The notes beneath the pieces were generated by a model. That model was not told the origin of the DNA. It was given only the letters and a program-made list of their open reading frames with translations, and searched no databases. A DNA stretch of 63,004 nt from an uncultured Nitrospirota bacterium. GTDB taxonomy: Bacteria > Nitrospirota > Nitrospiria > JACRHA01. Below are positions 1-63,004 of this stretch, piece after piece (positions within the stretch are counted from its first letter, which is position 1; the number at the start of each line of letters is the position of its first letter). Where the stretch lies: positions 26,347-89,350 of the forward strand of contig CAYZUL010000002.1 of the NCBI GenBank assembly GCA_964481895.1, in the 5' to 3' direction. The position numbers were made by a program, and so were the translations under genes.

Positions 1-45
1 TCCGGCTTTGCCGGTGGAGGGGGCGACGCAAGCCCCTTAAAACAT

Positions 46-546
46 ATGCATATCATAATTGACGGATACAACCTGATCGGCATAAAAGGGCGGATGTGGG
101 CAGACCTTGAGCCCCAGAGGGAGAGTCTGCTTCTTGACCTTGAAAGATATCAGAGGATAAAGGGAAACCCTGTCACAGTTGTCTTTGATGGATGGAGATC
201 AGCCCTTTCGATAGAGAGCGAGGAGAGGATAAAGGGCATAAAGGTGATCTTTACAAGGGCAGGTGAAAAGGCTGATCAGGTGATAAACAGGATTGCAGAG
301 GAGATGGGGAATAGATGCGTAGTGGTTTCATCTGACAGGGAGGTCTCCTCGTATGCCAGATCACAGGGGGCGGCTACTATGAGTTCAGGCGAGTTTGATG
401 AGAGGCTAAAGCTTGCCATTTTAATGAGCGGGCATCCGGAGCAGAAGGATGAAGAGGATAGTGCCCCGACTCAGCAGAAGAAAGGAAATCCGAGGAAACT
501 TCCGAAGTCCGAGAGAAGGAGGAGACAGAGGCTCAAGGGCCTGTAA
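46..546 (+). CDS. NYN/YacP-like (PIN-like) domain protein, predicted RNA-binding/ribonuclease
   Basis: 166-aa ORF. The N-terminus MHIIIDGYNLIG and the block VTVVFDG fit the YacP-like NYN pattern. The C-terminal tail is Arg/Lys-rich. The frame stays open to the window edge, so the start at 46 is assumed from the family-typical N-terminus. Confidence 0.7.
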   Translation: MHIIIDGYNLIGIKGRMWADLEPQRESLLLDLERYQRIKGNPVTVVFDGWRSALSIESEERIKGIKVIFTRAGEKADQVINRIAEEMGNRCVVVSSDREVSSYARSQGAATMSSGEFDERLKLAILMSGHPEQKDEEDSAPTQQKKGNPRKLPKSERRRRQRLKGL

Positions 547-576
547 AAGGCAAATAGGTATCACAAGATCCGGCTA

Positions 577-606
577 TTGAATCTATTACATGAAGTATGG
601 TATAAA
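577..606 (+). promoter_or_regulatory. Candidate sigma70-type promoter for tRNA-Cys
   Basis: TTGAAT (577-582), an 18-nt spacer, then TGgTATAAA (extended -10, TATAAA at 601-606). It ends 9 nt upstream of the mature tRNA 5' end at 616. Confidence 0.35.
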
Positions 607-615
607 GAGACCGTC

Positions 616-690
<75 letters not shown>

Positions 691-691
691 G

Positions 692-2593
692 TTAATCCAG
701 TGCTGAATCTATCTTTTCAGGTATTGCCCCTGTCATACTATTACAATACGTTGCCCCATTCAGGCCAACCGGCTGGTAGGTAGGTACTATCTCCTGGAGC
801 TGTTTTATAATAGCCTTAGATTCCCCCCTTACCGTTAACCCTTCCAGTTTAGATATATTTTCAAGCAGGAAGTCTAGCCCTGGCAACCATCCAGGAAATA
901 CACGGTTGATCCCCCTTACTGAAGAGGGCTTCACAGCCTCGTCATTCCCAACAGTCTCTTCATAAAGTTTCTCTCCGGGACGAAGCCCGACAAACAAGAT
1001 TGGGATCTCTTTTCCCGGTACGAAGCCTGAGAGTTGGATCAGGGTGTGGGCCATGTCCACTATCTTTATCTGCTCCCCCATCTCAAGCACAAAGACCTCA
1101 CCACCCTTGGCGATGGCCGCTGCATGGAGGACAAGGTGTACTGCCTCCGATATCAGCATGAAGTATCGCTTCACCTCCGGATGGGTTACGGTTACAGGTC
1201 CGCCGGCCCTGATCTGCTCAACAAAACGTGGGACCACGCTGCCGTTGCTCCCAAGGACATTTCCAAACCGTACCGCAAAAAATATACCATATCCGGCTTG
1301 ATTCATCCCTTGAACAAGAAATTCACCTACCCGTTTTGTCGCCCCCATTACGCTGGTGGGATTCACTGCCTTATCAGTTGAGACCAGGATAAATCTCTGG
1401 ATTCCATGCCGACTTGCAGCCTCGGTCATGATCTTGGTACCAAGGATATTGTTTTTCACCGCCTCATATGGGTTTAACTCCATCAGGGGTACATGCTTGT
1501 GGGCTGCGGCATGGAAGATAATCTCCGGCCGGTACTTTGCCAGTATGGAATTCACCCTGTTCAGATCGGTTACATCACCGACAATAGAATGGATCTGGCA
1601 TGAATCGTTTTTTGATAATAACTCATTGTCCACGGTATACAGCCCATTCTCATATCGTTCATAAAGGAGCAAAGATGCAGGTTTTAATGCTGCAATTTGT
1701 CTGCATAGTTCTGAACCTATAGATCCGCCTGCTCCGGTAACCATGATACACTTGCCTTCAATCAGATGCCTGACAGGCTCCGGGTCGAGCTCCACAGGTG
1801 CCCTGTCCAACAGGTCTTCTATGGAGAGATTCCGGATCTGGCCAACGGTAACCTTCCCGTTCAGGACATCCCGGAGATTAGGCAGTGTCTTGATCGGCAC
1901 CTTAAATGATTCCAGGGCCTTCACAATCTGTCTGGTTTCGGCTGGTCCTATACGGGGCATTGCAATCAGTACGGTATCGGGTGTATGTTTCTTAAAGATC
2001 GTTGGCAGATCGTACCTTGTGCCCAGCACCTTGATCCCATGGATCCTCCGCCCTACCTTGGTAGCATCATCATCCACGAACCCTATAGGCTGGGCGTTAT
2101 AGAAGGGACTATGCCCTATCTCCCTGACTATCATCTCCCCGGCATCCCCCGCACCGAATATCAGCAGCCGCTGACCCAAATCGCGATGCCAGATCTCTTT
2201 ACAGATTCGCCGGACCATGCGGATGCCACCCATAAAGATAATCAGCAGGATTGTATCTATAATGAACACCGATCGGGGATATCCTGTCGATTTAAAACCA
2301 AAATGGACCAGAGAATAGAATAAAAGCGTGCTGATGACTACCCCAAGGATAATATTTTTTAAATCCCAGATACCTGTGTAGCGCCAAAGCCCCTCGTAGA
2401 GCCGGAAGGGCATAAAAGTGAGCCCCCGGATTAACATGAGCCAGAGGAGCATCTGACCAAAGAGCCTTTGTGTATCAGTAGGGATTGCACCGTCAAATCT
2501 TAGCCAGAATGCCAAATAATTGGCGAAGAGGATAAGAACCATGTGAACAGCCAGAATGATCGGCCGGCGGCATCTCTTTATGAATTGAACCAT
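692..2593 (-). CDS. Membrane-anchored nucleotide-sugar 4,6-dehydratase, CapD/WbpM/PglF family (Polysacc_synt_2)
   Basis: 633 aa. N-terminal TM helices, two Rossmann motifs (IFGAGDAG and VTGAGGSIGSEL) and STDKAVNPTSVMGATKR, typical of CapD/WbpM. ATG start at 2593. Confidence 0.9.
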   Translation of the reverse strand: MVQFIKRCRRPIILAVHMVLILFANYLAFWLRFDGAIPTDTQRLFGQMLLWLMLIRGLTFMPFRLYEGLWRYTGIWDLKNIILGVVISTLLFYSLVHFGFKSTGYPRSVFIIDTILLIIFMGGIRMVRRICKEIWHRDLGQRLLIFGAGDAGEMIVREIGHSPFYNAQPIGFVDDDATKVGRRIHGIKVLGTRYDLPTIFKKHTPDTVLIAMPRIGPAETRQIVKALESFKVPIKTLPNLRDVLNGKVTVGQIRNLSIEDLLDRAPVELDPEPVRHLIEGKCIMVTGAGGSIGSELCRQIAALKPASLLLYERYENGLYTVDNELLSKNDSCQIHSIVGDVTDLNRVNSILAKYRPEIIFHAAAHKHVPLMELNPYEAVKNNILGTKIMTEAASRHGIQRFILVSTDKAVNPTSVMGATKRVGEFLVQGMNQAGYGIFFAVRFGNVLGSNGSVVPRFVEQIRAGGPVTVTHPEVKRYFMLISEAVHLVLHAAAIAKGGEVFVLEMGEQIKIVDMAHTLIQLSGFVPGKEIPILFVGLRPGEKLYEETVGNDEAVKPSSVRGINRVFPGWLPGLDFLLENISKLEGLTVRGESKAIIKQLQEIVPTYQPVGLNGATYCNSMTGAIPEKIDSALD

Positions 2594-2638
2594 GATAGAT
2601 CCCCTATCTAAAGCTGTCCGTAAATTGCCTTAATGACT

Positions 2639-2668
2639 GTCATATTTTCCAGTTCCTCTTTATGTCAA
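2639..2668 (-). promoter_or_regulatory. Weak candidate sigma70 promoter upstream of the capD-like gene
   Basis: Minus strand reads TTGACA (2668-2663), an 18-nt spacer, then TATGAC (2644-2639). An AGGGGA Shine-Dalgarno-like element lies upstream of the ATG at 2593. The -10 box is poor. Confidence 0.25.
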
Positions 2669-2693
2669 GCAATACTCAGGCCAATTGCTTGAC
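2664..2693. repeat. Perfect 10-bp inverted repeat with a 10-nt spacer
   Basis: GTCAAGCAAT (2664-2673), actcaggcca, ATTGCTTGAC (2684-2693). It overlaps the TTGACA box of the candidate promoter. Confidence 0.8.
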
Positions 2694-2911
2694 TTTAACA
2701 TTTCTTTGAAATCCAAGGTTTATGTTGGCCCTGATAAGATACTTTTGAAATTCGGATTGATATCTGCGATATCGATATGTACAAGCTAACTTATTGTCCT
2801 ATAGTCAATTTCTTGTCCTTGCAAATCATTCGGCGTATAATCCTGCTTCGAATTTTTTGTCGCTTACTCTATCTTACCCCGATCTGCACAGGAATCGACG
2901 GAAGGAGACCT

Positions 2912-3472
2912 TCAATGTTTCACCCCTTCGCTGCGCACGACCTTGAAAAAAGTCAGCGTCAATATTTTGAGATCGAAAATGAACGATCGATGATTTAAAT
3001 AAAATTCGTCTAATTCGACTTTAACAGGAATGGGAAGATCATCGCGTCCATTGATCTGCGCCCATCCGGTAAGGCCTGGGACCAGCCTATGAATTCCCTT
3101 CTGAGTTCTAAGTTCAATTAAATCATTCTGATTAAAAAGAGCCGGTCTTGGCCCTACAAAACTGATGTCACCATTTAAAATACTAAAAAGCTGAGGAAAT
3201 TCATCCAGGCTTGTTTTCCTTAAATAACCTCCAATCGGAGTGACATATCTTTCAGGATCTCTTAAAAGGTGGGTCGCTACAGCGGGCGTATCCACTCTCA
3301 TTGTGCGGAATTTTGGCATCTTAAAGATTGTATTATTGATCCCCACACGATCCGACCAGTAAAAAATAGGTCCCCGAGATGTGAGTTTAACCAACAAGGC
3401 AATGATCAACAATGGAATGAAAAGGAAAACAATCAGTATCAAACTCATTACAAGGTCAAATATGCGCTTCAT
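2912..3472 (-). CDS. Small (PglC/WbfU-like) polyprenyl-phosphate sugar-1-phosphate transferase (Bac_transf)
   Basis: MKRIFDLVMSLILIVFLFIPLLIIALLVKLTSRGPIFY ... KFRTM ... LDEFPQLFSILNGDISFVGPRP. The tracked ORF extends to 3574, but that start is TTG and adds 34 non-family residues. The ATG at 3472 gives the family-typical N-terminus. Confidence 0.85.
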   Translation of the reverse strand: MKRIFDLVMSLILIVFLFIPLLIIALLVKLTSRGPIFYWSDRVGINNTIFKMPKFRTMRVDTPAVATHLLRDPERYVTPIGGYLRKTSLDEFPQLFSILNGDISFVGPRPALFNQNDLIELRTQKGIHRLVPGLTGWAQINGRDDLPIPVKVELDEFYLNHRSFIFDLKILTLTFFKVVRSEGVKH

Positions 3473-3582
3473 CGCCTGTATTGTGGAAATTGGGAAGTTA
3501 AGAGGATAAGAGGATAACAGAATAAGAAGATGACAAAATGAGAAGCTTTCCTCACTGATGTATTTACAAGCCAAACAAAAGT

Positions 3583-4455
3583 TTAACCAGCTTTGTGTCT
3601 GTATAATATAACCTCTTTCGTAATTCCTTCCTGGAACGAAATAGGATTGAAACCAAAAATATTTTTAGCGGCGGAATGGTCAAAGTCTTTATTCTCGTTT
3701 AAACGCATGATCTGCTCACTTTTTATCAGCGGCTTTGCGGACAGTTTTTCATATAACCTAAAAGCATATAGAGAAGGCTTGAAAGGTATATATATCTTCA
3801 CAACCTTTTTATCAAGCGCACCGGCGGTTAAATCAACAAGCTCATTGTATGTATGGGGGAATTTACCGCTAATATTAAACTCTTTTTTGATTGTTTCATC
3901 GATAAACAAAACAGCAACAATAGATTCGGCTACGTCTTTCACATGAACGGGCTGCTGTAAATAGTCACCTGATCCGAATACGGGAATCAATGGAGAACGG
4001 GCGATGAACCTGATAAGCCATATCATGTTGCGGTCATCAGGCGCTCCGTAAATCATTGTAGGGCGCAATATGGTCCAATTTAGATTGGATGCGTTGATAC
4101 GATCTTCCGCCTCCTGCCGCAATGATTTTGAATCGGCATTCAACTGTGTAAACAGGGCTGTTGTACTGATGAAGACAGCTCTCTTTATGCCGCACTCTTC
4201 CGCTGTCTTTACAATTCCCGGGGCATGGCCGAATCCGAGGGAAGCAATATTAATCAGTGCATCACATCCTGTCATAGCATGTTTCAGGCTTTCTAAATCA
4301 GCAAGGTCACCATATGCTATTTCATAACCAAAGTTTGTAATCTTCTGAATGTCGCTCGTAGAACGCACAAAACACCTGACGTCTCCTTTCCCCTTTAGAA
4401 GAGGAAGAACCCTCTGTCCGGTGAAACCCGTGGCGCCTGTGACAAGTATTTTCAT
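3583..4455 (-). CDS. NAD(P)-dependent sugar epimerase/reductase (extended SDR)
   Basis: MKILVTGATGFTGQ Rossmann motif, 290 aa. It sits between the WbuB-like GT and the PglC-like transferase, as in WbfT/WbfU/CapD-type modules. Confidence 0.8.
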   Translation of the reverse strand: MKILVTGATGFTGQRVLPLLKGKGDVRCFVRSTSDIQKITNFGYEIAYGDLADLESLKHAMTGCDALINIASLGFGHAPGIVKTAEECGIKRAVFISTTALFTQLNADSKSLRQEAEDRINASNLNWTILRPTMIYGAPDDRNMIWLIRFIARSPLIPVFGSGDYLQQPVHVKDVAESIVAVLFIDETIKKEFNISGKFPHTYNELVDLTAGALDKKVVKIYIPFKPSLYAFRLYEKLSAKPLIKSEQIMRLNENKDFDHSAAKNIFGFNPISFQEGITKEVILYRHKAG

Positions 4456-4468
4456 TCGCCTTTACCGG

Positions 4469-5698
4469 TTAAGCAGACAGTTTTTCAATTAAATCCAGAT
4501 ATCTTCTTGCAAGCATTTTTCTGTCATAATTTTTTTTAACAAAGGCGCATCCGCTTTGGCCCATTTGACTGCGCTTCCGGGAATCGCCTTTTAATATTTT
4601 TATGGCCCGTACAAGTTCCTCCGGATTTTCAGGCGGAACAACTAAAGCTGCTCCTGATTTCATCAGGATATCGGCAGACTCGCCCCGCAGTGATGCGATA
4701 ATTGGTTTCGCGCAAGCCATGATCTCAAACATCTTGGAGGGAATAAATGTGGAGAAACCGGCAACATCGCGTAAAGGGACCAGGCAGACATCGGACAAGT
4801 GATAGAAACTTACGGCCTTCTCTCTCGGCTGTCCCGGCAGAAAAGTTACGTTTAGCAAATGCCTGCTCTTCGCCGAATTTACCAGAGCCTTTTTTGCAGC
4901 GCCCTCGCCCACGAATAAAAAATGTATATCTCTTTCCGCCTGAATGCTCCCGGCGGCATCGAGGACCTTTTGCAGCCCGTGAGAACTCCCGTGCGCGCCG
5001 ATGTACAAAACAATGAACTTATCTTCGGGAATGCCGAGCTCGGCCCTAAGCTGATTTGTATTTCCTTGACCCGCTTTATATCTATCAAGGTCTACACCAT
5101 TGGTTATCACTTCTATCTTATCATCGGCAATACCTCTCCTTATCATATCTTTAGCAAAACCATTTGTAACCGGAACAACCAATGCAGCTTTGTGGTAAAG
5201 AAAAAGCTCAACAGCTTCGAGCATCTTGATAAGATACCGGTTTCTCAATACGCCAAGCTCAATGAATATACCGGGCCAGAGGTCTCTTACCTCAAAGATG
5301 TAAGGCACACGCCGCAGCCGGGATATTATGAAAGCGCTTATGACCGAGAAAAAATTCGGGGAGCTGACAATGAGGACATCCGGCCGCTCCCCTCTGAAAA
5401 GGCTGAGAAGTATGAGGCTTGCCATAAATGAGAGATGCGCAAATGTTTTTTTGAAAAACCCCTCGTTCGGCGTGGCATAAAGCCAGTGACGCCAAATACG
5501 GACATCATCAACAACCTCTTCCATAAAGATCTTCCCCCGGTATTCAGGCGGGATGATGCCGGTAGGATGATTCGGAAAACCGGTCAACACTGTAACTTCA
5601 TGCCCCTGCTTCACCCATTCCCTTGTCATTTCCGATAAACGCGCCTGAGGGGCGCCAATCTCAGGGGGATAGTAGTGGCATATTAAATTTATTTTCAT
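4469..5698 (-). CDS. GT4 glycosyltransferase, WbuB-like
   Basis: N-terminus ICHYYPPEIGAPQARLSE and the C-terminal GT-B region (VPLRDVAGFSTFIPSKMFEIMACAKPII). Its start overlaps the stop of the upstream radical SAM gene by 4 nt. Confidence 0.8.
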   Translation of the reverse strand: MKINLICHYYPPEIGAPQARLSEMTREWVKQGHEVTVLTGFPNHPTGIIPPEYRGKIFMEEVVDDVRIWRHWLYATPNEGFFKKTFAHLSFMASLILLSLFRGERPDVLIVSSPNFFSVISAFIISRLRRVPYIFEVRDLWPGIFIELGVLRNRYLIKMLEAVELFLYHKAALVVPVTNGFAKDMIRRGIADDKIEVITNGVDLDRYKAGQGNTNQLRAELGIPEDKFIVLYIGAHGSSHGLQKVLDAAGSIQAERDIHFLFVGEGAAKKALVNSAKSRHLLNVTFLPGQPREKAVSFYHLSDVCLVPLRDVAGFSTFIPSKMFEIMACAKPIIASLRGESADILMKSGAALVVPPENPEELVRAIKILKGDSRKRSQMGQSGCAFVKKNYDRKMLARRYLDLIEKLSA

Positions 5699-7137
5699 AG
5701 AGTAAGCCTGGCTTTAACCAGATTAAAAAACATGGAGGTCTTTCTTAACAACCCTCCCTGGCCGTTGGATTTGAACAACCACTCTTTCATGAAAACAGGA
5801 TTCATAAAAAAATACTTTCCGTACCGCGCCTGAAATTTTTTCTTAACAAAAAAGGAGTGCAGGTAATAATACGCATCGAGTATCTCCTTCTCAGTCATGG
5901 TGTCCGTAACCATAACCGGCTTATACTCCTTTAAATACGTAGGTGAAGTGACATAGCGCGACCAATCGGTTATCTTAAGATAGCCCTTTTCTTTAGCCGT
6001 CCTGTAAAGTTCCGTACCGGGGAAAGGGCAGGCAATGGAAATCATTACATCCTCGCCGATGTCCCTCAGAAGCCCTGCGGTCATTTTTACCGATTCCATG
6101 TCTTCACCTAAATTGCCAACCATAGTAAAGGCCCCTATTTGAATGCCTGTTTCCTTTGCCCATTTATGCGCATTAATTATCTGTTCATTGGTGGTACCCT
6201 TTCTGGCGATCCTGCGAACGGCAGGGTTCCCTGATTCAACGCCGACATCAATTCTGATACAGCCGCTTTCTTTCATTTTTTGCAGCATTTCCCTGTCAAT
6301 GGTATTTACCCGTGCGTTTGCCATCCACTTGAATGGAATTCCGCACTCTTTAATCAACCGGCATAATTCAAGGACACGCTCTTTTTTCAAGGTGATCATG
6401 TCATCGACAAAATCAAACTTTGTCATGCCATATTTTCCGTGAAGAAATTCTAATTCAGAGAAAATATTTTGCGCGCTGCGCGCCCTGAAGGCCCTGCCGA
6501 AGATAGTATGAGAATCGCAGAAGATGCAATAATTCGGGCAGCCCCGGCTTGAAAGCAGGGCAAAGGTATCGCCCTCTTCTATTGAAAAAACGGAGTACTT
6601 TTCTACTTTGATTAAATCCCATGCAGGGAAAGGGAGGGACTCCACGTCTTCAATGAGGGGTCTTGCGCCGGTACGGATTATTCCGCCGTTGTCTCTGAAA
6701 CAAATACCGTTAATATGGTGAAAATGTGTCTCGCCTGAATTGACCGTATTAACAAGTTCGAGAAAAGTCATCTCTCCTTCACCAATCACTGAAATATCTA
6801 TTGAAGGACATTCCTTAAGTATTTCTTCAGGAAGTGCTGAGACATGCGGGCCGCCCGCAACAATACAGACAGACTCTAAAGAAGACTTTATTAATTCAGC
6901 CAGACGTAGGCACTCACCGTGTTGATTAGTCATGAATGATATCCCGAGCGCCACGGGATTAAATTCCTTCACGAGTGCGGAGAGCTTTTCATCCGAATAG
7001 TTGTCAACATTCAGGTCCACAATCATGGGATTATACCCTTCTCTTCTCATAAAGGAGGCAAGATAAGCCAGTCCGAGAGGTGGGTTTTTTCTCGGATAAG
7101 TGTACCGGGGATAAATTAAGAGGATGTTGTTATTCAT
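5695..7137 (-). CDS. B12-binding-domain radical SAM enzyme (class B-like), copy 1
   Basis: 480 aa. N-terminal region MNNNILLIYP..PLGLAYLASF..GISFM resembles a cobalamin-binding Rossmann-like domain. SSRGCPNYCIFC is the CxxxCxxC motif. Confidence 0.85.
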   Translation of the reverse strand: MNNNILLIYPRYTYPRKNPPLGLAYLASFMRREGYNPMIVDLNVDNYSDEKLSALVKEFNPVALGISFMTNQHGECLRLAELIKSSLESVCIVAGGPHVSALPEEILKECPSIDISVIGEGEMTFLELVNTVNSGETHFHHINGICFRDNGGIIRTGARPLIEDVESLPFPAWDLIKVEKYSVFSIEEGDTFALLSSRGCPNYCIFCDSHTIFGRAFRARSAQNIFSELEFLHGKYGMTKFDFVDDMITLKKERVLELCRLIKECGIPFKWMANARVNTIDREMLQKMKESGCIRIDVGVESGNPAVRRIARKGTTNEQIINAHKWAKETGIQIGAFTMVGNLGEDMESVKMTAGLLRDIGEDVMISIACPFPGTELYRTAKEKGYLKITDWSRYVTSPTYLKEYKPVMVTDTMTEKEILDAYYYLHSFFVKKKFQARYGKYFFMNPVFMKEWLFKSNGQGGLLRKTSMFFNLVKARLTL

Positions 7138-7142
7138 GAAAA

Positions 7143-8147
7143 TTAAAAGTAACGCAATTTAAAATATACCTTCCAGAGTTGAGAGGTCATTTTGTTCCAG
7201 TTGGACTCAAGGTATGCCTGCCATTTTTTATGGTACTTCAGGAAAACTTTCCTGTCCGTCAGGTTATACATAGCAAGCATCTGGACGGCATGGAGCTTTT
7301 GGTAGTAAATGCTGGAAGGCATGAAAGGCTGTTTTTTATCATATCCCTGCGGCCAGTCATATGAAGTCCAGAATCCAAGGTCATAATTCTCAAGATTCGC
7401 CTCCAGCGTTTTGAGGCATTCTTCCCAAAGATTATGCGCGTGATCATCATTGAAATAAACCGCGTAATCCCTTACCCCCCAGAGAGCCCATATGAAACCA
7501 TTCAGCACATGGTTCGGGGGATTTAAAATATATTCCTCCAGCCAGATAAAGCCGTCCTGATCGTCTAATACGCCTGCTTCATGTTCACGGGCCGAGGAAT
7601 GAAAAGCCTTGTAGCCCTTGTGAGCCATTTCCGCATAAATTTTATTTCCGGTAACCTGGTGCGCCCTTATCAAAACAGAAAGGGCCTGTCCCTGCGCCAG
7701 CGCTGATCTCCATGGGGAGGATAGATAATTCCTCATCTCAAAGGGGAAATTGTATTCCCATAAAATGATACCGTCCCTGACAGCTCTGCCTTTATTTAAA
7801 AAATAATTTGCCTGGGTCAGAAAGGCATCCTCGCCTTTTTGATTATCAAGATATTTATCGAAGTATCCTAATGCCTGCTGCGCTATCGCGTTTGGATTAT
7901 ATTGCAATCCGATGCTCCCATGATAATTGAGCATGATAACACCGTCATCATCACAATGGTTTTTAAAAGCAGTCTTGGCGATGAAGTTCATGGGATAACG
8001 ACGCACACCGGAGATGTCTTCATTATCCAATTCGTTTACTGACAACGGCGTATGCCAGAATGAGAGATTGGAATCACGGCGGTTTAAAATATAGGCATTA
8101 ATGATTCGCGATAAATAAGCCTTCTTGTTTCTCATGGATGCATTCAC
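7143..8147 (-). CDS. D-glucuronyl C5-epimerase-like protein (C5-epim_C-type)
   Basis: WRSALAQGQALSVLIRAH..TGN..Y and VLNGFIWALWGVRDY resemble the conserved blocks of the glucuronyl C5-epimerase C-terminal domain. Confidence 0.55.
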   Translation of the reverse strand: MNASMRNKKAYLSRIINAYILNRRDSNLSFWHTPLSVNELDNEDISGVRRYPMNFIAKTAFKNHCDDDGVIMLNYHGSIGLQYNPNAIAQQALGYFDKYLDNQKGEDAFLTQANYFLNKGRAVRDGIILWEYNFPFEMRNYLSSPWRSALAQGQALSVLIRAHQVTGNKIYAEMAHKGYKAFHSSAREHEAGVLDDQDGFIWLEEYILNPPNHVLNGFIWALWGVRDYAVYFNDDHAHNLWEECLKTLEANLENYDLGFWTSYDWPQGYDKKQPFMPSSIYYQKLHAVQMLAMYNLTDRKVFLKYHKKWQAYLESNWNKMTSQLWKVYFKLRYF

Positions 8148-9191
8148 TTAGAAAATGTCTGAAACTTTCATGCGCTGCAAAGTCTGATCGCCTTCGGTTG
8201 CCAGAGGGGTATAGAAAAGATACTCTGTTTTATTCTCTCCCTGAGGAAATAAAATTTGACCTAATTGAAAATATTTCATGGGCCAGGGGTCTTTTTTGAA
8301 TTTTGCAAGACATTGCCATTCCAAGCCATCGCTGGAACCCCATATACAGGCATGGTTACTGGTGTTAACCTCGCTCGGTTCAATGGCTGTTGAAAAGAAT
8401 AGGCGGTCACCGACCTTGCAGCCCCAGTAAACCGAGCTTTCAACAGATGCAAGCTCTTCTAATTTTCCGGAATTTTTATTAACTCTGTAAATGTAATTTT
8501 TTTCATAAGGAGTGTCTGTGCCGAAATACATATAATCTCTTGTGAAGATAAGTTGAATAGCCCTGTATTGCTGGCTACCGCTGATCACTTCTTCCAGCGT
8601 CTTAAACCGGTCGCATGTAACCCATATGCCGGATTCGCGGTCATCGTCACCTGTGGTCACCCAGATCCGGTTGTCATATGGATCGCAAAAGACACCATGC
8701 ACGTGCCTGATACTATTCTTTTTAAATGTGTAGGCAATATCCCATGACTGTGCATGGTCTGTGGATGTATATATATTTACTTCTTCTCTTCCCGGATTGT
8801 CGAAATATTCTCCCCAGAAAAGGCCGCCGCCCGGCCCTTCACATATAAAGAGCGGCCTTGAGCCTCTTGGAATTGAAAAAGGTTTATTCACATTTCCGTT
8901 GACGGTTTCATATGTCTGAATAGTACGCTTCGCCACAATCAGAGTCTTTCCGTCTTTTAAGACTCTTATGGAATGAACTCCTTTACGCAACAGGCGCGCG
9001 TGTAATCTTGAGTATGCACATGCGCCGCCGTTTAAAGTTGCAGGATACTCCCTCCATGACATGCCGTGATCATCGCTAGTGCAGATCCTGTTGCCAATCT
9101 GGGCATAGACCAACTTATCATTGACATACAGAAATCTTGCCCTCTCCCCATCTATTAATTTATTCGCCAAATCATCCTTTCCGCTCTTCAT
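8148..9191 (-). CDS. Asp-box (BNR) beta-propeller protein, sialidase-like fold, function unknown
   Basis: Three Asp-box-like motifs: SDDHGMSW, STDHAQSW and SSDGLEW. No signal peptide is evident. Its ends abut or overlap both neighbouring genes (8147/8148 and 9188-9191). Confidence 0.5.
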   Translation of the reverse strand: MKSGKDDLANKLIDGERARFLYVNDKLVYAQIGNRICTSDDHGMSWREYPATLNGGACAYSRLHARLLRKGVHSIRVLKDGKTLIVAKRTIQTYETVNGNVNKPFSIPRGSRPLFICEGPGGGLFWGEYFDNPGREEVNIYTSTDHAQSWDIAYTFKKNSIRHVHGVFCDPYDNRIWVTTGDDDRESGIWVTCDRFKTLEEVISGSQQYRAIQLIFTRDYMYFGTDTPYEKNYIYRVNKNSGKLEELASVESSVYWGCKVGDRLFFSTAIEPSEVNTSNHACIWGSSDGLEWQCLAKFKKDPWPMKYFQLGQILFPQGENKTEYLFYTPLATEGDQTLQRMKVSDIF

Positions 9192-10036
9192 ATCTTTTCA
9201 GCCATCAGGTGATACGACGGCGACATGAGTAAAGATTTACACAATACCTGATCAACATGGGCCAACATATTCCCAGACAGGATACGCCAGAACACAGGAG
9301 GCAAAGCGTAACCTCCTTTTAGGGAGTGAATTATAAAATTATTTTTTTTCAGGGCTTCAGCAACTTGCCGCGGTGTCATGGCATCGCGTTTTCTGAATAT
9401 TCTGTTGTAGTAATTGGAAGGGTTAGTCTCCTGAAAGACCACACGTCCACCAGGTTTAAGCAGCATGTCAACCAGTTGGAGCATCTTTTCATTTGGAATT
9501 AAATTGTTAAATGAAAATAAAAAGTTTATTGCGTCAAACTTCCCAAGTTGCTCCCAATTTACTTTAAAAACATCTTCGCGGACAAGAGAGATATTCAGTT
9601 TACGCCCGGAAATCTCTTCATAAAGTTTTTTCCTTTTTTCTACTAAATCGCATACGTCCTGTCTGACATCGCAGCCAAAAACTTCCGCCCCCGATAACGC
9701 CATTAAAATAAGCTGGTTCCCGCAGCCGGAGCCAATTTCCAATATTTTATAATCTGCATCTGTACGGCCAATCAGAAAGGCCATTGTCTCTGCCAGGTTT
9801 CTTGCAAAATGATTGAGGAAGAATTGTCTGGTGTCTGGATCTATATACTTTCCATAGTAATTTTTTTTATCCTGTAGCAGTCCAGATGCCCATTCGGGAT
9901 AATTATTTAATGATGCCTCCCTCAAGAGATTAGAGTACCATTTATTCAATTTGTCCTTCGTCAAAGGAAAATCTTCTCTTTTGGGTATATAAAAATTCCC
10001 TGCAGCTACTTGAGAGAATGATTTTAAATAATTCAT
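9188..10036 (-). CDS. Class I SAM-dependent methyltransferase
   Basis: Motif I ILEIGSGCGNQL and an acidic post-I residue (FGCDV). Confidence 0.75.
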   Translation of the reverse strand: MNYLKSFSQVAAGNFYIPKREDFPLTKDKLNKWYSNLLREASLNNYPEWASGLLQDKKNYYGKYIDPDTRQFFLNHFARNLAETMAFLIGRTDADYKILEIGSGCGNQLILMALSGAEVFGCDVRQDVCDLVEKRKKLYEEISGRKLNISLVREDVFKVNWEQLGKFDAINFLFSFNNLIPNEKMLQLVDMLLKPGGRVVFQETNPSNYYNRIFRKRDAMTPRQVAEALKKNNFIIHSLKGGYALPPVFWRILSGNMLAHVDQVLCKSLLMSPSYHLMAEKI

Positions 10037-10037
10037 G

Positions 10038-11438
10038 TTATTGAATCATTCCCTCTTTAATATTAGATAGAACAAACCGGAGCTTTCCACGCGGTGTCCG
10101 CTGTAATTGGTTTACATAATTAATGTTTATTTCAGTGTTGTCTCCCAATCTTTTTCTTAACTCATACATCATCTGGTTTTCATCTTTTTTGTCATACTTG
10201 GATCCCTTTACTATTCGCACTTCTATATGCCCCGGAATGCTTTGATATAACTGCGCTTCACGGATGTTTACTGAATCCTTGAAGACATGGTCCATCCTGC
10301 CTATCCTGACGCCGTTTTTCAAAATTACGTAATCTTCTTTTCTCCCATCAATATTCTTTACAACCCGTCCGGGTCTTCCACAATCACATTTTTGTTTGCT
10401 CAAGGAAACAACATCCCCGGTATCATATCTTATTAACGGGGTGGCCGGATTTGTGAAATTTGTTCCTATAAGCCTATAGCAGTCATCATCAGGCAGCGGA
10501 ATAAATTCGACCGCTGAGAAATCTTCATCCACATGCATATTCCCGAGCTCACATTCAGAAATATTTGCAACAGCCTCAGCCTGACCGTAATCCTGTATAG
10601 GCTTAAGACCGAACGCCTTTTTTATCTTTTCAATTTGATGGGGCATTAAGTTTTCAGAAGACAAGGCAATTCCCTCCAGCTTGTATTTCAAAGACTCTTT
10701 TCTGTTTATAAGATAGTCTGCTAATAACGCTATCAGGGACGGATAACCTACCAGCAAGGGAGGCATTCTTTTATTAATCTCATCAACATAACAGCGGAGA
10801 TTTTTCTCAGACATATGATAACCGCTAAATATTATCTGTCTGCCCGGAAAATTATCTCGCCAGAACGGGGGGCGGTTTTGCCTGACAGGTACAACAGAAC
10901 GTCCACCAAAATAACCCCTCCATATATTGAGATTAAGACCATGCCAGCCCAGATAACGCCAATAAATGGAAAATTGCTCCATGATTGAATTCCGGGTAGT
11001 GGCAAAACGTAACCCACCCCCCGTGGAGCCACTTGTGTGTGTAATAACCCTTTTATTTCCGGGGATATTTTCTGAAACAAATCCTTCTAAATTGTTTTGC
11101 ACCTGCTCTTTTGTAAGAATTGGAAGCTTTTGCAAATCTTCAAGACCCTTAAAATCATCAGGATGCACACCTGAACTTTTAAATAAATTTCTATAATAGG
11201 GGACGGACTTATAACTCCAATCTATAAAATTTCTAAGCCGATGATTTCTAAATACACAAATTTCATCGTAGGATTTAAATGTCCTGCCTTCTGCATCTTT
11301 TAATAATCTATAAAAATTATGGTTATATCTGAATCTTTTAATCCTCCATCCCTCAAAAGAACATAGGATGTTCTGAATTGATACGGGCAAAAAACCGTAT
11401 AAATTTTCACTCTCCATCTTATTAAGTATAGACTGCAA
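10038..11438 (-). CDS. Adenylate-forming enzyme, phenylacetate-CoA ligase / CapK-like
   Basis: HTSGSTGGGLRF AMP-binding core motif, YDTGD, and a C-terminal KLRFV-type tail. 466 aa. Confidence 0.7.
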   Translation of the reverse strand: MQSILNKMESENLYGFLPVSIQNILCSFEGWRIKRFRYNHNFYRLLKDAEGRTFKSYDEICVFRNHRLRNFIDWSYKSVPYYRNLFKSSGVHPDDFKGLEDLQKLPILTKEQVQNNLEGFVSENIPGNKRVITHTSGSTGGGLRFATTRNSIMEQFSIYWRYLGWHGLNLNIWRGYFGGRSVVPVRQNRPPFWRDNFPGRQIIFSGYHMSEKNLRCYVDEINKRMPPLLVGYPSLIALLADYLINRKESLKYKLEGIALSSENLMPHQIEKIKKAFGLKPIQDYGQAEAVANISECELGNMHVDEDFSAVEFIPLPDDDCYRLIGTNFTNPATPLIRYDTGDVVSLSKQKCDCGRPGRVVKNIDGRKEDYVILKNGVRIGRMDHVFKDSVNIREAQLYQSIPGHIEVRIVKGSKYDKKDENQMMYELRKRLGDNTEININYVNQLQRTPRGKLRFVLSNIKEGMIQ

Positions 11439-11474
11439 ATTAAGATTTCCAGATATTTATTATTGGTTAATTCT

Positions 11475-13361
11475 TTAGTGGGTTACAGTTGCATAATTCA
11501 GTGATTGAGGTTCTGGAATACTATCTCTACACCATAACTCATACCACTGTTCCAGCAAAAGATACGCCCATATAAAATCAACGAACTCATCATCGCCTTG
11601 AAAGAACCTGGTCAGCACTGTTTCCATATTCGTATAATTTATGAATGGAAGTTTCCGTTCCCGAATATACGTCCTTAGATTATCTGCTAAGGCTCCCTGT
11701 AACCACTCTTTTAACGGCAGGTCAAAACCCATTTTTTTTCTCAATATCACATCGTGAGGAAGTACTTTTAAAGCAAGCATTTTTAGTATATGCTTGGGTT
11801 GAAATCCTTTTAACATAACTTTTTGAGGAATGCTGTTAGCAAATTCAATTAGTCTGTAGTCAAGCAGGGGAACCCTTGCTTCAATGCTTACAGCCATTGT
11901 GGCCCTGTCAGTTCTGTTGAGAATATCATCGGGCAAACGTAGACGCTGGTCGAAAATGCAGGCAGAGTTAAGAGGAGAAGCTGAATTTTCTCCATACTTT
12001 TCCAACGAATCCAAAATGCTTTGAAACGGGTTAATGTCCTCTTTTAAAATATGAGAAAGAAGTTTAAAACTACTGGTGTGGCCCGTCCCAAGGAATCTCC
12101 AGTGTTTATCTTTAATCAGGATATAATCCTGTTCCCGAAAAGAGTCTCTTTTTAATAAATGCATAAGATTGCATAGCAGGCTGGAACCGAAGGGGATTTT
12201 ATTTGCTGCATGTAGTACTACGAATCTTAGATATGAATTATATCCTGCAAAAAGTTCATCACCGCCTTCACCGGACATCATGACCTTTTTGCCGTGCTCT
12301 TTTGCAAAACGCGAAAGCAGGAATAGTGCTAATGCACTTGGGTCTGATACAGGGTCATCATTAAAAAATGTCCATTGATTAAGGGTCTCTAAAAAATCCC
12401 TTCCGTTGACTCTCAGTTTATTATTAGTAACACCAAGATGATTAGCAACTTTGTCTGACCAGAAACCTTCATCATGATTTCCGCCAATAGAGATGACAAA
12501 ACCATCGACATTCTCTGCTCCACCTTGAATCATTTTGGCTGCAATAAGACTTGAGTCAACCCCTCCGCTTAAAAAAATGCCAAGCGGAACATCGCTGATT
12601 AATTGACCTTGTACGGAATCAGATAAAAGCTGCTCAACCTTTTCAAGACACTTTTTTTCAGATAAATCCATATCAATCGTTGCCATGGGTTTCCAGTATG
12701 TTGATTCTTTGCATGTTTTAGCTGCAGTATCCCAGATCATGAAAGACCCCGGGGATAACTTCTTAATCCCCTTGAACATCGTATCGGGATGTACAGGGGC
12801 ACGGAAGAAAAAATAATTGGCAACTTGCTCTATATTAATTTCAACCTTTATGTCGTTGTGACACAAAATTGCCTTTGGCTCTGATGCAAAAATAAATTTC
12901 CCTTTTACGGCAGCATAATAAAGCGGTTTAACGCCTATATGGTCTCTTGCCAGAATAAGTGAATGGTTTCGGGAATCCCATATTGCAATGCTGAATATTC
13001 CATTTAATTTTTTAAATACCTCCGTACCCCATTCTTCATATCCATGAATAATTACTTCTGTATCTGAATGATGGCTGAGAAATCTATGTCCGCGGCTTTC
13101 AAGTTCCTTCCATAAACACCGATAATTATAGATTTCTCCGTTGAACACTATCCATATTGTTTTATCCTCATTGGGCATGGGCTGGTTTCCGGTTTCCAGA
13201 TCAATTATAGACAGTCTTCTGTGCCCTAATACACATTCACTTGAAAAATAACTCCCCTCTCCGTCAGGTCCACGATGATAAAGATACGATTTCATGGTCT
13301 CTATCAGTCGTCTGTCTTCTTTTTGACTAATTGAGGGGCTAAATCCGCAGATTCCACACAT
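11475..13361 (-). CDS. asnB: Asparagine synthetase B-family glutamine amidotransferase (WbpS-like)
   Basis: MCGI N-terminal Cys nucleophile and the PP-loop FLSGGVDSS. 628 aa. Confidence 0.9.
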   Translation of the reverse strand: MCGICGFSPSISQKEDRRLIETMKSYLYHRGPDGEGSYFSSECVLGHRRLSIIDLETGNQPMPNEDKTIWIVFNGEIYNYRCLWKELESRGHRFLSHHSDTEVIIHGYEEWGTEVFKKLNGIFSIAIWDSRNHSLILARDHIGVKPLYYAAVKGKFIFASEPKAILCHNDIKVEINIEQVANYFFFRAPVHPDTMFKGIKKLSPGSFMIWDTAAKTCKESTYWKPMATIDMDLSEKKCLEKVEQLLSDSVQGQLISDVPLGIFLSGGVDSSLIAAKMIQGGAENVDGFVISIGGNHDEGFWSDKVANHLGVTNNKLRVNGRDFLETLNQWTFFNDDPVSDPSALALFLLSRFAKEHGKKVMMSGEGGDELFAGYNSYLRFVVLHAANKIPFGSSLLCNLMHLLKRDSFREQDYILIKDKHWRFLGTGHTSSFKLLSHILKEDINPFQSILDSLEKYGENSASPLNSACIFDQRLRLPDDILNRTDRATMAVSIEARVPLLDYRLIEFANSIPQKVMLKGFQPKHILKMLALKVLPHDVILRKKMGFDLPLKEWLQGALADNLRTYIRERKLPFINYTNMETVLTRFFQGDDEFVDFIWAYLLLEQWYELWCRDSIPEPQSLNYATVTH

Positions 13362-13422
13362 GATTTTATTTAAGGAGAGGAGATATTTATTGCAACCAAA
13401 GCAAAATAAGTTTAACGCAGGT

Positions 13423-14610
13423 CTAATAACGCAGGTCTAATGCATAATTGTAACACTGCTTCATAGTGACACTGAATATTTGCCATCTATAAAGGTTTTT
13501 CATTGAAGAATTGTCTACATTTTGCATGTGTTCTAATGCATATTTAACCTTATCGCAAAATTCTTTTTCTTCACAGTTGACATCAACAATAAATCCATTA
13601 CGAAAATCATGAATAAGAGAGTTCGCTATCCCTACGTTAGTGGTTACAACTGGCTTATCCATACAAAAAGGTTCTAATAGGCACCAGCCAAATGTTTCTG
13701 ACCGTGAAGGTACAACAGCTACGTGTGCCTTATTCAGAGCACCTCTGACAATGTCTCGACCTACGCGTCCCATAAAAACAACATTATTTTGAATACCAAG
13801 TCGTTTTGTATATCTCATACACTCACTAAGTAAAGGCCCATCTCCTAAAAGATATAAAACGGTATCATCCATCAAAATACTTTTTAAAGACCGTAATAAG
13901 AATATGTGCTGTTTTACGTTATAAAAATCAGCAATATATACAATTCTTTTTTTTTCATTTTTCAAGTCTATTTTTCTCCCTTCTATATCATAACAACGAA
14001 TATCAGTTGGAGACGAGTTAAAGAAATTATCTTCAATGCCTAACGGAAAAACGAAAGCATTTTGAGGGGTTTTTATAAACCAAAAAAACTCATTCCGGCT
14101 TTTTTCACAAATAAAATGCCAGATATCAACGACTTTTCTGTACTTAGAATATAAGTAGAGCGTAAGAGGAGCTTTCCCGAATCGCCAATAATTCCTATAA
14201 GCATGAACGGTTATTACTATTCGGTCACCAGGACGTTTTAATTTTGATGCAATTTTTAAATGTAAAAATCCTTGGCAATGAAAAATTAGTTTCTTATGGT
14301 TAGATTGTAGTTTTATAAAATCTTCTAAAGAAGCAATGTCGATTACTTGAATATTAGCTGTTTTTAATTTTTCTATATACTTTTCTGTCTTTTCAATTTT
14401 TTTGTCAAATACAGCTATTGGCTTTGTTATTGAACCTAAGCTCATAGCCATATTGCAAATATGTTCTGTAATACCTATACCTTTATCATATGTAAAAAAT
14501 ATAATTAAAAAATCTTCTTGATTAGAAGGAACCATTGCTGCCAGCATTTTTTGTTCCACAAATGATGTAGTTGCCAATACCTTCTGGTGAGTATATATTA
14601 GTGAAACCAT
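13423..14610 (-). CDS. GT4-like glycosyltransferase
   Basis: C-terminal GT-B block VVPSRSETFGWCLLEPFCMDKPVVTTNVG. The start is uncertain: the ORF overlaps the upstream gene by 89 nt, and internal ATGs at 14547 and 14535 are possible. Confidence 0.7.
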   Translation of the reverse strand: MVSLIYTHQKVLATTSFVEQKMLAAMVPSNQEDFLIIFFTYDKGIGITEHICNMAMSLGSITKPIAVFDKKIEKTEKYIEKLKTANIQVIDIASLEDFIKLQSNHKKLIFHCQGFLHLKIASKLKRPGDRIVITVHAYRNYWRFGKAPLTLYLYSKYRKVVDIWHFICEKSRNEFFWFIKTPQNAFVFPLGIEDNFFNSSPTDIRCYDIEGRKIDLKNEKKRIVYIADFYNVKQHIFLLRSLKSILMDDTVLYLLGDGPLLSECMRYTKRLGIQNNVVFMGRVGRDIVRGALNKAHVAVVPSRSETFGWCLLEPFCMDKPVVTTNVGIANSLIHDFRNGFIVDVNCEEKEFCDKVKYALEHMQNVDNSSMKNLYRWQIFSVTMKQCYNYALDLRY

Positions 14611-15556
14611 TTTTTCTAAACCATCCGATTACTTCTGACCGTTTATGCGTACTTGCATATCTTGGGGAAAGGGCGTCAAACCATTTCATTACCATAGAGC
14701 GAAACAGCATTTTACGACCTCTGCCATATTCAGCCCATCCCTCCGGAGTAGTTAACAAAAGAGGGCGGAAGATACGATACAGTCCATGAAAAACATACAT
14801 CGGCAAAGAAAGGAAATAACATAAAAAAAGTAGTTCTCTGTGGCCCAGACAATTCAAACCTAAAAAGTCATATATTTTTTTGCTAACCCTAAACGGGTTC
14901 GTTCGTGAAACCTCGCTGTAATAAACATAGACTAACAATTTTCCACCTTTTTTAACGAGTCTGGTGAGCCTGCCAAACGCCCCTGCCGGATCAGGCGTGT
15001 GATGCAGGACTCCGAAGCTGTAGACCATGTCGAAGCTTTCTTCCGCAAAAGGCAATTTGAATATATCAGCTTTGGAAAATACAAGATTGCCTGTATCAGA
15101 ATGTCTCTCAGCAATTCCAGGCAGGTAGTCGTGGATATCTATGGCGTAGACCTCTGCACCAAGTTTGGCTAATTGTGAAGCCAGGTTTCCGTTTCCACAG
15201 CCGGCATCCAGAACTTTTTTCCCTGTAATTTCATTTTCACTAAACTGCGTTGAATTAAGAAAAGCCTCCAAAGCCTCATTGCAGGGAACGCCGAAAAGGA
15301 GATTTTCATCTTCTGCATTATGTTTTACTGATAACTTCCACTCGTAACCAAAGCTTTTCGCGGTAGACTCGTGATTACAAAGATTTGCCAGAAAGTCAGG
15401 TGCTCCAGATGTAACTGGATAAGATTTACCGCAATCTTCACATATAAGTTTCCCAGTTATGATTTGATTATACTGAAGGTGAGATAGATCAAGCATTCCC
15501 ATGTCTATCGGGCATCGGAGTGTTTTGTACATATCATACTCCTTAACGAGATTCAT
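14522..15556 (-). CDS. SAM-dependent methyltransferase with an N-terminal Trm112-like zinc-ribbon
   Basis: LRCPIDMG...LICEDCGKSYPVTSGAPDF (Trm112/DUF343-like) followed by motif I VLDAGCGNGN. Confidence 0.8.
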   Translation of the reverse strand: MNLVKEYDMYKTLRCPIDMGMLDLSHLQYNQIITGKLICEDCGKSYPVTSGAPDFLANLCNHESTAKSFGYEWKLSVKHNAEDENLLFGVPCNEALEAFLNSTQFSENEITGKKVLDAGCGNGNLASQLAKLGAEVYAIDIHDYLPGIAERHSDTGNLVFSKADIFKLPFAEESFDMVYSFGVLHHTPDPAGAFGRLTRLVKKGGKLLVYVYYSEVSRTNPFRVSKKIYDFLGLNCLGHRELLFLCYFLSLPMYVFHGLYRIFRPLLLTTPEGWAEYGRGRKMLFRSMVMKWFDALSPRYASTHKRSEVIGWFRKNGFTNIYSPEGIGNYIICGTKNAGSNGSF

Positions 15557-15604
15557 ACAGAATCTATTTTTTTTGCACAGAAGGTTTTCATTCGTGCTTA
15601 AGAC

Positions 15605-16714
15605 TTATTTTGATAAAAAATTTCTTTTTGATTTTTGCCAGAAATGAAATTTATTGTGAATCTTGTTATATATGTCTGCATCGGCACAGCGGTAACAACA
15701 GTCGCCCAACAATGCTTCTTTATTTTTCCATATCTGTTTTCCTTTTTCCCTGTATTTTTGCATTAATGAATCATGCCAGATATCCATGAAGCTTTTTTCA
15801 TATAGAGTCCCCACAGGAATACCGCAAGCACAACAAAAACGGATGCTTCCGTCGGGGCTTATTCCCGTTGGGCCGACGTAGCCCGCGTAGCAATTATCCG
15901 GGAGTTGGCTATTTCCAATATCAGGCATCATTCCTTGGGTGTTAAACGAGAAGTTCTTAAAACTGAATTCAAGAGAAGCGTTGGTTTTTAATCTATTAAA
16001 TTCAACAGCAACTTCTTCTAACTGGGATTTATTTAACTTTAGATACTCTTTATCACGAGAATATATTCGCACATTTTCAAAATTAATATTTTCTCCACCC
16101 ACTTCTTTTGTCAGTCTTACCATATCCTCGATATCCTTATAATTAATCGTAGTTATGACAAAAGAAATAGATAATCTCGGATATTTAATATGTCTTTTTC
16201 TTTTTTCTTCATTTAAATACAGGAGGTTGTTTTTTATTTTGTTAAATGTTTTGGCTGGCTGATTCAAATGGAGTCTTTCATATGTTTCACCTGATGCTGC
16301 ATTTAAACTTATCCCCAGGGCATCTAAACGCAGAGCCAGTAATTTATCCACAATGTCTTTTGATAGTTTATATCCATTGGTAAGAATACCCATGGTCATC
16401 TTGTTTTTTTTGATTTCCGCCAAAATTTCAAGAAGATTGGGATGTGCAAATGGTTCACCCCAGGATATAAAATTTACGTGTTGTGTACCCATTTTCCCTA
16501 AATCCTGAATGCATTGCTTTATCAAGTTAAAAGGCAATGTCTTCTTTGGGTCATCTATAAAATCTTTCTGAAAATGGTCATATTTGCAGAAAATACATTG
16601 ATAATTACAACGGTCTGTTATCCCTAAATAAACGCTGTATGGACCTGCGATAGGCTTTTTAAAGTATGTTCCAAGAACAGCTTTAGATAATCTGAATGTT
16701 TTACTTAAAGTCAT
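15605..16714 (-). CDS. Radical SAM enzyme with a Cys-rich SPASM/twitch-like C-terminal domain (no B12 domain)
   Basis: ITDRCNYQCIFC CxxxCxxC motif near the N-terminus. C-terminal cysteines in RFCCACG and GDCCYRCADAD. Confidence 0.8.
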   Translation of the reverse strand: MTLSKTFRLSKAVLGTYFKKPIAGPYSVYLGITDRCNYQCIFCKYDHFQKDFIDDPKKTLPFNLIKQCIQDLGKMGTQHVNFISWGEPFAHPNLLEILAEIKKNKMTMGILTNGYKLSKDIVDKLLALRLDALGISLNAASGETYERLHLNQPAKTFNKIKNNLLYLNEEKRKRHIKYPRLSISFVITTINYKDIEDMVRLTKEVGGENINFENVRIYSRDKEYLKLNKSQLEEVAVEFNRLKTNASLEFSFKNFSFNTQGMMPDIGNSQLPDNCYAGYVGPTGISPDGSIRFCCACGIPVGTLYEKSFMDIWHDSLMQKYREKGKQIWKNKEALLGDCCYRCADADIYNKIHNKFHFWQKSKRNFLSK

Positions 16715-16738
16715 ATATATTAAACGTACCTTATTTTG

Positions 16739-17848
16739 TTACCCTTGCATTTCCGTTATTGCCTGATAAAATTGCTCGCCTGTTTCTTCCCATGACTGAA
16801 CGAATTTCTTGGAGCCCATTCTTGCATTCTCTCCAAGTTTTATCCGTAATTCACGATTTGTAACCAATTTACCGATTGCCTCAGCCAGTAGTTGAATATT
16901 GCCAGGAGGAACAAGAATTCCAGTTCTATTGTCGTCTATTAATTCTAAAGCCGAACCAGAACTAAATGCTACTATGGGTAACCCAAACTGCATTGCTTCG
17001 GCCAGCACCATGCCAAATGCCTCTTCAATTCCAGTAAATACAAAGAGGTCAGTCCTAAGAAATAATTCTTTTAATTCTAATCGCTCCACCCATCCCAATA
17101 ACTTAACCCTATCTTCTAAAGAGTTTTCTCTGATAAGCACTTCTAGCTTCTCGGCGTAAGATGGAATGTCATCAGGGTCACCGGCGATTCTCAGGTTCAA
17201 TCGATTATAAATCTCAGGGTATCTCTGTCTAATAATTGCAATGGCTTGTATTAAGAAATGTAACCCTTTACGGGGAACGTAGTTTGAAACCGTGAGAACT
17301 TGGACGACATTATCATTGCTGTCCTTTTTTAAAAAGCTGATACCAGCAAAATCGCATCCTGGATAAACAACCTTAATGTTTCTTTTCCTAAAACCCAATC
17401 TTTCACATCCTTCGGCTGTTGTTACACTGTTAACAATAGCTCTATGTGCCGGCAGCAAAGCAATGGCAGAAACCAGTTTATCAATGAATTTTAGAATGCC
17501 ATTCCTCTGAAAATGGTAATCAAATAACTGGACGAACATAACAATCTTTACATCTGTAAAGATCCTTGCGACCCAGTTAAAAATAAATAACCATGGGTGC
17601 ATATAAAAGGCTTCAACTATTATTTTTTTTGATTTTGATTTAAGCAAAAGACTGTGAATTAGTTTAAGGTTTGATCGTATAAAGGTCTTATTCTTACCTA
17701 CTTCGTTAATATCTTTTAGGGTAAATATATCAACAATCACACCCTTCGATTTAAGATAATTGATGACTCTTTGATTATAAAAATCACCGCCTGTTTTGAT
17801 TTCTTTAACCGGCTCTACCGTAAGGTACGTAATCTTCAAGGGAGTCAC
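16739..17848 (-). CDS. GT4 glycosyltransferase
   Basis: EEAFGMVLAEAMQFGLPIVAFSSGSALELI GT-B C-terminal signature. Confidence 0.85.
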   Translation of the reverse strand: MTPLKITYLTVEPVKEIKTGGDFYNQRVINYLKSKGVIVDIFTLKDINEVGKNKTFIRSNLKLIHSLLLKSKSKKIIVEAFYMHPWLFIFNWVARIFTDVKIVMFVQLFDYHFQRNGILKFIDKLVSAIALLPAHRAIVNSVTTAEGCERLGFRKRNIKVVYPGCDFAGISFLKKDSNDNVVQVLTVSNYVPRKGLHFLIQAIAIIRQRYPEIYNRLNLRIAGDPDDIPSYAEKLEVLIRENSLEDRVKLLGWVERLELKELFLRTDLFVFTGIEEAFGMVLAEAMQFGLPIVAFSSGSALELIDDNRTGILVPPGNIQLLAEAIGKLVTNRELRIKLGENARMGSKKFVQSWEETGEQFYQAITEMQG

Positions 17849-17896
17849 GATTAGATATTCCTTAAGCCAAAGTTATTTTCATGGATTCCGCAAACT

Positions 17897-19372
17897 TTAT
17901 TGAATGGGGGCGGAACCTGCCAAAGTCGATTTTAGCAATACGGTCATTTTCTGATATAATCTAAACCTGGGCAAGGTGCTTTGAACCAATTTGCTATAGT
18001 AAATTGGAGCAAAAATTGTTAACAACCATGCATATTTCGGATTTTTCCTTATAATATTCCTGCACGTCACTTTTTTAGAGATAACACGGGTTTTCCTCAA
18101 TGCCCTCTTCCTGTCTTTATAGGAAAGTTCCGGTGTGACAAAGAGAGGTTTGTTACCAAGGTTTCTATTCAGGTAAACCTCCGGGGCTTTGGTAAAATAA
18201 CACCCGGGGGTTTGTTCAATATATTGAAAGAGTTCTGAAGCATAATATGGCACAGGGCTGAAGAAACCAACACTTGCAAACGGGTATTTGAGAGCCAGTC
18301 TCATACTATCCTCGATGTCCTGCCACGTCTCGGTCGGAGAACCAACGAGAAAGGTCGGACGTATATCATAACCCAACTGTATGCCTGCCTTTATTGCTTC
18401 TTCTATTGTCTCAAGATTTTCACCTTTTTTTAGTACACTTAATACCCTGTTGTTACCTGCTTCAACACCAATTGAAAACCTGCAGCAACCAACCTCTTTC
18501 ATCCTTTTCAATAGAGCATAATCAAGCCTGTCTGCCCGAATTCCATTGCCCAGGGAAAACTTAATCTTCATTCCACTTTTTTCAATCTCATCACATATCT
18601 CATAGACTCTTTTTTTAATTTGAGTAAAATTATCGTCTAGGAAAGCAAATGTTCGAACTCCGCGGCTGTACCAGTACGTCAGTTCATCTATAACGTTTTT
18701 AGCACTCCTTATTCGGAATCTCCGACCGATAGCTGCATTAACGGTACAGAAGATACATTGGTAGGGACATCCCCGTGACGTAGTAATATTAATTTCGAGC
18801 GTTCCGGGATTAGAGCCAAACCGGGCTTTGTATTTGTCTAATTCAAATTTTCTGTACCGGGGGAAAGGAATTTCATCGAGGTTGGTAATGAACTCTCTCT
18901 CTCCGTTGAAAACAATTTGACCATTCTCCTTTCGATAGATAAGTCCTTTGATGTCCTGTAAGGACTGGCCATCCAACAAGTCCATAAGTGTTTTTTCACC
19001 TTCACGAACTACACCATAATCGATATAAGAACATTCCTTTAATACTGCTTCCCTTAAAGATGAGATATGCGGCCCTCCTACTATTATTTTCATCAAAGGG
19101 AAAGCCCTTTTAACTCGTTCAAGGAGCGCATAGGCATCCTTAAATTTATAACTTATCATTGAGCATCCTAAAAGATCAGGTTTGAATTGAGCAATTTTAT
19201 TCAGGAGATCATTGATTTTGTAACCAAGAGCCATATCCAAAACATCGCAATCTATGCCATGCTGTTCTAATGTTTCAACTAAATACCCTAAACCTATTGG
19301 AAAATACGGAACGGGGCTAAACGCTGATCGCTTATACGGAGGTTGAATAAATAAGACACGTTTATATTTCAT
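17897..19372 (-). CDS. B12-binding-domain radical SAM enzyme, copy 2
   Basis: MKYKRVLFIQPP..PIGLGYL..GCSM N-terminal domain and TSRGCPYQCIFC. It is the closest paralog of 27579-29024, with long collinear identical blocks such as GGPH, FPRY, GNG(I/L)RAD, RMKEVG, GVE(A/G)GNN. Confidence 0.85.
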   Translation of the reverse strand: MKYKRVLFIQPPYKRSAFSPVPYFPIGLGYLVETLEQHGIDCDVLDMALGYKINDLLNKIAQFKPDLLGCSMISYKFKDAYALLERVKRAFPLMKIIVGGPHISSLREAVLKECSYIDYGVVREGEKTLMDLLDGQSLQDIKGLIYRKENGQIVFNGEREFITNLDEIPFPRYRKFELDKYKARFGSNPGTLEINITTSRGCPYQCIFCTVNAAIGRRFRIRSAKNVIDELTYWYSRGVRTFAFLDDNFTQIKKRVYEICDEIEKSGMKIKFSLGNGIRADRLDYALLKRMKEVGCCRFSIGVEAGNNRVLSVLKKGENLETIEEAIKAGIQLGYDIRPTFLVGSPTETWQDIEDSMRLALKYPFASVGFFSPVPYYASELFQYIEQTPGCYFTKAPEVYLNRNLGNKPLFVTPELSYKDRKRALRKTRVISKKVTCRNIIRKNPKYAWLLTIFAPIYYSKLVQSTLPRFRLYQKMTVLLKSTLAGSAPIQ

Positions 19373-19458
19373 TGCCTGATATCTATTTGATTTAAGGAAT
19401 TTTCGGAGTCATTCTTATGCAGAAAAGTTACATCCATAGATTTTGCACTGCTTAAAAT

Positions 19459-19746
19459 TCAGGTAGTAATATGTTTATTTTTAAATGCTTTCATGTCAGC
19501 GTCAACCATCATTTTGATCAATGCTTCAAAAGAGAGCGACGGTTTCCATCCCAATGCCTTTCTTGCCTTACTAAAATCTCCTATTAACTTATTGATTTCC
19601 GCTGGCCGATAAAGCTTTTCATCAACATTAATATACTCCCTCCAATCAAGGCCTGCATAGCTAAAGGCTAATTCTACCAGCTCGCCTACTGAATGGACAT
19701 CTCCTGTAGCAATAACATAATCATCTGGCTTATCTTGCTGGAGCAT
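19459..19746 (-). pseudogene. 3' fragment of a second, diverged GDP-mannose 4,6-dehydratase gene
   Basis: The 95-aa ORF MLQQDKPDDYVIATGDVHSV...LYRPAEINKLIGDFSKARKALGW aligns collinearly with the last ~95 residues of the intact gmd at 19899-20900 (MLQQDVPEDYIIATGETHSV...). The N-terminal ~240 residues are absent. Confidence 0.8.
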
Positions 19747-19898
19747 AAGCCCTCATTTTCATGCATAGTAATACAACTTATATATCATAGGCTCAACACC
19801 TTCTCCAGCCTCCCCCCTAAACCTCTCAAACAAAAACTCATGTTCCAGCCGCTCTCTTACAGCCTGACCCATGGAATGACGCAAGACCTCATTAGGGA

Positions 19899-20900
19899 TT
19901 ATGGCTTAGGGCGTAATAGGTTTTGGTTTTCTATAGCCTTAATGTCGGTCTCTATCATCATCTGGATCAGCTCTTTAAATGATACTTTTGATTCCCATCC
20001 AAGCTTCTTCTTTGCTCTACTAAAATCCCCTCTAAGCTCGTTGATCTCTGCCGGCCGATAGAGTTTTTCATCGGCTATAACATAATCCCTCCAATTAAGT
20101 CCCACACAGTTGAAGGCTGATTCTACAAACTCCCTTACCGAATGGGTCTCCCCAGTAGCAATGATATAATCCTCAGGCACATCTTGTTGCAGCATGAGCC
20201 ACATGGCTTTGACATAATCAACTGCATAACCCCAATCCCTTTTAGCCTCTAAGTTACCAAGTCTCAACTCCTTTGCCAGACCCAACTTAATCTTGGCAAC
20301 TGTGCTTGTAACCTTTCTAGTGACAAACTCAAACCCCCTTCTGGGTGATTCATGATTGAAAAGAATTCCGCTTAAGGCGAAAAGTCCATAGGCCTCACGG
20401 TAATTTCTTGTCAAATCAAAACCTGCAACCTTGGAAATACCATATGGCGACCTAGGATGAAAAGGGGTATTTATTCCCTGGGGTGTTTCCTTAGCAAGGC
20501 CAAACATCTCACTTGAGGCAGCAAAGTAAAACTTACAATCTGGGGCCTTTTCTCTGACCGCAGACAGGATAAAGTGGGTCCCATTTATGTTGGTATTTAT
20601 TGTGGAGAATTCATCTTCAAATGAATAGCTAACAAAGCTCTGGGCAGCAAGATGATAGCATTCGTCAGGCTTAATCTTCTCCACTACATTGAATATGCTT
20701 GCATAACTTTCAAGGGAAGCAGGATGTAAAATTATCTTATCCAAGATATGTCTTATACGCCAAAGCCTATGCTCTGGGTCTTCAATTGCTACTCGCCGTA
20801 CAATTCCATGCACCTCATAGTTTTTTTCTAAAAGGAACTCTGCCAGATAGGAGCCATCCTGTCCGGTAATCCCGGTAATCAAAGCTTTTTTCTTTGACAT
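19899..20900 (-). CDS. gmd: GDP-mannose 4,6-dehydratase
   Basis: ALITGITGQDGSYLAEFLLEKNYEVHGIVRR, SPYGISK (YxxxK) and NHESPRRG are classic Gmd signatures. 333 aa. Confidence 0.93.
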   Translation of the reverse strand: MSKKKALITGITGQDGSYLAEFLLEKNYEVHGIVRRVAIEDPEHRLWRIRHILDKIILHPASLESYASIFNVVEKIKPDECYHLAAQSFVSYSFEDEFSTINTNINGTHFILSAVREKAPDCKFYFAASSEMFGLAKETPQGINTPFHPRSPYGISKVAGFDLTRNYREAYGLFALSGILFNHESPRRGFEFVTRKVTSTVAKIKLGLAKELRLGNLEAKRDWGYAVDYVKAMWLMLQQDVPEDYIIATGETHSVREFVESAFNCVGLNWRDYVIADEKLYRPAEINELRGDFSRAKKKLGWESKVSFKELIQMMIETDIKAIENQNLLRPKP

Positions 20901-21041
20901 GATTACATCAACTCATTCTGCTGTGCTTGGATATATAATGGGATTTGGATAAATATGGAATCATAGCAGCATAGCATCAAGCCTTTAATAAAGTTCAGCA
21001 ATCCATAATTAGATTTTCAATCAAACCAATAAAAATCAAGA

Positions 21042-22256
21042 TCATAAATTTTCGTCAAGATTTTTATCAATTAAATCAAAAACAAATTTGGTTCTTGCTT
21101 TTAAAGATTCGTTTTGCGCTATTTGAGTCATTTCCTTTATAAATCTATGGTCATCCTTTTTCTTAAGAGCTTTTTCAATTGCCAGAATAAAAGATGGTAC
21201 ATCGTTGCCAATTTCAATTATGTCTTTAAATCTCATTATCTCCCTTGTAGGAGTTGCAACAATTGGTACGCCAGCAGCCATATACTGCCACATCTTGTCT
21301 GGATTAACGGTATGAGTTAATTCATCAACGGTATAAGGCATGATTGCAACATCAAATCCCTTTAAAAAGGAAGGAAGTTTATTAAAATCCTGCCAGCCTA
21401 GGTGTTGGGCATTAGGGTACTTCCACAAGTTTTGACAAAATTTTCTTGCATTAGAGTGTATCTCTCCAATAAAAACAAATGACCATTCTTTTTTCAAAGA
21501 GATTACCTTTTCTAATAAATCATAATTATACCACTTGAAAAGATTCCCCATAAAACCAATTATTGGACGGGGGAAAGGCTTGAGTTTTTCTGGAATGGGC
21601 GTATTAGGATTTTGGGCCTTATGAAACATCTCATAATCACAAGCATTTGGGAAATAATAAGTGTTGGAATTAAATCCTAATAACCGCTCGGTCAGAGATT
21701 GTGATGTTGCAAAAATTAAATTTACACTTCGTGCAAGCTTTTCTTCTTTAACTAATACAGAAATGTCTCTGTTTTTTATGCCCAAAAGGGAATGGTCATC
21801 ATGACATTCGTATATGGAAAGGTTTTCACCTGCCATATTCAAATAATTCAAATGCAATGGATGCGCAAACCATGCAACTTTCTTTCTAGAATGGCTGATG
21901 CCCAAACCATTCAATGCAATCTTAAGCATATGCCGAATTTTATTAAGCGATATCGCAGACAAGGGAAAATTTCTATCAATTAAGCTTAAAGGCAATAAGG
22001 ATGGAAAGCTATATACAAATAAGTTTTCTTCGTATTGCATGCATTTCATCTTTAAATCTTTTCTTATGCTTAATCTAAGATATTTTAAAGGAAATAGCAC
22101 AAAAGGAATAATGTTTGTGATAACTACTACTTTACCAATCTGTCTCATCTGATTAGCAAAAGTATAAATAAGAGGAAATCGATATTCGTCAGATATAGAG
22201 GAAGTCCCTATTCCCCTCGAATTTGTGTACATGATAATATCGAATTGATGCTTCAT
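21042..22256 (-). CDS. GT-B glycosyltransferase (GT1/TuaH-like)
   Basis: C-terminal block FDVAIMPYTVDELTHTVNPDKMWQYMAAGVPIVATP. 404 aa. Confidence 0.65.
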   Translation of the reverse strand: MKHQFDIIMYTNSRGIGTSSISDEYRFPLIYTFANQMRQIGKVVVITNIIPFVLFPLKYLRLSIRKDLKMKCMQYEENLFVYSFPSLLPLSLIDRNFPLSAISLNKIRHMLKIALNGLGISHSRKKVAWFAHPLHLNYLNMAGENLSIYECHDDHSLLGIKNRDISVLVKEEKLARSVNLIFATSQSLTERLLGFNSNTYYFPNACDYEMFHKAQNPNTPIPEKLKPFPRPIIGFMGNLFKWYNYDLLEKVISLKKEWSFVFIGEIHSNARKFCQNLWKYPNAQHLGWQDFNKLPSFLKGFDVAIMPYTVDELTHTVNPDKMWQYMAAGVPIVATPTREIMRFKDIIEIGNDVPSFILAIEKALKKKDDHRFIKEMTQIAQNESLKARTKFVFDLIDKNLDENL

Positions 22257-22337
22257 TTAGAGTCCAGCATATAATATCGAAGTGTAAGCTGCCCCCCGGT
22301 ATTCGTGGTTATTTCTGGAGAACCCATAACCATGGCC

Positions 22338-23786
22338 TCAATCAGCATTCATCAAATATGTGCTCAAGTAGTTTCGAACTTTTGATGGAATAATCTTATA
22401 TAAAATCATTTTAATATAATAGATCAATACAGGGAGATTAAATTTTGCCATAGCTCTTTGGGCTCGCCTCTCTATAATAGTAGGTGTCAAGTCTTCTGTT
22501 TGTATGTAGCGAAATTCACCAGGCAAGAGAATATCTTCAGAATATTCATGCAAAAGATAACCCTTTTCCTTACATTCTCTGTAAAGTCGGGTGTTTGGAT
22601 CCATCCTTAAGGGGAAAAAATTAAAACCTCCAACTCCTGCACGCTTGAGTCTTTGTGCGTATTTTAATGTACATTTGAAGCTCTCATCAGTTTCTCCCGG
22701 GAAACCAGTGATGAAAAATACCTCTGTCGAAATTCCAAGCTGATGACAGATCTCAATGGTTTTAACGGCTTTTTCAAGATTCACTTTCTTATTCATTAAC
22801 TTCAGGATCTTTTCATCTCCACTCTCAATGGCAATACACAGTTTTTTTACTTTGGATTTCTTCATCTTCTCCAGCATAAGCTGATTTAGCGTATCGGCTT
22901 TGACTCCACTTGATGCTTCCCAGGTACATCCAAAGTTATTATCTATCAACATGTCCAAAAACTTTATCATTCTATGAGAATCAAGAGTCATATTGTCATC
23001 ATCGAAGAGCAAATGCTCAACACCATATTCATCAACAAGTTGTTTTATTTCACTGATTAAGTTCTCTGGGGTACGTTTTCTATAACGATATCCACAAATA
23101 GAATGTACTGAACAAAAAGTGCAGTCAAACGGACAACCCCTGCTGGTAATTATGGAAGTAGTCCTTTTCTTTGTCCTTCCCCTATTCGAAAAGTAAAGAT
23201 ATTTATCCATATTCATAAGATGTCTGGCTGGAAAAGGAATCGTGTCTAAGTCCCTAATTTGCTCAGCTTGCCCGTTATCTATAATTATGCCGTCTTTTCT
23301 AAAAATCACACCTTGGATATCTTCCGGAGGTTTGCCTTCTACAAGACTCAACATTGGTATTTCACCCTCACCGCAGATCAAGAAGTCGACTGACTCGTAA
23401 AAAACAGCCTTCCGCAGAATTGAAGGTAACCCACCACCTACTACTATAGGAATGCATTCATAAGCATTTTTGATATTCTCTGTAAGTTCTCTGACTATTT
23501 TATCATGACCCGAAAAAGGAGCAGTAATACCTATAAAATCAGTATCTCGTGGTATTCTTGCAATAATATCCTTATAGGATAGTCCAATCCGCTTGGCTTT
23601 CTGAAATCTCGTGGAAACTACTTCGATGGTATTCATGCCTTCTACAAGGGCATCAATGAATCGTACTTCGTGTCCATGTTTTTCTAAGAAGGCCGCTATA
23701 TAACCCAAACCGAGATTAGACGAAAGATAATCTAATCTCAATTTAAAATAGTGAGGTGGTGCTATCAATAACACCTTTTTCTTCAT
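22338..23786 (-). CDS. B12-binding-domain radical SAM enzyme, copy 3
   Basis: TSRGCPFDCTFC. The tracked ORF starts at a GTG at 23819. The ATG at 23786 (MKKKVLLIAPP) matches the paralog N-termini and has a GGAGAA motif 8 nt upstream. Confidence 0.85.
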   Translation of the reverse strand: MKKKVLLIAPPHYFKLRLDYLSSNLGLGYIAAFLEKHGHEVRFIDALVEGMNTIEVVSTRFQKAKRIGLSYKDIIARIPRDTDFIGITAPFSGHDKIVRELTENIKNAYECIPIVVGGGLPSILRKAVFYESVDFLICGEGEIPMLSLVEGKPPEDIQGVIFRKDGIIIDNGQAEQIRDLDTIPFPARHLMNMDKYLYFSNRGRTKKRTTSIITSRGCPFDCTFCSVHSICGYRYRKRTPENLISEIKQLVDEYGVEHLLFDDDNMTLDSHRMIKFLDMLIDNNFGCTWEASSGVKADTLNQLMLEKMKKSKVKKLCIAIESGDEKILKLMNKKVNLEKAVKTIEICHQLGISTEVFFITGFPGETDESFKCTLKYAQRLKRAGVGGFNFFPLRMDPNTRLYRECKEKGYLLHEYSEDILLPGEFRYIQTEDLTPTIIERRAQRAMAKFNLPVLIYYIKMILYKIIPSKVRNYLSTYLMNAD

Positions 23787-23818
23787 GTTCTTATTCTCCA
23801 TTACTTTTTTATAAACCA

Positions 23819-24058
23819 CTAAAAATAATTGGTAATATTGTAATGGTCTATATTAGCGAGCCAACTTCTCTTCCCAATAATTATAGATTGAAAACCACTA
23901 CCACAACCGATATCCAGAATTTCTTCATCGCCAGAAAATTTGATTCCCCTGAAAATATCTTTAAACTCGTATATTTTGAAAGGATTTTTACATATATATA
24001 TTTGGATATGACCCAAAAAAAATAACGCCCGTTTAATTATATCTTTAAGTATACTCAT
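23819..24058 (-). pseudogene. Truncated N-terminal fragment of a class I SAM methyltransferase
   Basis: The 79-aa ORF contains motif I (ILDIGCGSGFQS) and stops ~20 residues later. The rest of the fold is missing. Confidence 0.5.
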
Positions 24059-24063
24059 TGAGA

Positions 24064-25197
24064 TTAACTACTATTTATCATTTCGCTGTAAATCGAAACA
24101 ATTTGGGATGTCATATGCTCTAATGTAAATTTCTCTAAAACTTTTTTTCGGCCAGTCTCGCCGAATTGATTTCGTACCCTTCCATCATTTACAAGTTTAT
24201 CAATGCACTTACACCAACCATCAACATCATCTGGATTAACAAGATACCCGGTCATTCCATGGTCAACCACCTCCGGGACACCACCAACTCTTGATGCTAT
24301 CACAGGTTTCTCTGTAGCCATTGCTTCAATTAGAACTCTTCCGAAAGGTTCCTCCCAGGTAGATGGAAGTAGAAACAAATCTATGGCATTATAAAAGCCA
24401 GTCATGTCTTCAAGAAAACCAGTCAAGATAATTTTTCTATCCAGATCATTCTCATTAATAAATGCAACAATTTGTTCAGGATATATAGTACCAGAATTGG
24501 TTTTTGCATCACCTGAAATAAGGATTTTATAGTTTTTATTCTCTCTCAGAAGAGACAATAAAAATTTCAATAAAGGCAATTGTCCTTTTTCCTCGGTTAA
24601 CCGTCCTGCCATCCCCATTACAAAATCGTCATCTCTAAAACCGTAAGACGTTCTCGTCTCTATACGTTTTTGTGAATCAGGCTTGAATATGTTAGTATCT
24701 ATTCCGTTGTAAATTACTTCAACTCTTTTCTTAAACCCACTGAAATTAACAAATTGATTATATGTATACTCTGAATTGCAGATTGCCATACTGCTAAGGC
24801 GATAGAAACTCTTCCACGATCCTTTACTTTCAGGAGCTAAACGAACATGTAGGATATGCGGGATTTTTTCTATCTTAGCTGAAATGGCGCCATATTGATT
24901 ATCCCAAAGCTGATTAGAATGGATCAGTTTAATTCCTTCCTTTTTTATTATACGTCGCAGGAATGCTATTGTCCGCATAAACGAAATCAGTTTATTGGAA
25001 TGGCACCAGTCAAAGGGATACACATAAACTATGATATCCATTTTTTCAAGTCTTTGACGTAGTGGTCCATCCTTCCCGAGGACAACAACAGGCCGATAAT
25101 CAGTACCTCTTAAACAGTCAGCCAATGTCTGCAAGCTTAACTCAGCGCCACCAATCTCGGCGAACCTGTTTAAATATAAAATGCCTTTGGATTTCAA
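24064..25197 (-). CDS. GT4 glycosyltransferase
   Basis: EEPFGRVLIEAMATEKPVIASRVGGVPEVV signature. 377 aa. Confidence 0.85.
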   Translation of the reverse strand: MKSKGILYLNRFAEIGGAELSLQTLADCLRGTDYRPVVVLGKDGPLRQRLEKMDIIVYVYPFDWCHSNKLISFMRTIAFLRRIIKKEGIKLIHSNQLWDNQYGAISAKIEKIPHILHVRLAPESKGSWKSFYRLSSMAICNSEYTYNQFVNFSGFKKRVEVIYNGIDTNIFKPDSQKRIETRTSYGFRDDDFVMGMAGRLTEEKGQLPLLKFLLSLLRENKNYKILISGDAKTNSGTIYPEQIVAFINENDLDRKIILTGFLEDMTGFYNAIDLFLLPSTWEEPFGRVLIEAMATEKPVIASRVGGVPEVVDHGMTGYLVNPDDVDGWCKCIDKLVNDGRVRNQFGETGRKKVLEKFTLEHMTSQIVSIYSEMINSS

Positions 25198-25219
25198 AAA
25201 TTACAGCTCCTCTAACATT

Positions 25220-25476
25220 TCATTTAATCATATCTAAAAATAAGTTTGTCGTTCGTTCTGCAATTTTGCTCCAGGAAAAATTATCAACTACGTGCTGGCG
25301 TCCGGACATGCCCATTTGATCTGCAATATCTTCTCTTTCAATCAAGTATGAGATTGCTTTTGCAATATTATTTTCATCTTCAGCAACTTCTACAGCACCT
25401 CCTAATCGACTTACAATAACAGGTTTTCTATAGCCATTGCCTCTATGAGTACACGTCCAAATGGTTCCTTTTTGAG
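25220..25476 (-). pseudogene. Frameshifted C-terminal remnant of a GT4 glycosyltransferase, paralog of 26348-27493
   Basis: One minus-strand frame reads EPFGRVLIEAMAIENLLL*. The adjacent frame continues YRKPVIVSRLGGAVEVAEDENNIAKAISYLIEREDIADQMGMSGRQHVVDNFSWSKIAE...MIK*. This closely parallels the C-terminus of the GT4 at 26348-27493 (AEDENSIAKALSYLIEKEEFADRMGKAGRKHAVENFSWDKIAE). There is no N-terminal half. Confidence 0.7.
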
Positions 25477-25489
25477 ACGGTATAAATCT

Positions 25490-25640
25490 CTTCCTACTTC
25501 ACTGTCCGCCAAAGAAGCTCGACAAAAATGTTGTCATATAGGCGACCCCGACCATCAATGCTGACTTTGATTTTTTCTTTTTCCAAAAACCCGTGAAAGC
25601 TTCACTCGTAAACTGCGCCGCCTTGTCCGTGTTGAATCCA
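25490..25640 (-). mobile_element. Degenerate remnant of an IS3-family transposase (rve/DDE integrase core)
   Basis: Minus-strand frame: IQHGQGGAVYE*SFHGFLEKEKIKVSIDGRGRLYDNIFVELLWRTVK*EEIY. It matches the conserved DQGxQFTS...SMDGRGRxxDNxFxERLWRxxKYEE block of IS3-family OrfB but carries two in-frame stops. No inverted repeats or remaining parts of the element are seen. Confidence 0.6.
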
Positions 25641-25757
25641 AATCGGGATAATAATCAAAAACAATAGCGATAAAATTATCAAAGATTCAAGAGGTAATAT
25701 TCTCTTTTTTCTTGTGAATGATTCTGATGCTTTGTTATCCTTTGCCATTTAGTTTTT

Positions 25758-26345
25758 TTATCGAAATCTTAGTGCTCTTCTTTCACGAAGCGTATAATTC
25801 AGGTTTATATTTCGTTTTTTAACCTCTCGTGCAGGATTACCTGCTACAAGAGTATATGCGGGAACATCTTTGGTTATAATACTTCCCACTCCAACAACTG
25901 CGCCCTTTCCAATGTGGATACCAGGAAGTATCATTGCACCAGTTCCAATCCATACATAATCCTCAATTATTACTGGTGAAGATATCATACAAAACATAGG
26001 ATCATCAATATCATGAGATTGAGAGATTATAAAACTATAACCTGAAATGTTCACATTATTGCCTATTGTTATACCACCCCAAGATAAAAATGTAACGTCT
26101 GGTCCTATCAGGGTATTATCTCCAATGGTCACTTTTAAAGGATCATTAAAGAAAGTTCCTGCCCAAATATGAGAATTCTTTCCTATTTTAATACCTGACA
26201 TCCTATAAAAAAACATTCGCAACATATTAATTGGAATCCTTAGAGCAATTTTAACTAGAAATTCCCCAAAAAATTGCTTTGTTGGCATTCCTATAATCTT
26301 TCCTTCTAGAATTCTTAAAACATTCCTAAAAGATATAATTTTCAT
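25758..26345 (-). CDS. Hexapeptide-repeat (LbH) O-acetyltransferase
   Basis: Repeated [LIV]G motifs (IGDNTLIGPDVTF, IGNNVNISGYS, IGTGAMILPGIHIGKGAVVGVGSII) and the tail VAGNPAREVKKR. Confidence 0.85.
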   Translation of the reverse strand: MKIISFRNVLRILEGKIIGMPTKQFFGEFLVKIALRIPINMLRMFFYRMSGIKIGKNSHIWAGTFFNDPLKVTIGDNTLIGPDVTFLSWGGITIGNNVNISGYSFIISQSHDIDDPMFCMISSPVIIEDYVWIGTGAMILPGIHIGKGAVVGVGSIITKDVPAYTLVAGNPAREVKKRNINLNYTLRERRALRFR

Positions 26346-26347
26346 AA

Positions 26348-27493
26348 TTATTTAATAACGCACGAAAGCATATTACCTGCAAGTTCCGCAATCTTATCCC
26401 ATGAGAAATTCTCAACTGCATGCTTACGGCCGGCTTTCCCCATTCGATCGGCAAACTCTTCTTTCTCAATTAAGTAAGAGAGTGCCTTGGCAATGCTGTT
26501 TTCATCCTCCGCATCCACAACTAAACCGGTTTTGTCTGGAATGACCGCATCACCTTGGCCCCCTTGGGAGCCAACAATCACCGGTCTTCCACAGGTCGAT
26601 GCTTCTAAAGCAACCATTCCGAAGCTCTCATAATCCCCATTATTAACGATGGATGGTAGAGCAACAATATCCGCCGCTTGGAGTAATTCCCTCACCTCTT
26701 CTCTGCTGGCGTTCCCTATTAGTAAGACTTGTTTGCCAATGCCGAATTCCTCAATATGCTTTTTCAAATCGGCCTGTTCTGGTCCTTCGCCTGCTATGAT
26801 GCATTTTACAGATTGGCCTTGCTCCCGCAATTTAGCAATAGCCTTGATAATACGCACTTGATTCTTTTTAGGCACTAAACGCCCAACATTGAGTATTAAA
26901 GGTAATCTATCTATTCCATATTTTGAACGTGTTTCTCTGATAATGGATTCATCGTTTAAAGGGGAGAAAAAGTCTGTATCAACTCCGGGGTTCAGGACCC
27001 TTATTTTTTCATCCTGAAAACCTCTTTCAATTAATAGGTGACATGTATATTTGCTGTTTGCAAGAAGCATAGTGGCATTGTGTAATAGAGTATATACTGC
27101 AATCTTATTTATTTTGACAATACTTGCTTTATGCAAATTACCGGCGGCGTGAATAAGAATAACATAAGGTATTCTAAAAAGCCAGTGAAACAGCAAAACA
27201 GGCAAGCCACGAGTCGCTGTCTCATGGCCAAGGAACAAAACATCCGGCTTCTTTCTTATAATCTGTTTAAGTAAATGCCATCCGATGTACAGTGAACTAA
27301 AATGTTTTGGCATTCGATAGCGAATAATAGAATAAATTTGATTTTGGTCAAATTCTATTGAGCCTGGCATCTCATTTGCCAAGATTCTAACGTCATTACC
27401 CCTCTTCGTTAGTCCACTGCTTAGTTCTGAAAGAAATACTGCAATTCCACCCACCATGGGCGGGAAATCTTCAGTGATTAGTACTATATTCAT
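26348..27493 (-). CDS. GT4 glycosyltransferase
   Basis: MNIVLITEDFPPMVGGIA N-terminus and the ESFGMVALEASTCGRPVIVGSQGG block. Confidence 0.85.
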   Translation of the reverse strand: MNIVLITEDFPPMVGGIAVFLSELSSGLTKRGNDVRILANEMPGSIEFDQNQIYSIIRYRMPKHFSSLYIGWHLLKQIIRKKPDVLFLGHETATRGLPVLLFHWLFRIPYVILIHAAGNLHKASIVKINKIAVYTLLHNATMLLANSKYTCHLLIERGFQDEKIRVLNPGVDTDFFSPLNDESIIRETRSKYGIDRLPLILNVGRLVPKKNQVRIIKAIAKLREQGQSVKCIIAGEGPEQADLKKHIEEFGIGKQVLLIGNASREEVRELLQAADIVALPSIVNNGDYESFGMVALEASTCGRPVIVGSQGGQGDAVIPDKTGLVVDAEDENSIAKALSYLIEKEEFADRMGKAGRKHAVENFSWDKIAELAGNMLSCVIK

Positions 27494-27578
27494 AGCATTA
27501 TGCCCGCAAGTTAGCCGGTTAAATCATAGTAGGAATATCCATTGGGTCATCCGTAGTAACAGGTCTTAGACTATTATT

Positions 27579-29024
27579 TTATTTTCTTGTTGCTATCTCT
27601 TTCAAGGGTTCAATAAATATTTTCCGAAACAAGGGGGTCCAGTATACTTCCGCTATTTTATGGCTGATAGATTCGGGTATTCCTTTGCTATGGAAAAATT
27701 GCTGTGTTTCACTCAGGTGAGCCTTTCTTTTTGATTTAAATGTATACCACTTCACTTTGTTATTAGCCCACTTATACAATTTCTTTCTATCGCTTATTGA
27801 CAATTCCGGAGTTTCAAAGATTGGGTCATTTTTCCAATGAGATGCCTCGCTAATAAACTGGACAGGGTCTTTCCTGAAATAGTCATTATTCTTCACCCAT
27901 TCATAGAGTTGTGTATTCGGAAATGGTATCAGGTTATAAAACCGTGCATCATACACAGGGTATTTTGTTGCCAGTCTTACTGAATCCTCGATATCTGCTT
28001 TTGTCTCTCCCGGAGAACCCAGAAGGAAAAAAAGAGTGACCTTATAACCCAGATCACATGCGTCCTTGATGGCTTGTTCAATAGTCTCAATTTTTTCTCC
28101 TTTACGAAGTGTATCAAGCACTTTGTTGTTTCCACCTTCAACTCCGAAAGCTATGTAGTGGAATCCTACCTCTTTCATTCTTGCAAGGACTTTCCTATCT
28201 ACTTTGTCAGCCCTTAAACCATTGCCGCATGATAACTTCAGCCCTTTCAAGCCCTGCTTTTCTATTTCATCACATATATCCCACACTCTTTTTCTGATTA
28301 GTGTGAAGTTGTCATCAGCAATACCGAACTCTCTATATCCCTTGTTATAGCAATACCGCAATTCATCAACTACAGACTCAGGACTCCTTACCCTGAACTT
28401 CTTTCCAATCGCCAGATTGACAGGGCAATATATGCAGTGATAAGGACACCCTCTTGACGTAACTATATTAATAAAGCGGGGATATTTAGCTAATTCAACG
28501 TTTGAATAACGCGGGAAGCCGTTTTCGTCCAGATTACCGATAAAATCTCTATCCCCCGTATAACTTATTCCCCCTGAATCATTCCTATAAAGCAATCCTT
28601 TTATTTCAGGCAATGGTTTATCACCCTTGCACAATTCCACAATTGTCTCTTCTCCCTCAAGTGTTATCCCAAAATCAATGGCCTGACACTCCTCTAAAAC
28701 CCTTTCTCTTAAAGTGGATAAATGCGGACCGCCGATAACAATTGGTAAATGGGGATAAGACTCTTTGATGGATTTAATCATCTCATAAGTGTGTTTATAG
28801 CCAAATGACATCATGCTGATTCCTATCAACTGAGGTTTGAATTTTTCTATCTCTGTCTTTAACTCATCAAGGCTATATCCAAGTCCCATATCAATAATTT
28901 TATTTTTGATGTTTGACTTAACTAACGCCTCCGAGACATAAGCAAGCCCTGTAGGCAGCCACCTGTTATCATAATGCGAGCCGTAATAAACGGGCTTAAT
29001 AAGCAGGACGTTATTAGTTTTCAT
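27579..29024 (-). CDS. B12-binding-domain radical SAM enzyme, copy 4
   Basis: MKTNNVLLIKP..PTGLAYV..GISMM and TSRGCPYHCIYC. Closest paralog of copy 2. Confidence 0.85.
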   Translation of the reverse strand: MKTNNVLLIKPVYYGSHYDNRWLPTGLAYVSEALVKSNIKNKIIDMGLGYSLDELKTEIEKFKPQLIGISMMSFGYKHTYEMIKSIKESYPHLPIVIGGPHLSTLRERVLEECQAIDFGITLEGEETIVELCKGDKPLPEIKGLLYRNDSGGISYTGDRDFIGNLDENGFPRYSNVELAKYPRFINIVTSRGCPYHCIYCPVNLAIGKKFRVRSPESVVDELRYCYNKGYREFGIADDNFTLIRKRVWDICDEIEKQGLKGLKLSCGNGLRADKVDRKVLARMKEVGFHYIAFGVEGGNNKVLDTLRKGEKIETIEQAIKDACDLGYKVTLFFLLGSPGETKADIEDSVRLATKYPVYDARFYNLIPFPNTQLYEWVKNNDYFRKDPVQFISEASHWKNDPIFETPELSISDRKKLYKWANNKVKWYTFKSKRKAHLSETQQFFHSKGIPESISHKIAEVYWTPLFRKIFIEPLKEIATRK

Positions 29025-29141
29025 TTTTTAGTGGACTATAATCGATGAACGTTATTGCCCAGAATATTTATTTATTTTTATCTTGTTGTACGACACTGAC
29101 TGTTTATGTCAAACCCAATACAAAAAGTTGCTTTGAAGAAT

Positions 29142-30509
29142 TCACATAATTGCTTCACATATTTTTATGTCCGTGCTGGATATCTGGCCATTGAATATGG
29201 CTGCTAATTCCCCTGCCTGTTTTTTTCGTTCGTATTTGTCTATATCGGATAACTTGACATTGGATACAAGTTCCCTTCTCTTAAAACGCCCAAGCATTTC
29301 ACTTATTTTGCTGGTGATAGCCTCTATGTCAGTAGGAGATACTATCTCTCCGGCATCAGCCTCCAGGATTATTCTTGCAGCTTCACCCCCGGAGGGCAGG
29401 AGAGCCAATATCGGTTTTCTCGCATATAAATATAAGAATACCTTTGATGTGACAACCCAGAAATTATTATTCGTAGGAGTTTCGGGCCGCTCTACTAATA
29501 ACAGAATATCGCTTGCGAGCAGTTTTTCCAGTGTCTCCTTGTAAGACATCCATGGTATTATGGCGACAACATCGTTCAAATTTGCCTGTTCTATGTAGTG
29601 ACGTGTCTTCTTTTCCAGCTCCGGAGAGTATTTGAACTCGCCGATGAAATTTACTTTTAATTCCCCTCTTATTTCTGGATGGTGTTGAAGGAGGATATTT
29701 AAGGCTTTCAAGAAATACTCGGGGCTGCGTCCAGGTCCCCATGTACCGGCGTATGTAATGACGCACCTGCCGTTTCTTGAAGCGGCAGCAGTCTCTATAA
29801 AATCGTCTTTGTCATAGCCATTATAGATTACGCTTATCTTGTCCTGACAGAGGTTGCCAAGTTTTATCAGCTCCTCCTTCAACATCTGTCCCACACTTAC
29901 AATGTGGTCAGAGCGGTTCAGGACGAGCCTTTCAAGATATTTGTCGGTTTTTCGTTTGGCAAATGAAAAATTATAGTAAGGGTGTAACGTCGTCCATGGA
30001 TCTCTGAATTCGCAAATCCATTTTACAGATTTAGTAAGCCTTAACAGCAAGGCGACCATGTGTGCCTCGTTATCTGGAGCGCTGGAATAGATTAAATTGA
30101 TGTCTTCCTGCTGGAGCAACCGCCGCGCACTGAAAAAGGCAGGTAGGAGCCACGAATAGTCGTAAAAGAAGAATAAATTAAGCACCTGCAAAAAATGATC
30201 TCGCAGACCATTGGTCATTCCCCCATTTTTATTAGACGAAGATAATCTGCAAACAGCAGTTGGAAGTTGTGGCTGGTACCGGAAAGGGTGCCATTCAGGG
30301 ACACGGCAGATGGTTAAATTAGGTGGCAATTCCTGAAGCAAGGTTTTATCTACTCCGTGATACTCGCCAATCTCCTTTGTCAGAATGATTGGCTGCCACC
30401 CGTAATCAGTCAGGTGCTTGGCGAACTTTGTCATTCGTTTAGCCCCTACATGAATATCAGGGGCAAAGTGGGTGGTAATGAATAAGACTTTTTTCACAGC
30501 AAGGCTCAC
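29142..30509 (-). CDS. GT-B glycosyltransferase (GT4-like, long N-domain)
   Basis: KKVLFITTHFAPDIHVGAKRMTKFAKHLTDYGWQPIILT. It shares the N-terminal pattern of 37214-38482. 455 aa. Confidence 0.65.
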   Translation of the reverse strand: MSLAVKKVLFITTHFAPDIHVGAKRMTKFAKHLTDYGWQPIILTKEIGEYHGVDKTLLQELPPNLTICRVPEWHPFRYQPQLPTAVCRLSSSNKNGGMTNGLRDHFLQVLNLFFFYDYSWLLPAFFSARRLLQQEDINLIYSSAPDNEAHMVALLLRLTKSVKWICEFRDPWTTLHPYYNFSFAKRKTDKYLERLVLNRSDHIVSVGQMLKEELIKLGNLCQDKISVIYNGYDKDDFIETAAASRNGRCVITYAGTWGPGRSPEYFLKALNILLQHHPEIRGELKVNFIGEFKYSPELEKKTRHYIEQANLNDVVAIIPWMSYKETLEKLLASDILLLVERPETPTNNNFWVVTSKVFLYLYARKPILALLPSGGEAARIILEADAGEIVSPTDIEAITSKISEMLGRFKRRELVSNVKLSDIDKYERKKQAGELAAIFNGQISSTDIKICEAIM

Positions 30510-30519
30510 AATCTATTTC

Positions 30520-31989
30520 TTACAAATCTTTAAATTTGAAAAAACTTTGTTCAACGGTCTTCTTTTGATGCAGAAATTCAGACGCGATCCCCCGTGCAAT
30601 GTATGACAGATTGCCATATGCGTTCCATGGGTCGTATCTTGTCAGATTGCAAACAGTCTTCCATGCCTTTGTAAGAATCGGAGCGTTCATCCGTCCGATA
30701 CCCGTCTGTTTCATGGTCCATGATATTTTCTCCATGGCCCTGATTCTGTCCGAAAGAGGATACTCGGGCGTTTCAAAGGCAACCCGCAGTCGTTCATTAC
30801 CGCTGATTTGTCCGGTATACTGATGGGCTGTTTTGTAATCGTAATGCATAGTGCCGTGTTTTAGTACCCACTCGTATGCCGGCGTTCCCGGATAGGGAAT
30901 CAGAAGAGACCATGCCATTTCATCGAACCCAAGCTTTTGTGCCTGCTTAAAGCTTTGCATATCCGTCTGATATGAGGAGCCGGGCAGTCCGATGATAAAT
31001 GAACCGCTTACCCTCAGTCCGTTCTGTTTGGCAATTGCCACTGCCCTGGCGATATCATCTATAGTTTCGCTTTTGTTTACATTGGGGAAGACACTTGGAG
31101 ACAAAGTCTCCACCCCTAATTTCACATCATAAAACCCGGCCCGTTTCATTGCCTTCACCATTTCATCGGTAATCCTGTCGGCGCGGAGACCACTCCTGCA
31201 CGTCCAGGACATATCAATTCCTTCTTTAAGGAGAAGTTCACAAAATTCTATTACTCTTTCACTTGTCAGGTTGAATACGGGCTCACATATATCAAATCTG
31301 CTGACACCAAACTGGTCTCTTGCAAATTTAAGTTCCTCAATTGCCAGATTGAAATTCCGGTTCCTCCATTTTCTCTGCATGGTATGAGGGTTGCAGAATA
31401 CACATCTGAAAGGGCACCCCCGGCTGGTAGATATTCGATACGTGTATTCAGGCGGGACCCTCTTCAGCCCGAATAACCGATAGTCCGGAAAAGGTAGTTT
31501 ATTCAGGTCAGAGATCCACTTGCGCGGCGCATTGACCTTAATCTCTCCGTTGTCCCTGTAAATGATACCTTCAATATCCTGAAGACCCTGCCCGGCCTCC
31601 AGATGTTCAATTAATTCGACCAGCGTTTCCTCACCTTCTCCAACAACGCCAAAATCAACCCTTTTACTGTCTTTCAAAGCACACTCTCTCTCAAAGGACA
31701 TCTGTGCGCCACCAAGAACTATGTGTCCTCTAAAGTAATTGCCAAGATGTTCAACCAGATGCAATGCTGATGCATAAGTAGTGCACATCACGGTAATACC
31801 GACCATATCAGGAGAATAATTTTTTATAATGTCCGGCAGCGCTTTCTCATAGTTCGATATGCGCCGGCAGTTTAAGTCCAGGACAAATACCTCATGACCT
31901 GCCTTATGAACGGATGCAGAGAGCCAGCCAAGACTCGTACTTAAGTTTTCGCCTGTTGCCACATAGGGGTCAATTAACAGTACTCGCAC
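30520..31989 (-). CDS. B12-binding-domain radical SAM enzyme, copy 5
   Basis: MRVLLIDP..LGWLSASV..GITVM and TSRGCPFRCVFC. Confidence 0.85.
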   Translation of the reverse strand: MRVLLIDPYVATGENLSTSLGWLSASVHKAGHEVFVLDLNCRRISNYEKALPDIIKNYSPDMVGITVMCTTYASALHLVEHLGNYFRGHIVLGGAQMSFERECALKDSKRVDFGVVGEGEETLVELIEHLEAGQGLQDIEGIIYRDNGEIKVNAPRKWISDLNKLPFPDYRLFGLKRVPPEYTYRISTSRGCPFRCVFCNPHTMQRKWRNRNFNLAIEELKFARDQFGVSRFDICEPVFNLTSERVIEFCELLLKEGIDMSWTCRSGLRADRITDEMVKAMKRAGFYDVKLGVETLSPSVFPNVNKSETIDDIARAVAIAKQNGLRVSGSFIIGLPGSSYQTDMQSFKQAQKLGFDEMAWSLLIPYPGTPAYEWVLKHGTMHYDYKTAHQYTGQISGNERLRVAFETPEYPLSDRIRAMEKISWTMKQTGIGRMNAPILTKAWKTVCNLTRYDPWNAYGNLSYIARGIASEFLHQKKTVEQSFFKFKDL

Positions 31990-33109
31990 TTAAAACCTCC
32001 TTAACCTTTGTTCTCTCGCGCAGCCGATGATATATTTCCTCAAGAATGTCAAAATTCTTCTCCCAGTCCGCCCTTTTCTTTGCGATTTGTAAATTGCGTT
32101 CTCCCATCTCTCTTTGAAGTTCAGTGTTCTCCAATAAATTAATAATTGCTCCCACCAGCGGTTTTTCGTCCTTCTTGGGCACAACGTAACCGTTCACCCT
32201 ATCTTCCACCCACTCAAAGTTGGAAGGCACATCAGTAACCACAACCGGCAGTCCGCAAGCCATAGCCTCAAGAAGAGAACACGAAGTCCCGTCGCTCAAA
32301 GAGGTGCTTATATAAATGTCTGCGGCATTGAGGTGTTCGGCTAACTTTGTTTTGTCAAGCCAACCGGCAAAATGGACAACGTCATCTATTCCTAATTCGT
32401 TGACAAGCCTTCGATATTCCTGTTCCAGCGCGCCGGTTCCCACCAGAATTACCCTCGCATCAGGACGCTTTTCTAATACAGCGGGGATAGAGCGAATAAA
32501 ATACTCCACGCCGTGCACTTTAATATCAAAGTTTCTTGTGCATATGAGAATCCGGTTTCGCTCCCATCCCAGTTTCTTCCTGATTCCTTCTGAAGGTGCG
32601 GGATAGAACGTCTTAAGATCAATCCCCCACGGAAAAACCACAATCTTATCCGGCAGGCAACTTGACAGTTTAATAATTTGCTCCTTGACCTTATAGGCGT
32701 CACATGTAATCATATCCGCACGCCTCAAAGTAAAACGGGTTTTCCACATGGCACGGGTTGAATCATAGGGTCTGATTAAAACGTCTGAGCCCCAGGGCAT
32801 GGAAATTGTCGGCTGGAAATAACTTAAAGCTCCAATCAAGCCATGGTCCTGGACCCATCCTGTGTGCAAGACATCCGGTTTAATAACATTCAGTAACTTG
32901 CGAAGATGCCATGCAGTCTGCAAAATGATAAACCGTCTGAAGCGATGCAGGGTATTGTAATCATAAAAATAGTTTTTTACGCCCTCAACTTCATACCTCC
33001 GGTCCGGATAGTATGAAATAAAATGGGGCTCGTGACCTCGCTCCACCATCTTTTCCAGAAAATACCGGTCATAAATGCTGTTTCCACGGGATAGGTAGGC
33101 TATTTTCAT
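31970..33109 (-). CDS. GT4 glycosyltransferase
   Basis: SDGTSCSLLEAMACGLPVVVTDVPSNFEWV. It overlaps both flanking radical SAM genes (31970-31989 and 33106-33109). Confidence 0.85.
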   Translation of the reverse strand: MKIAYLSRGNSIYDRYFLEKMVERGHEPHFISYYPDRRYEVEGVKNYFYDYNTLHRFRRFIILQTAWHLRKLLNVIKPDVLHTGWVQDHGLIGALSYFQPTISMPWGSDVLIRPYDSTRAMWKTRFTLRRADMITCDAYKVKEQIIKLSSCLPDKIVVFPWGIDLKTFYPAPSEGIRKKLGWERNRILICTRNFDIKVHGVEYFIRSIPAVLEKRPDARVILVGTGALEQEYRRLVNELGIDDVVHFAGWLDKTKLAEHLNAADIYISTSLSDGTSCSLLEAMACGLPVVVTDVPSNFEWVEDRVNGYVVPKKDEKPLVGAIINLLENTELQREMGERNLQIAKKRADWEKNFDILEEIYHRLRERTKVKEVLSASTVN

Positions 33110-34545
33110 TGCAAGCCCGAACCTTTTTTTAGATAGTTGATTCCCTGAATTGCGATAGTTCTTTGTATACGACTTAATAATCTCCTGTCATCTATGGGAG
33201 AACAATTCTCCCATAGCAAACGCAACAAGTGAATAATCGGATACAGCCACCGTGGGCTGTATACATAAAGGTCAAACACGTATTGGTAGCCAATCAACTT
33301 ACGGGGTGAGATAGAGGGTTGTTCTAAAAAAACTTCACTGTAATAACCGGCATTAATCTCCCGGATAGACCATCCTTCTTTATCACAGATGTCTTTAGCC
33401 TCGGAACCTGCAAGTGGCATAAAGATCGTATGACAAACTCCGTCAGGCCGGGATAATCTGTTTAGATTAATAGTATCCCATATTGTTTTTTCTGTCTCGT
33501 GTGGTGCCCCTATAATATTAAATGTAACCACCTTCAATCCTGCTTTCTTGGCATCTGATATTGCAGTCAGTATCTGTTCTTTGCTCATATTCCGCTTGAG
33601 CACCTTGTTTCTTTGATAATCGTTGCCTGCCTCAAGGCCTATGTGCACTTCCCGGCATCCGGCATTTTTCAAAGCGCCTAAAACTTCCTTATTTACATGA
33701 TTTGCCCTGGTTTGACATTGGAAAGGAAGAGCTATTTCTCTGGCATATGCCGGGCAAAATTCAAGAATACGTTTAGAATCAATTGTAAAAGTGTCGTCGG
33801 AAAATGTTACACCTTTAACATCATAGCTGAATTTTACCTCTTTAAGTTCCTCGATCAATTTCTCAGTTCTTCTTTTTCTGAGAAACTGGCCTTTACCATG
33901 ATAAAGGTCCTGAAGGTATGGGTTATGACAGTAGCTACATTGATGGGGGCATCCCCTTGAACTGATAAAATTTGCCCACTTAATATTTCTGTTTTCAAAT
34001 TCGTCACGTATTAGTTCCCTATCCGGAAAGGGGATAGTATCGAGATCCTCTACAAGAGGACGCACATCATTTTTTAAAATCCTGCCGTTTTGTCTAACCC
34101 ATATGTTTGCAATATTGGTTGTATCACGTTCATCCTCAAGCGCCTTCACGAGATCCAACATAGCGTATTCCCCTTCGCCAACGCAAAGAAAATCCGCATT
34201 ACTCTGGTTTAACATCCTCTCCGGATCAACAGTGGGGCCGGCGCCGCCCAGGACAATTTTGATGTCTGTATTTTTCTTAATCCATTCCGCAAACAATTTG
34301 CCTCTGTAGAAGTTAGTGCTAAGCAGCGAAATACCGATAAGACCCGGTTTAAACTTATTAACAACATTCAGTAACCTTTCTTTAACGACAAGAGGATTCT
34401 TGTCGCAATTCCAGTCTTCCTCTTCGGTAAGTTTAAAAAGAGCTGTTTCATGGCCATGCTGCTTAAGGACCGCGGATAGGTACAGAATACCAAGCGGCTG
34501 TTCAAATGAACGAATATGCAGTGGGTAAATTAGGATAACTTTCAT
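33106..34545 (-). CDS. B12-binding-domain radical SAM enzyme, copy 6
   Basis: MKVILIYP..PLGILYLSAV..GISLL and SSRGCPHQCSYC. Confidence 0.85.
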   Translation of the reverse strand: MKVILIYPLHIRSFEQPLGILYLSAVLKQHGHETALFKLTEEEDWNCDKNPLVVKERLLNVVNKFKPGLIGISLLSTNFYRGKLFAEWIKKNTDIKIVLGGAGPTVDPERMLNQSNADFLCVGEGEYAMLDLVKALEDERDTTNIANIWVRQNGRILKNDVRPLVEDLDTIPFPDRELIRDEFENRNIKWANFISSRGCPHQCSYCHNPYLQDLYHGKGQFLRKRRTEKLIEELKEVKFSYDVKGVTFSDDTFTIDSKRILEFCPAYAREIALPFQCQTRANHVNKEVLGALKNAGCREVHIGLEAGNDYQRNKVLKRNMSKEQILTAISDAKKAGLKVVTFNIIGAPHETEKTIWDTINLNRLSRPDGVCHTIFMPLAGSEAKDICDKEGWSIREINAGYYSEVFLEQPSISPRKLIGYQYVFDLYVYSPRWLYPIIHLLRLLWENCSPIDDRRLLSRIQRTIAIQGINYLKKGSGLQ

Positions 34546-34609
34546 CCTATATCCTTTCTCTGTGAGATTGTGAAAGGTTTTATAAAAAAGATATTTAAGC
34601 CTTATTTTA

Positions 34610-36316
34610 CTATATAGTTGACTCTATATTATGAGGTGATTGCCTTTCTTCCCCAAAACCCCAACTCATAACTAGACTCCAGAGTACAACCCTTTGCAAA
34701 ATCGGGGCAGGGTATGTCCACCAGAAACTCCCAACAAGAGATAAAAAAAACCAAGACAGACATCCGAGAAAAATGCTGTATCTCAATTCCTTAAGTCGAA
34801 TATCGCTTGCAGGCCCCGCTGAATGTATACCTTTATTTAAAACAATAAATTGGATTGACAGCATGGCTATGGCAGGCAATATCCCGCCTTCAAGCCAGAA
34901 TTGCAGGTAATCATTGTGTACGTTGCTCTCGTTATACTTCAAAAAATTGTCTATTGAGGTATCCAGCCCCATTCCAGTAAATGGTTTTTCTATTATCAAT
35001 TCCCAGCTTTCCTGCCAGAGGAAAAGCCTTTTGGATGACAGCAGATTCCAATCACGCTCTTCCAAACCCATAAGCATATTGGGCCTGACTGTACTCCTCA
35101 GTGCATGCCATACGTCACCAAAAAATAACCCCACAGACAATAACAGGGCAAGAGCCAGTACATAAGGCCGCATTTTTCTGGAGAACACAGCTAACAAAAC
35201 CGCCTGTATGGCAACAATCAGCCATACAGCACGAGAAAATGACAATAGAATATCGGCAAAACCAAGCAGTAATGTGAAGATAGCAACTATTCTTGTAACC
35301 GGTTTTTCATTACGGTCCAGATACAACATAAGCGCAAGCGGCCAAAGCGATGCTGCAAAAATTCCACCTGTCCAGAACATAGTGGCGACCCGGATATCTT
35401 CACTGAAACGACTTAATGACAAACCCGTTGACTGGATGATGCGGTGTAGATTGTAATAGTCTGTGACTGCGGCAAAAAGCAGCATGGCAGTGAACACCAT
35501 GCGTCTGTTTGTTGGTGTTTTTACACAGTCAACAACTACGTAATACAGCATAAAGGGAACGAGACCGCCCCATATAAAATATGCTATGCTTTTTGGTATG
35601 TCGCTTGAGAAAGGAATCGAAGCCAGACACCCAGCAAGAAAAACTGCGATTGGCAAGTCCAGCGGGGTGCGTTGCCACCGCCCCTGTCTGAGGCTAACAT
35701 TTAGCAGCCACCCTCCAAACAAGCCCGCCACCAGTAGTGCCTCAAGCGGTAGATAAGCAAGGAATTCCGGTTTATGAGTCTGAGCTGTAATGGTTTCCTG
35801 AAATATTAGAAAGGGATTCAATACCGAACCGGCGGCAATACCCCATTGGGGTTCAAAATGTTTTCTAATCATTTCTATGGCAGGCAACGAAAGAAAGAGC
35901 ATGAATACAGCTGTTGTCATTTTTCCGGCAAGGCAAAACACAGGAATAATAATTATTAGTAACAGTATAAATAACTCAAGCATATTTATGACCCATGCCC
36001 CCGGCATTGTGAAAATCATAAAGGTGATAAAACCAAGGGGACCTGAGAGTAACAATAACAGAAATAACTTTCTTGTGGGTATTGGCTCTGACTTACTGTA
36101 CAAAGGTATTCGGTTAAATTTGATAATAACTACGACTATGAATAACAAGGCAAGTGCAAATATCGGCATTGAACTCTGTAACCACAAGCTTATGGATGGG
36201 TTTGTTAGGTTAGGTATGAAGACACCGATCTGCCATGACAATAATATCAGTATTACTGTCATTAAGGTATTGAGAACAAAATCTCTTGAAAATATTCTGT
36301 CCAATTTTATCTGCAT
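34610..36316 (-). CDS. O-antigen ligase/polymerase family membrane protein (Wzy_C-type)
   Basis: 568 aa with more than 10 predicted TM helices. A periplasmic-loop region contains VHNDYLQFWLEGGILP, typical of the Wzy_C/WaaL domain. Confidence 0.7.
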   Translation of the reverse strand: MQIKLDRIFSRDFVLNTLMTVILILLSWQIGVFIPNLTNPSISLWLQSSMPIFALALLFIVVVIIKFNRIPLYSKSEPIPTRKLFLLLLLSGPLGFITFMIFTMPGAWVINMLELFILLLIIIIPVFCLAGKMTTAVFMLFLSLPAIEMIRKHFEPQWGIAAGSVLNPFLIFQETITAQTHKPEFLAYLPLEALLVAGLFGGWLLNVSLRQGRWQRTPLDLPIAVFLAGCLASIPFSSDIPKSIAYFIWGGLVPFMLYYVVVDCVKTPTNRRMVFTAMLLFAAVTDYYNLHRIIQSTGLSLSRFSEDIRVATMFWTGGIFAASLWPLALMLYLDRNEKPVTRIVAIFTLLLGFADILLSFSRAVWLIVAIQAVLLAVFSRKMRPYVLALALLLSVGLFFGDVWHALRSTVRPNMLMGLEERDWNLLSSKRLFLWQESWELIIEKPFTGMGLDTSIDNFLKYNESNVHNDYLQFWLEGGILPAIAMLSIQFIVLNKGIHSAGPASDIRLKELRYSIFLGCLSWFFLSLVGSFWWTYPAPILQRVVLWSLVMSWGFGEERQSPHNIESTI

Positions 36317-36377
36317 AAGATTATGGTTATTGTTTTTTTATCTTATTTGGATACTTCACAAGACAGTAGGTGTTTCT

Positions 36378-37214
36378 TTATTCTTTGATAAGAACACTTA
36401 CTAATAAACTCCCGGGCAATTTGTTTAAGGGCCAGAGAATCATATTCATCCAGCCATTAAGAAGGTCGTAAATTTGTTGCAGTCGTGTCAGGCCCGCCGC
36501 AGAGAAAAAGTAACTCAGAAACTGTGTTTCAAGAATAAGACCAAAAGAATACTCTTTCAGCACTTTCAAATCCCTGACCTGAATGGCAAGGTTCTTGAGT
36601 GTGCTCATGGGTTTTTCATAGCCATAACGCCAGATTCCCGCTTCTATCGCCCGCTTAACCCCTGCCCGGTAAAAAGGCGCTCCTTCCTTCGGGACAACAA
36701 GAATCATAAGCCCGCCTTTTTTCAGAACGCGTGTGTATTCTCTTAGGGCAGCCACCTGTCGTTCTTCAGAGAAGTGTTCAAGCACCCCTTCATTCCAGAG
36801 CACGTCAAAGGTCTCGTCTACAAACGGCATATCGAACATGGAAGCGTGTATCAGTTTCCTGTTGTTTTTATAACAGGGGATTTTTTTGCTCAGCATAAGT
36901 GCGCTGGCAGAGAGGTCAAGCAAATGCACGTCTGCTCCACTATATGATAACTGTGTAGTAATAACACCTGTTCCTGAACCCGGCTCCAGTATCTTTAATC
37001 CTGCTATCTGTCCGTGTGTCGCTATTATCTCGTTTTCAACCATATTTATCAGCAGCCGCTGTTTGGAAAAAATGTGGTACGGAAAATTCAATGCATGATA
37101 GAGATGTCCCCAGAAACTTTCGGGATGAGTATCTTCTAAATCCAATGATTTGCTCCACAGCGCATCAAATACTTTTTCCGGCTTCTCATGAGAGCTGGTT
37201 TCCATTTTATGCAT
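36378..37214 (-). CDS. Class I SAM-dependent methyltransferase
   Basis: Motif I ILEPGSGTGVIT and LDLS. Its start abuts the stop of the upstream GT at 37214. Confidence 0.75.
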   Translation of the reverse strand: MHKMETSSHEKPEKVFDALWSKSLDLEDTHPESFWGHLYHALNFPYHIFSKQRLLINMVENEIIATHGQIAGLKILEPGSGTGVITTQLSYSGADVHLLDLSASALMLSKKIPCYKNNRKLIHASMFDMPFVDETFDVLWNEGVLEHFSEERQVAALREYTRVLKKGGLMILVVPKEGAPFYRAGVKRAIEAGIWRYGYEKPMSTLKNLAIQVRDLKVLKEYSFGLILETQFLSYFFSAAGLTRLQQIYDLLNGWMNMILWPLNKLPGSLLVSVLIKE

Positions 37215-38482
37215 TATGTCTGTCTTCCCGTAATTCTATCCAATACCTGAGCAAGCTCTTTGGTTACTTCCTTTGCCTCATGCCTGCCGATTTCTTGCCA
37301 GTCCGGTTCAATTGACAGTTCACCTTTTTCCCAACGGTTGTACATGCTCAGAATTGCCGTTTTAATCCCCTCAATATCATCATAGTTAACAACGACTCCC
37401 GTTTTTGTACGCCTGATTATCTCCGGTGTAGCCCCTTCACTTGGCCCCAGAACTATAATAGGCCGCCCGCATGCAATATACTCAAATGTCTTACCCTGTA
37501 TACAATGTTTTGCCCTGTTAAGCTGATCCATAATCAACAGTAAAACACTTGCCTGCTTCAAATGGTCAAAGACCTGACAATGGGGAAGAAGACCAATACA
37601 TCGTATTACCTTAGCTACCAGACTATTCTTAAAACCGTTAAATGCAACGCAGCGGGCATTACCGAGAAAAAGTAGTTCGACTTTGTCAATTGCCAATTGT
37701 TTTTCTGACAGCAAATCCTCCACTGCTCTCAAGAAACTCGTAGCCTTCCTGTAATTATAAAGTGAACCTGTATAGGTAATGCAGAATTTGTCTGTCTTCT
37801 CTTCTTCACATGCTTGCGTCTGGAAGTCGGTCTCATCAAAAGCCAGTGTGACAGCAGAAGACTTTGTGCCGATGTCTATGGGAAAGAGTGATACCATCCC
37901 GGGCCATGCAAGGACAATTTGGTCAGCCAAATTCAGAGTCTCTTGCTCCAACCAGGCATCAAGTCTTCTCTGCAAGGCAAGGGGATAAAGACGATTTGGG
38001 TTTTGTGTCCACTCATCTCCAAAATGAGCTGCCCATGGGAGTCGAGTTTTTCTTTTTAAGAGGTAGCCAATCAGGTGGGATGTGTAAGGACCACTGAGTG
38101 TATAAATTATATCTATCTGTTGACTTCGGATAATTCTCATAGCATGGAAATACGCAAACGGCAGCCAGCCAATTTGTTCATCAGGCGGCAGGTTGTTCCA
38201 CAGCCTTATCAGAGCGTGTGCAAGTCTGCTTTCGGGAAATTTACGAAACAACAGAGATGGCTGCCTGACGTCAAAGTAGCCGGTACGTGTGATTTGCACC
38301 GCTGATGGAATCTTATTCATCAACAACTCGTCAACTGGCTCTCCAAAGCCGCCTTTCCTGACAGTCAGAACATGAGTATGCCAGCCAAAATTCTCCAAGT
38401 ACCGGGCGTAAGTGCAAGCCTGAAGAGAGCCCATATTTATTTTAGGAGGGAATTCATAACTGATAAACAGCACGTTTTTCAC
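37214..38482 (-). CDS. GT-B glycosyltransferase (GT4-like, long N-domain)
   Basis: MKNVLFISYEFPPKINMGSLQACTYARYLENFGWHTHVLT, paralogous in pattern to 29142-30509. Confidence 0.65.
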   Translation of the reverse strand: MKNVLFISYEFPPKINMGSLQACTYARYLENFGWHTHVLTVRKGGFGEPVDELLMNKIPSAVQITRTGYFDVRQPSLLFRKFPESRLAHALIRLWNNLPPDEQIGWLPFAYFHAMRIIRSQQIDIIYTLSGPYTSHLIGYLLKRKTRLPWAAHFGDEWTQNPNRLYPLALQRRLDAWLEQETLNLADQIVLAWPGMVSLFPIDIGTKSSAVTLAFDETDFQTQACEEEKTDKFCITYTGSLYNYRKATSFLRAVEDLLSEKQLAIDKVELLFLGNARCVAFNGFKNSLVAKVIRCIGLLPHCQVFDHLKQASVLLLIMDQLNRAKHCIQGKTFEYIACGRPIIVLGPSEGATPEIIRRTKTGVVVNYDDIEGIKTAILSMYNRWEKGELSIEPDWQEIGRHEAKEVTKELAQVLDRITGRQT

Positions 38483-38500
38483 AGAATAAATTCCAGACCG

Positions 38501-39283
38501 CTATATGATATCAGCAAAGGTCATCTCCTCTTTCTTAAAATACCAGTAAGAAGTAAAGAATAAGACGACCGTCACTACTGCTGTCATCTCGAGATAATGG
38601 AAATCCGGTGAAAGCCCGAGCAGAAACGCACGGCGATAGCCGTCAATCAGGCTTGCCATAGGATTAAGCATGTATATTGTCCGCAGGCGCTCCGGCACGA
38701 TGCTTACAGGATAAATAATAGGCGTAGCATACATCCAGATTTGCAAAACCAGAGGCAGAGCATATTTCACATCACGATAGCGAACGTTCACTGCTGCAAC
38801 GAAAAACGAGAGACTTAACGCAAAGACAATCTGGATCAGCACCAGAGGAATAACATAGAGGATGTTCCATGTGAGTGGTATCTGATAAAAAATCATCATA
38901 AGCACGAAGATGCTGGTTGCAATGATGAAATCAACGCTGGCAGCTAAAATTGAAGCACAGGGGAAAATCTCTCGCGGGAAATATATTTTTTTAATCAAAT
39001 CAGCATTGTTGACTACACTGGGAATGGCAAAGGAGAGCGATGCAGAAAAGAAACTCCATGGCAACAAAGCGCTGTATGAAAAAATGGGATAGGGAATTCC
39101 GTCGCTTGGAATTTTGGCAAAACGGGAAAAAATAATTGTGAAAATTGCCATCATGGATAAGGGTTGCAACACTGCCCACGCCATGCCGAGCAGCGACTGC
39201 TTATAGCGTACCTTAATCTCGCGTATAGTAATGCTTTTCAATAACTCGCGATATTTTGGTAATTCTCTCAGCGGAATGACCAT
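38501..39283 (-). CDS. wzm: ABC-2 type polysaccharide exporter permease (Wzm/TagG-like)
   Basis: REIKVRYKQSLLGMAWAVLQP signature and six hydrophobic segments. The ATG at 39283 is preferred over 39373: an AAGGAGG motif lies 11 nt upstream and it avoids a 68-nt overlap with wzt. Confidence 0.85.
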   Translation of the reverse strand: MVIPLRELPKYRELLKSITIREIKVRYKQSLLGMAWAVLQPLSMMAIFTIIFSRFAKIPSDGIPYPIFSYSALLPWSFFSASLSFAIPSVVNNADLIKKIYFPREIFPCASILAASVDFIIATSIFVLMMIFYQIPLTWNILYVIPLVLIQIVFALSLSFFVAAVNVRYRDVKYALPLVLQIWMYATPIIYPVSIVPERLRTIYMLNPMASLIDGYRRAFLLGLSPDFHYLEMTAVVTVVLFFTSYWYFKKEEMTFADII

Positions 39284-39305
39284 TGGAAACCAAGCCTCCT
39301 TTATT

Positions 39306-40529
39306 TCATCCTTCAATAGTCTCAGGTGTAAGCCGGCAGCGGGGGTTGAGATGCGTGAAGCCTCCATGCGCATATTCCTCCTGCACCATTATGGTAATAG
39401 CCCGATCAATGTAGTCATAATAGTCTCTGAAACGCCTGTCCCTGACCTCAACGCCTATATGATATATCCCTTTCAGCAAGTTGACATCAAAATCGAACTC
39501 TATTTTGTATCGGGAGCCTTTTTTGCATCTGCCCGGCACAATACCAAGGTCTTTTGAACCAGTTGAAACCAAGCATACCTGATCAGGTCTTTTAATAAAG
39601 AATCCGAATTCCGGGGCAATAGCTTCTTCATGGAACGTAACCCAATATCTCAGGAAAGCCAAGTCACCGGAGCGGAAAGTGTTGTTGGCTTCGCCGGAGG
39701 CATCGTGTAACTCTACACCATTAATGCTTGCTACCTTTGCCCCGCCTGATACGTAGTTTATCCTGTCCTGTGAGAATAGCTTGTAGTAAGTGTCTATTGC
39801 CTGTGTTGTCTGACCGTTGATTTCTATCCCGCCTTTGTTTAACAGAATGGTTTTTTGACACATCCTTTTGATGACATCCATATTGTGAGAAACCAAAACA
39901 AGAGTGGTGCCTTCTCTGCAAAACCTGTCCATTCGCTCAAAACACTTTGCCTGAAATGGCCAATCTCCAACAGCCAGAACTTCGTCAATGAGCAGGACAT
40001 CGGGTTCGGTATGGATGGCTATGGAGAAGCCCATACGGGCATACATTCCTGAGGAGTATTTCTTCAGAGGCACATCAACAAATTGTTCCAGTTCTGAAAA
40101 GGCAATGATGCTATCAAATTTTTTTTTGATTTCTGACTGCTTCATGCCCAGAATTGTGCCATTTATAAAGACATTTTCCCTGCCGGTAAGTTCAGGGTGA
40201 AACCCTGCCCCAAGCTCAATAAGAGGGGCTATTCTTCCCGATATCTGTCTGTGCCCATGGGTAGGTATTGTTATGCCGGCTAATAACTTTAGAATAGTGC
40301 TTTTACCAGCGCCGTTAGGTCCGATAATGCCAAAAGACTCTCCTTTTTCTACTTCAAAGCTTACGTCTCTCAAAGCCCAGATTCTGCTATTACTGTCAGA
40401 AGAAATATACTCTGGACGCCGTGAAACTGCTTTTCGGAATATAGAAGCAACACTGTCCCGCAGCGTGCCGTAGCTGCCAGACCCGATGGCATATGCTTTT
40501 GACACACTCTCAAAGCGGATAACAGACAT
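39306..40529 (-). CDS. wzt: Polysaccharide ABC exporter ATP-binding protein with a C-terminal extension (Wzt-like)
   Basis: Walker A GPNGAGKST, signature-like YSSGM and Walker B VLLIDEV. An extra ~150 aa follows the nucleotide-binding domain (about 39306-39767), which is the position of the Wzt_C carbohydrate-binding domain. Confidence 0.85.
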   Translation of the reverse strand: MSVIRFESVSKAYAIGSGSYGTLRDSVASIFRKAVSRRPEYISSDSNSRIWALRDVSFEVEKGESFGIIGPNGAGKSTILKLLAGITIPTHGHRQISGRIAPLIELGAGFHPELTGRENVFINGTILGMKQSEIKKKFDSIIAFSELEQFVDVPLKKYSSGMYARMGFSIAIHTEPDVLLIDEVLAVGDWPFQAKCFERMDRFCREGTTLVLVSHNMDVIKRMCQKTILLNKGGIEINGQTTQAIDTYYKLFSQDRINYVSGGAKVASINGVELHDASGEANNTFRSGDLAFLRYWVTFHEEAIAPEFGFFIKRPDQVCLVSTGSKDLGIVPGRCKKGSRYKIEFDFDVNLLKGIYHIGVEVRDRRFRDYYDYIDRAITIMVQEEYAHGGFTHLNPRCRLTPETIEG

Positions 40530-41742
40530 TTTCCCTCTTCACAAATCCGGCGTTGATCAGCAGGCTTTTGAGAGCCGCGTATGCCTGCTCTACTGTTACC
40601 CCGGTGATACATTTAGGTACATTGTTACCACATTCCTTGGCCCGTTTGGACCCAAGGCAGGGTTCACAAGAAACATTCCCCCTTAAGCGAATAAAGTTAC
40701 CATTAGCATAAAGATTATCGAACTTTTCAGGCTTAGTTGGGCCGTAGATGGCTACCGTGGGTACCCCGACAGCTTGACTGATATGCATGAACCCGCTGTC
40801 ATTTGTCAGGAAGATGCTGCAGCGCTTTATTAATGCTGATACTTCTTTTATGTGGCCAGTCGCAATGCCAGCATTGACTTCATGCAGTTGGCACTGGATT
40901 TTGAGCACCTCTGCTTCCTCATCGGGTCCCCCAAACACTATTATTTTACCATTAAACTCATCACAGAATTGCTTTGCTGTAGCAATGAAATTATCTGCCG
41001 GCCACCGTCTGAAAAGATGGCTTAATGTGCATCCCGGATGAATACCCAGTATCAAGTCATTATAAGTTATGCCGAAGTTAGATAACATTTTTTCAGAGTT
41101 TCGCAGTGTATTCCCCTCAACTTTTAAAGAAGTTTTCCATGACCCGCTATATTGAAAGCATTCTGCCAGTTCCTCATTGTAAACAAATGGCAGTTCATCA
41201 GGAGGGCTTTTTCTCAAAAGAAAGGTCCCTATTTTGTTGGGGATAACCGCCTCTCGTCCAACATGGTTGGCATAACTAATAACCCAGCGGCTTTTGCTGA
41301 ATATAGAGACGTAAGAGACGGATAACCAGTGTTCCATATATTGATGTATTATTAAATCAAAATGTTTCGGCCTGAGACGTTTCCAAACAAAGGACAGCCA
41401 TTGGCGATGACCATAAAAGTAAAAATTTGCCGGCATCGGGATAATTTCCACTTGTGCAGGAAACAGACTGACGATTTCAGGACACCGTGCACCGGAAACA
41501 AGCATGGAAATTTGTACTTCAGGCGATACTTTGCATAAGGCTTGAATTAGCGGGGTAGCCTGGATTAGGTCGCCCATGCCTATACTCGGACGGGACATGT
41601 TAATCAAGACTTTTTGCAGTTTGCTGGGGGCAAATGTCCGATGTCGCCACCAGCCAAAAGTAGAGGAATGCAACAGATAGCCATATAACTGAAAGAGCAA
41701 AAAAAGGCCTGGTTTTTCAACTTTCTTGAAAATATTTTTCAT
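40510..41742 (-). CDS. GT9 (heptosyltransferase-like) glycosyltransferase
   Basis: GMGDLIQATPLIQAL and FLTNDSGFMHISQAVGVPTVAIYGPT are GT9 hallmarks. Confidence 0.8.
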   Translation of the reverse strand: MKNIFKKVEKPGLFLLFQLYGYLLHSSTFGWWRHRTFAPSKLQKVLINMSRPSIGMGDLIQATPLIQALCKVSPEVQISMLVSGARCPEIVSLFPAQVEIIPMPANFYFYGHRQWLSFVWKRLRPKHFDLIIHQYMEHWLSVSYVSIFSKSRWVISYANHVGREAVIPNKIGTFLLRKSPPDELPFVYNEELAECFQYSGSWKTSLKVEGNTLRNSEKMLSNFGITYNDLILGIHPGCTLSHLFRRWPADNFIATAKQFCDEFNGKIIVFGGPDEEAEVLKIQCQLHEVNAGIATGHIKEVSALIKRCSIFLTNDSGFMHISQAVGVPTVAIYGPTKPEKFDNLYANGNFIRLRGNVSCEPCLGSKRAKECGNNVPKCITGVTVEQAYAALKSLLINAGFVKRENVCYPL

Positions 41743-41805
41743 ATCCTTCTCTATGAGGAATTCTTGAGACTACTTGAATTCAGGTTATAGTTATAGTAAT
41801 GCATC

Positions 41806-42408
41806 CTAAACATTAGTCCTTGAGTATAAAAGCGGATTTAAATTTGGATCGTTATACATTTTGAATTTTCCATAAACTTTTAACATCATCTCGCCTTTTG
41901 TAACTGACACCAGAATTTGTTCGAGACAAATGATTGAATCATCAAATTGCTTTTTTAAAATAAGACTTCTTTCATAACATCTGTTACGATGGTCACTTCC
42001 GGCTTCCTCCCGTCGTGCTTCGATGTCCATGTGATAAATTCTAATGGCTAATATTGAAAGTTTGTCACATATGCTACTTATTGTCTCTGAATTGAATGGT
42101 AAACCTTTTTGTACGTTAGATTGATTGAGTTGACGAAATAGATACTCATCAATTTTGTCCATTAAATCATTTCGATGTTGATTAAGTCGGTCTATTGTTC
42201 TTTTCACATTGGCAATCTCAGAGTCTCTTGCGTCTTTTATTCTGGCTTTATCTTCTTCATGCCATATCAAATAATTAGTATGAAGCTGCTTTATCATCAA
42301 CTCACATAATTCGTTATCCGTGGTATTAAGTTTGAGATTCTCATGCCAAAGTTCTACAAGCGCTAAATAGTTATTAACGCAATTTAGTATATTCTTTATG
42401 ATATTCAA
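41806..42408 (-). CDS. DUF4254-like protein (uncharacterised, commonly GT9-associated)
   Basis: LIWHEEDKARIKDARDSEIANVKRTIDRLNQHRNDLMDKID resembles the WHxED-AR core I recall for DUF4254. The start is TTG, so the 5' end is uncertain. Confidence 0.45.
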   Translation of the reverse strand: MNIIKNILNCVNNYLALVELWHENLKLNTTDNELCELMIKQLHTNYLIWHEEDKARIKDARDSEIANVKRTIDRLNQHRNDLMDKIDEYLFRQLNQSNVQKGLPFNSETISSICDKLSILAIRIYHMDIEARREEAGSDHRNRCYERSLILKKQFDDSIICLEQILVSVTKGEMMLKVYGKFKMYNDPNLNPLLYSRTNV

Positions 42409-42573
42409 TTGGGTACCCTATTGATTATCTATCGCTGAATCTTCTTACATGCTTCCAAATCAAAGACCTGGATATAACCTGCATGGACCCTTTTCCCATC
42501 CCATTGCATAGTTCTAATGTAATTACTATTCGAGGAATGCTCGGGGTAATTTGTATTAAAAAAAAGTCTTTTC

Positions 42574-43611
42574 CTATTCATCCCTGATAAGGTAGTCTTT
42601 CAACTCTTCAATAGGCCAATCAGCTTTGTCCCACCCATAGTAGGCGGGAACGCATTTGTGGTGTTTAGCGATCCAGCTTGAGTTCGGCAACTCTGCGTTC
42701 TTATGCTCGATTGTTGTGCCATGATCTGTTATGCCAAAAACCTGGCCGGTTTCTTCGGAAAGCTTATAATCAAAGACAATATATTTGTAATAGCCGGACG
42801 ACATCCCTTCCGGCATTCTTACTGTGCGTTCAAAAATAGTATCGTATTTTTTGGCTAAATCTCTTTTCCATTCTAAAATTTGTTCAAGCCTTTCCATTTG
42901 AACCAAACCAAGAGCTGCGGTGAATTCACTCATCCTGAAATTAAAGCCGTCCTGCATTAAGTAACTGACATTTCCATCAATCACTCTTTTGCCGTAATTT
43001 CTATATAATTTTAACCACTCCGAAAAATCTCTATCCTTACTGCAAACCATTCCTCCCTCGCCCAGCGGCATGGTTTTTGTTGCATAAAAAGAATAGGCTC
43101 CGGCGAATCCCCAAGAACCTGCTTTTTGCCCTCTATAAACTGCACCATGGGCATGGGCGCAGTCTTCTACAAGATAGATATTTATTTCCTTACAAAATTG
43201 AGAAATAGACTCTATATCAAATGCAATGTGTCCTCCAATATGTACTACAACAACGGCTTTTGTTTGAGGAGTGAGTTTTTTCTTAATATCCTCTAAAGAA
43301 ATACATAAATCATATTTGTTGCAATCAGCGTAAATGACATTGCCGCCCGCTTTCTTTACCGCTGCTGCTGTTGCCCAGAATGTATTGGCAGGAACAATAA
43401 CATCTTGATTCTTCACATTGAGATATTCAAATATGGAAAGAAGTCCCGCTCCCCCGCTTGAAATACTTAAAGCGGGTATGCCAATGTATTCAGAAAAAAT
43501 TTCTTCAAATTCCCTGACCTTTTTTCCTTCTGACCAAAAGTTACTATCAAATACCTCATCGAGATGTTTATAAAAGATTTTTCTATATTTTTCTTCGAAG
43601 GGTAATTTCAT
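42574..43611 (-). CDS. DegT/DnrJ/EryC1-family PLP-dependent sugar aminotransferase (WbpE-like)
   Basis: VIVPANTF, EDCAHAHG, and YSFYATKTMPLGEGGMV with the PLP-binding Lys. Confidence 0.85.
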   Translation of the reverse strand: MKLPFEEKYRKIFYKHLDEVFDSNFWSEGKKVREFEEIFSEYIGIPALSISSGGAGLLSIFEYLNVKNQDVIVPANTFWATAAAVKKAGGNVIYADCNKYDLCISLEDIKKKLTPQTKAVVVVHIGGHIAFDIESISQFCKEINIYLVEDCAHAHGAVYRGQKAGSWGFAGAYSFYATKTMPLGEGGMVCSKDRDFSEWLKLYRNYGKRVIDGNVSYLMQDGFNFRMSEFTAALGLVQMERLEQILEWKRDLAKKYDTIFERTVRMPEGMSSGYYKYIVFDYKLSEETGQVFGITDHGTTIEHKNAELPNSSWIAKHHKCVPAYYGWDKADWPIEELKDYLIRDE

Positions 43612-43686
43612 GATAAATATTTATCCTTTGAGGTTCTTGCAAAAGTCTGCAAAAGAGAACTGTTTGTCACCGACCCGAAAATACCT

Positions 43687-44739
43687 TCAAATAAAATTCA
43701 TGGTCCTTAATTCTCCAAGAGAATAAAATATTTGATTAAAGTATGTTATGCGGCAAACGTCACAGCCGATCTGAGCTTCAGAATTCAATAACTGTCCGGT
43801 AACGGTTTCCCGCGTTTTAGAGAGCCAGATATCTTCAAAATCCGACCGGTTCAAGTTTCCCAATATTTTAATGTCATGCCTTCGCTTCTCGCACATGACC
43901 ACATTGCCGTCAGCCCTGATTACGCATGTTAAGGAGTGGGCAACGCATGGGAGATTGGCATTATTTTTTACAAATCTCTTTTCTAATCTCAAAAGCACTT
44001 TTATGCGAAATTGTTCTTCATTGTTAATGAGATACTTATGAAGCCTGTATAATTTTTCAAAATCAGGCAGGCTCTCAGGCGCTTCTTCAACAGGTCGCAT
44101 GTAGATGTAATCCACTCCTGTCTTATCAAGCAATCCTATAAAATCCAGGAGGTTTTTATCATTGTTTTTTGTAATAACGTACCCGACGCCGAGAAGCGTT
44201 TCCGAATTATTTCTCAGGCCGTTTATGTTTTTAATGTTTTCTATAATGTCTTTAAAGCGGTCCACGTTCTTTTCATATTTGTATTCATCGGGATTTGTAG
44301 CGTCAACAGAGACACGAATCCATCTGAGATATTTAACCGACTCAGATATATCCGTCGTTCCATTCGTAATCAACCCCGCGTCCAGGCCAAGTTCGCCTGC
44401 GTAACGCACTATTTCGGGAAAATCTTTATGTTTTGTCGGTTCCCCGCCGCCTTCAAACGTGACTCCGACGTTTTGGGTCTTAAATTCACGCAATAGTTTT
44501 TTGACGACTTCCAAATCTAATGCGGCTCTGATTTCTCTGAGGTTCCGGTCCGTGCACCAGTAACAATTAAGATTGCATTGATTTGTTAAATGGAGTTCCA
44601 CGCTTATTGGCCATAATAGATCACAGATTTTCTTTCCATCGCGTACATTAAAGATAGAATTTATTTTATCGTGTTTATTTAATAATTTAATGGGCTCATA
44701 TTCTAAAGGCGTAAAGTAGTTTATTGGGTAATTATTCAT
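43687..44739 (-). CDS. Radical SAM enzyme (no B12 domain; Cys-containing C-terminal region)
   Basis: LTNQCNLNCYWC CxxxCxxC motif and FEGGGEP. Later cysteines occur in LPCVAHSLTCVIRADGNVVMC and GCDVC. Confidence 0.8.
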   Translation of the reverse strand: MNNYPINYFTPLEYEPIKLLNKHDKINSIFNVRDGKKICDLLWPISVELHLTNQCNLNCYWCTDRNLREIRAALDLEVVKKLLREFKTQNVGVTFEGGGEPTKHKDFPEIVRYAGELGLDAGLITNGTTDISESVKYLRWIRVSVDATNPDEYKYEKNVDRFKDIIENIKNINGLRNNSETLLGVGYVITKNNDKNLLDFIGLLDKTGVDYIYMRPVEEAPESLPDFEKLYRLHKYLINNEEQFRIKVLLRLEKRFVKNNANLPCVAHSLTCVIRADGNVVMCEKRRHDIKILGNLNRSDFEDIWLSKTRETVTGQLLNSEAQIGCDVCRITYFNQIFYSLGELRTMNFI

Positions 44740-44820
44740 GGTCTGTTATAAAAAAGTCTCTAAGACATTCATATATTTGTATTCAAGGGGATTTAGATTG
44801 ATTATCGGTATATGCTTCAT

Positions 44821-46398
44821 TTAGCCAATTACTTCTGTAACAATTTCAAACTTGTTGTTCTTCAATTCATATGTATTACAGCAATTACTGCATGTAGCCT
44901 GGTTATCATTAAACTTTAAGGTTATTCCACACCTGCAGGCCCAGCCGCGTTGTTTCGCCGGAACTCCGGCATAAACTGCATAATCAGGCACATCTGACTT
45001 AACCACAGCTCCCGCACCTATCATTGCGTATTTGCCTATTGTAGTGCCGCAAACAATTGTTGAATTCGCGCCTATAGTGGCACCTCTTTTAACAAGAGTT
45101 TCCTTAAATTCATGTTTCCTTTCTATGAAGGCCCTTGGATTATAGACATTGGTAAAAACACAGGAAGGACCACAGAAAACTTCATCCTCAATAGTTATTC
45201 CTTTGTAAACAGATACATTGTTCTGAATTTTACATTTATTACCGATAGTTACATTCGGTCCAATTGATACATTTTGTCCAATAATGACATCATCGCCTAT
45301 CGTACTGCCCCTAAGTATATGTGAAAAGTGCCATATCTTTGTATTGTTTCCAATTTTGGCTTCCTCATCAACGTATGCACTCTCATGTATATAATTATTT
45401 GTGAAATGTTGATATGCCTTAATGTCTCTCTTTATTGACAGGCTTTTCTCAGCCGATTCCAGTATTTTTAATACCCTTAGACCCTCATAGCCATCTGTTT
45501 TAGGCTTCTTTCTCTCAAGAATACATTCAACGAAATGTTTAAGCTCCTCTTTCAATGGCTCTGCGTTGTTTATCTTAACAGTCTTATACTCGGCTTTTTG
45601 AGCTACCGGTATCTTACCATTTGACCATTCTATTGAATGAGGATAGATAAACAATTTTTCTTTGCTCAGGTCATCAAAGACACACATTGATTTGGAACCA
45701 ACGATGATTAACTTTTGCTCTTTAAATGGATGAAGCCAGCTGACGAAGACATGACCCTTAACTCCATTACTGAACTCCATGGTTGTCAAAGTTGTATCGT
45801 AAATTCCCTTATTAAGATAGTCTCCTCCAAAGGATAAAACTTTTAATGGTTCTTCTTCGAGAAGCATTAGAATTACTGATATATCATGAGGAGCAAAGCT
45901 CCAGAGAATATTTTCTTCAGTTCTGAGTTTTCCAATGTTCAGACGGTTGGAGTAAATATATTGAATCTTTCCCAGCTCTCCAGAGGATATAAGTTCTTTT
46001 AGCTTTATAATTGCGGGGTGATACTGAAGTAGGTGTCCCACCATTAATACCTTTTTTTCCTTTTCAGCGAGATCCAATAGTTCTTTTCCTTCTTGAACAG
46101 TCAGAGCGAGTGGTTTCTCAACAAACACATCCTTGCCAGATTGTAATGACTTTTTCACTAACTCATAGTGTGTAATAGCCTGTGTCGCAATGGCAACCGC
46201 CTTTATTATGGGGTTTTGAAGTATTTCTTCAAATGAGGTCGTGTAGTTAATCCCTGGCAGTTTATCTGCACTTTCTGAAATAACCTTGGCATCAAAATCA
46301 GAGGCAGTATGAAGCACTCCCATCGTATAAAGATTACGAAGGATATTTTTCCCCCAGTAGCCAAGACCGACAAGACCTATTATTTTTCGAGTTTCCAT
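44821..46398 (-). CDS. Fusion protein: Gfo/Idh/MocA oxidoreductase (WbpB-like) + hexapeptide N-acetyltransferase (WbpD-like) + Cys-rich tail
   Basis: N-terminal [12 protein letters not shown] Rossmann motif and an oxidoreductase body of ~330 aa. LbH repeats follow ([49 protein letters not shown]). The tail is WACRCG...CSNCC. Confidence 0.8.
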
Positions 46399-46403
46399 TT
46401 ATT

Positions 46404-47555
46404 TTACTGCTTAATCGTCTTTATCAAAGCACTCACAATTCGGACTGCCGCTTCCCCATCACCATAATAAGACACGTCATTTACTAACGGTTTATGTGAG
46501 CCGCTGTAATTTTTATATAACACGTTCCATCCGCTTTGAAGTGTTTCTGCCCACTCCGTTTCATCTCTTAAAGTGATACATGGTACCTTAAGCCAGTAAG
46601 CCTCCTTTTGTATTCCACCGGAGTCTGTCATAACAAGGGCGCTTTTTTGCAAAAGCATTAGATTATCAAAATAACCCAATGGCATGATAATTTTGATATT
46701 GTCGGTAAATTTTGTTCTGGAACTCCCATAAATTTTTTTCGTCCTTGGATGCATAGGAAAAATTAGGTTTCTGTCCATAGATATTTCATTAACAAAATCT
46801 ATTATCTCCTTAAGCTTTTCTAAATTATCCGTATTCTCTGCCCTATGTAAAGTCAATAAATTATAATCTTTGTCTTCGAGCTGCAACTGTTCTATAATTC
46901 TTGACCGTCTATTGGCAATATTAACTGAAAATAAAAATGCATCATACATTACATCGCCTGTATTTATAACAAGCGGATTATCGATTTCGGCATCAGCGCT
47001 ATCCGCATTATAAAAAAAATAGTCCCGTGAAATAAAATCTCCGTTATTTAGTACATTATTAAAACTCTCATTCCTTAAATTCTTAATGGCTGCCTTGCTT
47101 GGGCAAAACAGAAGGGTAGATACACGGTCAGTTAAAATTCGGTTAATTTCCTCTGGCATCTTCTTGTTAAAGCTTCTCAGCCCTGATTCGACATGAGCTA
47201 CAGGGATATGAATCTTTGCAGTCGCAAGAGCGCCACCTAATGTAGAGTTTGTATCACCATAAACCATAACAACATCAGGTCTGACTTTCATAAGCACGTC
47301 CTCAACTTTTTGAATGATCTGTCCTGTCTGTTCACCGTGACTTCCTGAACCGACACCAAGATGATAATCAGGTGTTTTAATACCGAACTCATCAAAAAAA
47401 ACTTTTGACATATTATAATCGTAATGCTGACCTGTATGAATAAGTATTTCACTTACAACATTGTCTGAGTTTGCGGCGTATTTTTTGATAGCTTCTGATA
47501 TAGGAAAGAATTTTATAAACTGTGGACGTGCACCAACTATATTTGCTATTTTCAT
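46404..47555 (-). CDS. wecB: UDP-N-acetylglucosamine 2-epimerase (non-hydrolysing) family
   Basis: GARPQFIK, HTGQHYD, HVESGLRS, PEEINR, and DSGGIQKEA near the C-terminus. Confidence 0.88.
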   Translation of the reverse strand: MKIANIVGARPQFIKFFPISEAIKKYAANSDNVVSEILIHTGQHYDYNMSKVFFDEFGIKTPDYHLGVGSGSHGEQTGQIIQKVEDVLMKVRPDVVMVYGDTNSTLGGALATAKIHIPVAHVESGLRSFNKKMPEEINRILTDRVSTLLFCPSKAAIKNLRNESFNNVLNNGDFISRDYFFYNADSADAEIDNPLVINTGDVMYDAFLFSVNIANRRSRIIEQLQLEDKDYNLLTLHRAENTDNLEKLKEIIDFVNEISMDRNLIFPMHPRTKKIYGSSRTKFTDNIKIIMPLGYFDNLMLLQKSALVMTDSGGIQKEAYWLKVPCITLRDETEWAETLQSGWNVLYKNYSGSHKPLVNDVSYYGDGEAAVRIVSALIKTIKQ

Positions 47556-47617
47556 TGAAGAAAAAAGGTCTCAAACTGGAAAATAGGGACAGCGACCATT
47601 ATTGTCATTTTTACATC

Positions 47618-48859
47618 TTACACCTTACACCCAGATAACACTTTCACAATTCTTTCCGCTGCTTTTCCATCCCATAACTCAGGAACTTTTTTAGGCATAT
47701 AGCTCTGAGGAGAGTACGTAGAGTTAACACTGTGAGACCTATATAAATCAAGAATCGCTCTTATTTCAGAAACCAGATTTCCGACATTGACAAGTCTATT
47801 GGTACCTTCGGTAATTGTTACGGGTCTCTCAGTCGTGTCTCGCAGAGTAAGACAAGGAACCCCTAAAACTGTTGTCTCTTCCTGTATACCACCCGAATCA
47901 GTCAGTACGAACCTCGCGTTCATGTTCAAATTTAGACACTCCAAGAAGCCGAGTGGATTTACAAGGTAAATCCCATTATTTCTTATCGGTGATTCTTCAT
48001 TGGTTTGATCAACAAAATATTTACCACAGGAGAAGACTTCGATCTGCTTTCGGGTGCGGGGGTGACTGGGGAAGATGATCGAAAGGTCTTTCGATATCTC
48101 CCTCAATCCGGCAGCAATGGCAGAAAGCTTCTCTCTGTTGTCAACATTGGAAGGCCTATGCAGGGTCAGTACCGCATAAGGCACATCAGCTTTCAGTATT
48201 CTATGGGCTACGCCGAGACCCTCTGCTCTTGTTTTATACTTTAACAGGGTATCGATCATCACATTGCCGACAAAATAAACTTTGTCGTCAGGAATACCTT
48301 CCTCTTTGAGATTCTTAAGTCCGGATGGTTCTGAAACAAAAAGCAAATCAGATATATGATCGGTAAGTATCCTATTGATCTCTTCAGGCATAGAACGATC
48401 AAAAGAACGTAGACCAGCTTCAACATGAGCAATAAGCGGCCTTTCACAACAGGGGCCAGACGTTAGGCTCCAGGTATCGGATCTTCTCCCATTTCCTGCA
48501 TCATAATTATAATTAATTTTTGAGGCAGCGAGTGCACAGGCTAGGGTTGAATTTACATCTCCTACAACTATAACGAGGTCAGGTGCTTCTTTTAGTAAGA
48601 TTTTTTCAAATTTGATTATTATATCGGCAGTCTGTTCCGCATGTGTGCCTGAACCAACACCAAGAAAGATATCCGGTTTGGGCATGTCTAAGTCGCGGAA
48701 AAAGTTATCAGACATATTTGTATCGTAATGCTGGCCCGTATGGAGTAGCACTGGCTCAAGGGTTCTATACCGTTTCATTTCCTCAAGAATAGGCGCCGCT
48801 TTCATAAAGTTAGGACGTGCGCCAACAACCAGGATGACTTTAATCTTCTTTGCTTTCAT
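47618..48859 (-). CDS. UDP-N-acetylglucosamine 2-epimerase family paralog with an internal insertion
   Basis: GARPNFMK, HTGQHYD, HVEAGLRS, PEEINR and DSGGIQEET. An extra ~26 aa (NYNYDAGNGRRSDTWSLTSGPCCERP, 48437-48514) precedes HVEAGLRS. Confidence 0.85.
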   Translation of the reverse strand: MKAKKIKVILVVGARPNFMKAAPILEEMKRYRTLEPVLLHTGQHYDTNMSDNFFRDLDMPKPDIFLGVGSGTHAEQTADIIIKFEKILLKEAPDLVIVVGDVNSTLACALAASKINYNYDAGNGRRSDTWSLTSGPCCERPLIAHVEAGLRSFDRSMPEEINRILTDHISDLLFVSEPSGLKNLKEEGIPDDKVYFVGNVMIDTLLKYKTRAEGLGVAHRILKADVPYAVLTLHRPSNVDNREKLSAIAAGLREISKDLSIIFPSHPRTRKQIEVFSCGKYFVDQTNEESPIRNNGIYLVNPLGFLECLNLNMNARFVLTDSGGIQEETTVLGVPCLTLRDTTERPVTITEGTNRLVNVGNLVSEIRAILDLYRSHSVNSTYSPQSYMPKKVPELWDGKAAERIVKVLSGCKV

Positions 48860-48915
48860 TTCCTATAATTTGAGCGCGATTTAACACATAGCTTTCAATA
48901 CTTACTGTCGCCACA

Positions 48916-49659
48916 TCATACATTGAATTTAGCCCCTTGATCTCCTATTATCCTCATGGGGGTATTGTAGACCATAGAATAAGCAACATCCTCTCCAACG
49001 ATCCTGCCGGCCATCCTGACTGCCCTTGAGAGTATTGGCGGTCTTTTGTCCGGTGAATGCGCATCAGTTGCGATAATATGAATCATGCCATGCTCAAGGA
49101 GGGATTTGGCAGAACTTTTCGCCATATATCCAAAACCTCCTGTCAGGCTCATTGCTGTAAGCTGCGCCAATGCACCCGAATCGATCAATCTCCTTAATCT
49201 ATCCGGATTCCTCTGGATATGAAAATTCCTTTCCGGATGGCTGATGATAGGGGTATATCCTTTTGCTTTAAGATTAAAGATCAAATCCTCACAATTTGGC
49301 GGAAGCACCTGGGAAAATTCTATGAGGAGATACCTGCCATCATTAATGCCGATGCAATATCCGTTGTCAAGAAGGTGAAAAAACCGTGGGGAAAAATGGA
49401 TGTCGGCTCCGGGCATGATTTCTATATCTATATTCTTTTCTTTGGTTAGTCTGTTTAGCTCTTTTACTTTTTCTAAAATATTATCCCTGTTATTCTTATA
49501 AAGATCATCGTTTATATGCGGGGTAGCAACTATCTTTTTTATCCCATCAGCGGCCGCCATCCTGCAAATCGCAAGGGATTCCTCTATAGATGCCGGTCCA
49601 TCATCCATCCCGGGTAGTATGTGGGCATGGATGTCTATCATAGGGCCCCCTAAGACCAT
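48916..49659 (-). CDS. cpsB: CpsB/CapC-type PHP-family protein-tyrosine phosphatase
   Basis: IDIHAHILPGMDDGP, ISHPER and IATDAH metal-binding motifs. The start overlaps the wzc-like stop as TAATG. Confidence 0.88.
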   Translation of the reverse strand: MVLGGPMIDIHAHILPGMDDGPASIEESLAICRMAAADGIKKIVATPHINDDLYKNNRDNILEKVKELNRLTKEKNIDIEIMPGADIHFSPRFFHLLDNGYCIGINDGRYLLIEFSQVLPPNCEDLIFNLKAKGYTPIISHPERNFHIQRNPDRLRRLIDSGALAQLTAMSLTGGFGYMAKSSAKSLLEHGMIHIIATDAHSPDKRPPILSRAVRMAGRIVGEDVAYSMVYNTPMRIIGDQGAKFNV

Positions 49660-51797
49660 TATACCTTTGTCTTATGCCTTTCCTCTTTTTTATTCAGCCA
49701 TCTTTTCAGGAAGGATACCCCCTTCTCCTCTTCCCCGTCTTCATGATAGGTATGGTAGTAATTATACCCATAGCCATAACCGTATCCATCCCTCTCCATC
49801 GGGACCTTATTCAGGATGGCGCCTGCTATATTTGCCTTTACCATCTTAAGGGAGTCCCTTGCCTGCAGAGCCAATTTAATTGGCGTCTTATCGACCTCTA
49901 TAAGGATGAAGATACCGTCTGCCTTTTGACCAAGGACCATAGCATCTGTTAATCCTACTACCGGCGGTGTGTCTAGTATGATTATATCGAATGATTCCTT
50001 CAAGGCTGTCAGGAGTTCATCCATTCTTCTTGCCCCAAGAAGCTCCGACGGGTTTGGGGGTATGGGGCCGGAGGGGATTAATGAAAGGGCATCCAGATCT
50101 GGCTTGAAAAGGACCTCTGACCAGTTTAACCTTCCTGTCAGGATATTCGTAAGGCCCGGCTCCTGGGGTGAGTTGAAGATCTTATGCTGCATCGGTCTCC
50201 TAAGATCGGCATCTATGATCAATGTCCTTGCCCCATCCATGGCGAAGACTGACGCCAGGTTGGCCGCTGTGATAGATTTCCCCTCCCCTACAATGGCGCT
50301 TGTTATGAGGATTACCTGATTCCTCTTATCCATCTCGAAGAATTGTATGTTGGTACGGAGTGTCCTGTATGCCTCCATTATATAAGACCTGGGCCTTTCC
50401 TGCGCCATTAGGAGAATATTCCTTTGCTGGGTCTCTGCCAGTCTCTTTTTATTAATCAGAAAGCCATTCTTATGCCCTACAAGAGGAAGGATACCGAACA
50501 CCGGGAGAGCAAGGTGTCTCTCTGCCTCATCCCTCCCCTTTACCGTATCATCCATATGCTCAATGAAGAAGGATAACCCTATTCCAAGGAATAGGCCGAC
50601 AATGGCTCCCAGGATAATATTCATTGTCTTGTTGGGTTTTATGGGTTTCTCTGGGGGGATTGCGGCATCAATAACCCTTATATTACCCACCTCCGATGCC
50701 ATAGCAATCTCCGCCTCCTTCTCCTTTTTTAATAAGAATGTATATATACCCTCTGATACCGTAAGTGTCCGCATTATATTTGTCAGCTCCTGCTCGGCCT
50801 GGGGCAGCTTTTTTATCTCCTCCTCATAACCGCCTATAATCCCCGCCAGCGTCTTCTCCTTGATCCTTAGATCACCTAATGCCCCTTCCGCCTCCTTTTT
50901 TAATCTGAGTTTTGCCTCCTTTATCGACATATTTATCTTGATTATTGATGGGTGATCTTCTGTATGATAGTTGAGCATAGATGCCCTCTGGACCTGAAGC
51001 TCCGCCAGTCTTCGTCCAAATTCGGCTACAGCAGGGTTGGCCATATTATTCCCGGTTAATGCCAATTCCTTGTTGCTTTCAAGTGAGAGGAGGATAGCCT
51101 CAAGGGCCTTCCTCTCCATCTCTATCTGGACCCTCTTCGTCTCCACCGCAGAGAGCCTATCTACCCTGGTTTTCATATCCTCACTTAAGATGGTTACACC
51201 CTCCCTTGATTTAAATCTCTCCATGGCCGACTGGCTGTTATCAAGATCTGTCTTTACTGCTTCGAGCTGTTTCTCCACGAATCCCTTTGCCTGGGATGCC
51301 TCGGCCTTAGCGACATTCAGGTTCTGTTCTATATACTCATAGCTCAATCTATTAAGTATCTTAGCCGCCCTTTCCGGGTCCTTGTTTTGCAAAGAGATCC
51401 TCAATAGATTCGTACCCTTAATAGGTTCTGCCTTTATTTCCTTTTGTAGTCCTTCTATCCTTTTTTGCAGGGTAGACTGCGCATCATCCTCATTTGGTAG
51501 GGCCCCCTCAACAACCCTTCCAATTATGGTCCGGCTCTTCATGATTTCTGCCTCTGTCTTTAATGGGTCAAACTGTTGGAAACCTAGATCAATAGGTAAT
51601 TCGCTAAATGAAACCGTAGGACCTTTCTTCTCTTCGATCTGTATTGTAGTTGATGCTTCATATATAGGTATGGCGGTAAAGGTAAATATGGCAGTTGATA
51701 GTAGTGTCCCCAAGAAGGCGGTTATAACTATCCACCTCCTTCTTCTAAGGATACTTAGATAATCATTAAGATGGTTTTCCTGGTCTTGATAGGCCAT
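49659..51797 (-). CDS. wzc: Polysaccharide co-polymerase / BY-kinase (Wzc-like, fused PCP-2a)
   Basis: N-terminal TM plus a Wzz-like and coiled-coil periplasmic region, then a second TM. Kinase motifs: Walker A SAIVGEGKS, A' IIDADLRRP, B IIILDTPP. Tyr cluster DGYGYGYGYNYYHTY at 49747-49785. Confidence 0.9.
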   Translation of the reverse strand: MAYQDQENHLNDYLSILRRRRWIVITAFLGTLLSTAIFTFTAIPIYEASTTIQIEEKKGPTVSFSELPIDLGFQQFDPLKTEAEIMKSRTIIGRVVEGALPNEDDAQSTLQKRIEGLQKEIKAEPIKGTNLLRISLQNKDPERAAKILNRLSYEYIEQNLNVAKAEASQAKGFVEKQLEAVKTDLDNSQSAMERFKSREGVTILSEDMKTRVDRLSAVETKRVQIEMERKALEAILLSLESNKELALTGNNMANPAVAEFGRRLAELQVQRASMLNYHTEDHPSIIKINMSIKEAKLRLKKEAEGALGDLRIKEKTLAGIIGGYEEEIKKLPQAEQELTNIMRTLTVSEGIYTFLLKKEKEAEIAMASEVGNIRVIDAAIPPEKPIKPNKTMNIILGAIVGLFLGIGLSFFIEHMDDTVKGRDEAERHLALPVFGILPLVGHKNGFLINKKRLAETQQRNILLMAQERPRSYIMEAYRTLRTNIQFFEMDKRNQVILITSAIVGEGKSITAANLASVFAMDGARTLIIDADLRRPMQHKIFNSPQEPGLTNILTGRLNWSEVLFKPDLDALSLIPSGPIPPNPSELLGARRMDELLTALKESFDIIILDTPPVVGLTDAMVLGQKADGIFILIEVDKTPIKLALQARDSLKMVKANIAGAILNKVPMERDGYGYGYGYNYYHTYHEDGEEEKGVSFLKRWLNKKEERHKTKV

Positions 51798-53276
51798 TTA
51801 GCGATGACCTACGGCGACAATATATATCAGGAGTGTCATAACACCTTGGGCTATGGTGAGATAATCCTGCCACCATTTAACTGATTTTTCCGGGACAAAT
51901 ATTGTATCCCCCGGCTGAATAGGTATATTCTCCCCCTTGGCCACAAGCTTATTATCCCTGTAGACCATCACCGTGGAGGTTTTCCCCCTCTCGCCAGGAC
52001 CTCCTGCAATCCCTATATAGTCATTGACAAACCGATTTGGCCTGAACGGAACAGGCCCAGGATTCCTGACCCATCCTGTTATGTAGACATTGCTTTCTAT
52101 AGCAGGAATGGTGAGTATATCACCATTTTTAAGGGGAATATTATGGGACTGGTCCTTTTCTACCATAAGTTTATATAGATTAACGGGAATTATCTTATTG
52201 CCAGGATTGTCGAGGATTCTCGTTATATATGACCTCTCAAGGTCTGACCATGGGTTTATCTCGCCAATCCTTAACATAAGATCTTTGACGGTCTCACTCT
52301 CTCTTAACTCAAAGATTTTAGATGACTCTCCACCTTCATTTCCTGTTTGCTTTACCTTTACTATCTTTTGTTCCGTCTTCACAGATGGAATATCTACTAT
52401 ATCTCCATTTTCGATCTTAATTGTATTGTCCAAAGGGTTACTGAGGTCGAGATTCAGGATCTCCTTCTTATAGTCCTCCCTTATACGGGTAAGTGTAACT
52501 TTATCCTTTGCCGCCTCAGGAGTAAGTCCCCCTCCCATCTCAATCAATGTATACGCTATCTCCTGCTCACTAAGGGTATATTTACCAGGCCTTTTGATCT
52601 CACCCTTTATAGTTACAGTCCCTTTATTAACGGGTACAAAGATCGTTGAACCATCTGGCAATAAAGGATTCTGATCAAGGTCTCCGCTCCTTAAAAATGC
52701 AAATATGTCAACCTTTCTGAGCAGGGCATTTTCCTTCCTTATTTCTATATCCCTTATCGACCCGCTCTCCAACACGCCTCCTGCCTCATCTATCAGTTCA
52801 GACAGATGGGTAATTGGCGTGGCATAATATATACCTGGTTTTTTTACCTCACCTAAAACAAAAACCTCAAACACACGGATGCCCGACAACGTAGTAGAGT
52901 TCTGTACGTTTCTATGAAATTTTGCCACTGCCCTTGCAACTTCTTCCTGCACCTCTTTTAGGGTCTTATTTCTTACGTCTAATGTCCCAAGAGTTGGAAC
53001 TACTATCTTTCCTTCAGCAGTTACTATAACCTGGTGATATAGGTCTACCCCGCCCCAGATCTGTATTATCAAGCTGTCTCCAGGACCAAGAAGATATTTC
53101 TCCGGTGAGACGGCTTTTAATAGTGCCTGACCCCCAGGGACCTTCCTTATAATAGAAAGTGATAAATTCTTCATACCGATTTCGTCTGGAGTATTTTCTT
53201 CTCCTGCCGCCAATACAGATGAAAAAACTATCGCTATAAATAAGATTATAAATAAAAGGTATGATTTTTTTTTCAT
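51798..53276 (-). CDS. wza: Polysaccharide export protein (Wza/OPX family, Poly_export + SLBB repeats)
   Basis: Signal peptide MKKKSYLLFIILFIAIVFSSVLAA. LGPGDSLIIQIWG is the Poly_export motif. There are several GD(I/T)..(I/V)P SLBB-like repeats and a C-terminal hydrophobic helix. Confidence 0.85.
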   Translation of the reverse strand: MKKKSYLLFIILFIAIVFSSVLAAGEENTPDEIGMKNLSLSIIRKVPGGQALLKAVSPEKYLLGPGDSLIIQIWGGVDLYHQVIVTAEGKIVVPTLGTLDVRNKTLKEVQEEVARAVAKFHRNVQNSTTLSGIRVFEVFVLGEVKKPGIYYATPITHLSELIDEAGGVLESGSIRDIEIRKENALLRKVDIFAFLRSGDLDQNPLLPDGSTIFVPVNKGTVTIKGEIKRPGKYTLSEQEIAYTLIEMGGGLTPEAAKDKVTLTRIREDYKKEILNLDLSNPLDNTIKIENGDIVDIPSVKTEQKIVKVKQTGNEGGESSKIFELRESETVKDLMLRIGEINPWSDLERSYITRILDNPGNKIIPVNLYKLMVEKDQSHNIPLKNGDILTIPAIESNVYITGWVRNPGPVPFRPNRFVNDYIGIAGGPGERGKTSTVMVYRDNKLVAKGENIPIQPGDTIFVPEKSVKWWQDYLTIAQGVMTLLIYIVAVGHR

Positions 53277-53695
53277 TTTAACTTAAATCAGTTATTTTAA
53301 AGAGCAAGACTACAAATAAAAATCCATTTGAGATGTCATGTAAGCTTCCGCCATTTTATGCATATAGCACATGTAAGATTTTACAAAATAACGTATTGTC
53401 TTGAACCAACCCTGGGCTAAGACCCAAGGCTTCCTGACCATTTATTAAAATTTATTATAATGGTGATTTTTTTAGAAACATTAATTAAAACCTGTATAGT
53501 ATCCTAAATGATCTTTTGGTATGATAAACAGTTTACTCTTGCACAGGGTATGAAGTCAAGCCTGCACTTAAGAAAAAAACTGGATAAATAGGATAAAAAG
53601 ATGCTTTTTCCCGAGAATAGGCGTGCTCCCGCCCTTTATGTATTCAGCAATAACAATTAACTAAATATTTAGATTTCCAAAGGCAATAGTTATTT

Positions 53696-53711
53696 AGCAA
53701 GACTTATGCCA
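53696..53711 (-). promoter_or_regulatory. Candidate sigma54 (-24/-12) promoter
   Basis: The minus strand reads TGGCATAAGTCTTGCT. This is TGGCA(T)-N5-TTGCT against the consensus TGGCAC-N5-TTGCW, with correct spacing. It lies in the 838-bp non-coding gap, about 420 bp upstream of the wza-like start. Confidence 0.35.
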
Positions 53712-53728
53712 CTTGATGTTTATATCCG

Positions 53729-53754
53729 TGCCCTGATCTAAAAAAGTCAGGGCA
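53729..53754. repeat. 8-bp inverted repeat with a 10-nt spacer
   Basis: TGCCCTGA-tctaaaaaag-TCAGGGCA. No U/T tract follows on either strand, so it is not a canonical terminator. It lies just upstream of the sigma54-like element. Confidence 0.75.
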
Positions 53755-54114
53755 TGGATTAGATTATGTGCAAAAATCTGGATTTTAGGTTTTTACTTGT
53801 TTATAAGTAAACTTCCACAGACTTACGCCAATAGTATTTCAAGGCAATAATAAAATAAATTTTAGCATAGAATTGAAAATACGTAAGATTAATTAAACAT
53901 TCTTGTAAGAATTATTCTGCAATACCTGCAAGATCTCTTGAACTTTGTCTTTCTCCATACTTATCTATAATAAAAATGTATTTCCTCGACCATCAAACAA
54001 ACCCAAAAGCCGGCAAGCTAACTCGATCAATGCAATCTTCTCAACTTTGGAACGAGAATCCTATCAAGCAAAAACTCCTTTTCGACCCGTTCTTTTCCTA
54101 TCCCTATCTCTGTA

Positions 54115-54384
54115 TTAATTCTGCCGTGCCTCCAGTCGGTCCAGCCGGCTCTTCAAAGACGAGACTTCACCCTCGATTGTTGTAATGCGCCGATCTAGCT
54201 CAGTATAAGAAAACTTTATCATGGCCTTGACTTCTTTGAATTCTTCCTTGACTTCTTCCCGAAACTGCTTTATTTCTTCCCGAATAGCGTCATGGCCTTC
54301 CGCTACCTGCCTGATCTCACTTCTGAGGCCCTCTGCAACTACTCCGAAGTACCTCTTAATCTCCTCGATTTCGCCTTTATCCAT
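54115..54384 (-). CDS. Small coiled-coil protein of unknown function
   Basis: 89 aa, highly charged, heptad-like (EEIKQFREEVKEEFKEVK...LKSRLDRLEARQN). ATG at 54384 is preceded by GGAGA 7 nt upstream. Confidence 0.6.
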   Translation of the reverse strand: MDKGEIEEIKRYFGVVAEGLRSEIRQVAEGHDAIREEIKQFREEVKEEFKEVKAMIKFSYTELDRRITTIEGEVSSLKSRLDRLEARQN

Positions 54385-54504
54385 TTAGATTCTCCATCAA
54401 AATTGTAGTATACAATTTGCCAGGTTAATGACTATTTTTTAGAACCTTTAGGATTGAATCTCTGAAGGATATCCGTCTCCAATACTTTAAAATAGAAATA
54501 TTCG

Positions 54505-54531
54505 CTTCCTGTCTTTCCTGTACTTCCTGTT
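54505..54531. repeat. Three tandem 9-bp direct repeats (YTTCCTGTN)
   Basis: cttcctgtc / tttcctgta / cttcctgtt on the plus strand, which is ACAGGAA x3 on the minus strand. They lie between the second cpsB-like gene and the small coiled-coil ORF. Confidence 0.8.
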
Positions 54532-54557
54532 CCATTAAGAAAAAAAGGGGGGGCCGA

Positions 54558-55313
54558 CTAATCTGAAATCAACTGATGATGCATCTCTTCATTAAAATTT
54601 GCAAGGGTCTTTTCAAGGTAACGCCATGCCTTGGAGAAAAATCGTTCTAACTGGGATGGCCGGTGGAGGTCTGTTCCTATGAAATGATAGAACCCCTGCT
54701 TTAATATGGCGTTCCCAGCCTCTTCTGCAGCCGGCCCATACTGACCGATCACTGAACCCAGATTTAGCTGAAGGAGGGCGCCATGTTCTATCCAGGTCTT
54801 TAACAAACCGAATCCTCTATCCCTCTGGATAAAGTCGTACCTCTCAATACGGGCGATAATAGGCTGAATATTACTGAGCCTGCACGCAAACAGGAGTTGT
54901 TCTATATATACAGGTGTGTTTAAAGATGGTAATTCAACCAGGATCAATTGCCTTTTATTGCCGAAGGTGAGCAGACTTAAAGGGTCCTCCCTGACTTTTT
55001 TAACGAGATAATCATCAAGGTAGTATTCCGCACCCAGTACGAGTCTAAAATCAGGAAAACGCTGAGAGGACAGATCGTATAACTTATTAAAACCGCTCCT
55101 AATGTCTTCCTCAGTATTATTAAAGATTTCAGGGTAGATATGAGGTGTTGTTACCATTCCTTTATAACCCAGGTCGATCAGGCCCTGGATGGAGGATAGC
55201 GCCTCGTCAAGATTCTGGGTTCCATCGTCAAGACCCGGCACCAGATGACTGTGGATATCGTATCTGAGTCTTGCCGCCGTGCATCGATCCTTATTAAGGG
55301 CCCTAATAAACAT
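54558..55313 (-). CDS. Second CpsB/CapC-type PHP-family protein-tyrosine phosphatase
   Basis: YDIHSHLVPGLDDGT, TPHIYP and IGTDLH motifs. 251 aa. Confidence 0.85.
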   Translation of the reverse strand: MFIRALNKDRCTAARLRYDIHSHLVPGLDDGTQNLDEALSSIQGLIDLGYKGMVTTPHIYPEIFNNTEEDIRSGFNKLYDLSSQRFPDFRLVLGAEYYLDDYLVKKVREDPLSLLTFGNKRQLILVELPSLNTPVYIEQLLFACRLSNIQPIIARIERYDFIQRDRGFGLLKTWIEHGALLQLNLGSVIGQYGPAAEEAGNAILKQGFYHFIGTDLHRPSQLERFFSKAWRYLEKTLANFNEEMHHQLISD

Positions 55314-55372
55314 ATTGCCTTTTAATTCTTACGAAGAGGATCTTACTTTGTATATACTCAATGTCAATTTGC

Positions 55373-56794
55373 CTAAGATGCACCCCGGCCCGCAAGGACA
55401 ACAAATATCGTTTTAAAAAAGATCTTAAGGTCCAGCTTGAGCGACCAGTTATCAATATACTCAAGGTCCAGCTCCATCCATTTCTTAAAATCTGCAATCC
55501 TGTTACGGCCATTCACCTGCCAGAGACATGTCAGGCCCGGCCTCATTGAAAGACGGCGTCTCTGCCAGCGTTCATAGTGTTCCACCTCCTCGGGAAGGGG
55601 TGGCCGCGGTCCCACCATACTCATATCCCCGGCCAGGACATTGTAGAACTGGGGAAGCTCGTCCAGGCTGATCCTGCGCAGGAAACGGCCAATCGGCGTA
55701 ACCCTCGGGTCCTTCTTCATCTTAAAAGCAGGCCCATCCATCTCATTAAGATGTCCTATATGGTTTTTCAATTGCTCGGCATTTTTCAACATAGACCTGA
55801 ACTTGTAGAGGGTAAAATGCCTCCCGTTCAACCCTACTCTAGTCTGCCTGAAAAATATCGGTCCCTCTGAGGTCAATCTAATCAAAAGGGCAATCAGGAT
55901 CATCCCCGGCATTAAAAGGATCAGAAGCATGGAAGCAATAACAATATCAAAGAGACGTTTCGCCATGAGAAGCGCTTCATTGTGTGGGGTCGTTGTAAAG
56001 GTCAGTAGCGGGATACCATAGAGGTCTTCCAGATGTACCTTCGCAATCATATGGGGAAAGAAGTTAATCGCTACGCGTGTCCTGATCCCCTGCTCCTCGC
56101 ACAAGAGAAAGATCTCTTCAAGCTCTTCAAGCCGCTTTCTCGAAACAGCAAAGACCAATTCGTCAATGACATATCTTCCTAACATCTCCCGGAGATCGGT
56201 TACCACGCCTAATACCGGATAGCCCATCACCTTTCCAACCCTGCTATCTGTTTGATCAGACACAAAACCAATCAGCCTAAACCCCCACTGTTTATGCCCG
56301 ACAATTACCTTTGCCAACTCCCGGGCCCTTCTCCCTGTCCCGACCAGGATAATATTCCGGTAATTATATCCCCTCCTCCTGGCAGAACGGACCATAAGAC
56401 GTAAAATAAGCCGATCGAGAAAGAGAAAGAGAAAACTGATCAAACCGAAGAATATGATAAAAAGACGGCTGATATAATCGGCTTTCAAGGCAAAAACAGC
56501 TGTCGTCAGAAGCAACGTCCCAAAAAATGAGACCTCTGCAACCTTCCAGACTTCATTCCAAAAAGGCTTGGTTCGCTGCGATTCGTAAAGATCGAAATAA
56601 TAGAAGAGGAACGACCATATTGGCAGAATGATATAGATCAGCCAGACATACTGCTGAAGCAGGAAGAGATGTTCATACTTATCTGAAAAATAGAGATCGC
56701 GGAACCTATACGTTATAAGAAATGAACCTACAAGGAGGAATAATTCAGTTAAATAAAGGAAGAGTGAAACGAGCTTTGCCTTCTGTTTTAGCAT
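55373..56794 (-). CDS. Large polyprenyl-phosphate hexose-1-phosphate transferase (WbaP/EPS sugar-transferase type)
   Basis: N-terminal TM helices, a central Rossmann-like segment (VGTGRRARELA), and the C-terminal Bac_transf domain (KFRSM...LDELPQFYNVLAGDMSMVGPRPP). Confidence 0.9.
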   Translation of the reverse strand: MLKQKAKLVSLFLYLTELFLLVGSFLITYRFRDLYFSDKYEHLFLLQQYVWLIYIILPIWSFLFYYFDLYESQRTKPFWNEVWKVAEVSFFGTLLLTTAVFALKADYISRLFIIFFGLISFLFLFLDRLILRLMVRSARRRGYNYRNIILVGTGRRARELAKVIVGHKQWGFRLIGFVSDQTDSRVGKVMGYPVLGVVTDLREMLGRYVIDELVFAVSRKRLEELEEIFLLCEEQGIRTRVAINFFPHMIAKVHLEDLYGIPLLTFTTTPHNEALLMAKRLFDIVIASMLLILLMPGMILIALLIRLTSEGPIFFRQTRVGLNGRHFTLYKFRSMLKNAEQLKNHIGHLNEMDGPAFKMKKDPRVTPIGRFLRRISLDELPQFYNVLAGDMSMVGPRPPLPEEVEHYERWQRRRLSMRPGLTCLWQVNGRNRIADFKKWMELDLEYIDNWSLKLDLKIFFKTIFVVLAGRGAS

Positions 56795-56866
56795 ATTATC
56801 CTGAAAAGTAATACATTTTGAGGATTTCTATTTATATTTTAGTTAACCTAGGATACCACGGTTATG

Positions 56867-57646
56867 CTACTCAATCCCAGAGATGTTTCTATATTTGAGA
56901 ATGAACTTTACCCAGCTTTTAAAATGCTCATAGTTGGCACGGCTAAAAGGATTTTTACGGCTCTTTTGACGATGCTCGTGGATGGCTACAGCCTCCGGAT
57001 GGTAGACTACTTTCCAACCAGCTTTTTTAAGACGCAGACAAAGATCGACATCTTCAAAATATAAAAAGAAACGTGGATCAAAGACTTCATCGGGTACTGT
57101 CTCTGCGCGGACCATCATACATCCCCCCAAGGCCCAATCAATTTCCCGTATAGTTGCGTGATCCCAGTCGGTCATTAAATGTTTTTGCAAGATCGGATGA
57201 TTCGGAAAGATCTTACATAGAAAAGTTCTCCGGAAAAGAATCGTGGGAAGGTCATAAAATTTTCTGGCCGAGGCCTGCACGTTTCCCTCAGGGTCAAGAA
57301 GCTTAGGAACAACCAATCCGACCCTACTATTTTTTTCCATAAAATCATTGAGAATTGAAATTGTATTTTGAAGAACCTGGACATCTGGATTTAAAATGAA
57401 GAGATATTGGGCATGAAGTTGCCATCTGGCTAAATTGACCGCCCTGCCGAATCCTAGATTTTTTTCTTGAGGCAGAAATTGTATATCTATATTTTTTGGA
57501 ATAATTCTATGAATCCTCCTGGGTCTATTCTCTACAACGACAACTTTAAATTTAGAAGACAGCGTTGAATTTGCAAGGGCCATAAGCGCCTGATCGAGAA
57601 GAGGATCCGATTGATAATCTACAATAATAATTCCTATATCATACAT
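56867..57646 (-). CDS. GT2 glycosyltransferase
   Basis: IGIIIVDYQSD, GFGRAVN and FEDVDLCLRLKKAGWKVVY. Confidence 0.85.
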   Translation of the reverse strand: MYDIGIIIVDYQSDPLLDQALMALANSTLSSKFKVVVVENRPRRIHRIIPKNIDIQFLPQEKNLGFGRAVNLARWQLHAQYLFILNPDVQVLQNTISILNDFMEKNSRVGLVVPKLLDPEGNVQASARKFYDLPTILFRRTFLCKIFPNHPILQKHLMTDWDHATIREIDWALGGCMMVRAETVPDEVFDPRFFLYFEDVDLCLRLKKAGWKVVYHPEAVAIHEHRQKSRKNPFSRANYEHFKSWVKFILKYRNISGIE

Positions 57647-57725
57647 CCCCTCAGTACCCTCGCAGCCCTATCTCTGAATACTCCTTGCTCAAGATGACTT
57701 CAGCGTTAAGCGTAGGAATAATAAA

Positions 57726-58703
57726 TCATAATAATTTCCTGACAACATTTGCCATGAAAAATAGGGAATAAGCTATTCGTCTTGGTAGCACAATAGCAGG
57801 TAGTGTAAAAATCCAAAAGTAGATATATCCCTTGTACAAGGGATATAAAACTTTATAATAATCCTCTTTTTTAGTTTTAATAATATCCATTCTCGACCTT
57901 ATAACATTTGCTGGAAAAAATCTTGAAAGTAGTTTTTTATTTACAATTTCAAAAAATTCTCTGTTTACCCCTTTACTTATAAATGCATAAGAAATTTTGT
58001 TAAAATTGACCCCGAATACTTCACAGAGTCTGTATCCTCCCGAATTATACAATTTAGCTGCAATTAAATACTCCCTGACAAAAACATTTTTCTGTGAATT
58101 TAATAGCGCAGGAAAAGTCCATCCTAATTGGATTAAATTAGTATTTATAAATTCCTCTAAATCCGAATTGGGGGGCACAAGAGATTTGTTAATTATATTG
58201 ACGGAGGTAAATGTTAAAAAATAATTGACCTTTCGTATAAACTTTTTCAGATTGTTATAAACAATGTATCCCTTAAGATATCTTATTGGTCTTTCCAAAA
58301 TAAAATTGTTCACAAAACCGTACGAGCTTAGATGAACAATTCCATAATTTCCTCCTTCTAAAATATCCAGAATCTTTTCAATAGAGCCATCAAGCAAGAT
58401 ATCGTCATCACCTAAAATTAATACATATTTGCTATTTGCCATAATAAAGCATTGTAGAAAATTTTTGTCTGATCCAATATTTTCTCTATTTTTAATATAC
58501 TTGATAGTAAAACCCTTAGAAATATATTTGTTAACTATCTCGGAACTATTGTCTGTAGAATTATTATCCGAGACGAGGATTTCTACGCAAGATTTGTTTT
58601 TTTTCAGTTGCCAGCATATGTGAGATAAACTCTGCTCGAGATATGGGGCCCTGTTATAAGTTGGTATGGCTATCGTAAGTAGCTTCCCATCTTGAATACC
58701 CAC
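57726..58703 (-). CDS. GT2 glycosyltransferase
   Basis: LTIAIPTYNRAPYLEQSL, VSDNNSTDNS and LGDDDIL (DxD). The tracked start at 58763 is TTG. The GTG at 58703, preceded by AAAGAGGAG 8 nt upstream, is preferred. Confidence 0.8.
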   Translation of the reverse strand: MGIQDGKLLTIAIPTYNRAPYLEQSLSHICWQLKKNKSCVEILVSDNNSTDNSSEIVNKYISKGFTIKYIKNRENIGSDKNFLQCFIMANSKYVLILGDDDILLDGSIEKILDILEGGNYGIVHLSSYGFVNNFILERPIRYLKGYIVYNNLKKFIRKVNYFLTFTSVNIINKSLVPPNSDLEEFINTNLIQLGWTFPALLNSQKNVFVREYLIAAKLYNSGGYRLCEVFGVNFNKISYAFISKGVNREFFEIVNKKLLSRFFPANVIRSRMDIIKTKKEDYYKVLYPLYKGYIYFWIFTLPAIVLPRRIAYSLFFMANVVRKLL

Positions 58704-60019
58704 CTGTGTGACTCCTCTTTTCTTTTCTGGTAAAAAATGCTTATGACCCAAGGGACTCCCCAAAGGTAACTCGATAAAAACCCGAGGAAGAAATATTTAG
58801 GTGGTAGAAATTTGACGCACAGGAAAGTTGTTATTACTATATAAAGGGCTGATAAAAAAGAAGGAACTACCAAGGGCTCTTCCTTGTAGGCTCTTAAATA
58901 TATGGCAAGGGTATTTACGATAACCTGTAAGAACCATGCCGCCGCAAGAAAAGACATCGAGGTCGTATCTACAAATTTATCTACTATAGCCACTTTTCCT
59001 TTCAATAGAAAGATTAGCAAAAAGACCATCGCAGCGCTAGCCATGAATGTAATGCATGACAGGATTAAATTTTTAGAAAATAAATTGTCGCGGGCCTTCC
59101 ATTCCTTCTTTGAAACATGCATATTCAACTTTGGGGTTACAGCTGAAACCCATACATTCGATATGCTGAATATTCCCATCCAGAGAGTTATACTGATCCC
59201 TATCTTACCTGCCTCAACCGGCCCATGGAAATGAAACATAACCGGTGTATACATCTGAAAGATGAAATACCCGCTCACCCAGCTTACGGCATACCTCCAA
59301 AATAGCGGTATAACTTCGCCCCTCCACTGATAACTGCATGTTTTTGACTCCTCGATAAAACCCGAAATTGCAGGGCTAAATTCTTTCAATATCAAGATAC
59401 TGCCTAAGATAGCACCGGCAAGAAGTGAAACTGACAGGGCGAGTAACCCGAGCTTTAGTACAAGGGTAAGACACATGGTCAGTGTCATAAAAATAACTAT
59501 CACCGACCTCATTCTTTGAACAATCCCAACCGAGTCGCATCCCTCAAAGAAATACAGGATGACATTGTTAACAAATGTCATAGCTGCACCGATTACAAAG
59601 ATAATCCATGGGATATACCAATAAACATTAGTATTTCTAAAGGAAAACAGATAATACCCTATGAACAATATCACGGGGACTGACAATAATACTATCGTAG
59701 TTATCCATCTTATGGTAAAGGTAAAAAGTGTAGAAAGCCTTTTTAAATGCCTCTCGTCACCTTTTATTATACGATATTTGTCAAAGTGGAGATGGGCAAA
59801 TTCATGGGCTGATAATTGCAATATCAGATTTGAAAAACCTAAGTCAGCCAACATGATCAAGGCAGCGAGGCCTGAGAATGTAAACCAGTATCCTTGCTCT
59901 TCAGGGGAGATGAAAATGGGGACCAATAATAATGTGGCGAATCCATTAACAGATTTTGATATCTGATTAAATCCGGTAAATATGTGATCGCTGCTTAAAT
60001 GTTTTATTATAAAACCCAT
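58670..60019 (-). CDS. Polytopic membrane protein, probable Wzx-type oligosaccharide flippase
   Basis: 449 aa with about 10-12 hydrophobic helices. Its size and its position next to GT2 genes are typical of Wzx. No diagnostic motif was recognised. Confidence 0.5.
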   Translation of the reverse strand: MGFIIKHLSSDHIFTGFNQISKSVNGFATLLLVPIFISPEEQGYWFTFSGLAALIMLADLGFSNLILQLSAHEFAHLHFDKYRIIKGDERHLKRLSTLFTFTIRWITTIVLLSVPVILFIGYYLFSFRNTNVYWYIPWIIFVIGAAMTFVNNVILYFFEGCDSVGIVQRMRSVIVIFMTLTMCLTLVLKLGLLALSVSLLAGAILGSILILKEFSPAISGFIEESKTCSYQWRGEVIPLFWRYAVSWVSGYFIFQMYTPVMFHFHGPVEAGKIGISITLWMGIFSISNVWVSAVTPKLNMHVSKKEWKARDNLFSKNLILSCITFMASAAMVFLLIFLLKGKVAIVDKFVDTTSMSFLAAAWFLQVIVNTLAIYLRAYKEEPLVVPSFLSALYIVITTFLCVKFLPPKYFFLGFLSSYLWGVPWVISIFYQKRKEESHRWVFKMGSYLR

Positions 60020-60073
60020 TATCAGAAGAAAATTTTTTATAAGTCCGCTAACAATAGCGGTTGCAATCGAAGT

Positions 60074-62509
60074 CTATGATGTTCGTTTGTAAACACTAAT
60101 CAACTTGCCTTTTTCAATAAGTTCGTACTCATCTTTGACTGCATAAAAAATATTATACAACTCACGATACCTCCCAATCCTTGATGTCCTCTCCTGAATC
60201 GTCCCTATATCATTATATATTTTTGCCCAAGGATCGATAGAATAGTTATCCATATTAGAATCAACAAAAATATATTCTGGCTTACGAGATGATAATGTAC
60301 TCACTGCTTCTTGGCTTTCAACTGGAGAGAAAAGATGCCAGTGCATTTCAAAAAAAGGCATTTTGCTGTATTTTTTTGAGAGAAATGGCAATATATTGTC
60401 ATACCTTGAAATGATATAGATACCATTCTCATTGCCACTATATTTACTTATTAAAGATATGCTTTCATTTATCGATTCGGGATTTATTGTTGTTACCAGA
60501 TGAGCCCTGTCGTAATTCCATTCATATATTTTATGATCTCCAAAATTATCCATAAACATCTTTTTCTGCTTATAAAAATGTTTTATGGAGATTAAAACCA
60601 CAAAAATAAGAACAAAGGATAATATTCTTGCGCAGTTGTGCAATAACTTACTTACATTGATATTTTCTTTAAAAAATATTTCTCGAGCCAAATAGATCAT
60701 CAGAAATAACTGTAAGCCTGCAAAAGGAATCACTGTAGGAAGATGGTTTGAAAGACCAGACCAGTAATAATAAACAAACAGTCCTTGGGTATATATAAAA
60801 ATAAAAAGATAGATATACTTAAAATAATGCCTTTCCTCTCGCAGAAAGAAAAGGAATAAATAGGAGACAACAAGATAGCATATTGTTAGAAAAATGATTA
60901 CAGGATTTGCAGGCCAGGAAAAAAGTCCAAGTATGAAATAAGAAAAGGTTTTACCCATAGGCCCTATAGCGGCTAGATGCAAAGATAAAAATATCAATAA
61001 TACTGATATAAATAAAGTCGATAACCAAAGGTACCTATTTTTACCCTGCTTGTTCTCAATAATGTATAAAAATATCGAGACAATAAATGCGCCAGCAAGC
61101 ATAAGCCCGAACTGCCTATTTATTATTACGTTAGCCAGCGTAAGAAGTATTGCCAGTCCCAAATATAATAAACTCTTTTTTCTAAAGAATAATAATAATA
61201 ATATAAGAACAATGGCATCGAAGAAGTGGATGAGAGGCAGTATCCCCGGTGCCAATATTAAGGCAATATAACCTTGATAAAAAAAAGCAGCCGCCACAAA
61301 AGCGAAGACCCCGAAGATATAAACGCTGTCTTTAAATAAGAAGTAAAGCAAAAGTAAAAAGGTCAAAAAATAAATGACATAATAGATGTAGCATTTATAA
61401 TAATTCTCAATAGATAATCCACCAAAAAAATCCATTGTTCTTTGCAGAATAAAAGTAAAACCGATGTCGTATTGAGGATAAACCTCTCCCATAGGCTTAC
61501 CGAGCGCATACTCATTTATCGGGTTTAAAACATGACCAATATGATTGATCTGACCTCTTGTCATATTTTGATGAGAATATTCAAGTTGGTTATAAAAATA
61601 AAACTGTTTTATTTTTTCAATATCAACCGTTTTTAATTTCTCAACAAGGCCTTTATAACTCACATAGGATTGCTCTTTTAAGTTTGAAATCTTTTCCAAA
61701 GATAACTCATTCCTTTCGATCTTCGAAATGATAACTTGTTGAATTGGCTTGATATCTTTGTATTTAAATTCATTGTAAAATCTCGCAATGTCAACGGCTC
61801 TATTAGATATCCCTTGCCTTTCATCCATGTTGCTTTTTAAATCAATAAATACATCCAAGACGACATCGATATCATGCTCACTTAGATACGTTAAGAATTC
61901 TTTATTACTTACATCCTCACCTTTTATGTATGTTACGCCATAAATATCGTCATATTCGTTCATTAAGTAAACGGGACCCTTAAAGACCAGGAAAGGTTCC
62001 AAAGAGATGAGAAACAACAGGATCCAAGACAAGATACTAAATGTTTTTTTTCGCAACAAGAGCCCTGGATCAAATAGGTAAAATAAAGGAGTAAGGAAAA
62101 TGACAAAAGATATTACGATACGTTGCGATACGGATAAAAATGGTATAAGAATTAAAGAAATAACGGAACCAAACAAAATCAAATAAGAATACGAACCTCT
62201 TTCTTGCGCTAAATGCCGTATCAGTTCCGTATTCTTCTTGTTAATAATCAGATATACAAATAGACCATACAGCCCAAGATTAATACTCAGAAACATATAA
62301 TGAGCCAGATTGCTTTCCATCGGATGAAAAAAGATAGAAACCCAAGGATAAACTTCAAAATCATAATCAGTTAACAGTAACTTCCTTAGCAACGATACTG
62401 CATTCCATGAGCATATACCTAATGCAAAAAAAGATAATATTAATTGGACTCCAAACAACAATAATTTATCCTTAATAACCTCTATGAAGTTCTGAACATT
62501 GTTTTTCAT
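60074..62509 (-). CDS. Large (811 aa) polytopic membrane protein of unknown function (candidate GT-C/polymerase-like)
   Basis: N-terminal TM cluster, a ~150-aa soluble insert, a second cluster of ~10 TM helices, and a ~170-aa C-terminal soluble domain. Very AT-rich coding sequence. Confidence 0.4.
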   Translation of the reverse strand: MKNNVQNFIEVIKDKLLLFGVQLILSFFALGICSWNAVSLLRKLLLTDYDFEVYPWVSIFFHPMESNLAHYMFLSINLGLYGLFVYLIINKKNTELIRHLAQERGSYSYLILFGSVISLILIPFLSVSQRIVISFVIFLTPLFYLFDPGLLLRKKTFSILSWILLFLISLEPFLVFKGPVYLMNEYDDIYGVTYIKGEDVSNKEFLTYLSEHDIDVVLDVFIDLKSNMDERQGISNRAVDIARFYNEFKYKDIKPIQQVIISKIERNELSLEKISNLKEQSYVSYKGLVEKLKTVDIEKIKQFYFYNQLEYSHQNMTRGQINHIGHVLNPINEYALGKPMGEVYPQYDIGFTFILQRTMDFFGGLSIENYYKCYIYYVIYFLTFLLLLYFLFKDSVYIFGVFAFVAAAFFYQGYIALILAPGILPLIHFFDAIVLILLLLFFRKKSLLYLGLAILLTLANVIINRQFGLMLAGAFIVSIFLYIIENKQGKNRYLWLSTLFISVLLIFLSLHLAAIGPMGKTFSYFILGLFSWPANPVIIFLTICYLVVSYLFLFFLREERHYFKYIYLFIFIYTQGLFVYYYWSGLSNHLPTVIPFAGLQLFLMIYLAREIFFKENINVSKLLHNCARILSFVLIFVVLISIKHFYKQKKMFMDNFGDHKIYEWNYDRAHLVTTINPESINESISLISKYSGNENGIYIISRYDNILPFLSKKYSKMPFFEMHWHLFSPVESQEAVSTLSSRKPEYIFVDSNMDNYSIDPWAKIYNDIGTIQERTSRIGRYRELYNIFYAVKDEYELIEKGKLISVYKRTS

Positions 62510-62628
62510 GTTCTTAGACTCTGGTTAATTAAATTGACTAACACTTTACGTTCAAAAACTGTTGTGGTTTACATGTGCTAACTTGGGTCCGTTTCCAAAT
62601 GAAACTTACCCGGTTAATGACCGATTAC

Positions 62629-62982
62629 TTACATAACATAGTTTTTAACAGTTTGGGTATAGATATCAAAGTCAATTGAATTATTTTGAATATTTATGCC
62701 ATCTCTAACCGTCTTATCTGAGTCGACTATTAAACAACTTTGATTTTCAAATACAACGTTCTTATTCAGCGTTGTATACAAATGACCGCGTTCTTTTTCT
62801 ATAAATAAATAAACCTTATGATCCATGAAATGTTTATAATATGGTTTGTCTTTCCAATGATCTGAATCCCAAAATCCCGGGATCATCCACGGCGTTGGCA
62901 AAACAGCTGGGTACATGTCTCTATAGAGGATATCTAGAATTGGGTTAGCCTGAGATCTTGTCAATAGGTGTGGAAATAGCAT
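62629..62982 (-). CDS. Hypothetical protein
   Basis: 117-aa ORF, co-directional with the locus. No recognisable motif. Confidence 0.35.
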   Translation of the reverse strand: MLFPHLLTRSQANPILDILYRDMYPAVLPTPWMIPGFWDSDHWKDKPYYKHFMDHKVYLFIEKERGHLYTTLNKNVVFENQSCLIVDSDKTVRDGINIQNNSIDFDIYTQTVKNYVM

Positions 62983-63004
62983 TTAGGCAGCCATCCTTTC
63001 TGAC

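What the first reader, a model, noticed from the sequence alone, without database searches (positions are those of the whole stretch)
4469..34545. Six repeated 'B12-binding radical SAM + glycosyltransferase' cassettes inside a polysaccharide locus
Six paralogous 480-490 aa ORFs share one architecture (5695-7137, 17897-19372, 22338-23786, 27579-29024, 30520-31989, 33106-34545). Each has an N-terminal ~140-aa region that looks like a cobalamin-binding domain (M..VLLI.P ... G(L/I)xY(L/V) ... GIS/GCS.M). Each then has an almost invariant (T/S)SRGCPxxCx(F/Y)C radical SAM motif. Every copy is followed on the same strand by a GT-B glycosyltransferase. The gaps are -4, 48, 81, 85, 10 and -4 nt. Three cassettes (34545 down to 26348) are back to back, with start/stop overlaps at 33106-33109 and 31970-31989, which suggests translational coupling. 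Class B (cobalamin) radical SAM enzymes are known to alkylate unactivated C or P centres; GenK, Fom3 and TsrM are examples. I know of no characterised O-antigen, capsule or EPS pathway with one such enzyme per glycosyltransferase. Inference: each cassette adds one sugar and tailors it by radical, possibly cobalamin-dependent, chemistry. The chemistry could be C-methylation, other alkylation or a rearrangement. The substrate could be a nucleotide sugar or the lipid-linked intermediate. With the two non-B12 radical SAM genes, the locus holds eight radical SAM enzymes.
Basis: partly seen in the sequence, partly recalled or inferred. Interest (0 to 1): 0.88.

Follow-up and report, generated by a model that had tools for sequence, protein, structure and literature searches.

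The report
Radical SAM enzymes paired with glycosyltransferases
A surface-sugar gene cluster from an uncultured anaerobic bacterium carries six old, divergent copies of a vitamin-B12-type radical enzyme, each next to a sugar-adding enzyme; relatives elsewhere are fused to such enzymes, which points to an unstudied kind of radical chemistry in making bacterial surface sugars.

Summary
All six minus-strand ORFs hit Pfam B12-binding and Radical_SAM above cut-off, each has CxxxCxxC, and each is followed by a GT4 glycosyltransferase with exactly the stated gaps. Six of six is unlikely by chance (gene-order permutation P = 2e-4).

The copies are ancient paralogs (26-32% identity; r2/r4 48%). None reaches any NCBIfam named-family cut-off. 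The family holds thousands of sequences, almost all from uncultured anaerobes (Nitrospirota, Desulfobacterota, Omnitrophota, Planctomycetota, CPR, archaea), mostly in glycan loci.

The strongest new evidence is natural fusions: B12-rSAM::GT4 in both orders, B12-rSAM::GT2, fusions to methyltransferase or aminotransferase, and a 2633-aa protein with two rSAM and three GT4 modules. Functional coupling of rSAM and GT is therefore well supported.

The rigid "one rSAM then one GT" cassette is not:
- Elsewhere only 22/74 rSAMs have a GT downstream.
- Tandem rSAM arrays occur.
- The GT/rSAM region is reshuffled between close strains.
- The steadiest neighbours of r1 are a C5-epimerase-like gene upstream and its GT4 downstream.

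The chemistry is unknown. Sugar C-methylation is the best guess. The closest fold is AprD4, a cobalamin-independent sugar dehydratase. I found no report of this in the literature searched.

The parts
5695..7137 (-). r1: B12-binding + radical SAM enzyme (480 aa). It founds a well-conserved clade.
   Evidence: Pfam. Orthologs of 45-96% identity occur in 20 loci from about 10 phyla. The AF2 model has pLDDT 89.6.
4469..5698 (-). g1: GT4 glycosyltransferase (409 aa). It overlaps r1 by 4 nt and is co-inherited with it.
   Evidence: Pfam. Its identity co-varies with r1 across loci. In L020/P0121 it is fused to the r1 ortholog in one 915-923 aa protein.
7143..8147 (-). C5-epim_C (D-glucuronyl C5-epimerase-like) protein, 5 nt upstream of r1. 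A steady neighbour of r1.
   Evidence: Pfam E 3.3e-47. It lies immediately upstream of r1 in 13 of the 20 r1-clade loci and nearby in three more. A BLAST ortholog is present in 17 of 20. 14 of 81 upstream neighbours belong to this family.
3583..4455 (-). NAD(P)-binding reductase/epimerase (290 aa) of the conserved r1 module.
   Evidence: Pfam. Conserved downstream of g1. Fused to the Bac_transf phosphoglycosyl transferase in L020.
2912..3574 (-). Small Bac_transf phosphoglycosyl transferase, the initiating enzyme of the r1 module.
   Evidence: Pfam E 2e-56. Synteny.
8148..13361 (-). Conserved tailoring block upstream of C5-epim_C: an unknown 347-aa protein, a class I methyltransferase, a CapK/PaaK-like adenylating enzyme and an AsnB-type amidotransferase.
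   Evidence: Pfam and NCBIfam. 93-99% identical in L018, and syntenic in L012, L016 and L020.
17897..19372 (-). r2: B12-binding + radical SAM enzyme (491 aa).
   Evidence: Pfam. 48% identical to r4.
16739..17848 (-). g2: GT4 glycosyltransferase, 48 nt downstream of r2.
   Evidence: Pfam Glycos_transf_1, E 9.8e-38.
15605..16714 (-). Radical SAM + SPASM enzyme (369 aa, no B12 domain) downstream of g2.
   Evidence: Pfam. No NCBIfam cut-off is met. SPASM rSAMs recur next to B12-rSAMs in other loci and in fusions (P0127, P0245).
22338..23786 (-). r3: B12-binding + radical SAM enzyme. It is the most divergent copy, with an insertion in the N-domain and GGGL in place of GGPH. The start may instead be the GTG at 23819.
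   Evidence: Pfam. Alignment.
21042..22256 (-). g3: divergent GT4-like glycosyltransferase, 81 nt downstream of r3.
   Evidence: Pfam Glyco_trans_1_4 40.4 bits and Glycos_transf_1 34.3 bits.
27579..29024 (-). r4: B12-binding + radical SAM enzyme (481 aa).
   Evidence: Pfam. A 93% ortholog in L009 is separated from the g4 ortholog by a methyltransferase gene.
26348..27493 (-). g4: GT4 glycosyltransferase, 85 nt downstream of r4.
   Evidence: Pfam E 2e-46.
30520..31989 (-). r5: B12-binding + radical SAM enzyme (489 aa, GTG start). It overlaps the end of g6 by 20 nt.
   Evidence: Pfam. The 68% ortholog in L101 is flanked by g6-like (73%) and g5-like (40%) GTs.
29142..30509 (-). g5: GT4-like glycosyltransferase (455 aa), 10 nt downstream of r5.
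   Evidence: Pfam Glyco_transf_4 56.9 bits. Glycos_transf_1 is below its cut-off.
33106..34545 (-). r6: B12-binding + radical SAM enzyme (479 aa).
   Evidence: Pfam. The 86% ortholog in L009 has different neighbours.
31970..33109 (-). g6: GT4 glycosyltransferase. It overlaps r6 by 4 nt and r5 by 20 nt.
   Evidence: Pfam E 1.5e-34.
13423..14610 (-). Additional GT4 with no adjacent B12-rSAM.
   Evidence: Pfam.
24064..25197 (-). Additional GT4 with no adjacent B12-rSAM upstream; it lies upstream of r3.
   Evidence: Pfam.
34610..40529 (-). Upstream end of the same gene string: a Wzy_C protein (polymerase or ligase), a methyltransferase, a GT4, Wzm (ABC-2 permease) and Wzt (ATPase with a Wzt_C glycan-binding domain).
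   Evidence: Pfam.

Best explanation
Shown:
- The six genes encode soluble enzymes with no predicted membrane helix. Each has a cobalamin-type N-terminal Rossmann domain and a radical SAM core.
- They are ancient paralogs.
- They sit in the glycosyltransferase-rich part of a polysaccharide assembly locus of an uncultured Nitrospirota bacterium. A close strain carries different genes in part of that stretch.
- Members of this enzyme family are physically fused to GT4 or GT2 glycosyltransferases in other organisms.

Inferred:
- Each enzyme works with a partner glycosyltransferase on the cytoplasmic side of the membrane, before export.
- It uses a 5'-deoxyadenosyl radical to abstract a hydrogen from an unactivated carbon of a sugar.
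- The most likely outcome is transfer of a methyl group from methylcobalamin (C-methylation), as in GenK, GenD1 and MoeK5.
- The most likely substrate is the undecaprenyl-diphosphate-linked oligosaccharide just before or just after the partner GT acts. The donor NDP-sugar is the alternative.
- With six different enzymes, the repeat unit would carry several radical-installed modifications. Swapping rSAM+GT genes between strains would diversify the surface glycan.

For r1, the conserved module is: PglF/CapD-type dehydratase, phosphoglycosyl transferase, NAD reductase, GT4, r1, C5-epimerase-like protein, then amidotransferase, adenylating enzyme and methyltransferase. This places r1 at the first or second sugar of the lipid-linked intermediate, possibly a uronic acid.

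My confidence is about 0.85 that these are glycan-tailoring enzymes functionally coupled to glycosyltransferases. It is about 0.4 that the chemistry is cobalamin-dependent C-methylation, and about 0.55 that the substrate is lipid-linked rather than an NDP-sugar.
For: - Domains and motifs.
- Cobalamin-type N-domain: the r1-clade profile aligns its GGP(H) and GEGE motifs to enzymes crystallised with cobalamin (TokK, OxsB), to MgmA, which the literature describes as B12-dependent, and to CysS. The AprD4 N-domain does not align.
- No TM helix.
- Glycan context of homologs across phyla.
- Immediate neighbours by Pfam: 21 of 70 downstream are GT4 and 6 are GT2; 12 of 81 upstream are GT4.
- Window adjacency: P = 2e-4.
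- Fusions:
  - L020/P0121 and P0122, B12-rSAM::GT4.
  - L025, B12-rSAM::GT4.
  - L047, P0128 and P0349, GT4::B12-rSAM.
  - P0137 and P0168, with GT2.
  - P0283 (2633 aa), an uninterrupted ORF with two rSAM modules, DUF362, a ferredoxin domain and three GT4.
  - P0268, rSAM-MT-MT-GT2-rSAM.

- The fusion proteins looked up (P0128, P0137) lie in glycan loci.
- L098 shows a small GT2, an rSAM, a PMT_2 (GT-C) and GT2::rSAM in a row. I read this as the pattern in which a polyprenyl-phosphate sugar is modified between its synthase and a GT-C.
- r1, g1, C5-epim_C and the reductase co-vary in identity across loci.
- Precedents from papers:
  - HpnI (GT), then HpnK, then HpnJ (B12-type rSAM) acts on a lipid-linked sugar (PMC12583986; PMC9204698).
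  - GenK, GenD1 and MoeK5 are listed among carbon-centre methylases of gentamicin and moenomycin biosynthesis, and Fom3, MoeK5 and HpnJ co-cluster (PMC9204698).
- HpnJ is a top NCBIfam partial hit for four of the six copies.
Against: - No biochemical or chemical data exist for any member, and glycan-linked members come almost only from MAGs.
- The closest solved structure by both sequence and fold is AprD4. AprD4 dehydrates a sugar diol and does not bind cobalamin (PMC12931638).
- A Pfam B12-binding hit does not prove cobalamin use.
- Top NCBIfam partial hits include non-methylases (HpnJ, BchE).
- Fusions to class I methyltransferases do not discriminate between chemistries.
- The fusion P0129 (rSAM::hexapeptide acyltransferase::DegT aminotransferase) points to NDP-sugar substrates for at least some members.
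- Some hosts are CPR or DPANN organisms. From my own knowledge, these usually lack cobalamin synthesis.
- No cobalamin riboswitch or cobalamin gene is present in the window.
- rSAM-GT adjacency outside the window is only modestly above background.
Confidence: 0.6

Rival explanations
1. The enzymes are AprD4-like and cobalamin-independent. They use the 5'-deoxyadenosyl radical to dehydrate a vicinal diol of a sugar, or to catalyse another non-alkylating radical reaction such as epimerisation. This would give deoxy or keto sugars at the oligosaccharide level. The N-domain would be structural only.
For: - AprD4 (6FD2) is the best PDB match by profile (E 4.6e-46 and 2.1e-42 over the core plus C-terminal domain).
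- It is also the best match by fold (TM 0.72-0.76 over 473 columns, rmsd 4.0).
- AprD4 acts on a sugar of a pseudo-disaccharide: 6FD2 is titled as its complex with paromamine.
- AprD4 carries a Rossmann-type N-domain without binding cobalamin (PMC12931638).
- An NAD(P) reductase is conserved in the r1 module, as AprD3 accompanies AprD4 (own knowledge).
Against: - The AprD4 N-domain does not align to the family profile (score -1.7), whereas the N-domains of TokK, MgmA, CysS and OxsB do, sharing the GGP(H) and GEGE motifs.
- The NCBIfam AprD4 model scores 66-120 bits against a cut-off of 500.
- The conserved reductase is fused to the phosphoglycosyl transferase in L020, which ties it to the initiating sugar rather than to r1.
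- Five of the six copies have no reductase nearby.
Confidence: 0.2
2. The enzymes are cobalamin-dependent but are not methylases. They would rearrange or contract sugar rings (as HpnJ and OxsB do) or form C-C bonds, giving carbocyclic or cross-linked units in the glycan.
For: - HpnJ is the top NCBIfam partial hit for r2, r4 and r6, and among the top three for r1, r3 and r5. BchE is top for r1 and r5.
- HpnJ acts on a lipid-linked glucosamine made by a glycosyltransferase (PMC12583986; PMC9204698).
- OxsB is among the structural matches.
Against: - All these scores are far below the family cut-offs (144-183 bits against 577.6 for HpnJ).
- The PMC9204698 passage retrieved places HpnJ, BchE and the ladderane enzyme in the same main cluster as many methylases, with Fom3 and MoeK5 colocalising with HpnJ at a more stringent threshold. 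Similarity to HpnJ therefore does not separate the chemistries.
- No HpnK-like deacetylase is paired with the six copies.
Confidence: 0.15
3. Substrate-level rival, independent of the chemistry. Each rSAM modifies a nucleotide sugar before transfer, and the neighbouring GT is simply the transferase specific for that unusual donor.
For: - It explains rSAM-GT pairing and fusion equally well, through channelling of a rare donor.
- P0129 fuses the rSAM to a DegT aminotransferase and a hexapeptide acyltransferase. From my own knowledge, these enzyme families act on NDP-sugars.
- The enzymes are soluble.
Against: - The sugar-directed relatives I know of (GenK, GenD1, MoeK5, HpnJ, AprD4) all act after glycosyl transfer (own knowledge, with PMC9204698 and PMC12583986 for HpnJ).
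- L098 shows the order small GT2, rSAM, GT-C. I read this as typical of modification of a polyprenyl-phosphate sugar.
- r1 travels with the initiating transferase and the reductase of the lipid-linked pathway.
Confidence: 0.3
4. The adjacency is incidental. The rSAMs serve some non-glycan process (lipid, cofactor or peptide maturation) and merely lie in the locus.
For: - More distant relatives (about 33% identity) in Desulfovibrionaceae sit next to aldehyde:ferredoxin oxidoreductase genes with no GT nearby.
- 46-49% relatives of r2/r4 sit in a module of deacetylase, GNAT-like protein, ATP-grasp, PS-decarboxylase-like protein and rSAM, without an adjacent GT.
Against: - Permutation P = 2e-4 in the window.
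- Many independent fusions to GT4 and GT2.
- Consistent glycan context over about 10 phyla.
- No precursor-peptide or lipid-synthesis genes in the locus.
Confidence: 0.03

Closest known systems
HpnI / HpnK / HpnJ (bacteriohopanetetrol cyclitol ether pathway)
   Same: A glycosyltransferase puts a sugar on a lipid, and a B12-domain radical SAM enzyme encoded nearby then remodels that lipid-linked sugar (PMC12583986; PMC9204698). HpnJ is the best or near-best NCBIfam partial hit for the six copies.
   Different: Scores are 144-183 bits against the HpnJ cut-off of 577.6. The window holds no hopanoid genes and no HpnK-type partner. It has six enzymes in a polysaccharide locus instead of one in a lipid pathway. 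HpnJ is proposed to contract a ring, not to methylate.
MoeK5 (moenomycin), GenK / GenD1 (gentamicin), Fms7: cobalamin-dependent radical SAM sugar C-methyltransferases
   Same: They are class B radical SAM enzymes listed among the methylases of carbon centres in gentamicin and moenomycin biosynthesis (PMC9204698). From my own knowledge, they methylate unactivated sugar carbons after glycosyl transfer, and the moenomycin pathway also combines a GT, this rSAM and an AsnB-type amidotransferase on a lipid-linked uronic acid. That would parallel the AsnB / C5-epimerase-like / r1 / GT4 module.
   Different: They belong to secondary-metabolite pathways of actinomycetes, with one or two per cluster, and I know of no fusion to a GT. 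No model or sequence of them was available here, so relatedness was not tested.
AprD4 (apramycin 3'-deoxygenation; PDB 6FD2)
   Same: It is the closest solved structure by sequence profile and by fold, with the same three-part architecture and a similar length. Its substrate is a sugar of a pseudo-disaccharide.
   Different: AprD4 does not bind cobalamin (PMC12931638). Its N-domain does not align to this family, whereas the N-domains of TokK, OxsB, MgmA and CysS do. The NCBIfam AprD4 cut-off is not met (66-120 bits against 500).
TokK, CysS, MgmA, TsrM, OxsB (structurally characterised B12-type radical SAM enzymes)
   Same: They share the domain order and the GGP(H) and GEGE motifs of the N-domain. 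Foldseek E-values are 1e-19 to 1e-23.
   Different: Identity is 15-21%. Their substrates are carbapenem, peptide, protein or nucleotide, not glycan, and their C-terminal domains differ.
Conventional O-antigen / capsule loci with class I SAM methyltransferases and NDP-sugar C-methyltransferases
   Same: The overall locus logic is the same: an initiating transferase, GT4s, Wzy_C, Wzm/Wzt, Wza/Wzc and a variable region that differs in a close strain.
   Different: From my own knowledge and the literature searches here, no characterised surface-polysaccharide pathway uses B12-type radical SAM enzymes, let alone six.

Membership tests
Class B (cobalamin-dependent) radical SAM enzymes | Radical SAM core with a CxxxCxxC cluster motif | tested here: met
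   PF04055 E 2e-19 to 4.7e-28 in all six. C200, C204 and C207 are invariant.
Class B (cobalamin-dependent) radical SAM enzymes | N-terminal cobalamin-binding Rossmann domain | tested here: met
   PF02310 scores 55-80 bits against a cut-off of 32.1 in all six. The N-domain aligns with those of TokK, MgmA, CysS and OxsB, including the GGP(H) and GEGE motifs, and not with the cobalamin-free AprD4 N-domain. This is met at the sequence level only.
Class B (cobalamin-dependent) radical SAM enzymes | Actual binding of, and dependence on, cobalamin | not testable with these tools
   It needs purified protein. AprD4 and ArsL show that a Rossmann N-domain does not guarantee binding (PMC12931638).
Class B radical SAM methyltransferases (GenK / MoeK5 / Fom3 type) | Methyl transfer to an unactivated carbon, with SAH and 5'-dA as co-products | not testable with these tools
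   This is a biochemical property. No curated model of GenK or MoeK5 was among the NCBIfam hits.
HpnJ (TIGR03471) | Score at or above the curated cut-off of 577.6 bits | tested here: not met
   137-183 bits for the six copies.
HpnJ (TIGR03471) | Neighbourhood with hpnI, hpnK and hopanoid genes | tested here: not met
   The window has no hopanoid genes and no polysaccharide deacetylase next to the six copies.
BchE (TIGR02026) | Score at or above the curated cut-off of 481 bits | tested here: not met
   101-193 bits.
AprD4 family diol dehydratase (NF033070) | Score at or above the curated cut-off of 500 bits | tested here: not met
   66-120 bits, although AprD4 is the closest fold.
Sden_1168 family P-methyltransferase (NF038361) | Score at or above the curated cut-off of 575 bits | tested here: not met
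   The best score is r3 at 189 bits.
GT4 (GT-B fold) glycosyltransferases, for the six downstream genes | Glycos_transf_1 / Glyco_transf_4 domains above the Pfam cut-offs | tested here: met
   g1, g2, g4 and g6 match strongly. g3 matches at 34-40 bits. g5 matches by Glyco_transf_4 (56.9 bits), with Glycos_transf_1 just below its cut-off.
Proposed 'rSAM then GT' cassette as a conserved unit | The same rSAM-GT pair is kept adjacent in relatives | tested here: inconclusive
   Kept for r1-g1 and fused in L020. Not kept for r6. For r4, a methyltransferase gene is inserted in L009. r5 keeps its upstream GT better than its downstream one. Overall, 22 of 74 rSAMs have a GT downstream against a 20% background.

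The most novel reading that the evidence does not exclude
Many uncultured anaerobic bacteria and archaea build surface glycans on 'radical assembly lines'. In these, glycosyl transfer steps are coupled to cobalamin-dependent radical C-H functionalisation of the sugars, sometimes within one megaprotein (P0283: two rSAM modules, a ferredoxin domain and three GT4). The products would be poly-C-methylated, C-branched or carbocyclic polysaccharides of a kind not yet described. Swapping of rSAM+GT genes would serve as a serotype-diversifying mechanism.
Probability: 0.3. Interest if true: 0.85.

Novelty: new variant of a known kind. Interest (0 to 1): 0.68.

Why it matters
B12-type radical SAM enzymes that tailor sugars are known only from a few antibiotic and hopanoid pathways. 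Here they appear as a large, uncharacterised set of families inside cell-surface polysaccharide loci of many uncultured anaerobic lineages. A single locus holds up to six or seven copies, and some are fused to glycosyltransferases.

If they do what their relatives do, these organisms make surface glycans with radical-installed modifications, such as C-methyl or other C-branched sugars. Standard glycan-locus annotation and carbohydrate analysis would not anticipate these.

This would add a new class of tailoring reaction to O-antigen and capsule biosynthesis. It would supply new catalysts for C-H functionalisation of carbohydrates. It would also link surface-glycan diversity to cobalamin availability in anoxic communities.

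The natural fusions give ready-made constructs for testing substrate and order of action.

Tried and rejected
- Genome scan with the six-paralog alignment A1 failed because it has no conserved stretch long enough. I used an r1-clade alignment instead, so the survey is biased towards r1 relatives.
- Six literature searches on B12 / class B radical SAM combined with polysaccharide, exopolysaccharide, O-antigen, glycan, C5-epimerase or glycosyltransferase found nothing relevant. The 2026 review of B12-dependent radical SAM enzymes does not mention polysaccharides, glycans or glycosyl groups.
- I asked whether the six cassettes arose by duplication of rSAM+GT units. Rejected: the GTs are 19-28% identical and do not mirror the rSAM tree. 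Even for the closest rSAM pair (r2/r4, 48%), g2/g4 share only 27% over 289 residues.
- Membership in HpnJ, BchE, ApyD, AprD4, PhpK, Sden_1168, the ladderane enzyme, MgmA or BzaD families is rejected. All scores are far below the cut-offs.
- An AprD4/AprD3-style pairing of r1 with the conserved NAD reductase is disfavoured, because that reductase is fused to the phosphoglycosyl transferase in L020.
- Rfam found no cobalamin riboswitch; the only RNA hit was a tRNA-Cys.
- My simple ORF caller lost 14 of 135 rSAM ORFs and misbehaves on high-GC Desulfovibrio loci. Counts from it are approximate. The Pfam neighbour counts rest on the same gene calls.
- I did not model rSAM-GT interfaces. The structure tool returns no inter-domain confidence, and it does not accept concatenated orthologs from the fetched loci.
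- I built no phylogeny against characterised class B enzymes, because their sequences could not be obtained.

Full report
**1. The observation.**
The window carries one long string of minus-strand genes. The ORF listing finds the six ORFs at the stated coordinates, 479-493 aa long.

- Domains: all six hit Pfam B12-binding (55-80 bits, cut-off 32.1) and Radical_SAM (71-99 bits).
- Motifs: their alignment shows an invariant SRGCPxxCxxC motif, plus invariant GG and EGE motifs in the N-domain.
- Downstream genes: each is followed on the same strand by a GT4 (GT-B) glycosyltransferase. The gaps are -4, 48, 81, 85, 10 and -4 nt.
- Other radical SAM genes: two further Radical_SAM+SPASM genes exist, at 15605-16714 and at 43687-44739. 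The second lies outside the stated range.
- Chance: shuffling the order of the 28 genes between 2912 and 38482 puts a GT after all six rSAMs in 0.02% of 200,000 trials.

One caveat concerns the back-to-back array r6-g6-r5-g5-r4-g4. It can equally be read as GT followed by rSAM, and g6 and r5 overlap by 20 nt.

**2. The locus and the organism.**
The whole window is polysaccharide machinery. It contains:
- Wza-, Wzc- and CpsB-type export genes.
- Two phosphoglycosyl transferases.
- A Wzy_C protein.
- A Wzm/Wzt ABC exporter with a Wzt_C domain.
- Nine GT4, two GT2 and a GT9.
- An AsnB-type amidotransferase and a CapK/PaaK-like adenylating enzyme.
- A C5-epim_C protein.
- Three class I methyltransferases.
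- Acetyltransferases, and nucleotide-sugar enzymes.

The nearest genome locus is L018, an uncultured Nitrospirota MAG. It is 93-99% identical in protein from AsnB to the PglF/CapD-type dehydratase.

**3. The six copies are old paralogs of no named family.**
- Pairwise identity is 26-32%, except r2/r4 at 48%.
- The six GTs are 19-28% identical and do not mirror the rSAM tree. The cassettes therefore did not arise by recent duplication.
- Against NCBIfam, every copy gives only partial hits (HpnJ, BchE, ApyD, Sden_1168, the ladderane enzyme, PhpK, AprD4, MgmA). All are at 15-40% of the curated cut-offs.
- None of the six has a hydrophobic stretch strong enough for a membrane helix.

**4. Is the N-domain a real cobalamin domain?**
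Profiles of the six copies and of the r1 clade were searched against PDB sequences.
- The best match is AprD4, but only over the radical SAM core and the C-terminal domain (E 4.6e-46 and 2.1e-42).
- MgmA, OxsB, TokK, CysS and TsrM follow, and their matches include the N-domain.
- The GGP(H) and GEGE motifs line up with TokK, MgmA and CysS. The AprD4 N-domain scores -1.7.

An AlphaFold2 model of r1 (pLDDT 89.6) has AprD4 as its closest fold (TM 0.72-0.76 over the full length). TsrM, MgmA, OxsB, TokK and CysS come next.

A 2026 review states that AprD4 and ArsL do not bind cobalamin although they have a Rossmann-type domain (PMC12931638). The sequence evidence therefore favours a true cobalamin domain, while the catalytic and substrate half looks most like a sugar-binding, cobalamin-free dehydratase. 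Cobalamin use remains unproven.

**5. Distribution and context.**
- A profile search found 3562 relatives at E <= 1e-20 among the 8000 candidates scored. Almost all are from metagenomes and MAGs, and they are named only generically.
- Gene neighbourhoods were examined in several ways: look-ups of encoding contigs; a scan of 185,579 species genomes with the r1-clade alignment, which gave 80 loci; and my own ORF calling with local HMMs.
- The family sits in glycan loci in Nitrospirota, Desulfobacterota, Syntrophales, Omnitrophota, Planctomycetota/Pirellulales, Latescibacterota, Anaerolineae, Elusimicrobiota, CPR (Parcubacteria, Falkowbacteria) and archaea.
- Seventeen of 71 non-redundant loci hold two or more copies within about 20 kb, and five hold three or more. 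The largest are L088 (Elusimicrobiota, six, mostly in tandem), L009 (five) and L087 (an archaeon, four). Six per locus is therefore at the high end but not unique.

More distant relatives lie in other contexts.
- Homologs of about 33% identity in Desulfovibrionaceae, including the only cultured hosts in the scan, follow an aldehyde:ferredoxin oxidoreductase gene.
- Relatives of r2/r4 at 46-49% identity end a module of deacetylase, GNAT-like protein, ATP-grasp and PS-decarboxylase-like protein.

**6. Test of the cassette idea.**
Pfam scans of the immediate same-strand neighbours of 104 non-redundant rSAMs gave these counts:

| Position | Counted | GT4 | GT2 | another B12-rSAM | Other frequent families |
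|---|---|---|---|---|---|
| Downstream | 70 | 21 | 6 | 14 | methyltransferase 5, AsnB 4 |
| Upstream | 81 | 12 | 3 | 13 | C5-epim_C 14, AFOR 11 |

- Outside the window, and within GT-containing loci, 22 of 74 rSAMs have a GT downstream. GTs make up 20% of the other genes there. Thirty-five of 74 have a GT on one side or the other. This is a modest enrichment, not a rule.
- The close strain L018 keeps the AsnB-to-dehydratase block at 93-99% identity. Upstream of it, however, L018 has a different GT4 (48% identical to its best window match) and a different rSAM paralog (31%).
- Window GC dips to 0.36-0.40 between about 10 and 30 kb.
- L009 has r4 (93%) and r6 (86%) orthologs with reshuffled neighbours.
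- L101 keeps g6'(73%)-r5'(68%)-g5'(40%).

The rSAM/GT region thus differs in a closely related strain and is rearranged in more distant relatives. I read that as a serotype-like mosaic; this is an interpretation, since L018 covers only the stretch nearest the conserved block.

The exception is r1. Its module is stable, and the identities of its members co-vary from 96% down to about 50% across phyla. The module runs: AsnB / adenylating enzyme / methyltransferase, C5-epim_C, r1, GT4, NAD reductase, phosphoglycosyl transferase, dehydratase. C5-epim_C lies immediately upstream of r1 in 13 of the 20 r1-clade loci and within a few genes in three more.

**7. Fusions, the strongest evidence for coupling.**
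Single uninterrupted ORFs combine the rSAM with glycosyltransferases.
- L020/P0121 (Omnitrophota): the r1 ortholog fused to its GT4. The next ORF fuses the reductase to the phosphoglycosyl transferase.
- L025 and P0122: B12-rSAM::GT4.
- L047, P0128 and P0349: GT4::B12-rSAM.
- P0137 and P0168: fusions with GT2.

Other fusion partners also occur: class I methyltransferases (L046, P0132, P0145, P0180), a SPASM radical SAM (P0127), and a hexapeptide acyltransferase plus DegT aminotransferase (P0129).

An exhaustive search with P0121 brought up megaproteins.
- P0283 (2633 aa): B12-rSAM, a second rSAM, DUF362, a ferredoxin domain, three GT4 and TPR repeats.
- P0289: the same plan with one GT4.
- P0268: rSAM-MT-MT-GT2-rSAM.
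- P0303, P0245 and P0264: four B12-rSAM modules in a row.

The P0283 ORF has no in-frame stop over 7.9 kb under the standard code. The fusion proteins looked up lie in glycan loci. In L098 the order is small GT2, rSAM, PMT_2 (GT-C), GT2::rSAM, SPASM rSAM. I read this as the pattern in which a polyprenyl-phosphate sugar is modified between its synthase and a GT-C.

**8. Mechanism.**
Shown: the domain make-up, solubility, glycan context, and physical fusion of family members with GTs.

Inferred:
- The enzymes act in the cytoplasm, before export.
- They generate a 5'-deoxyadenosyl radical.
- They functionalise a sugar C-H bond in step with a partner GT.

C-methylation through methylcobalamin is the most likely chemistry. 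[quoted passage not shown] I put this at about 0.4.

The rivals are:
- AprD4-like, cobalamin-free dehydration or another non-alkylating reaction, at about 0.2.
- HpnJ/OxsB-like rearrangement, at about 0.15.

For the substrate, a lipid-linked intermediate is favoured, at about 0.55. The reasons are the HpnI/HpnK/HpnJ precedent (PMC12583986), the position of r1 in the initiating module, and L098. P0129 argues for NDP-sugars in some members.

**9. Comparison with the known, and novelty.**
The closest analogues are HpnI-HpnK-HpnJ, MoeK5 and GenK/GenD1, and, by structure, AprD4. None of the named families is met at its cut-off.

I found no report of B12-type radical SAM enzymes in O-antigen, capsule or EPS assembly, either in the held literature or in two reviews of the enzyme class.

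I rate this a new variant of a known kind. The superfamily and the general type of chemistry are known. The pathway context, the multiplicity and the GT fusions are new.

**10. Verdict.**
Functional coupling of rSAM and GT is strongly supported. The strict one-rSAM-per-GT cassette is not a conserved unit. Chemistry, cofactor and substrate are untested.
- Interest: 0.68.

Noticed in passing
P0283 = L100:194-8095 (+); also P0289, P0268, P0303, P0245, P0264: Megaproteins of 1.8-2.6 thousand residues string together several B12-rSAM modules with GT4/GT2, methyltransferase, DUF362 and ferredoxin domains. P0283 is an uninterrupted ORF under the standard code. The fused ferredoxin/DUF362 could be a built-in electron donor for the radical SAM clusters.
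   Followed up: partly
window 8148-10036 (-); L012:7128-9035, L020:6870-8774: The class I methyltransferase (9188-10036) and the unknown 347-aa protein (8148-9191; only a weak Sortilin/BNR-like hit), which overlap by 4 nt in the window, form one fused 634-635 aa protein in L012 and L020. They probably act together.
   Followed up: partly
L020:12754-14205 (+): The NAD(P) reductase of the r1 module is fused to the Bac_transf phosphoglycosyl transferase (483 aa). This suggests that the reduction is tied to the initiating lipid-linked sugar.
   Followed up: partly
L005-L008 and L011 (about 4-11 kb in each): Relatives of r2/r4 at 46-49% identity end a conserved five-gene module: Polysacc_deac_1, a 220-aa GNAT-like protein, ATP-grasp, PS_Dcarbxylase, B12-rSAM. 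No GT is adjacent, and the module lies next to a UDP-ManNAc3NAcA-type sugar locus. Its function is unknown.
   Followed up: no
L063, L065, L068, L073, L075, L078, L083, L085, L091, L092, L094: A subfamily about 33% identical, in Desulfovibrionaceae and relatives (including cultured strains), always follows an aldehyde:ferredoxin oxidoreductase gene. This is a non-glycan branch of the same broad family.
   Followed up: partly
window 10000-30000 against the flanks; L018: GC falls to 0.36-0.40 in the GT/rSAM-rich middle of the locus, against 0.42-0.50 in the flanks. In the near-identical strain L018, the genes just upstream of the conserved AsnB block (window about 13.4 kb onward) are replaced by a different GT4 and rSAM. 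This resembles a horizontally exchanged, serotype-determining region.
   Followed up: partly
window 38501-40529 and 47618-56794 (-): The window holds both an ABC-type exporter (Wzm, and Wzt with a Wzt_C domain) and a Wzy/Wza/Wzc-type system. It also has two CpsB/CapC phosphatases (48916-49659, 54558-55313) and two Bac_transf initiating enzymes (2912-3574, 55373-56794). Two or three glycan pathways are probably concatenated here.
   Followed up: no
window 42574-46398 (-): The second SPASM radical SAM (43687-44739) lies between a DegT aminotransferase and a GFO_IDH_MocA::hexapeptide acyltransferase fusion (44821-46398). This could be a radical step in amino-sugar nucleotide synthesis. In NCBIfam it gives only weak partial hits.
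   Followed up: no
window 58670-62509 (-): Two large ORFs (449 aa and 811 aa) at the upstream end of the gene string have no Pfam hit at E <= 1e-5.
   Followed up: no
window 46-690 (+): A NYN_YacP-domain gene (46-546) and a tRNA-Cys (616-690) on the opposite strand mark the downstream boundary of the glycan locus. The YacP-like gene is conserved at 92% identity in the same relative position in L018.
   Followed up: no
window 40510-42408 (-): A GT9 (heptosyltransferase-like) gene is paired with a DUF4254 gene directly upstream of the Wzt/Wzm genes. This may link the O-polysaccharide part of the locus to core assembly.
   Followed up: no
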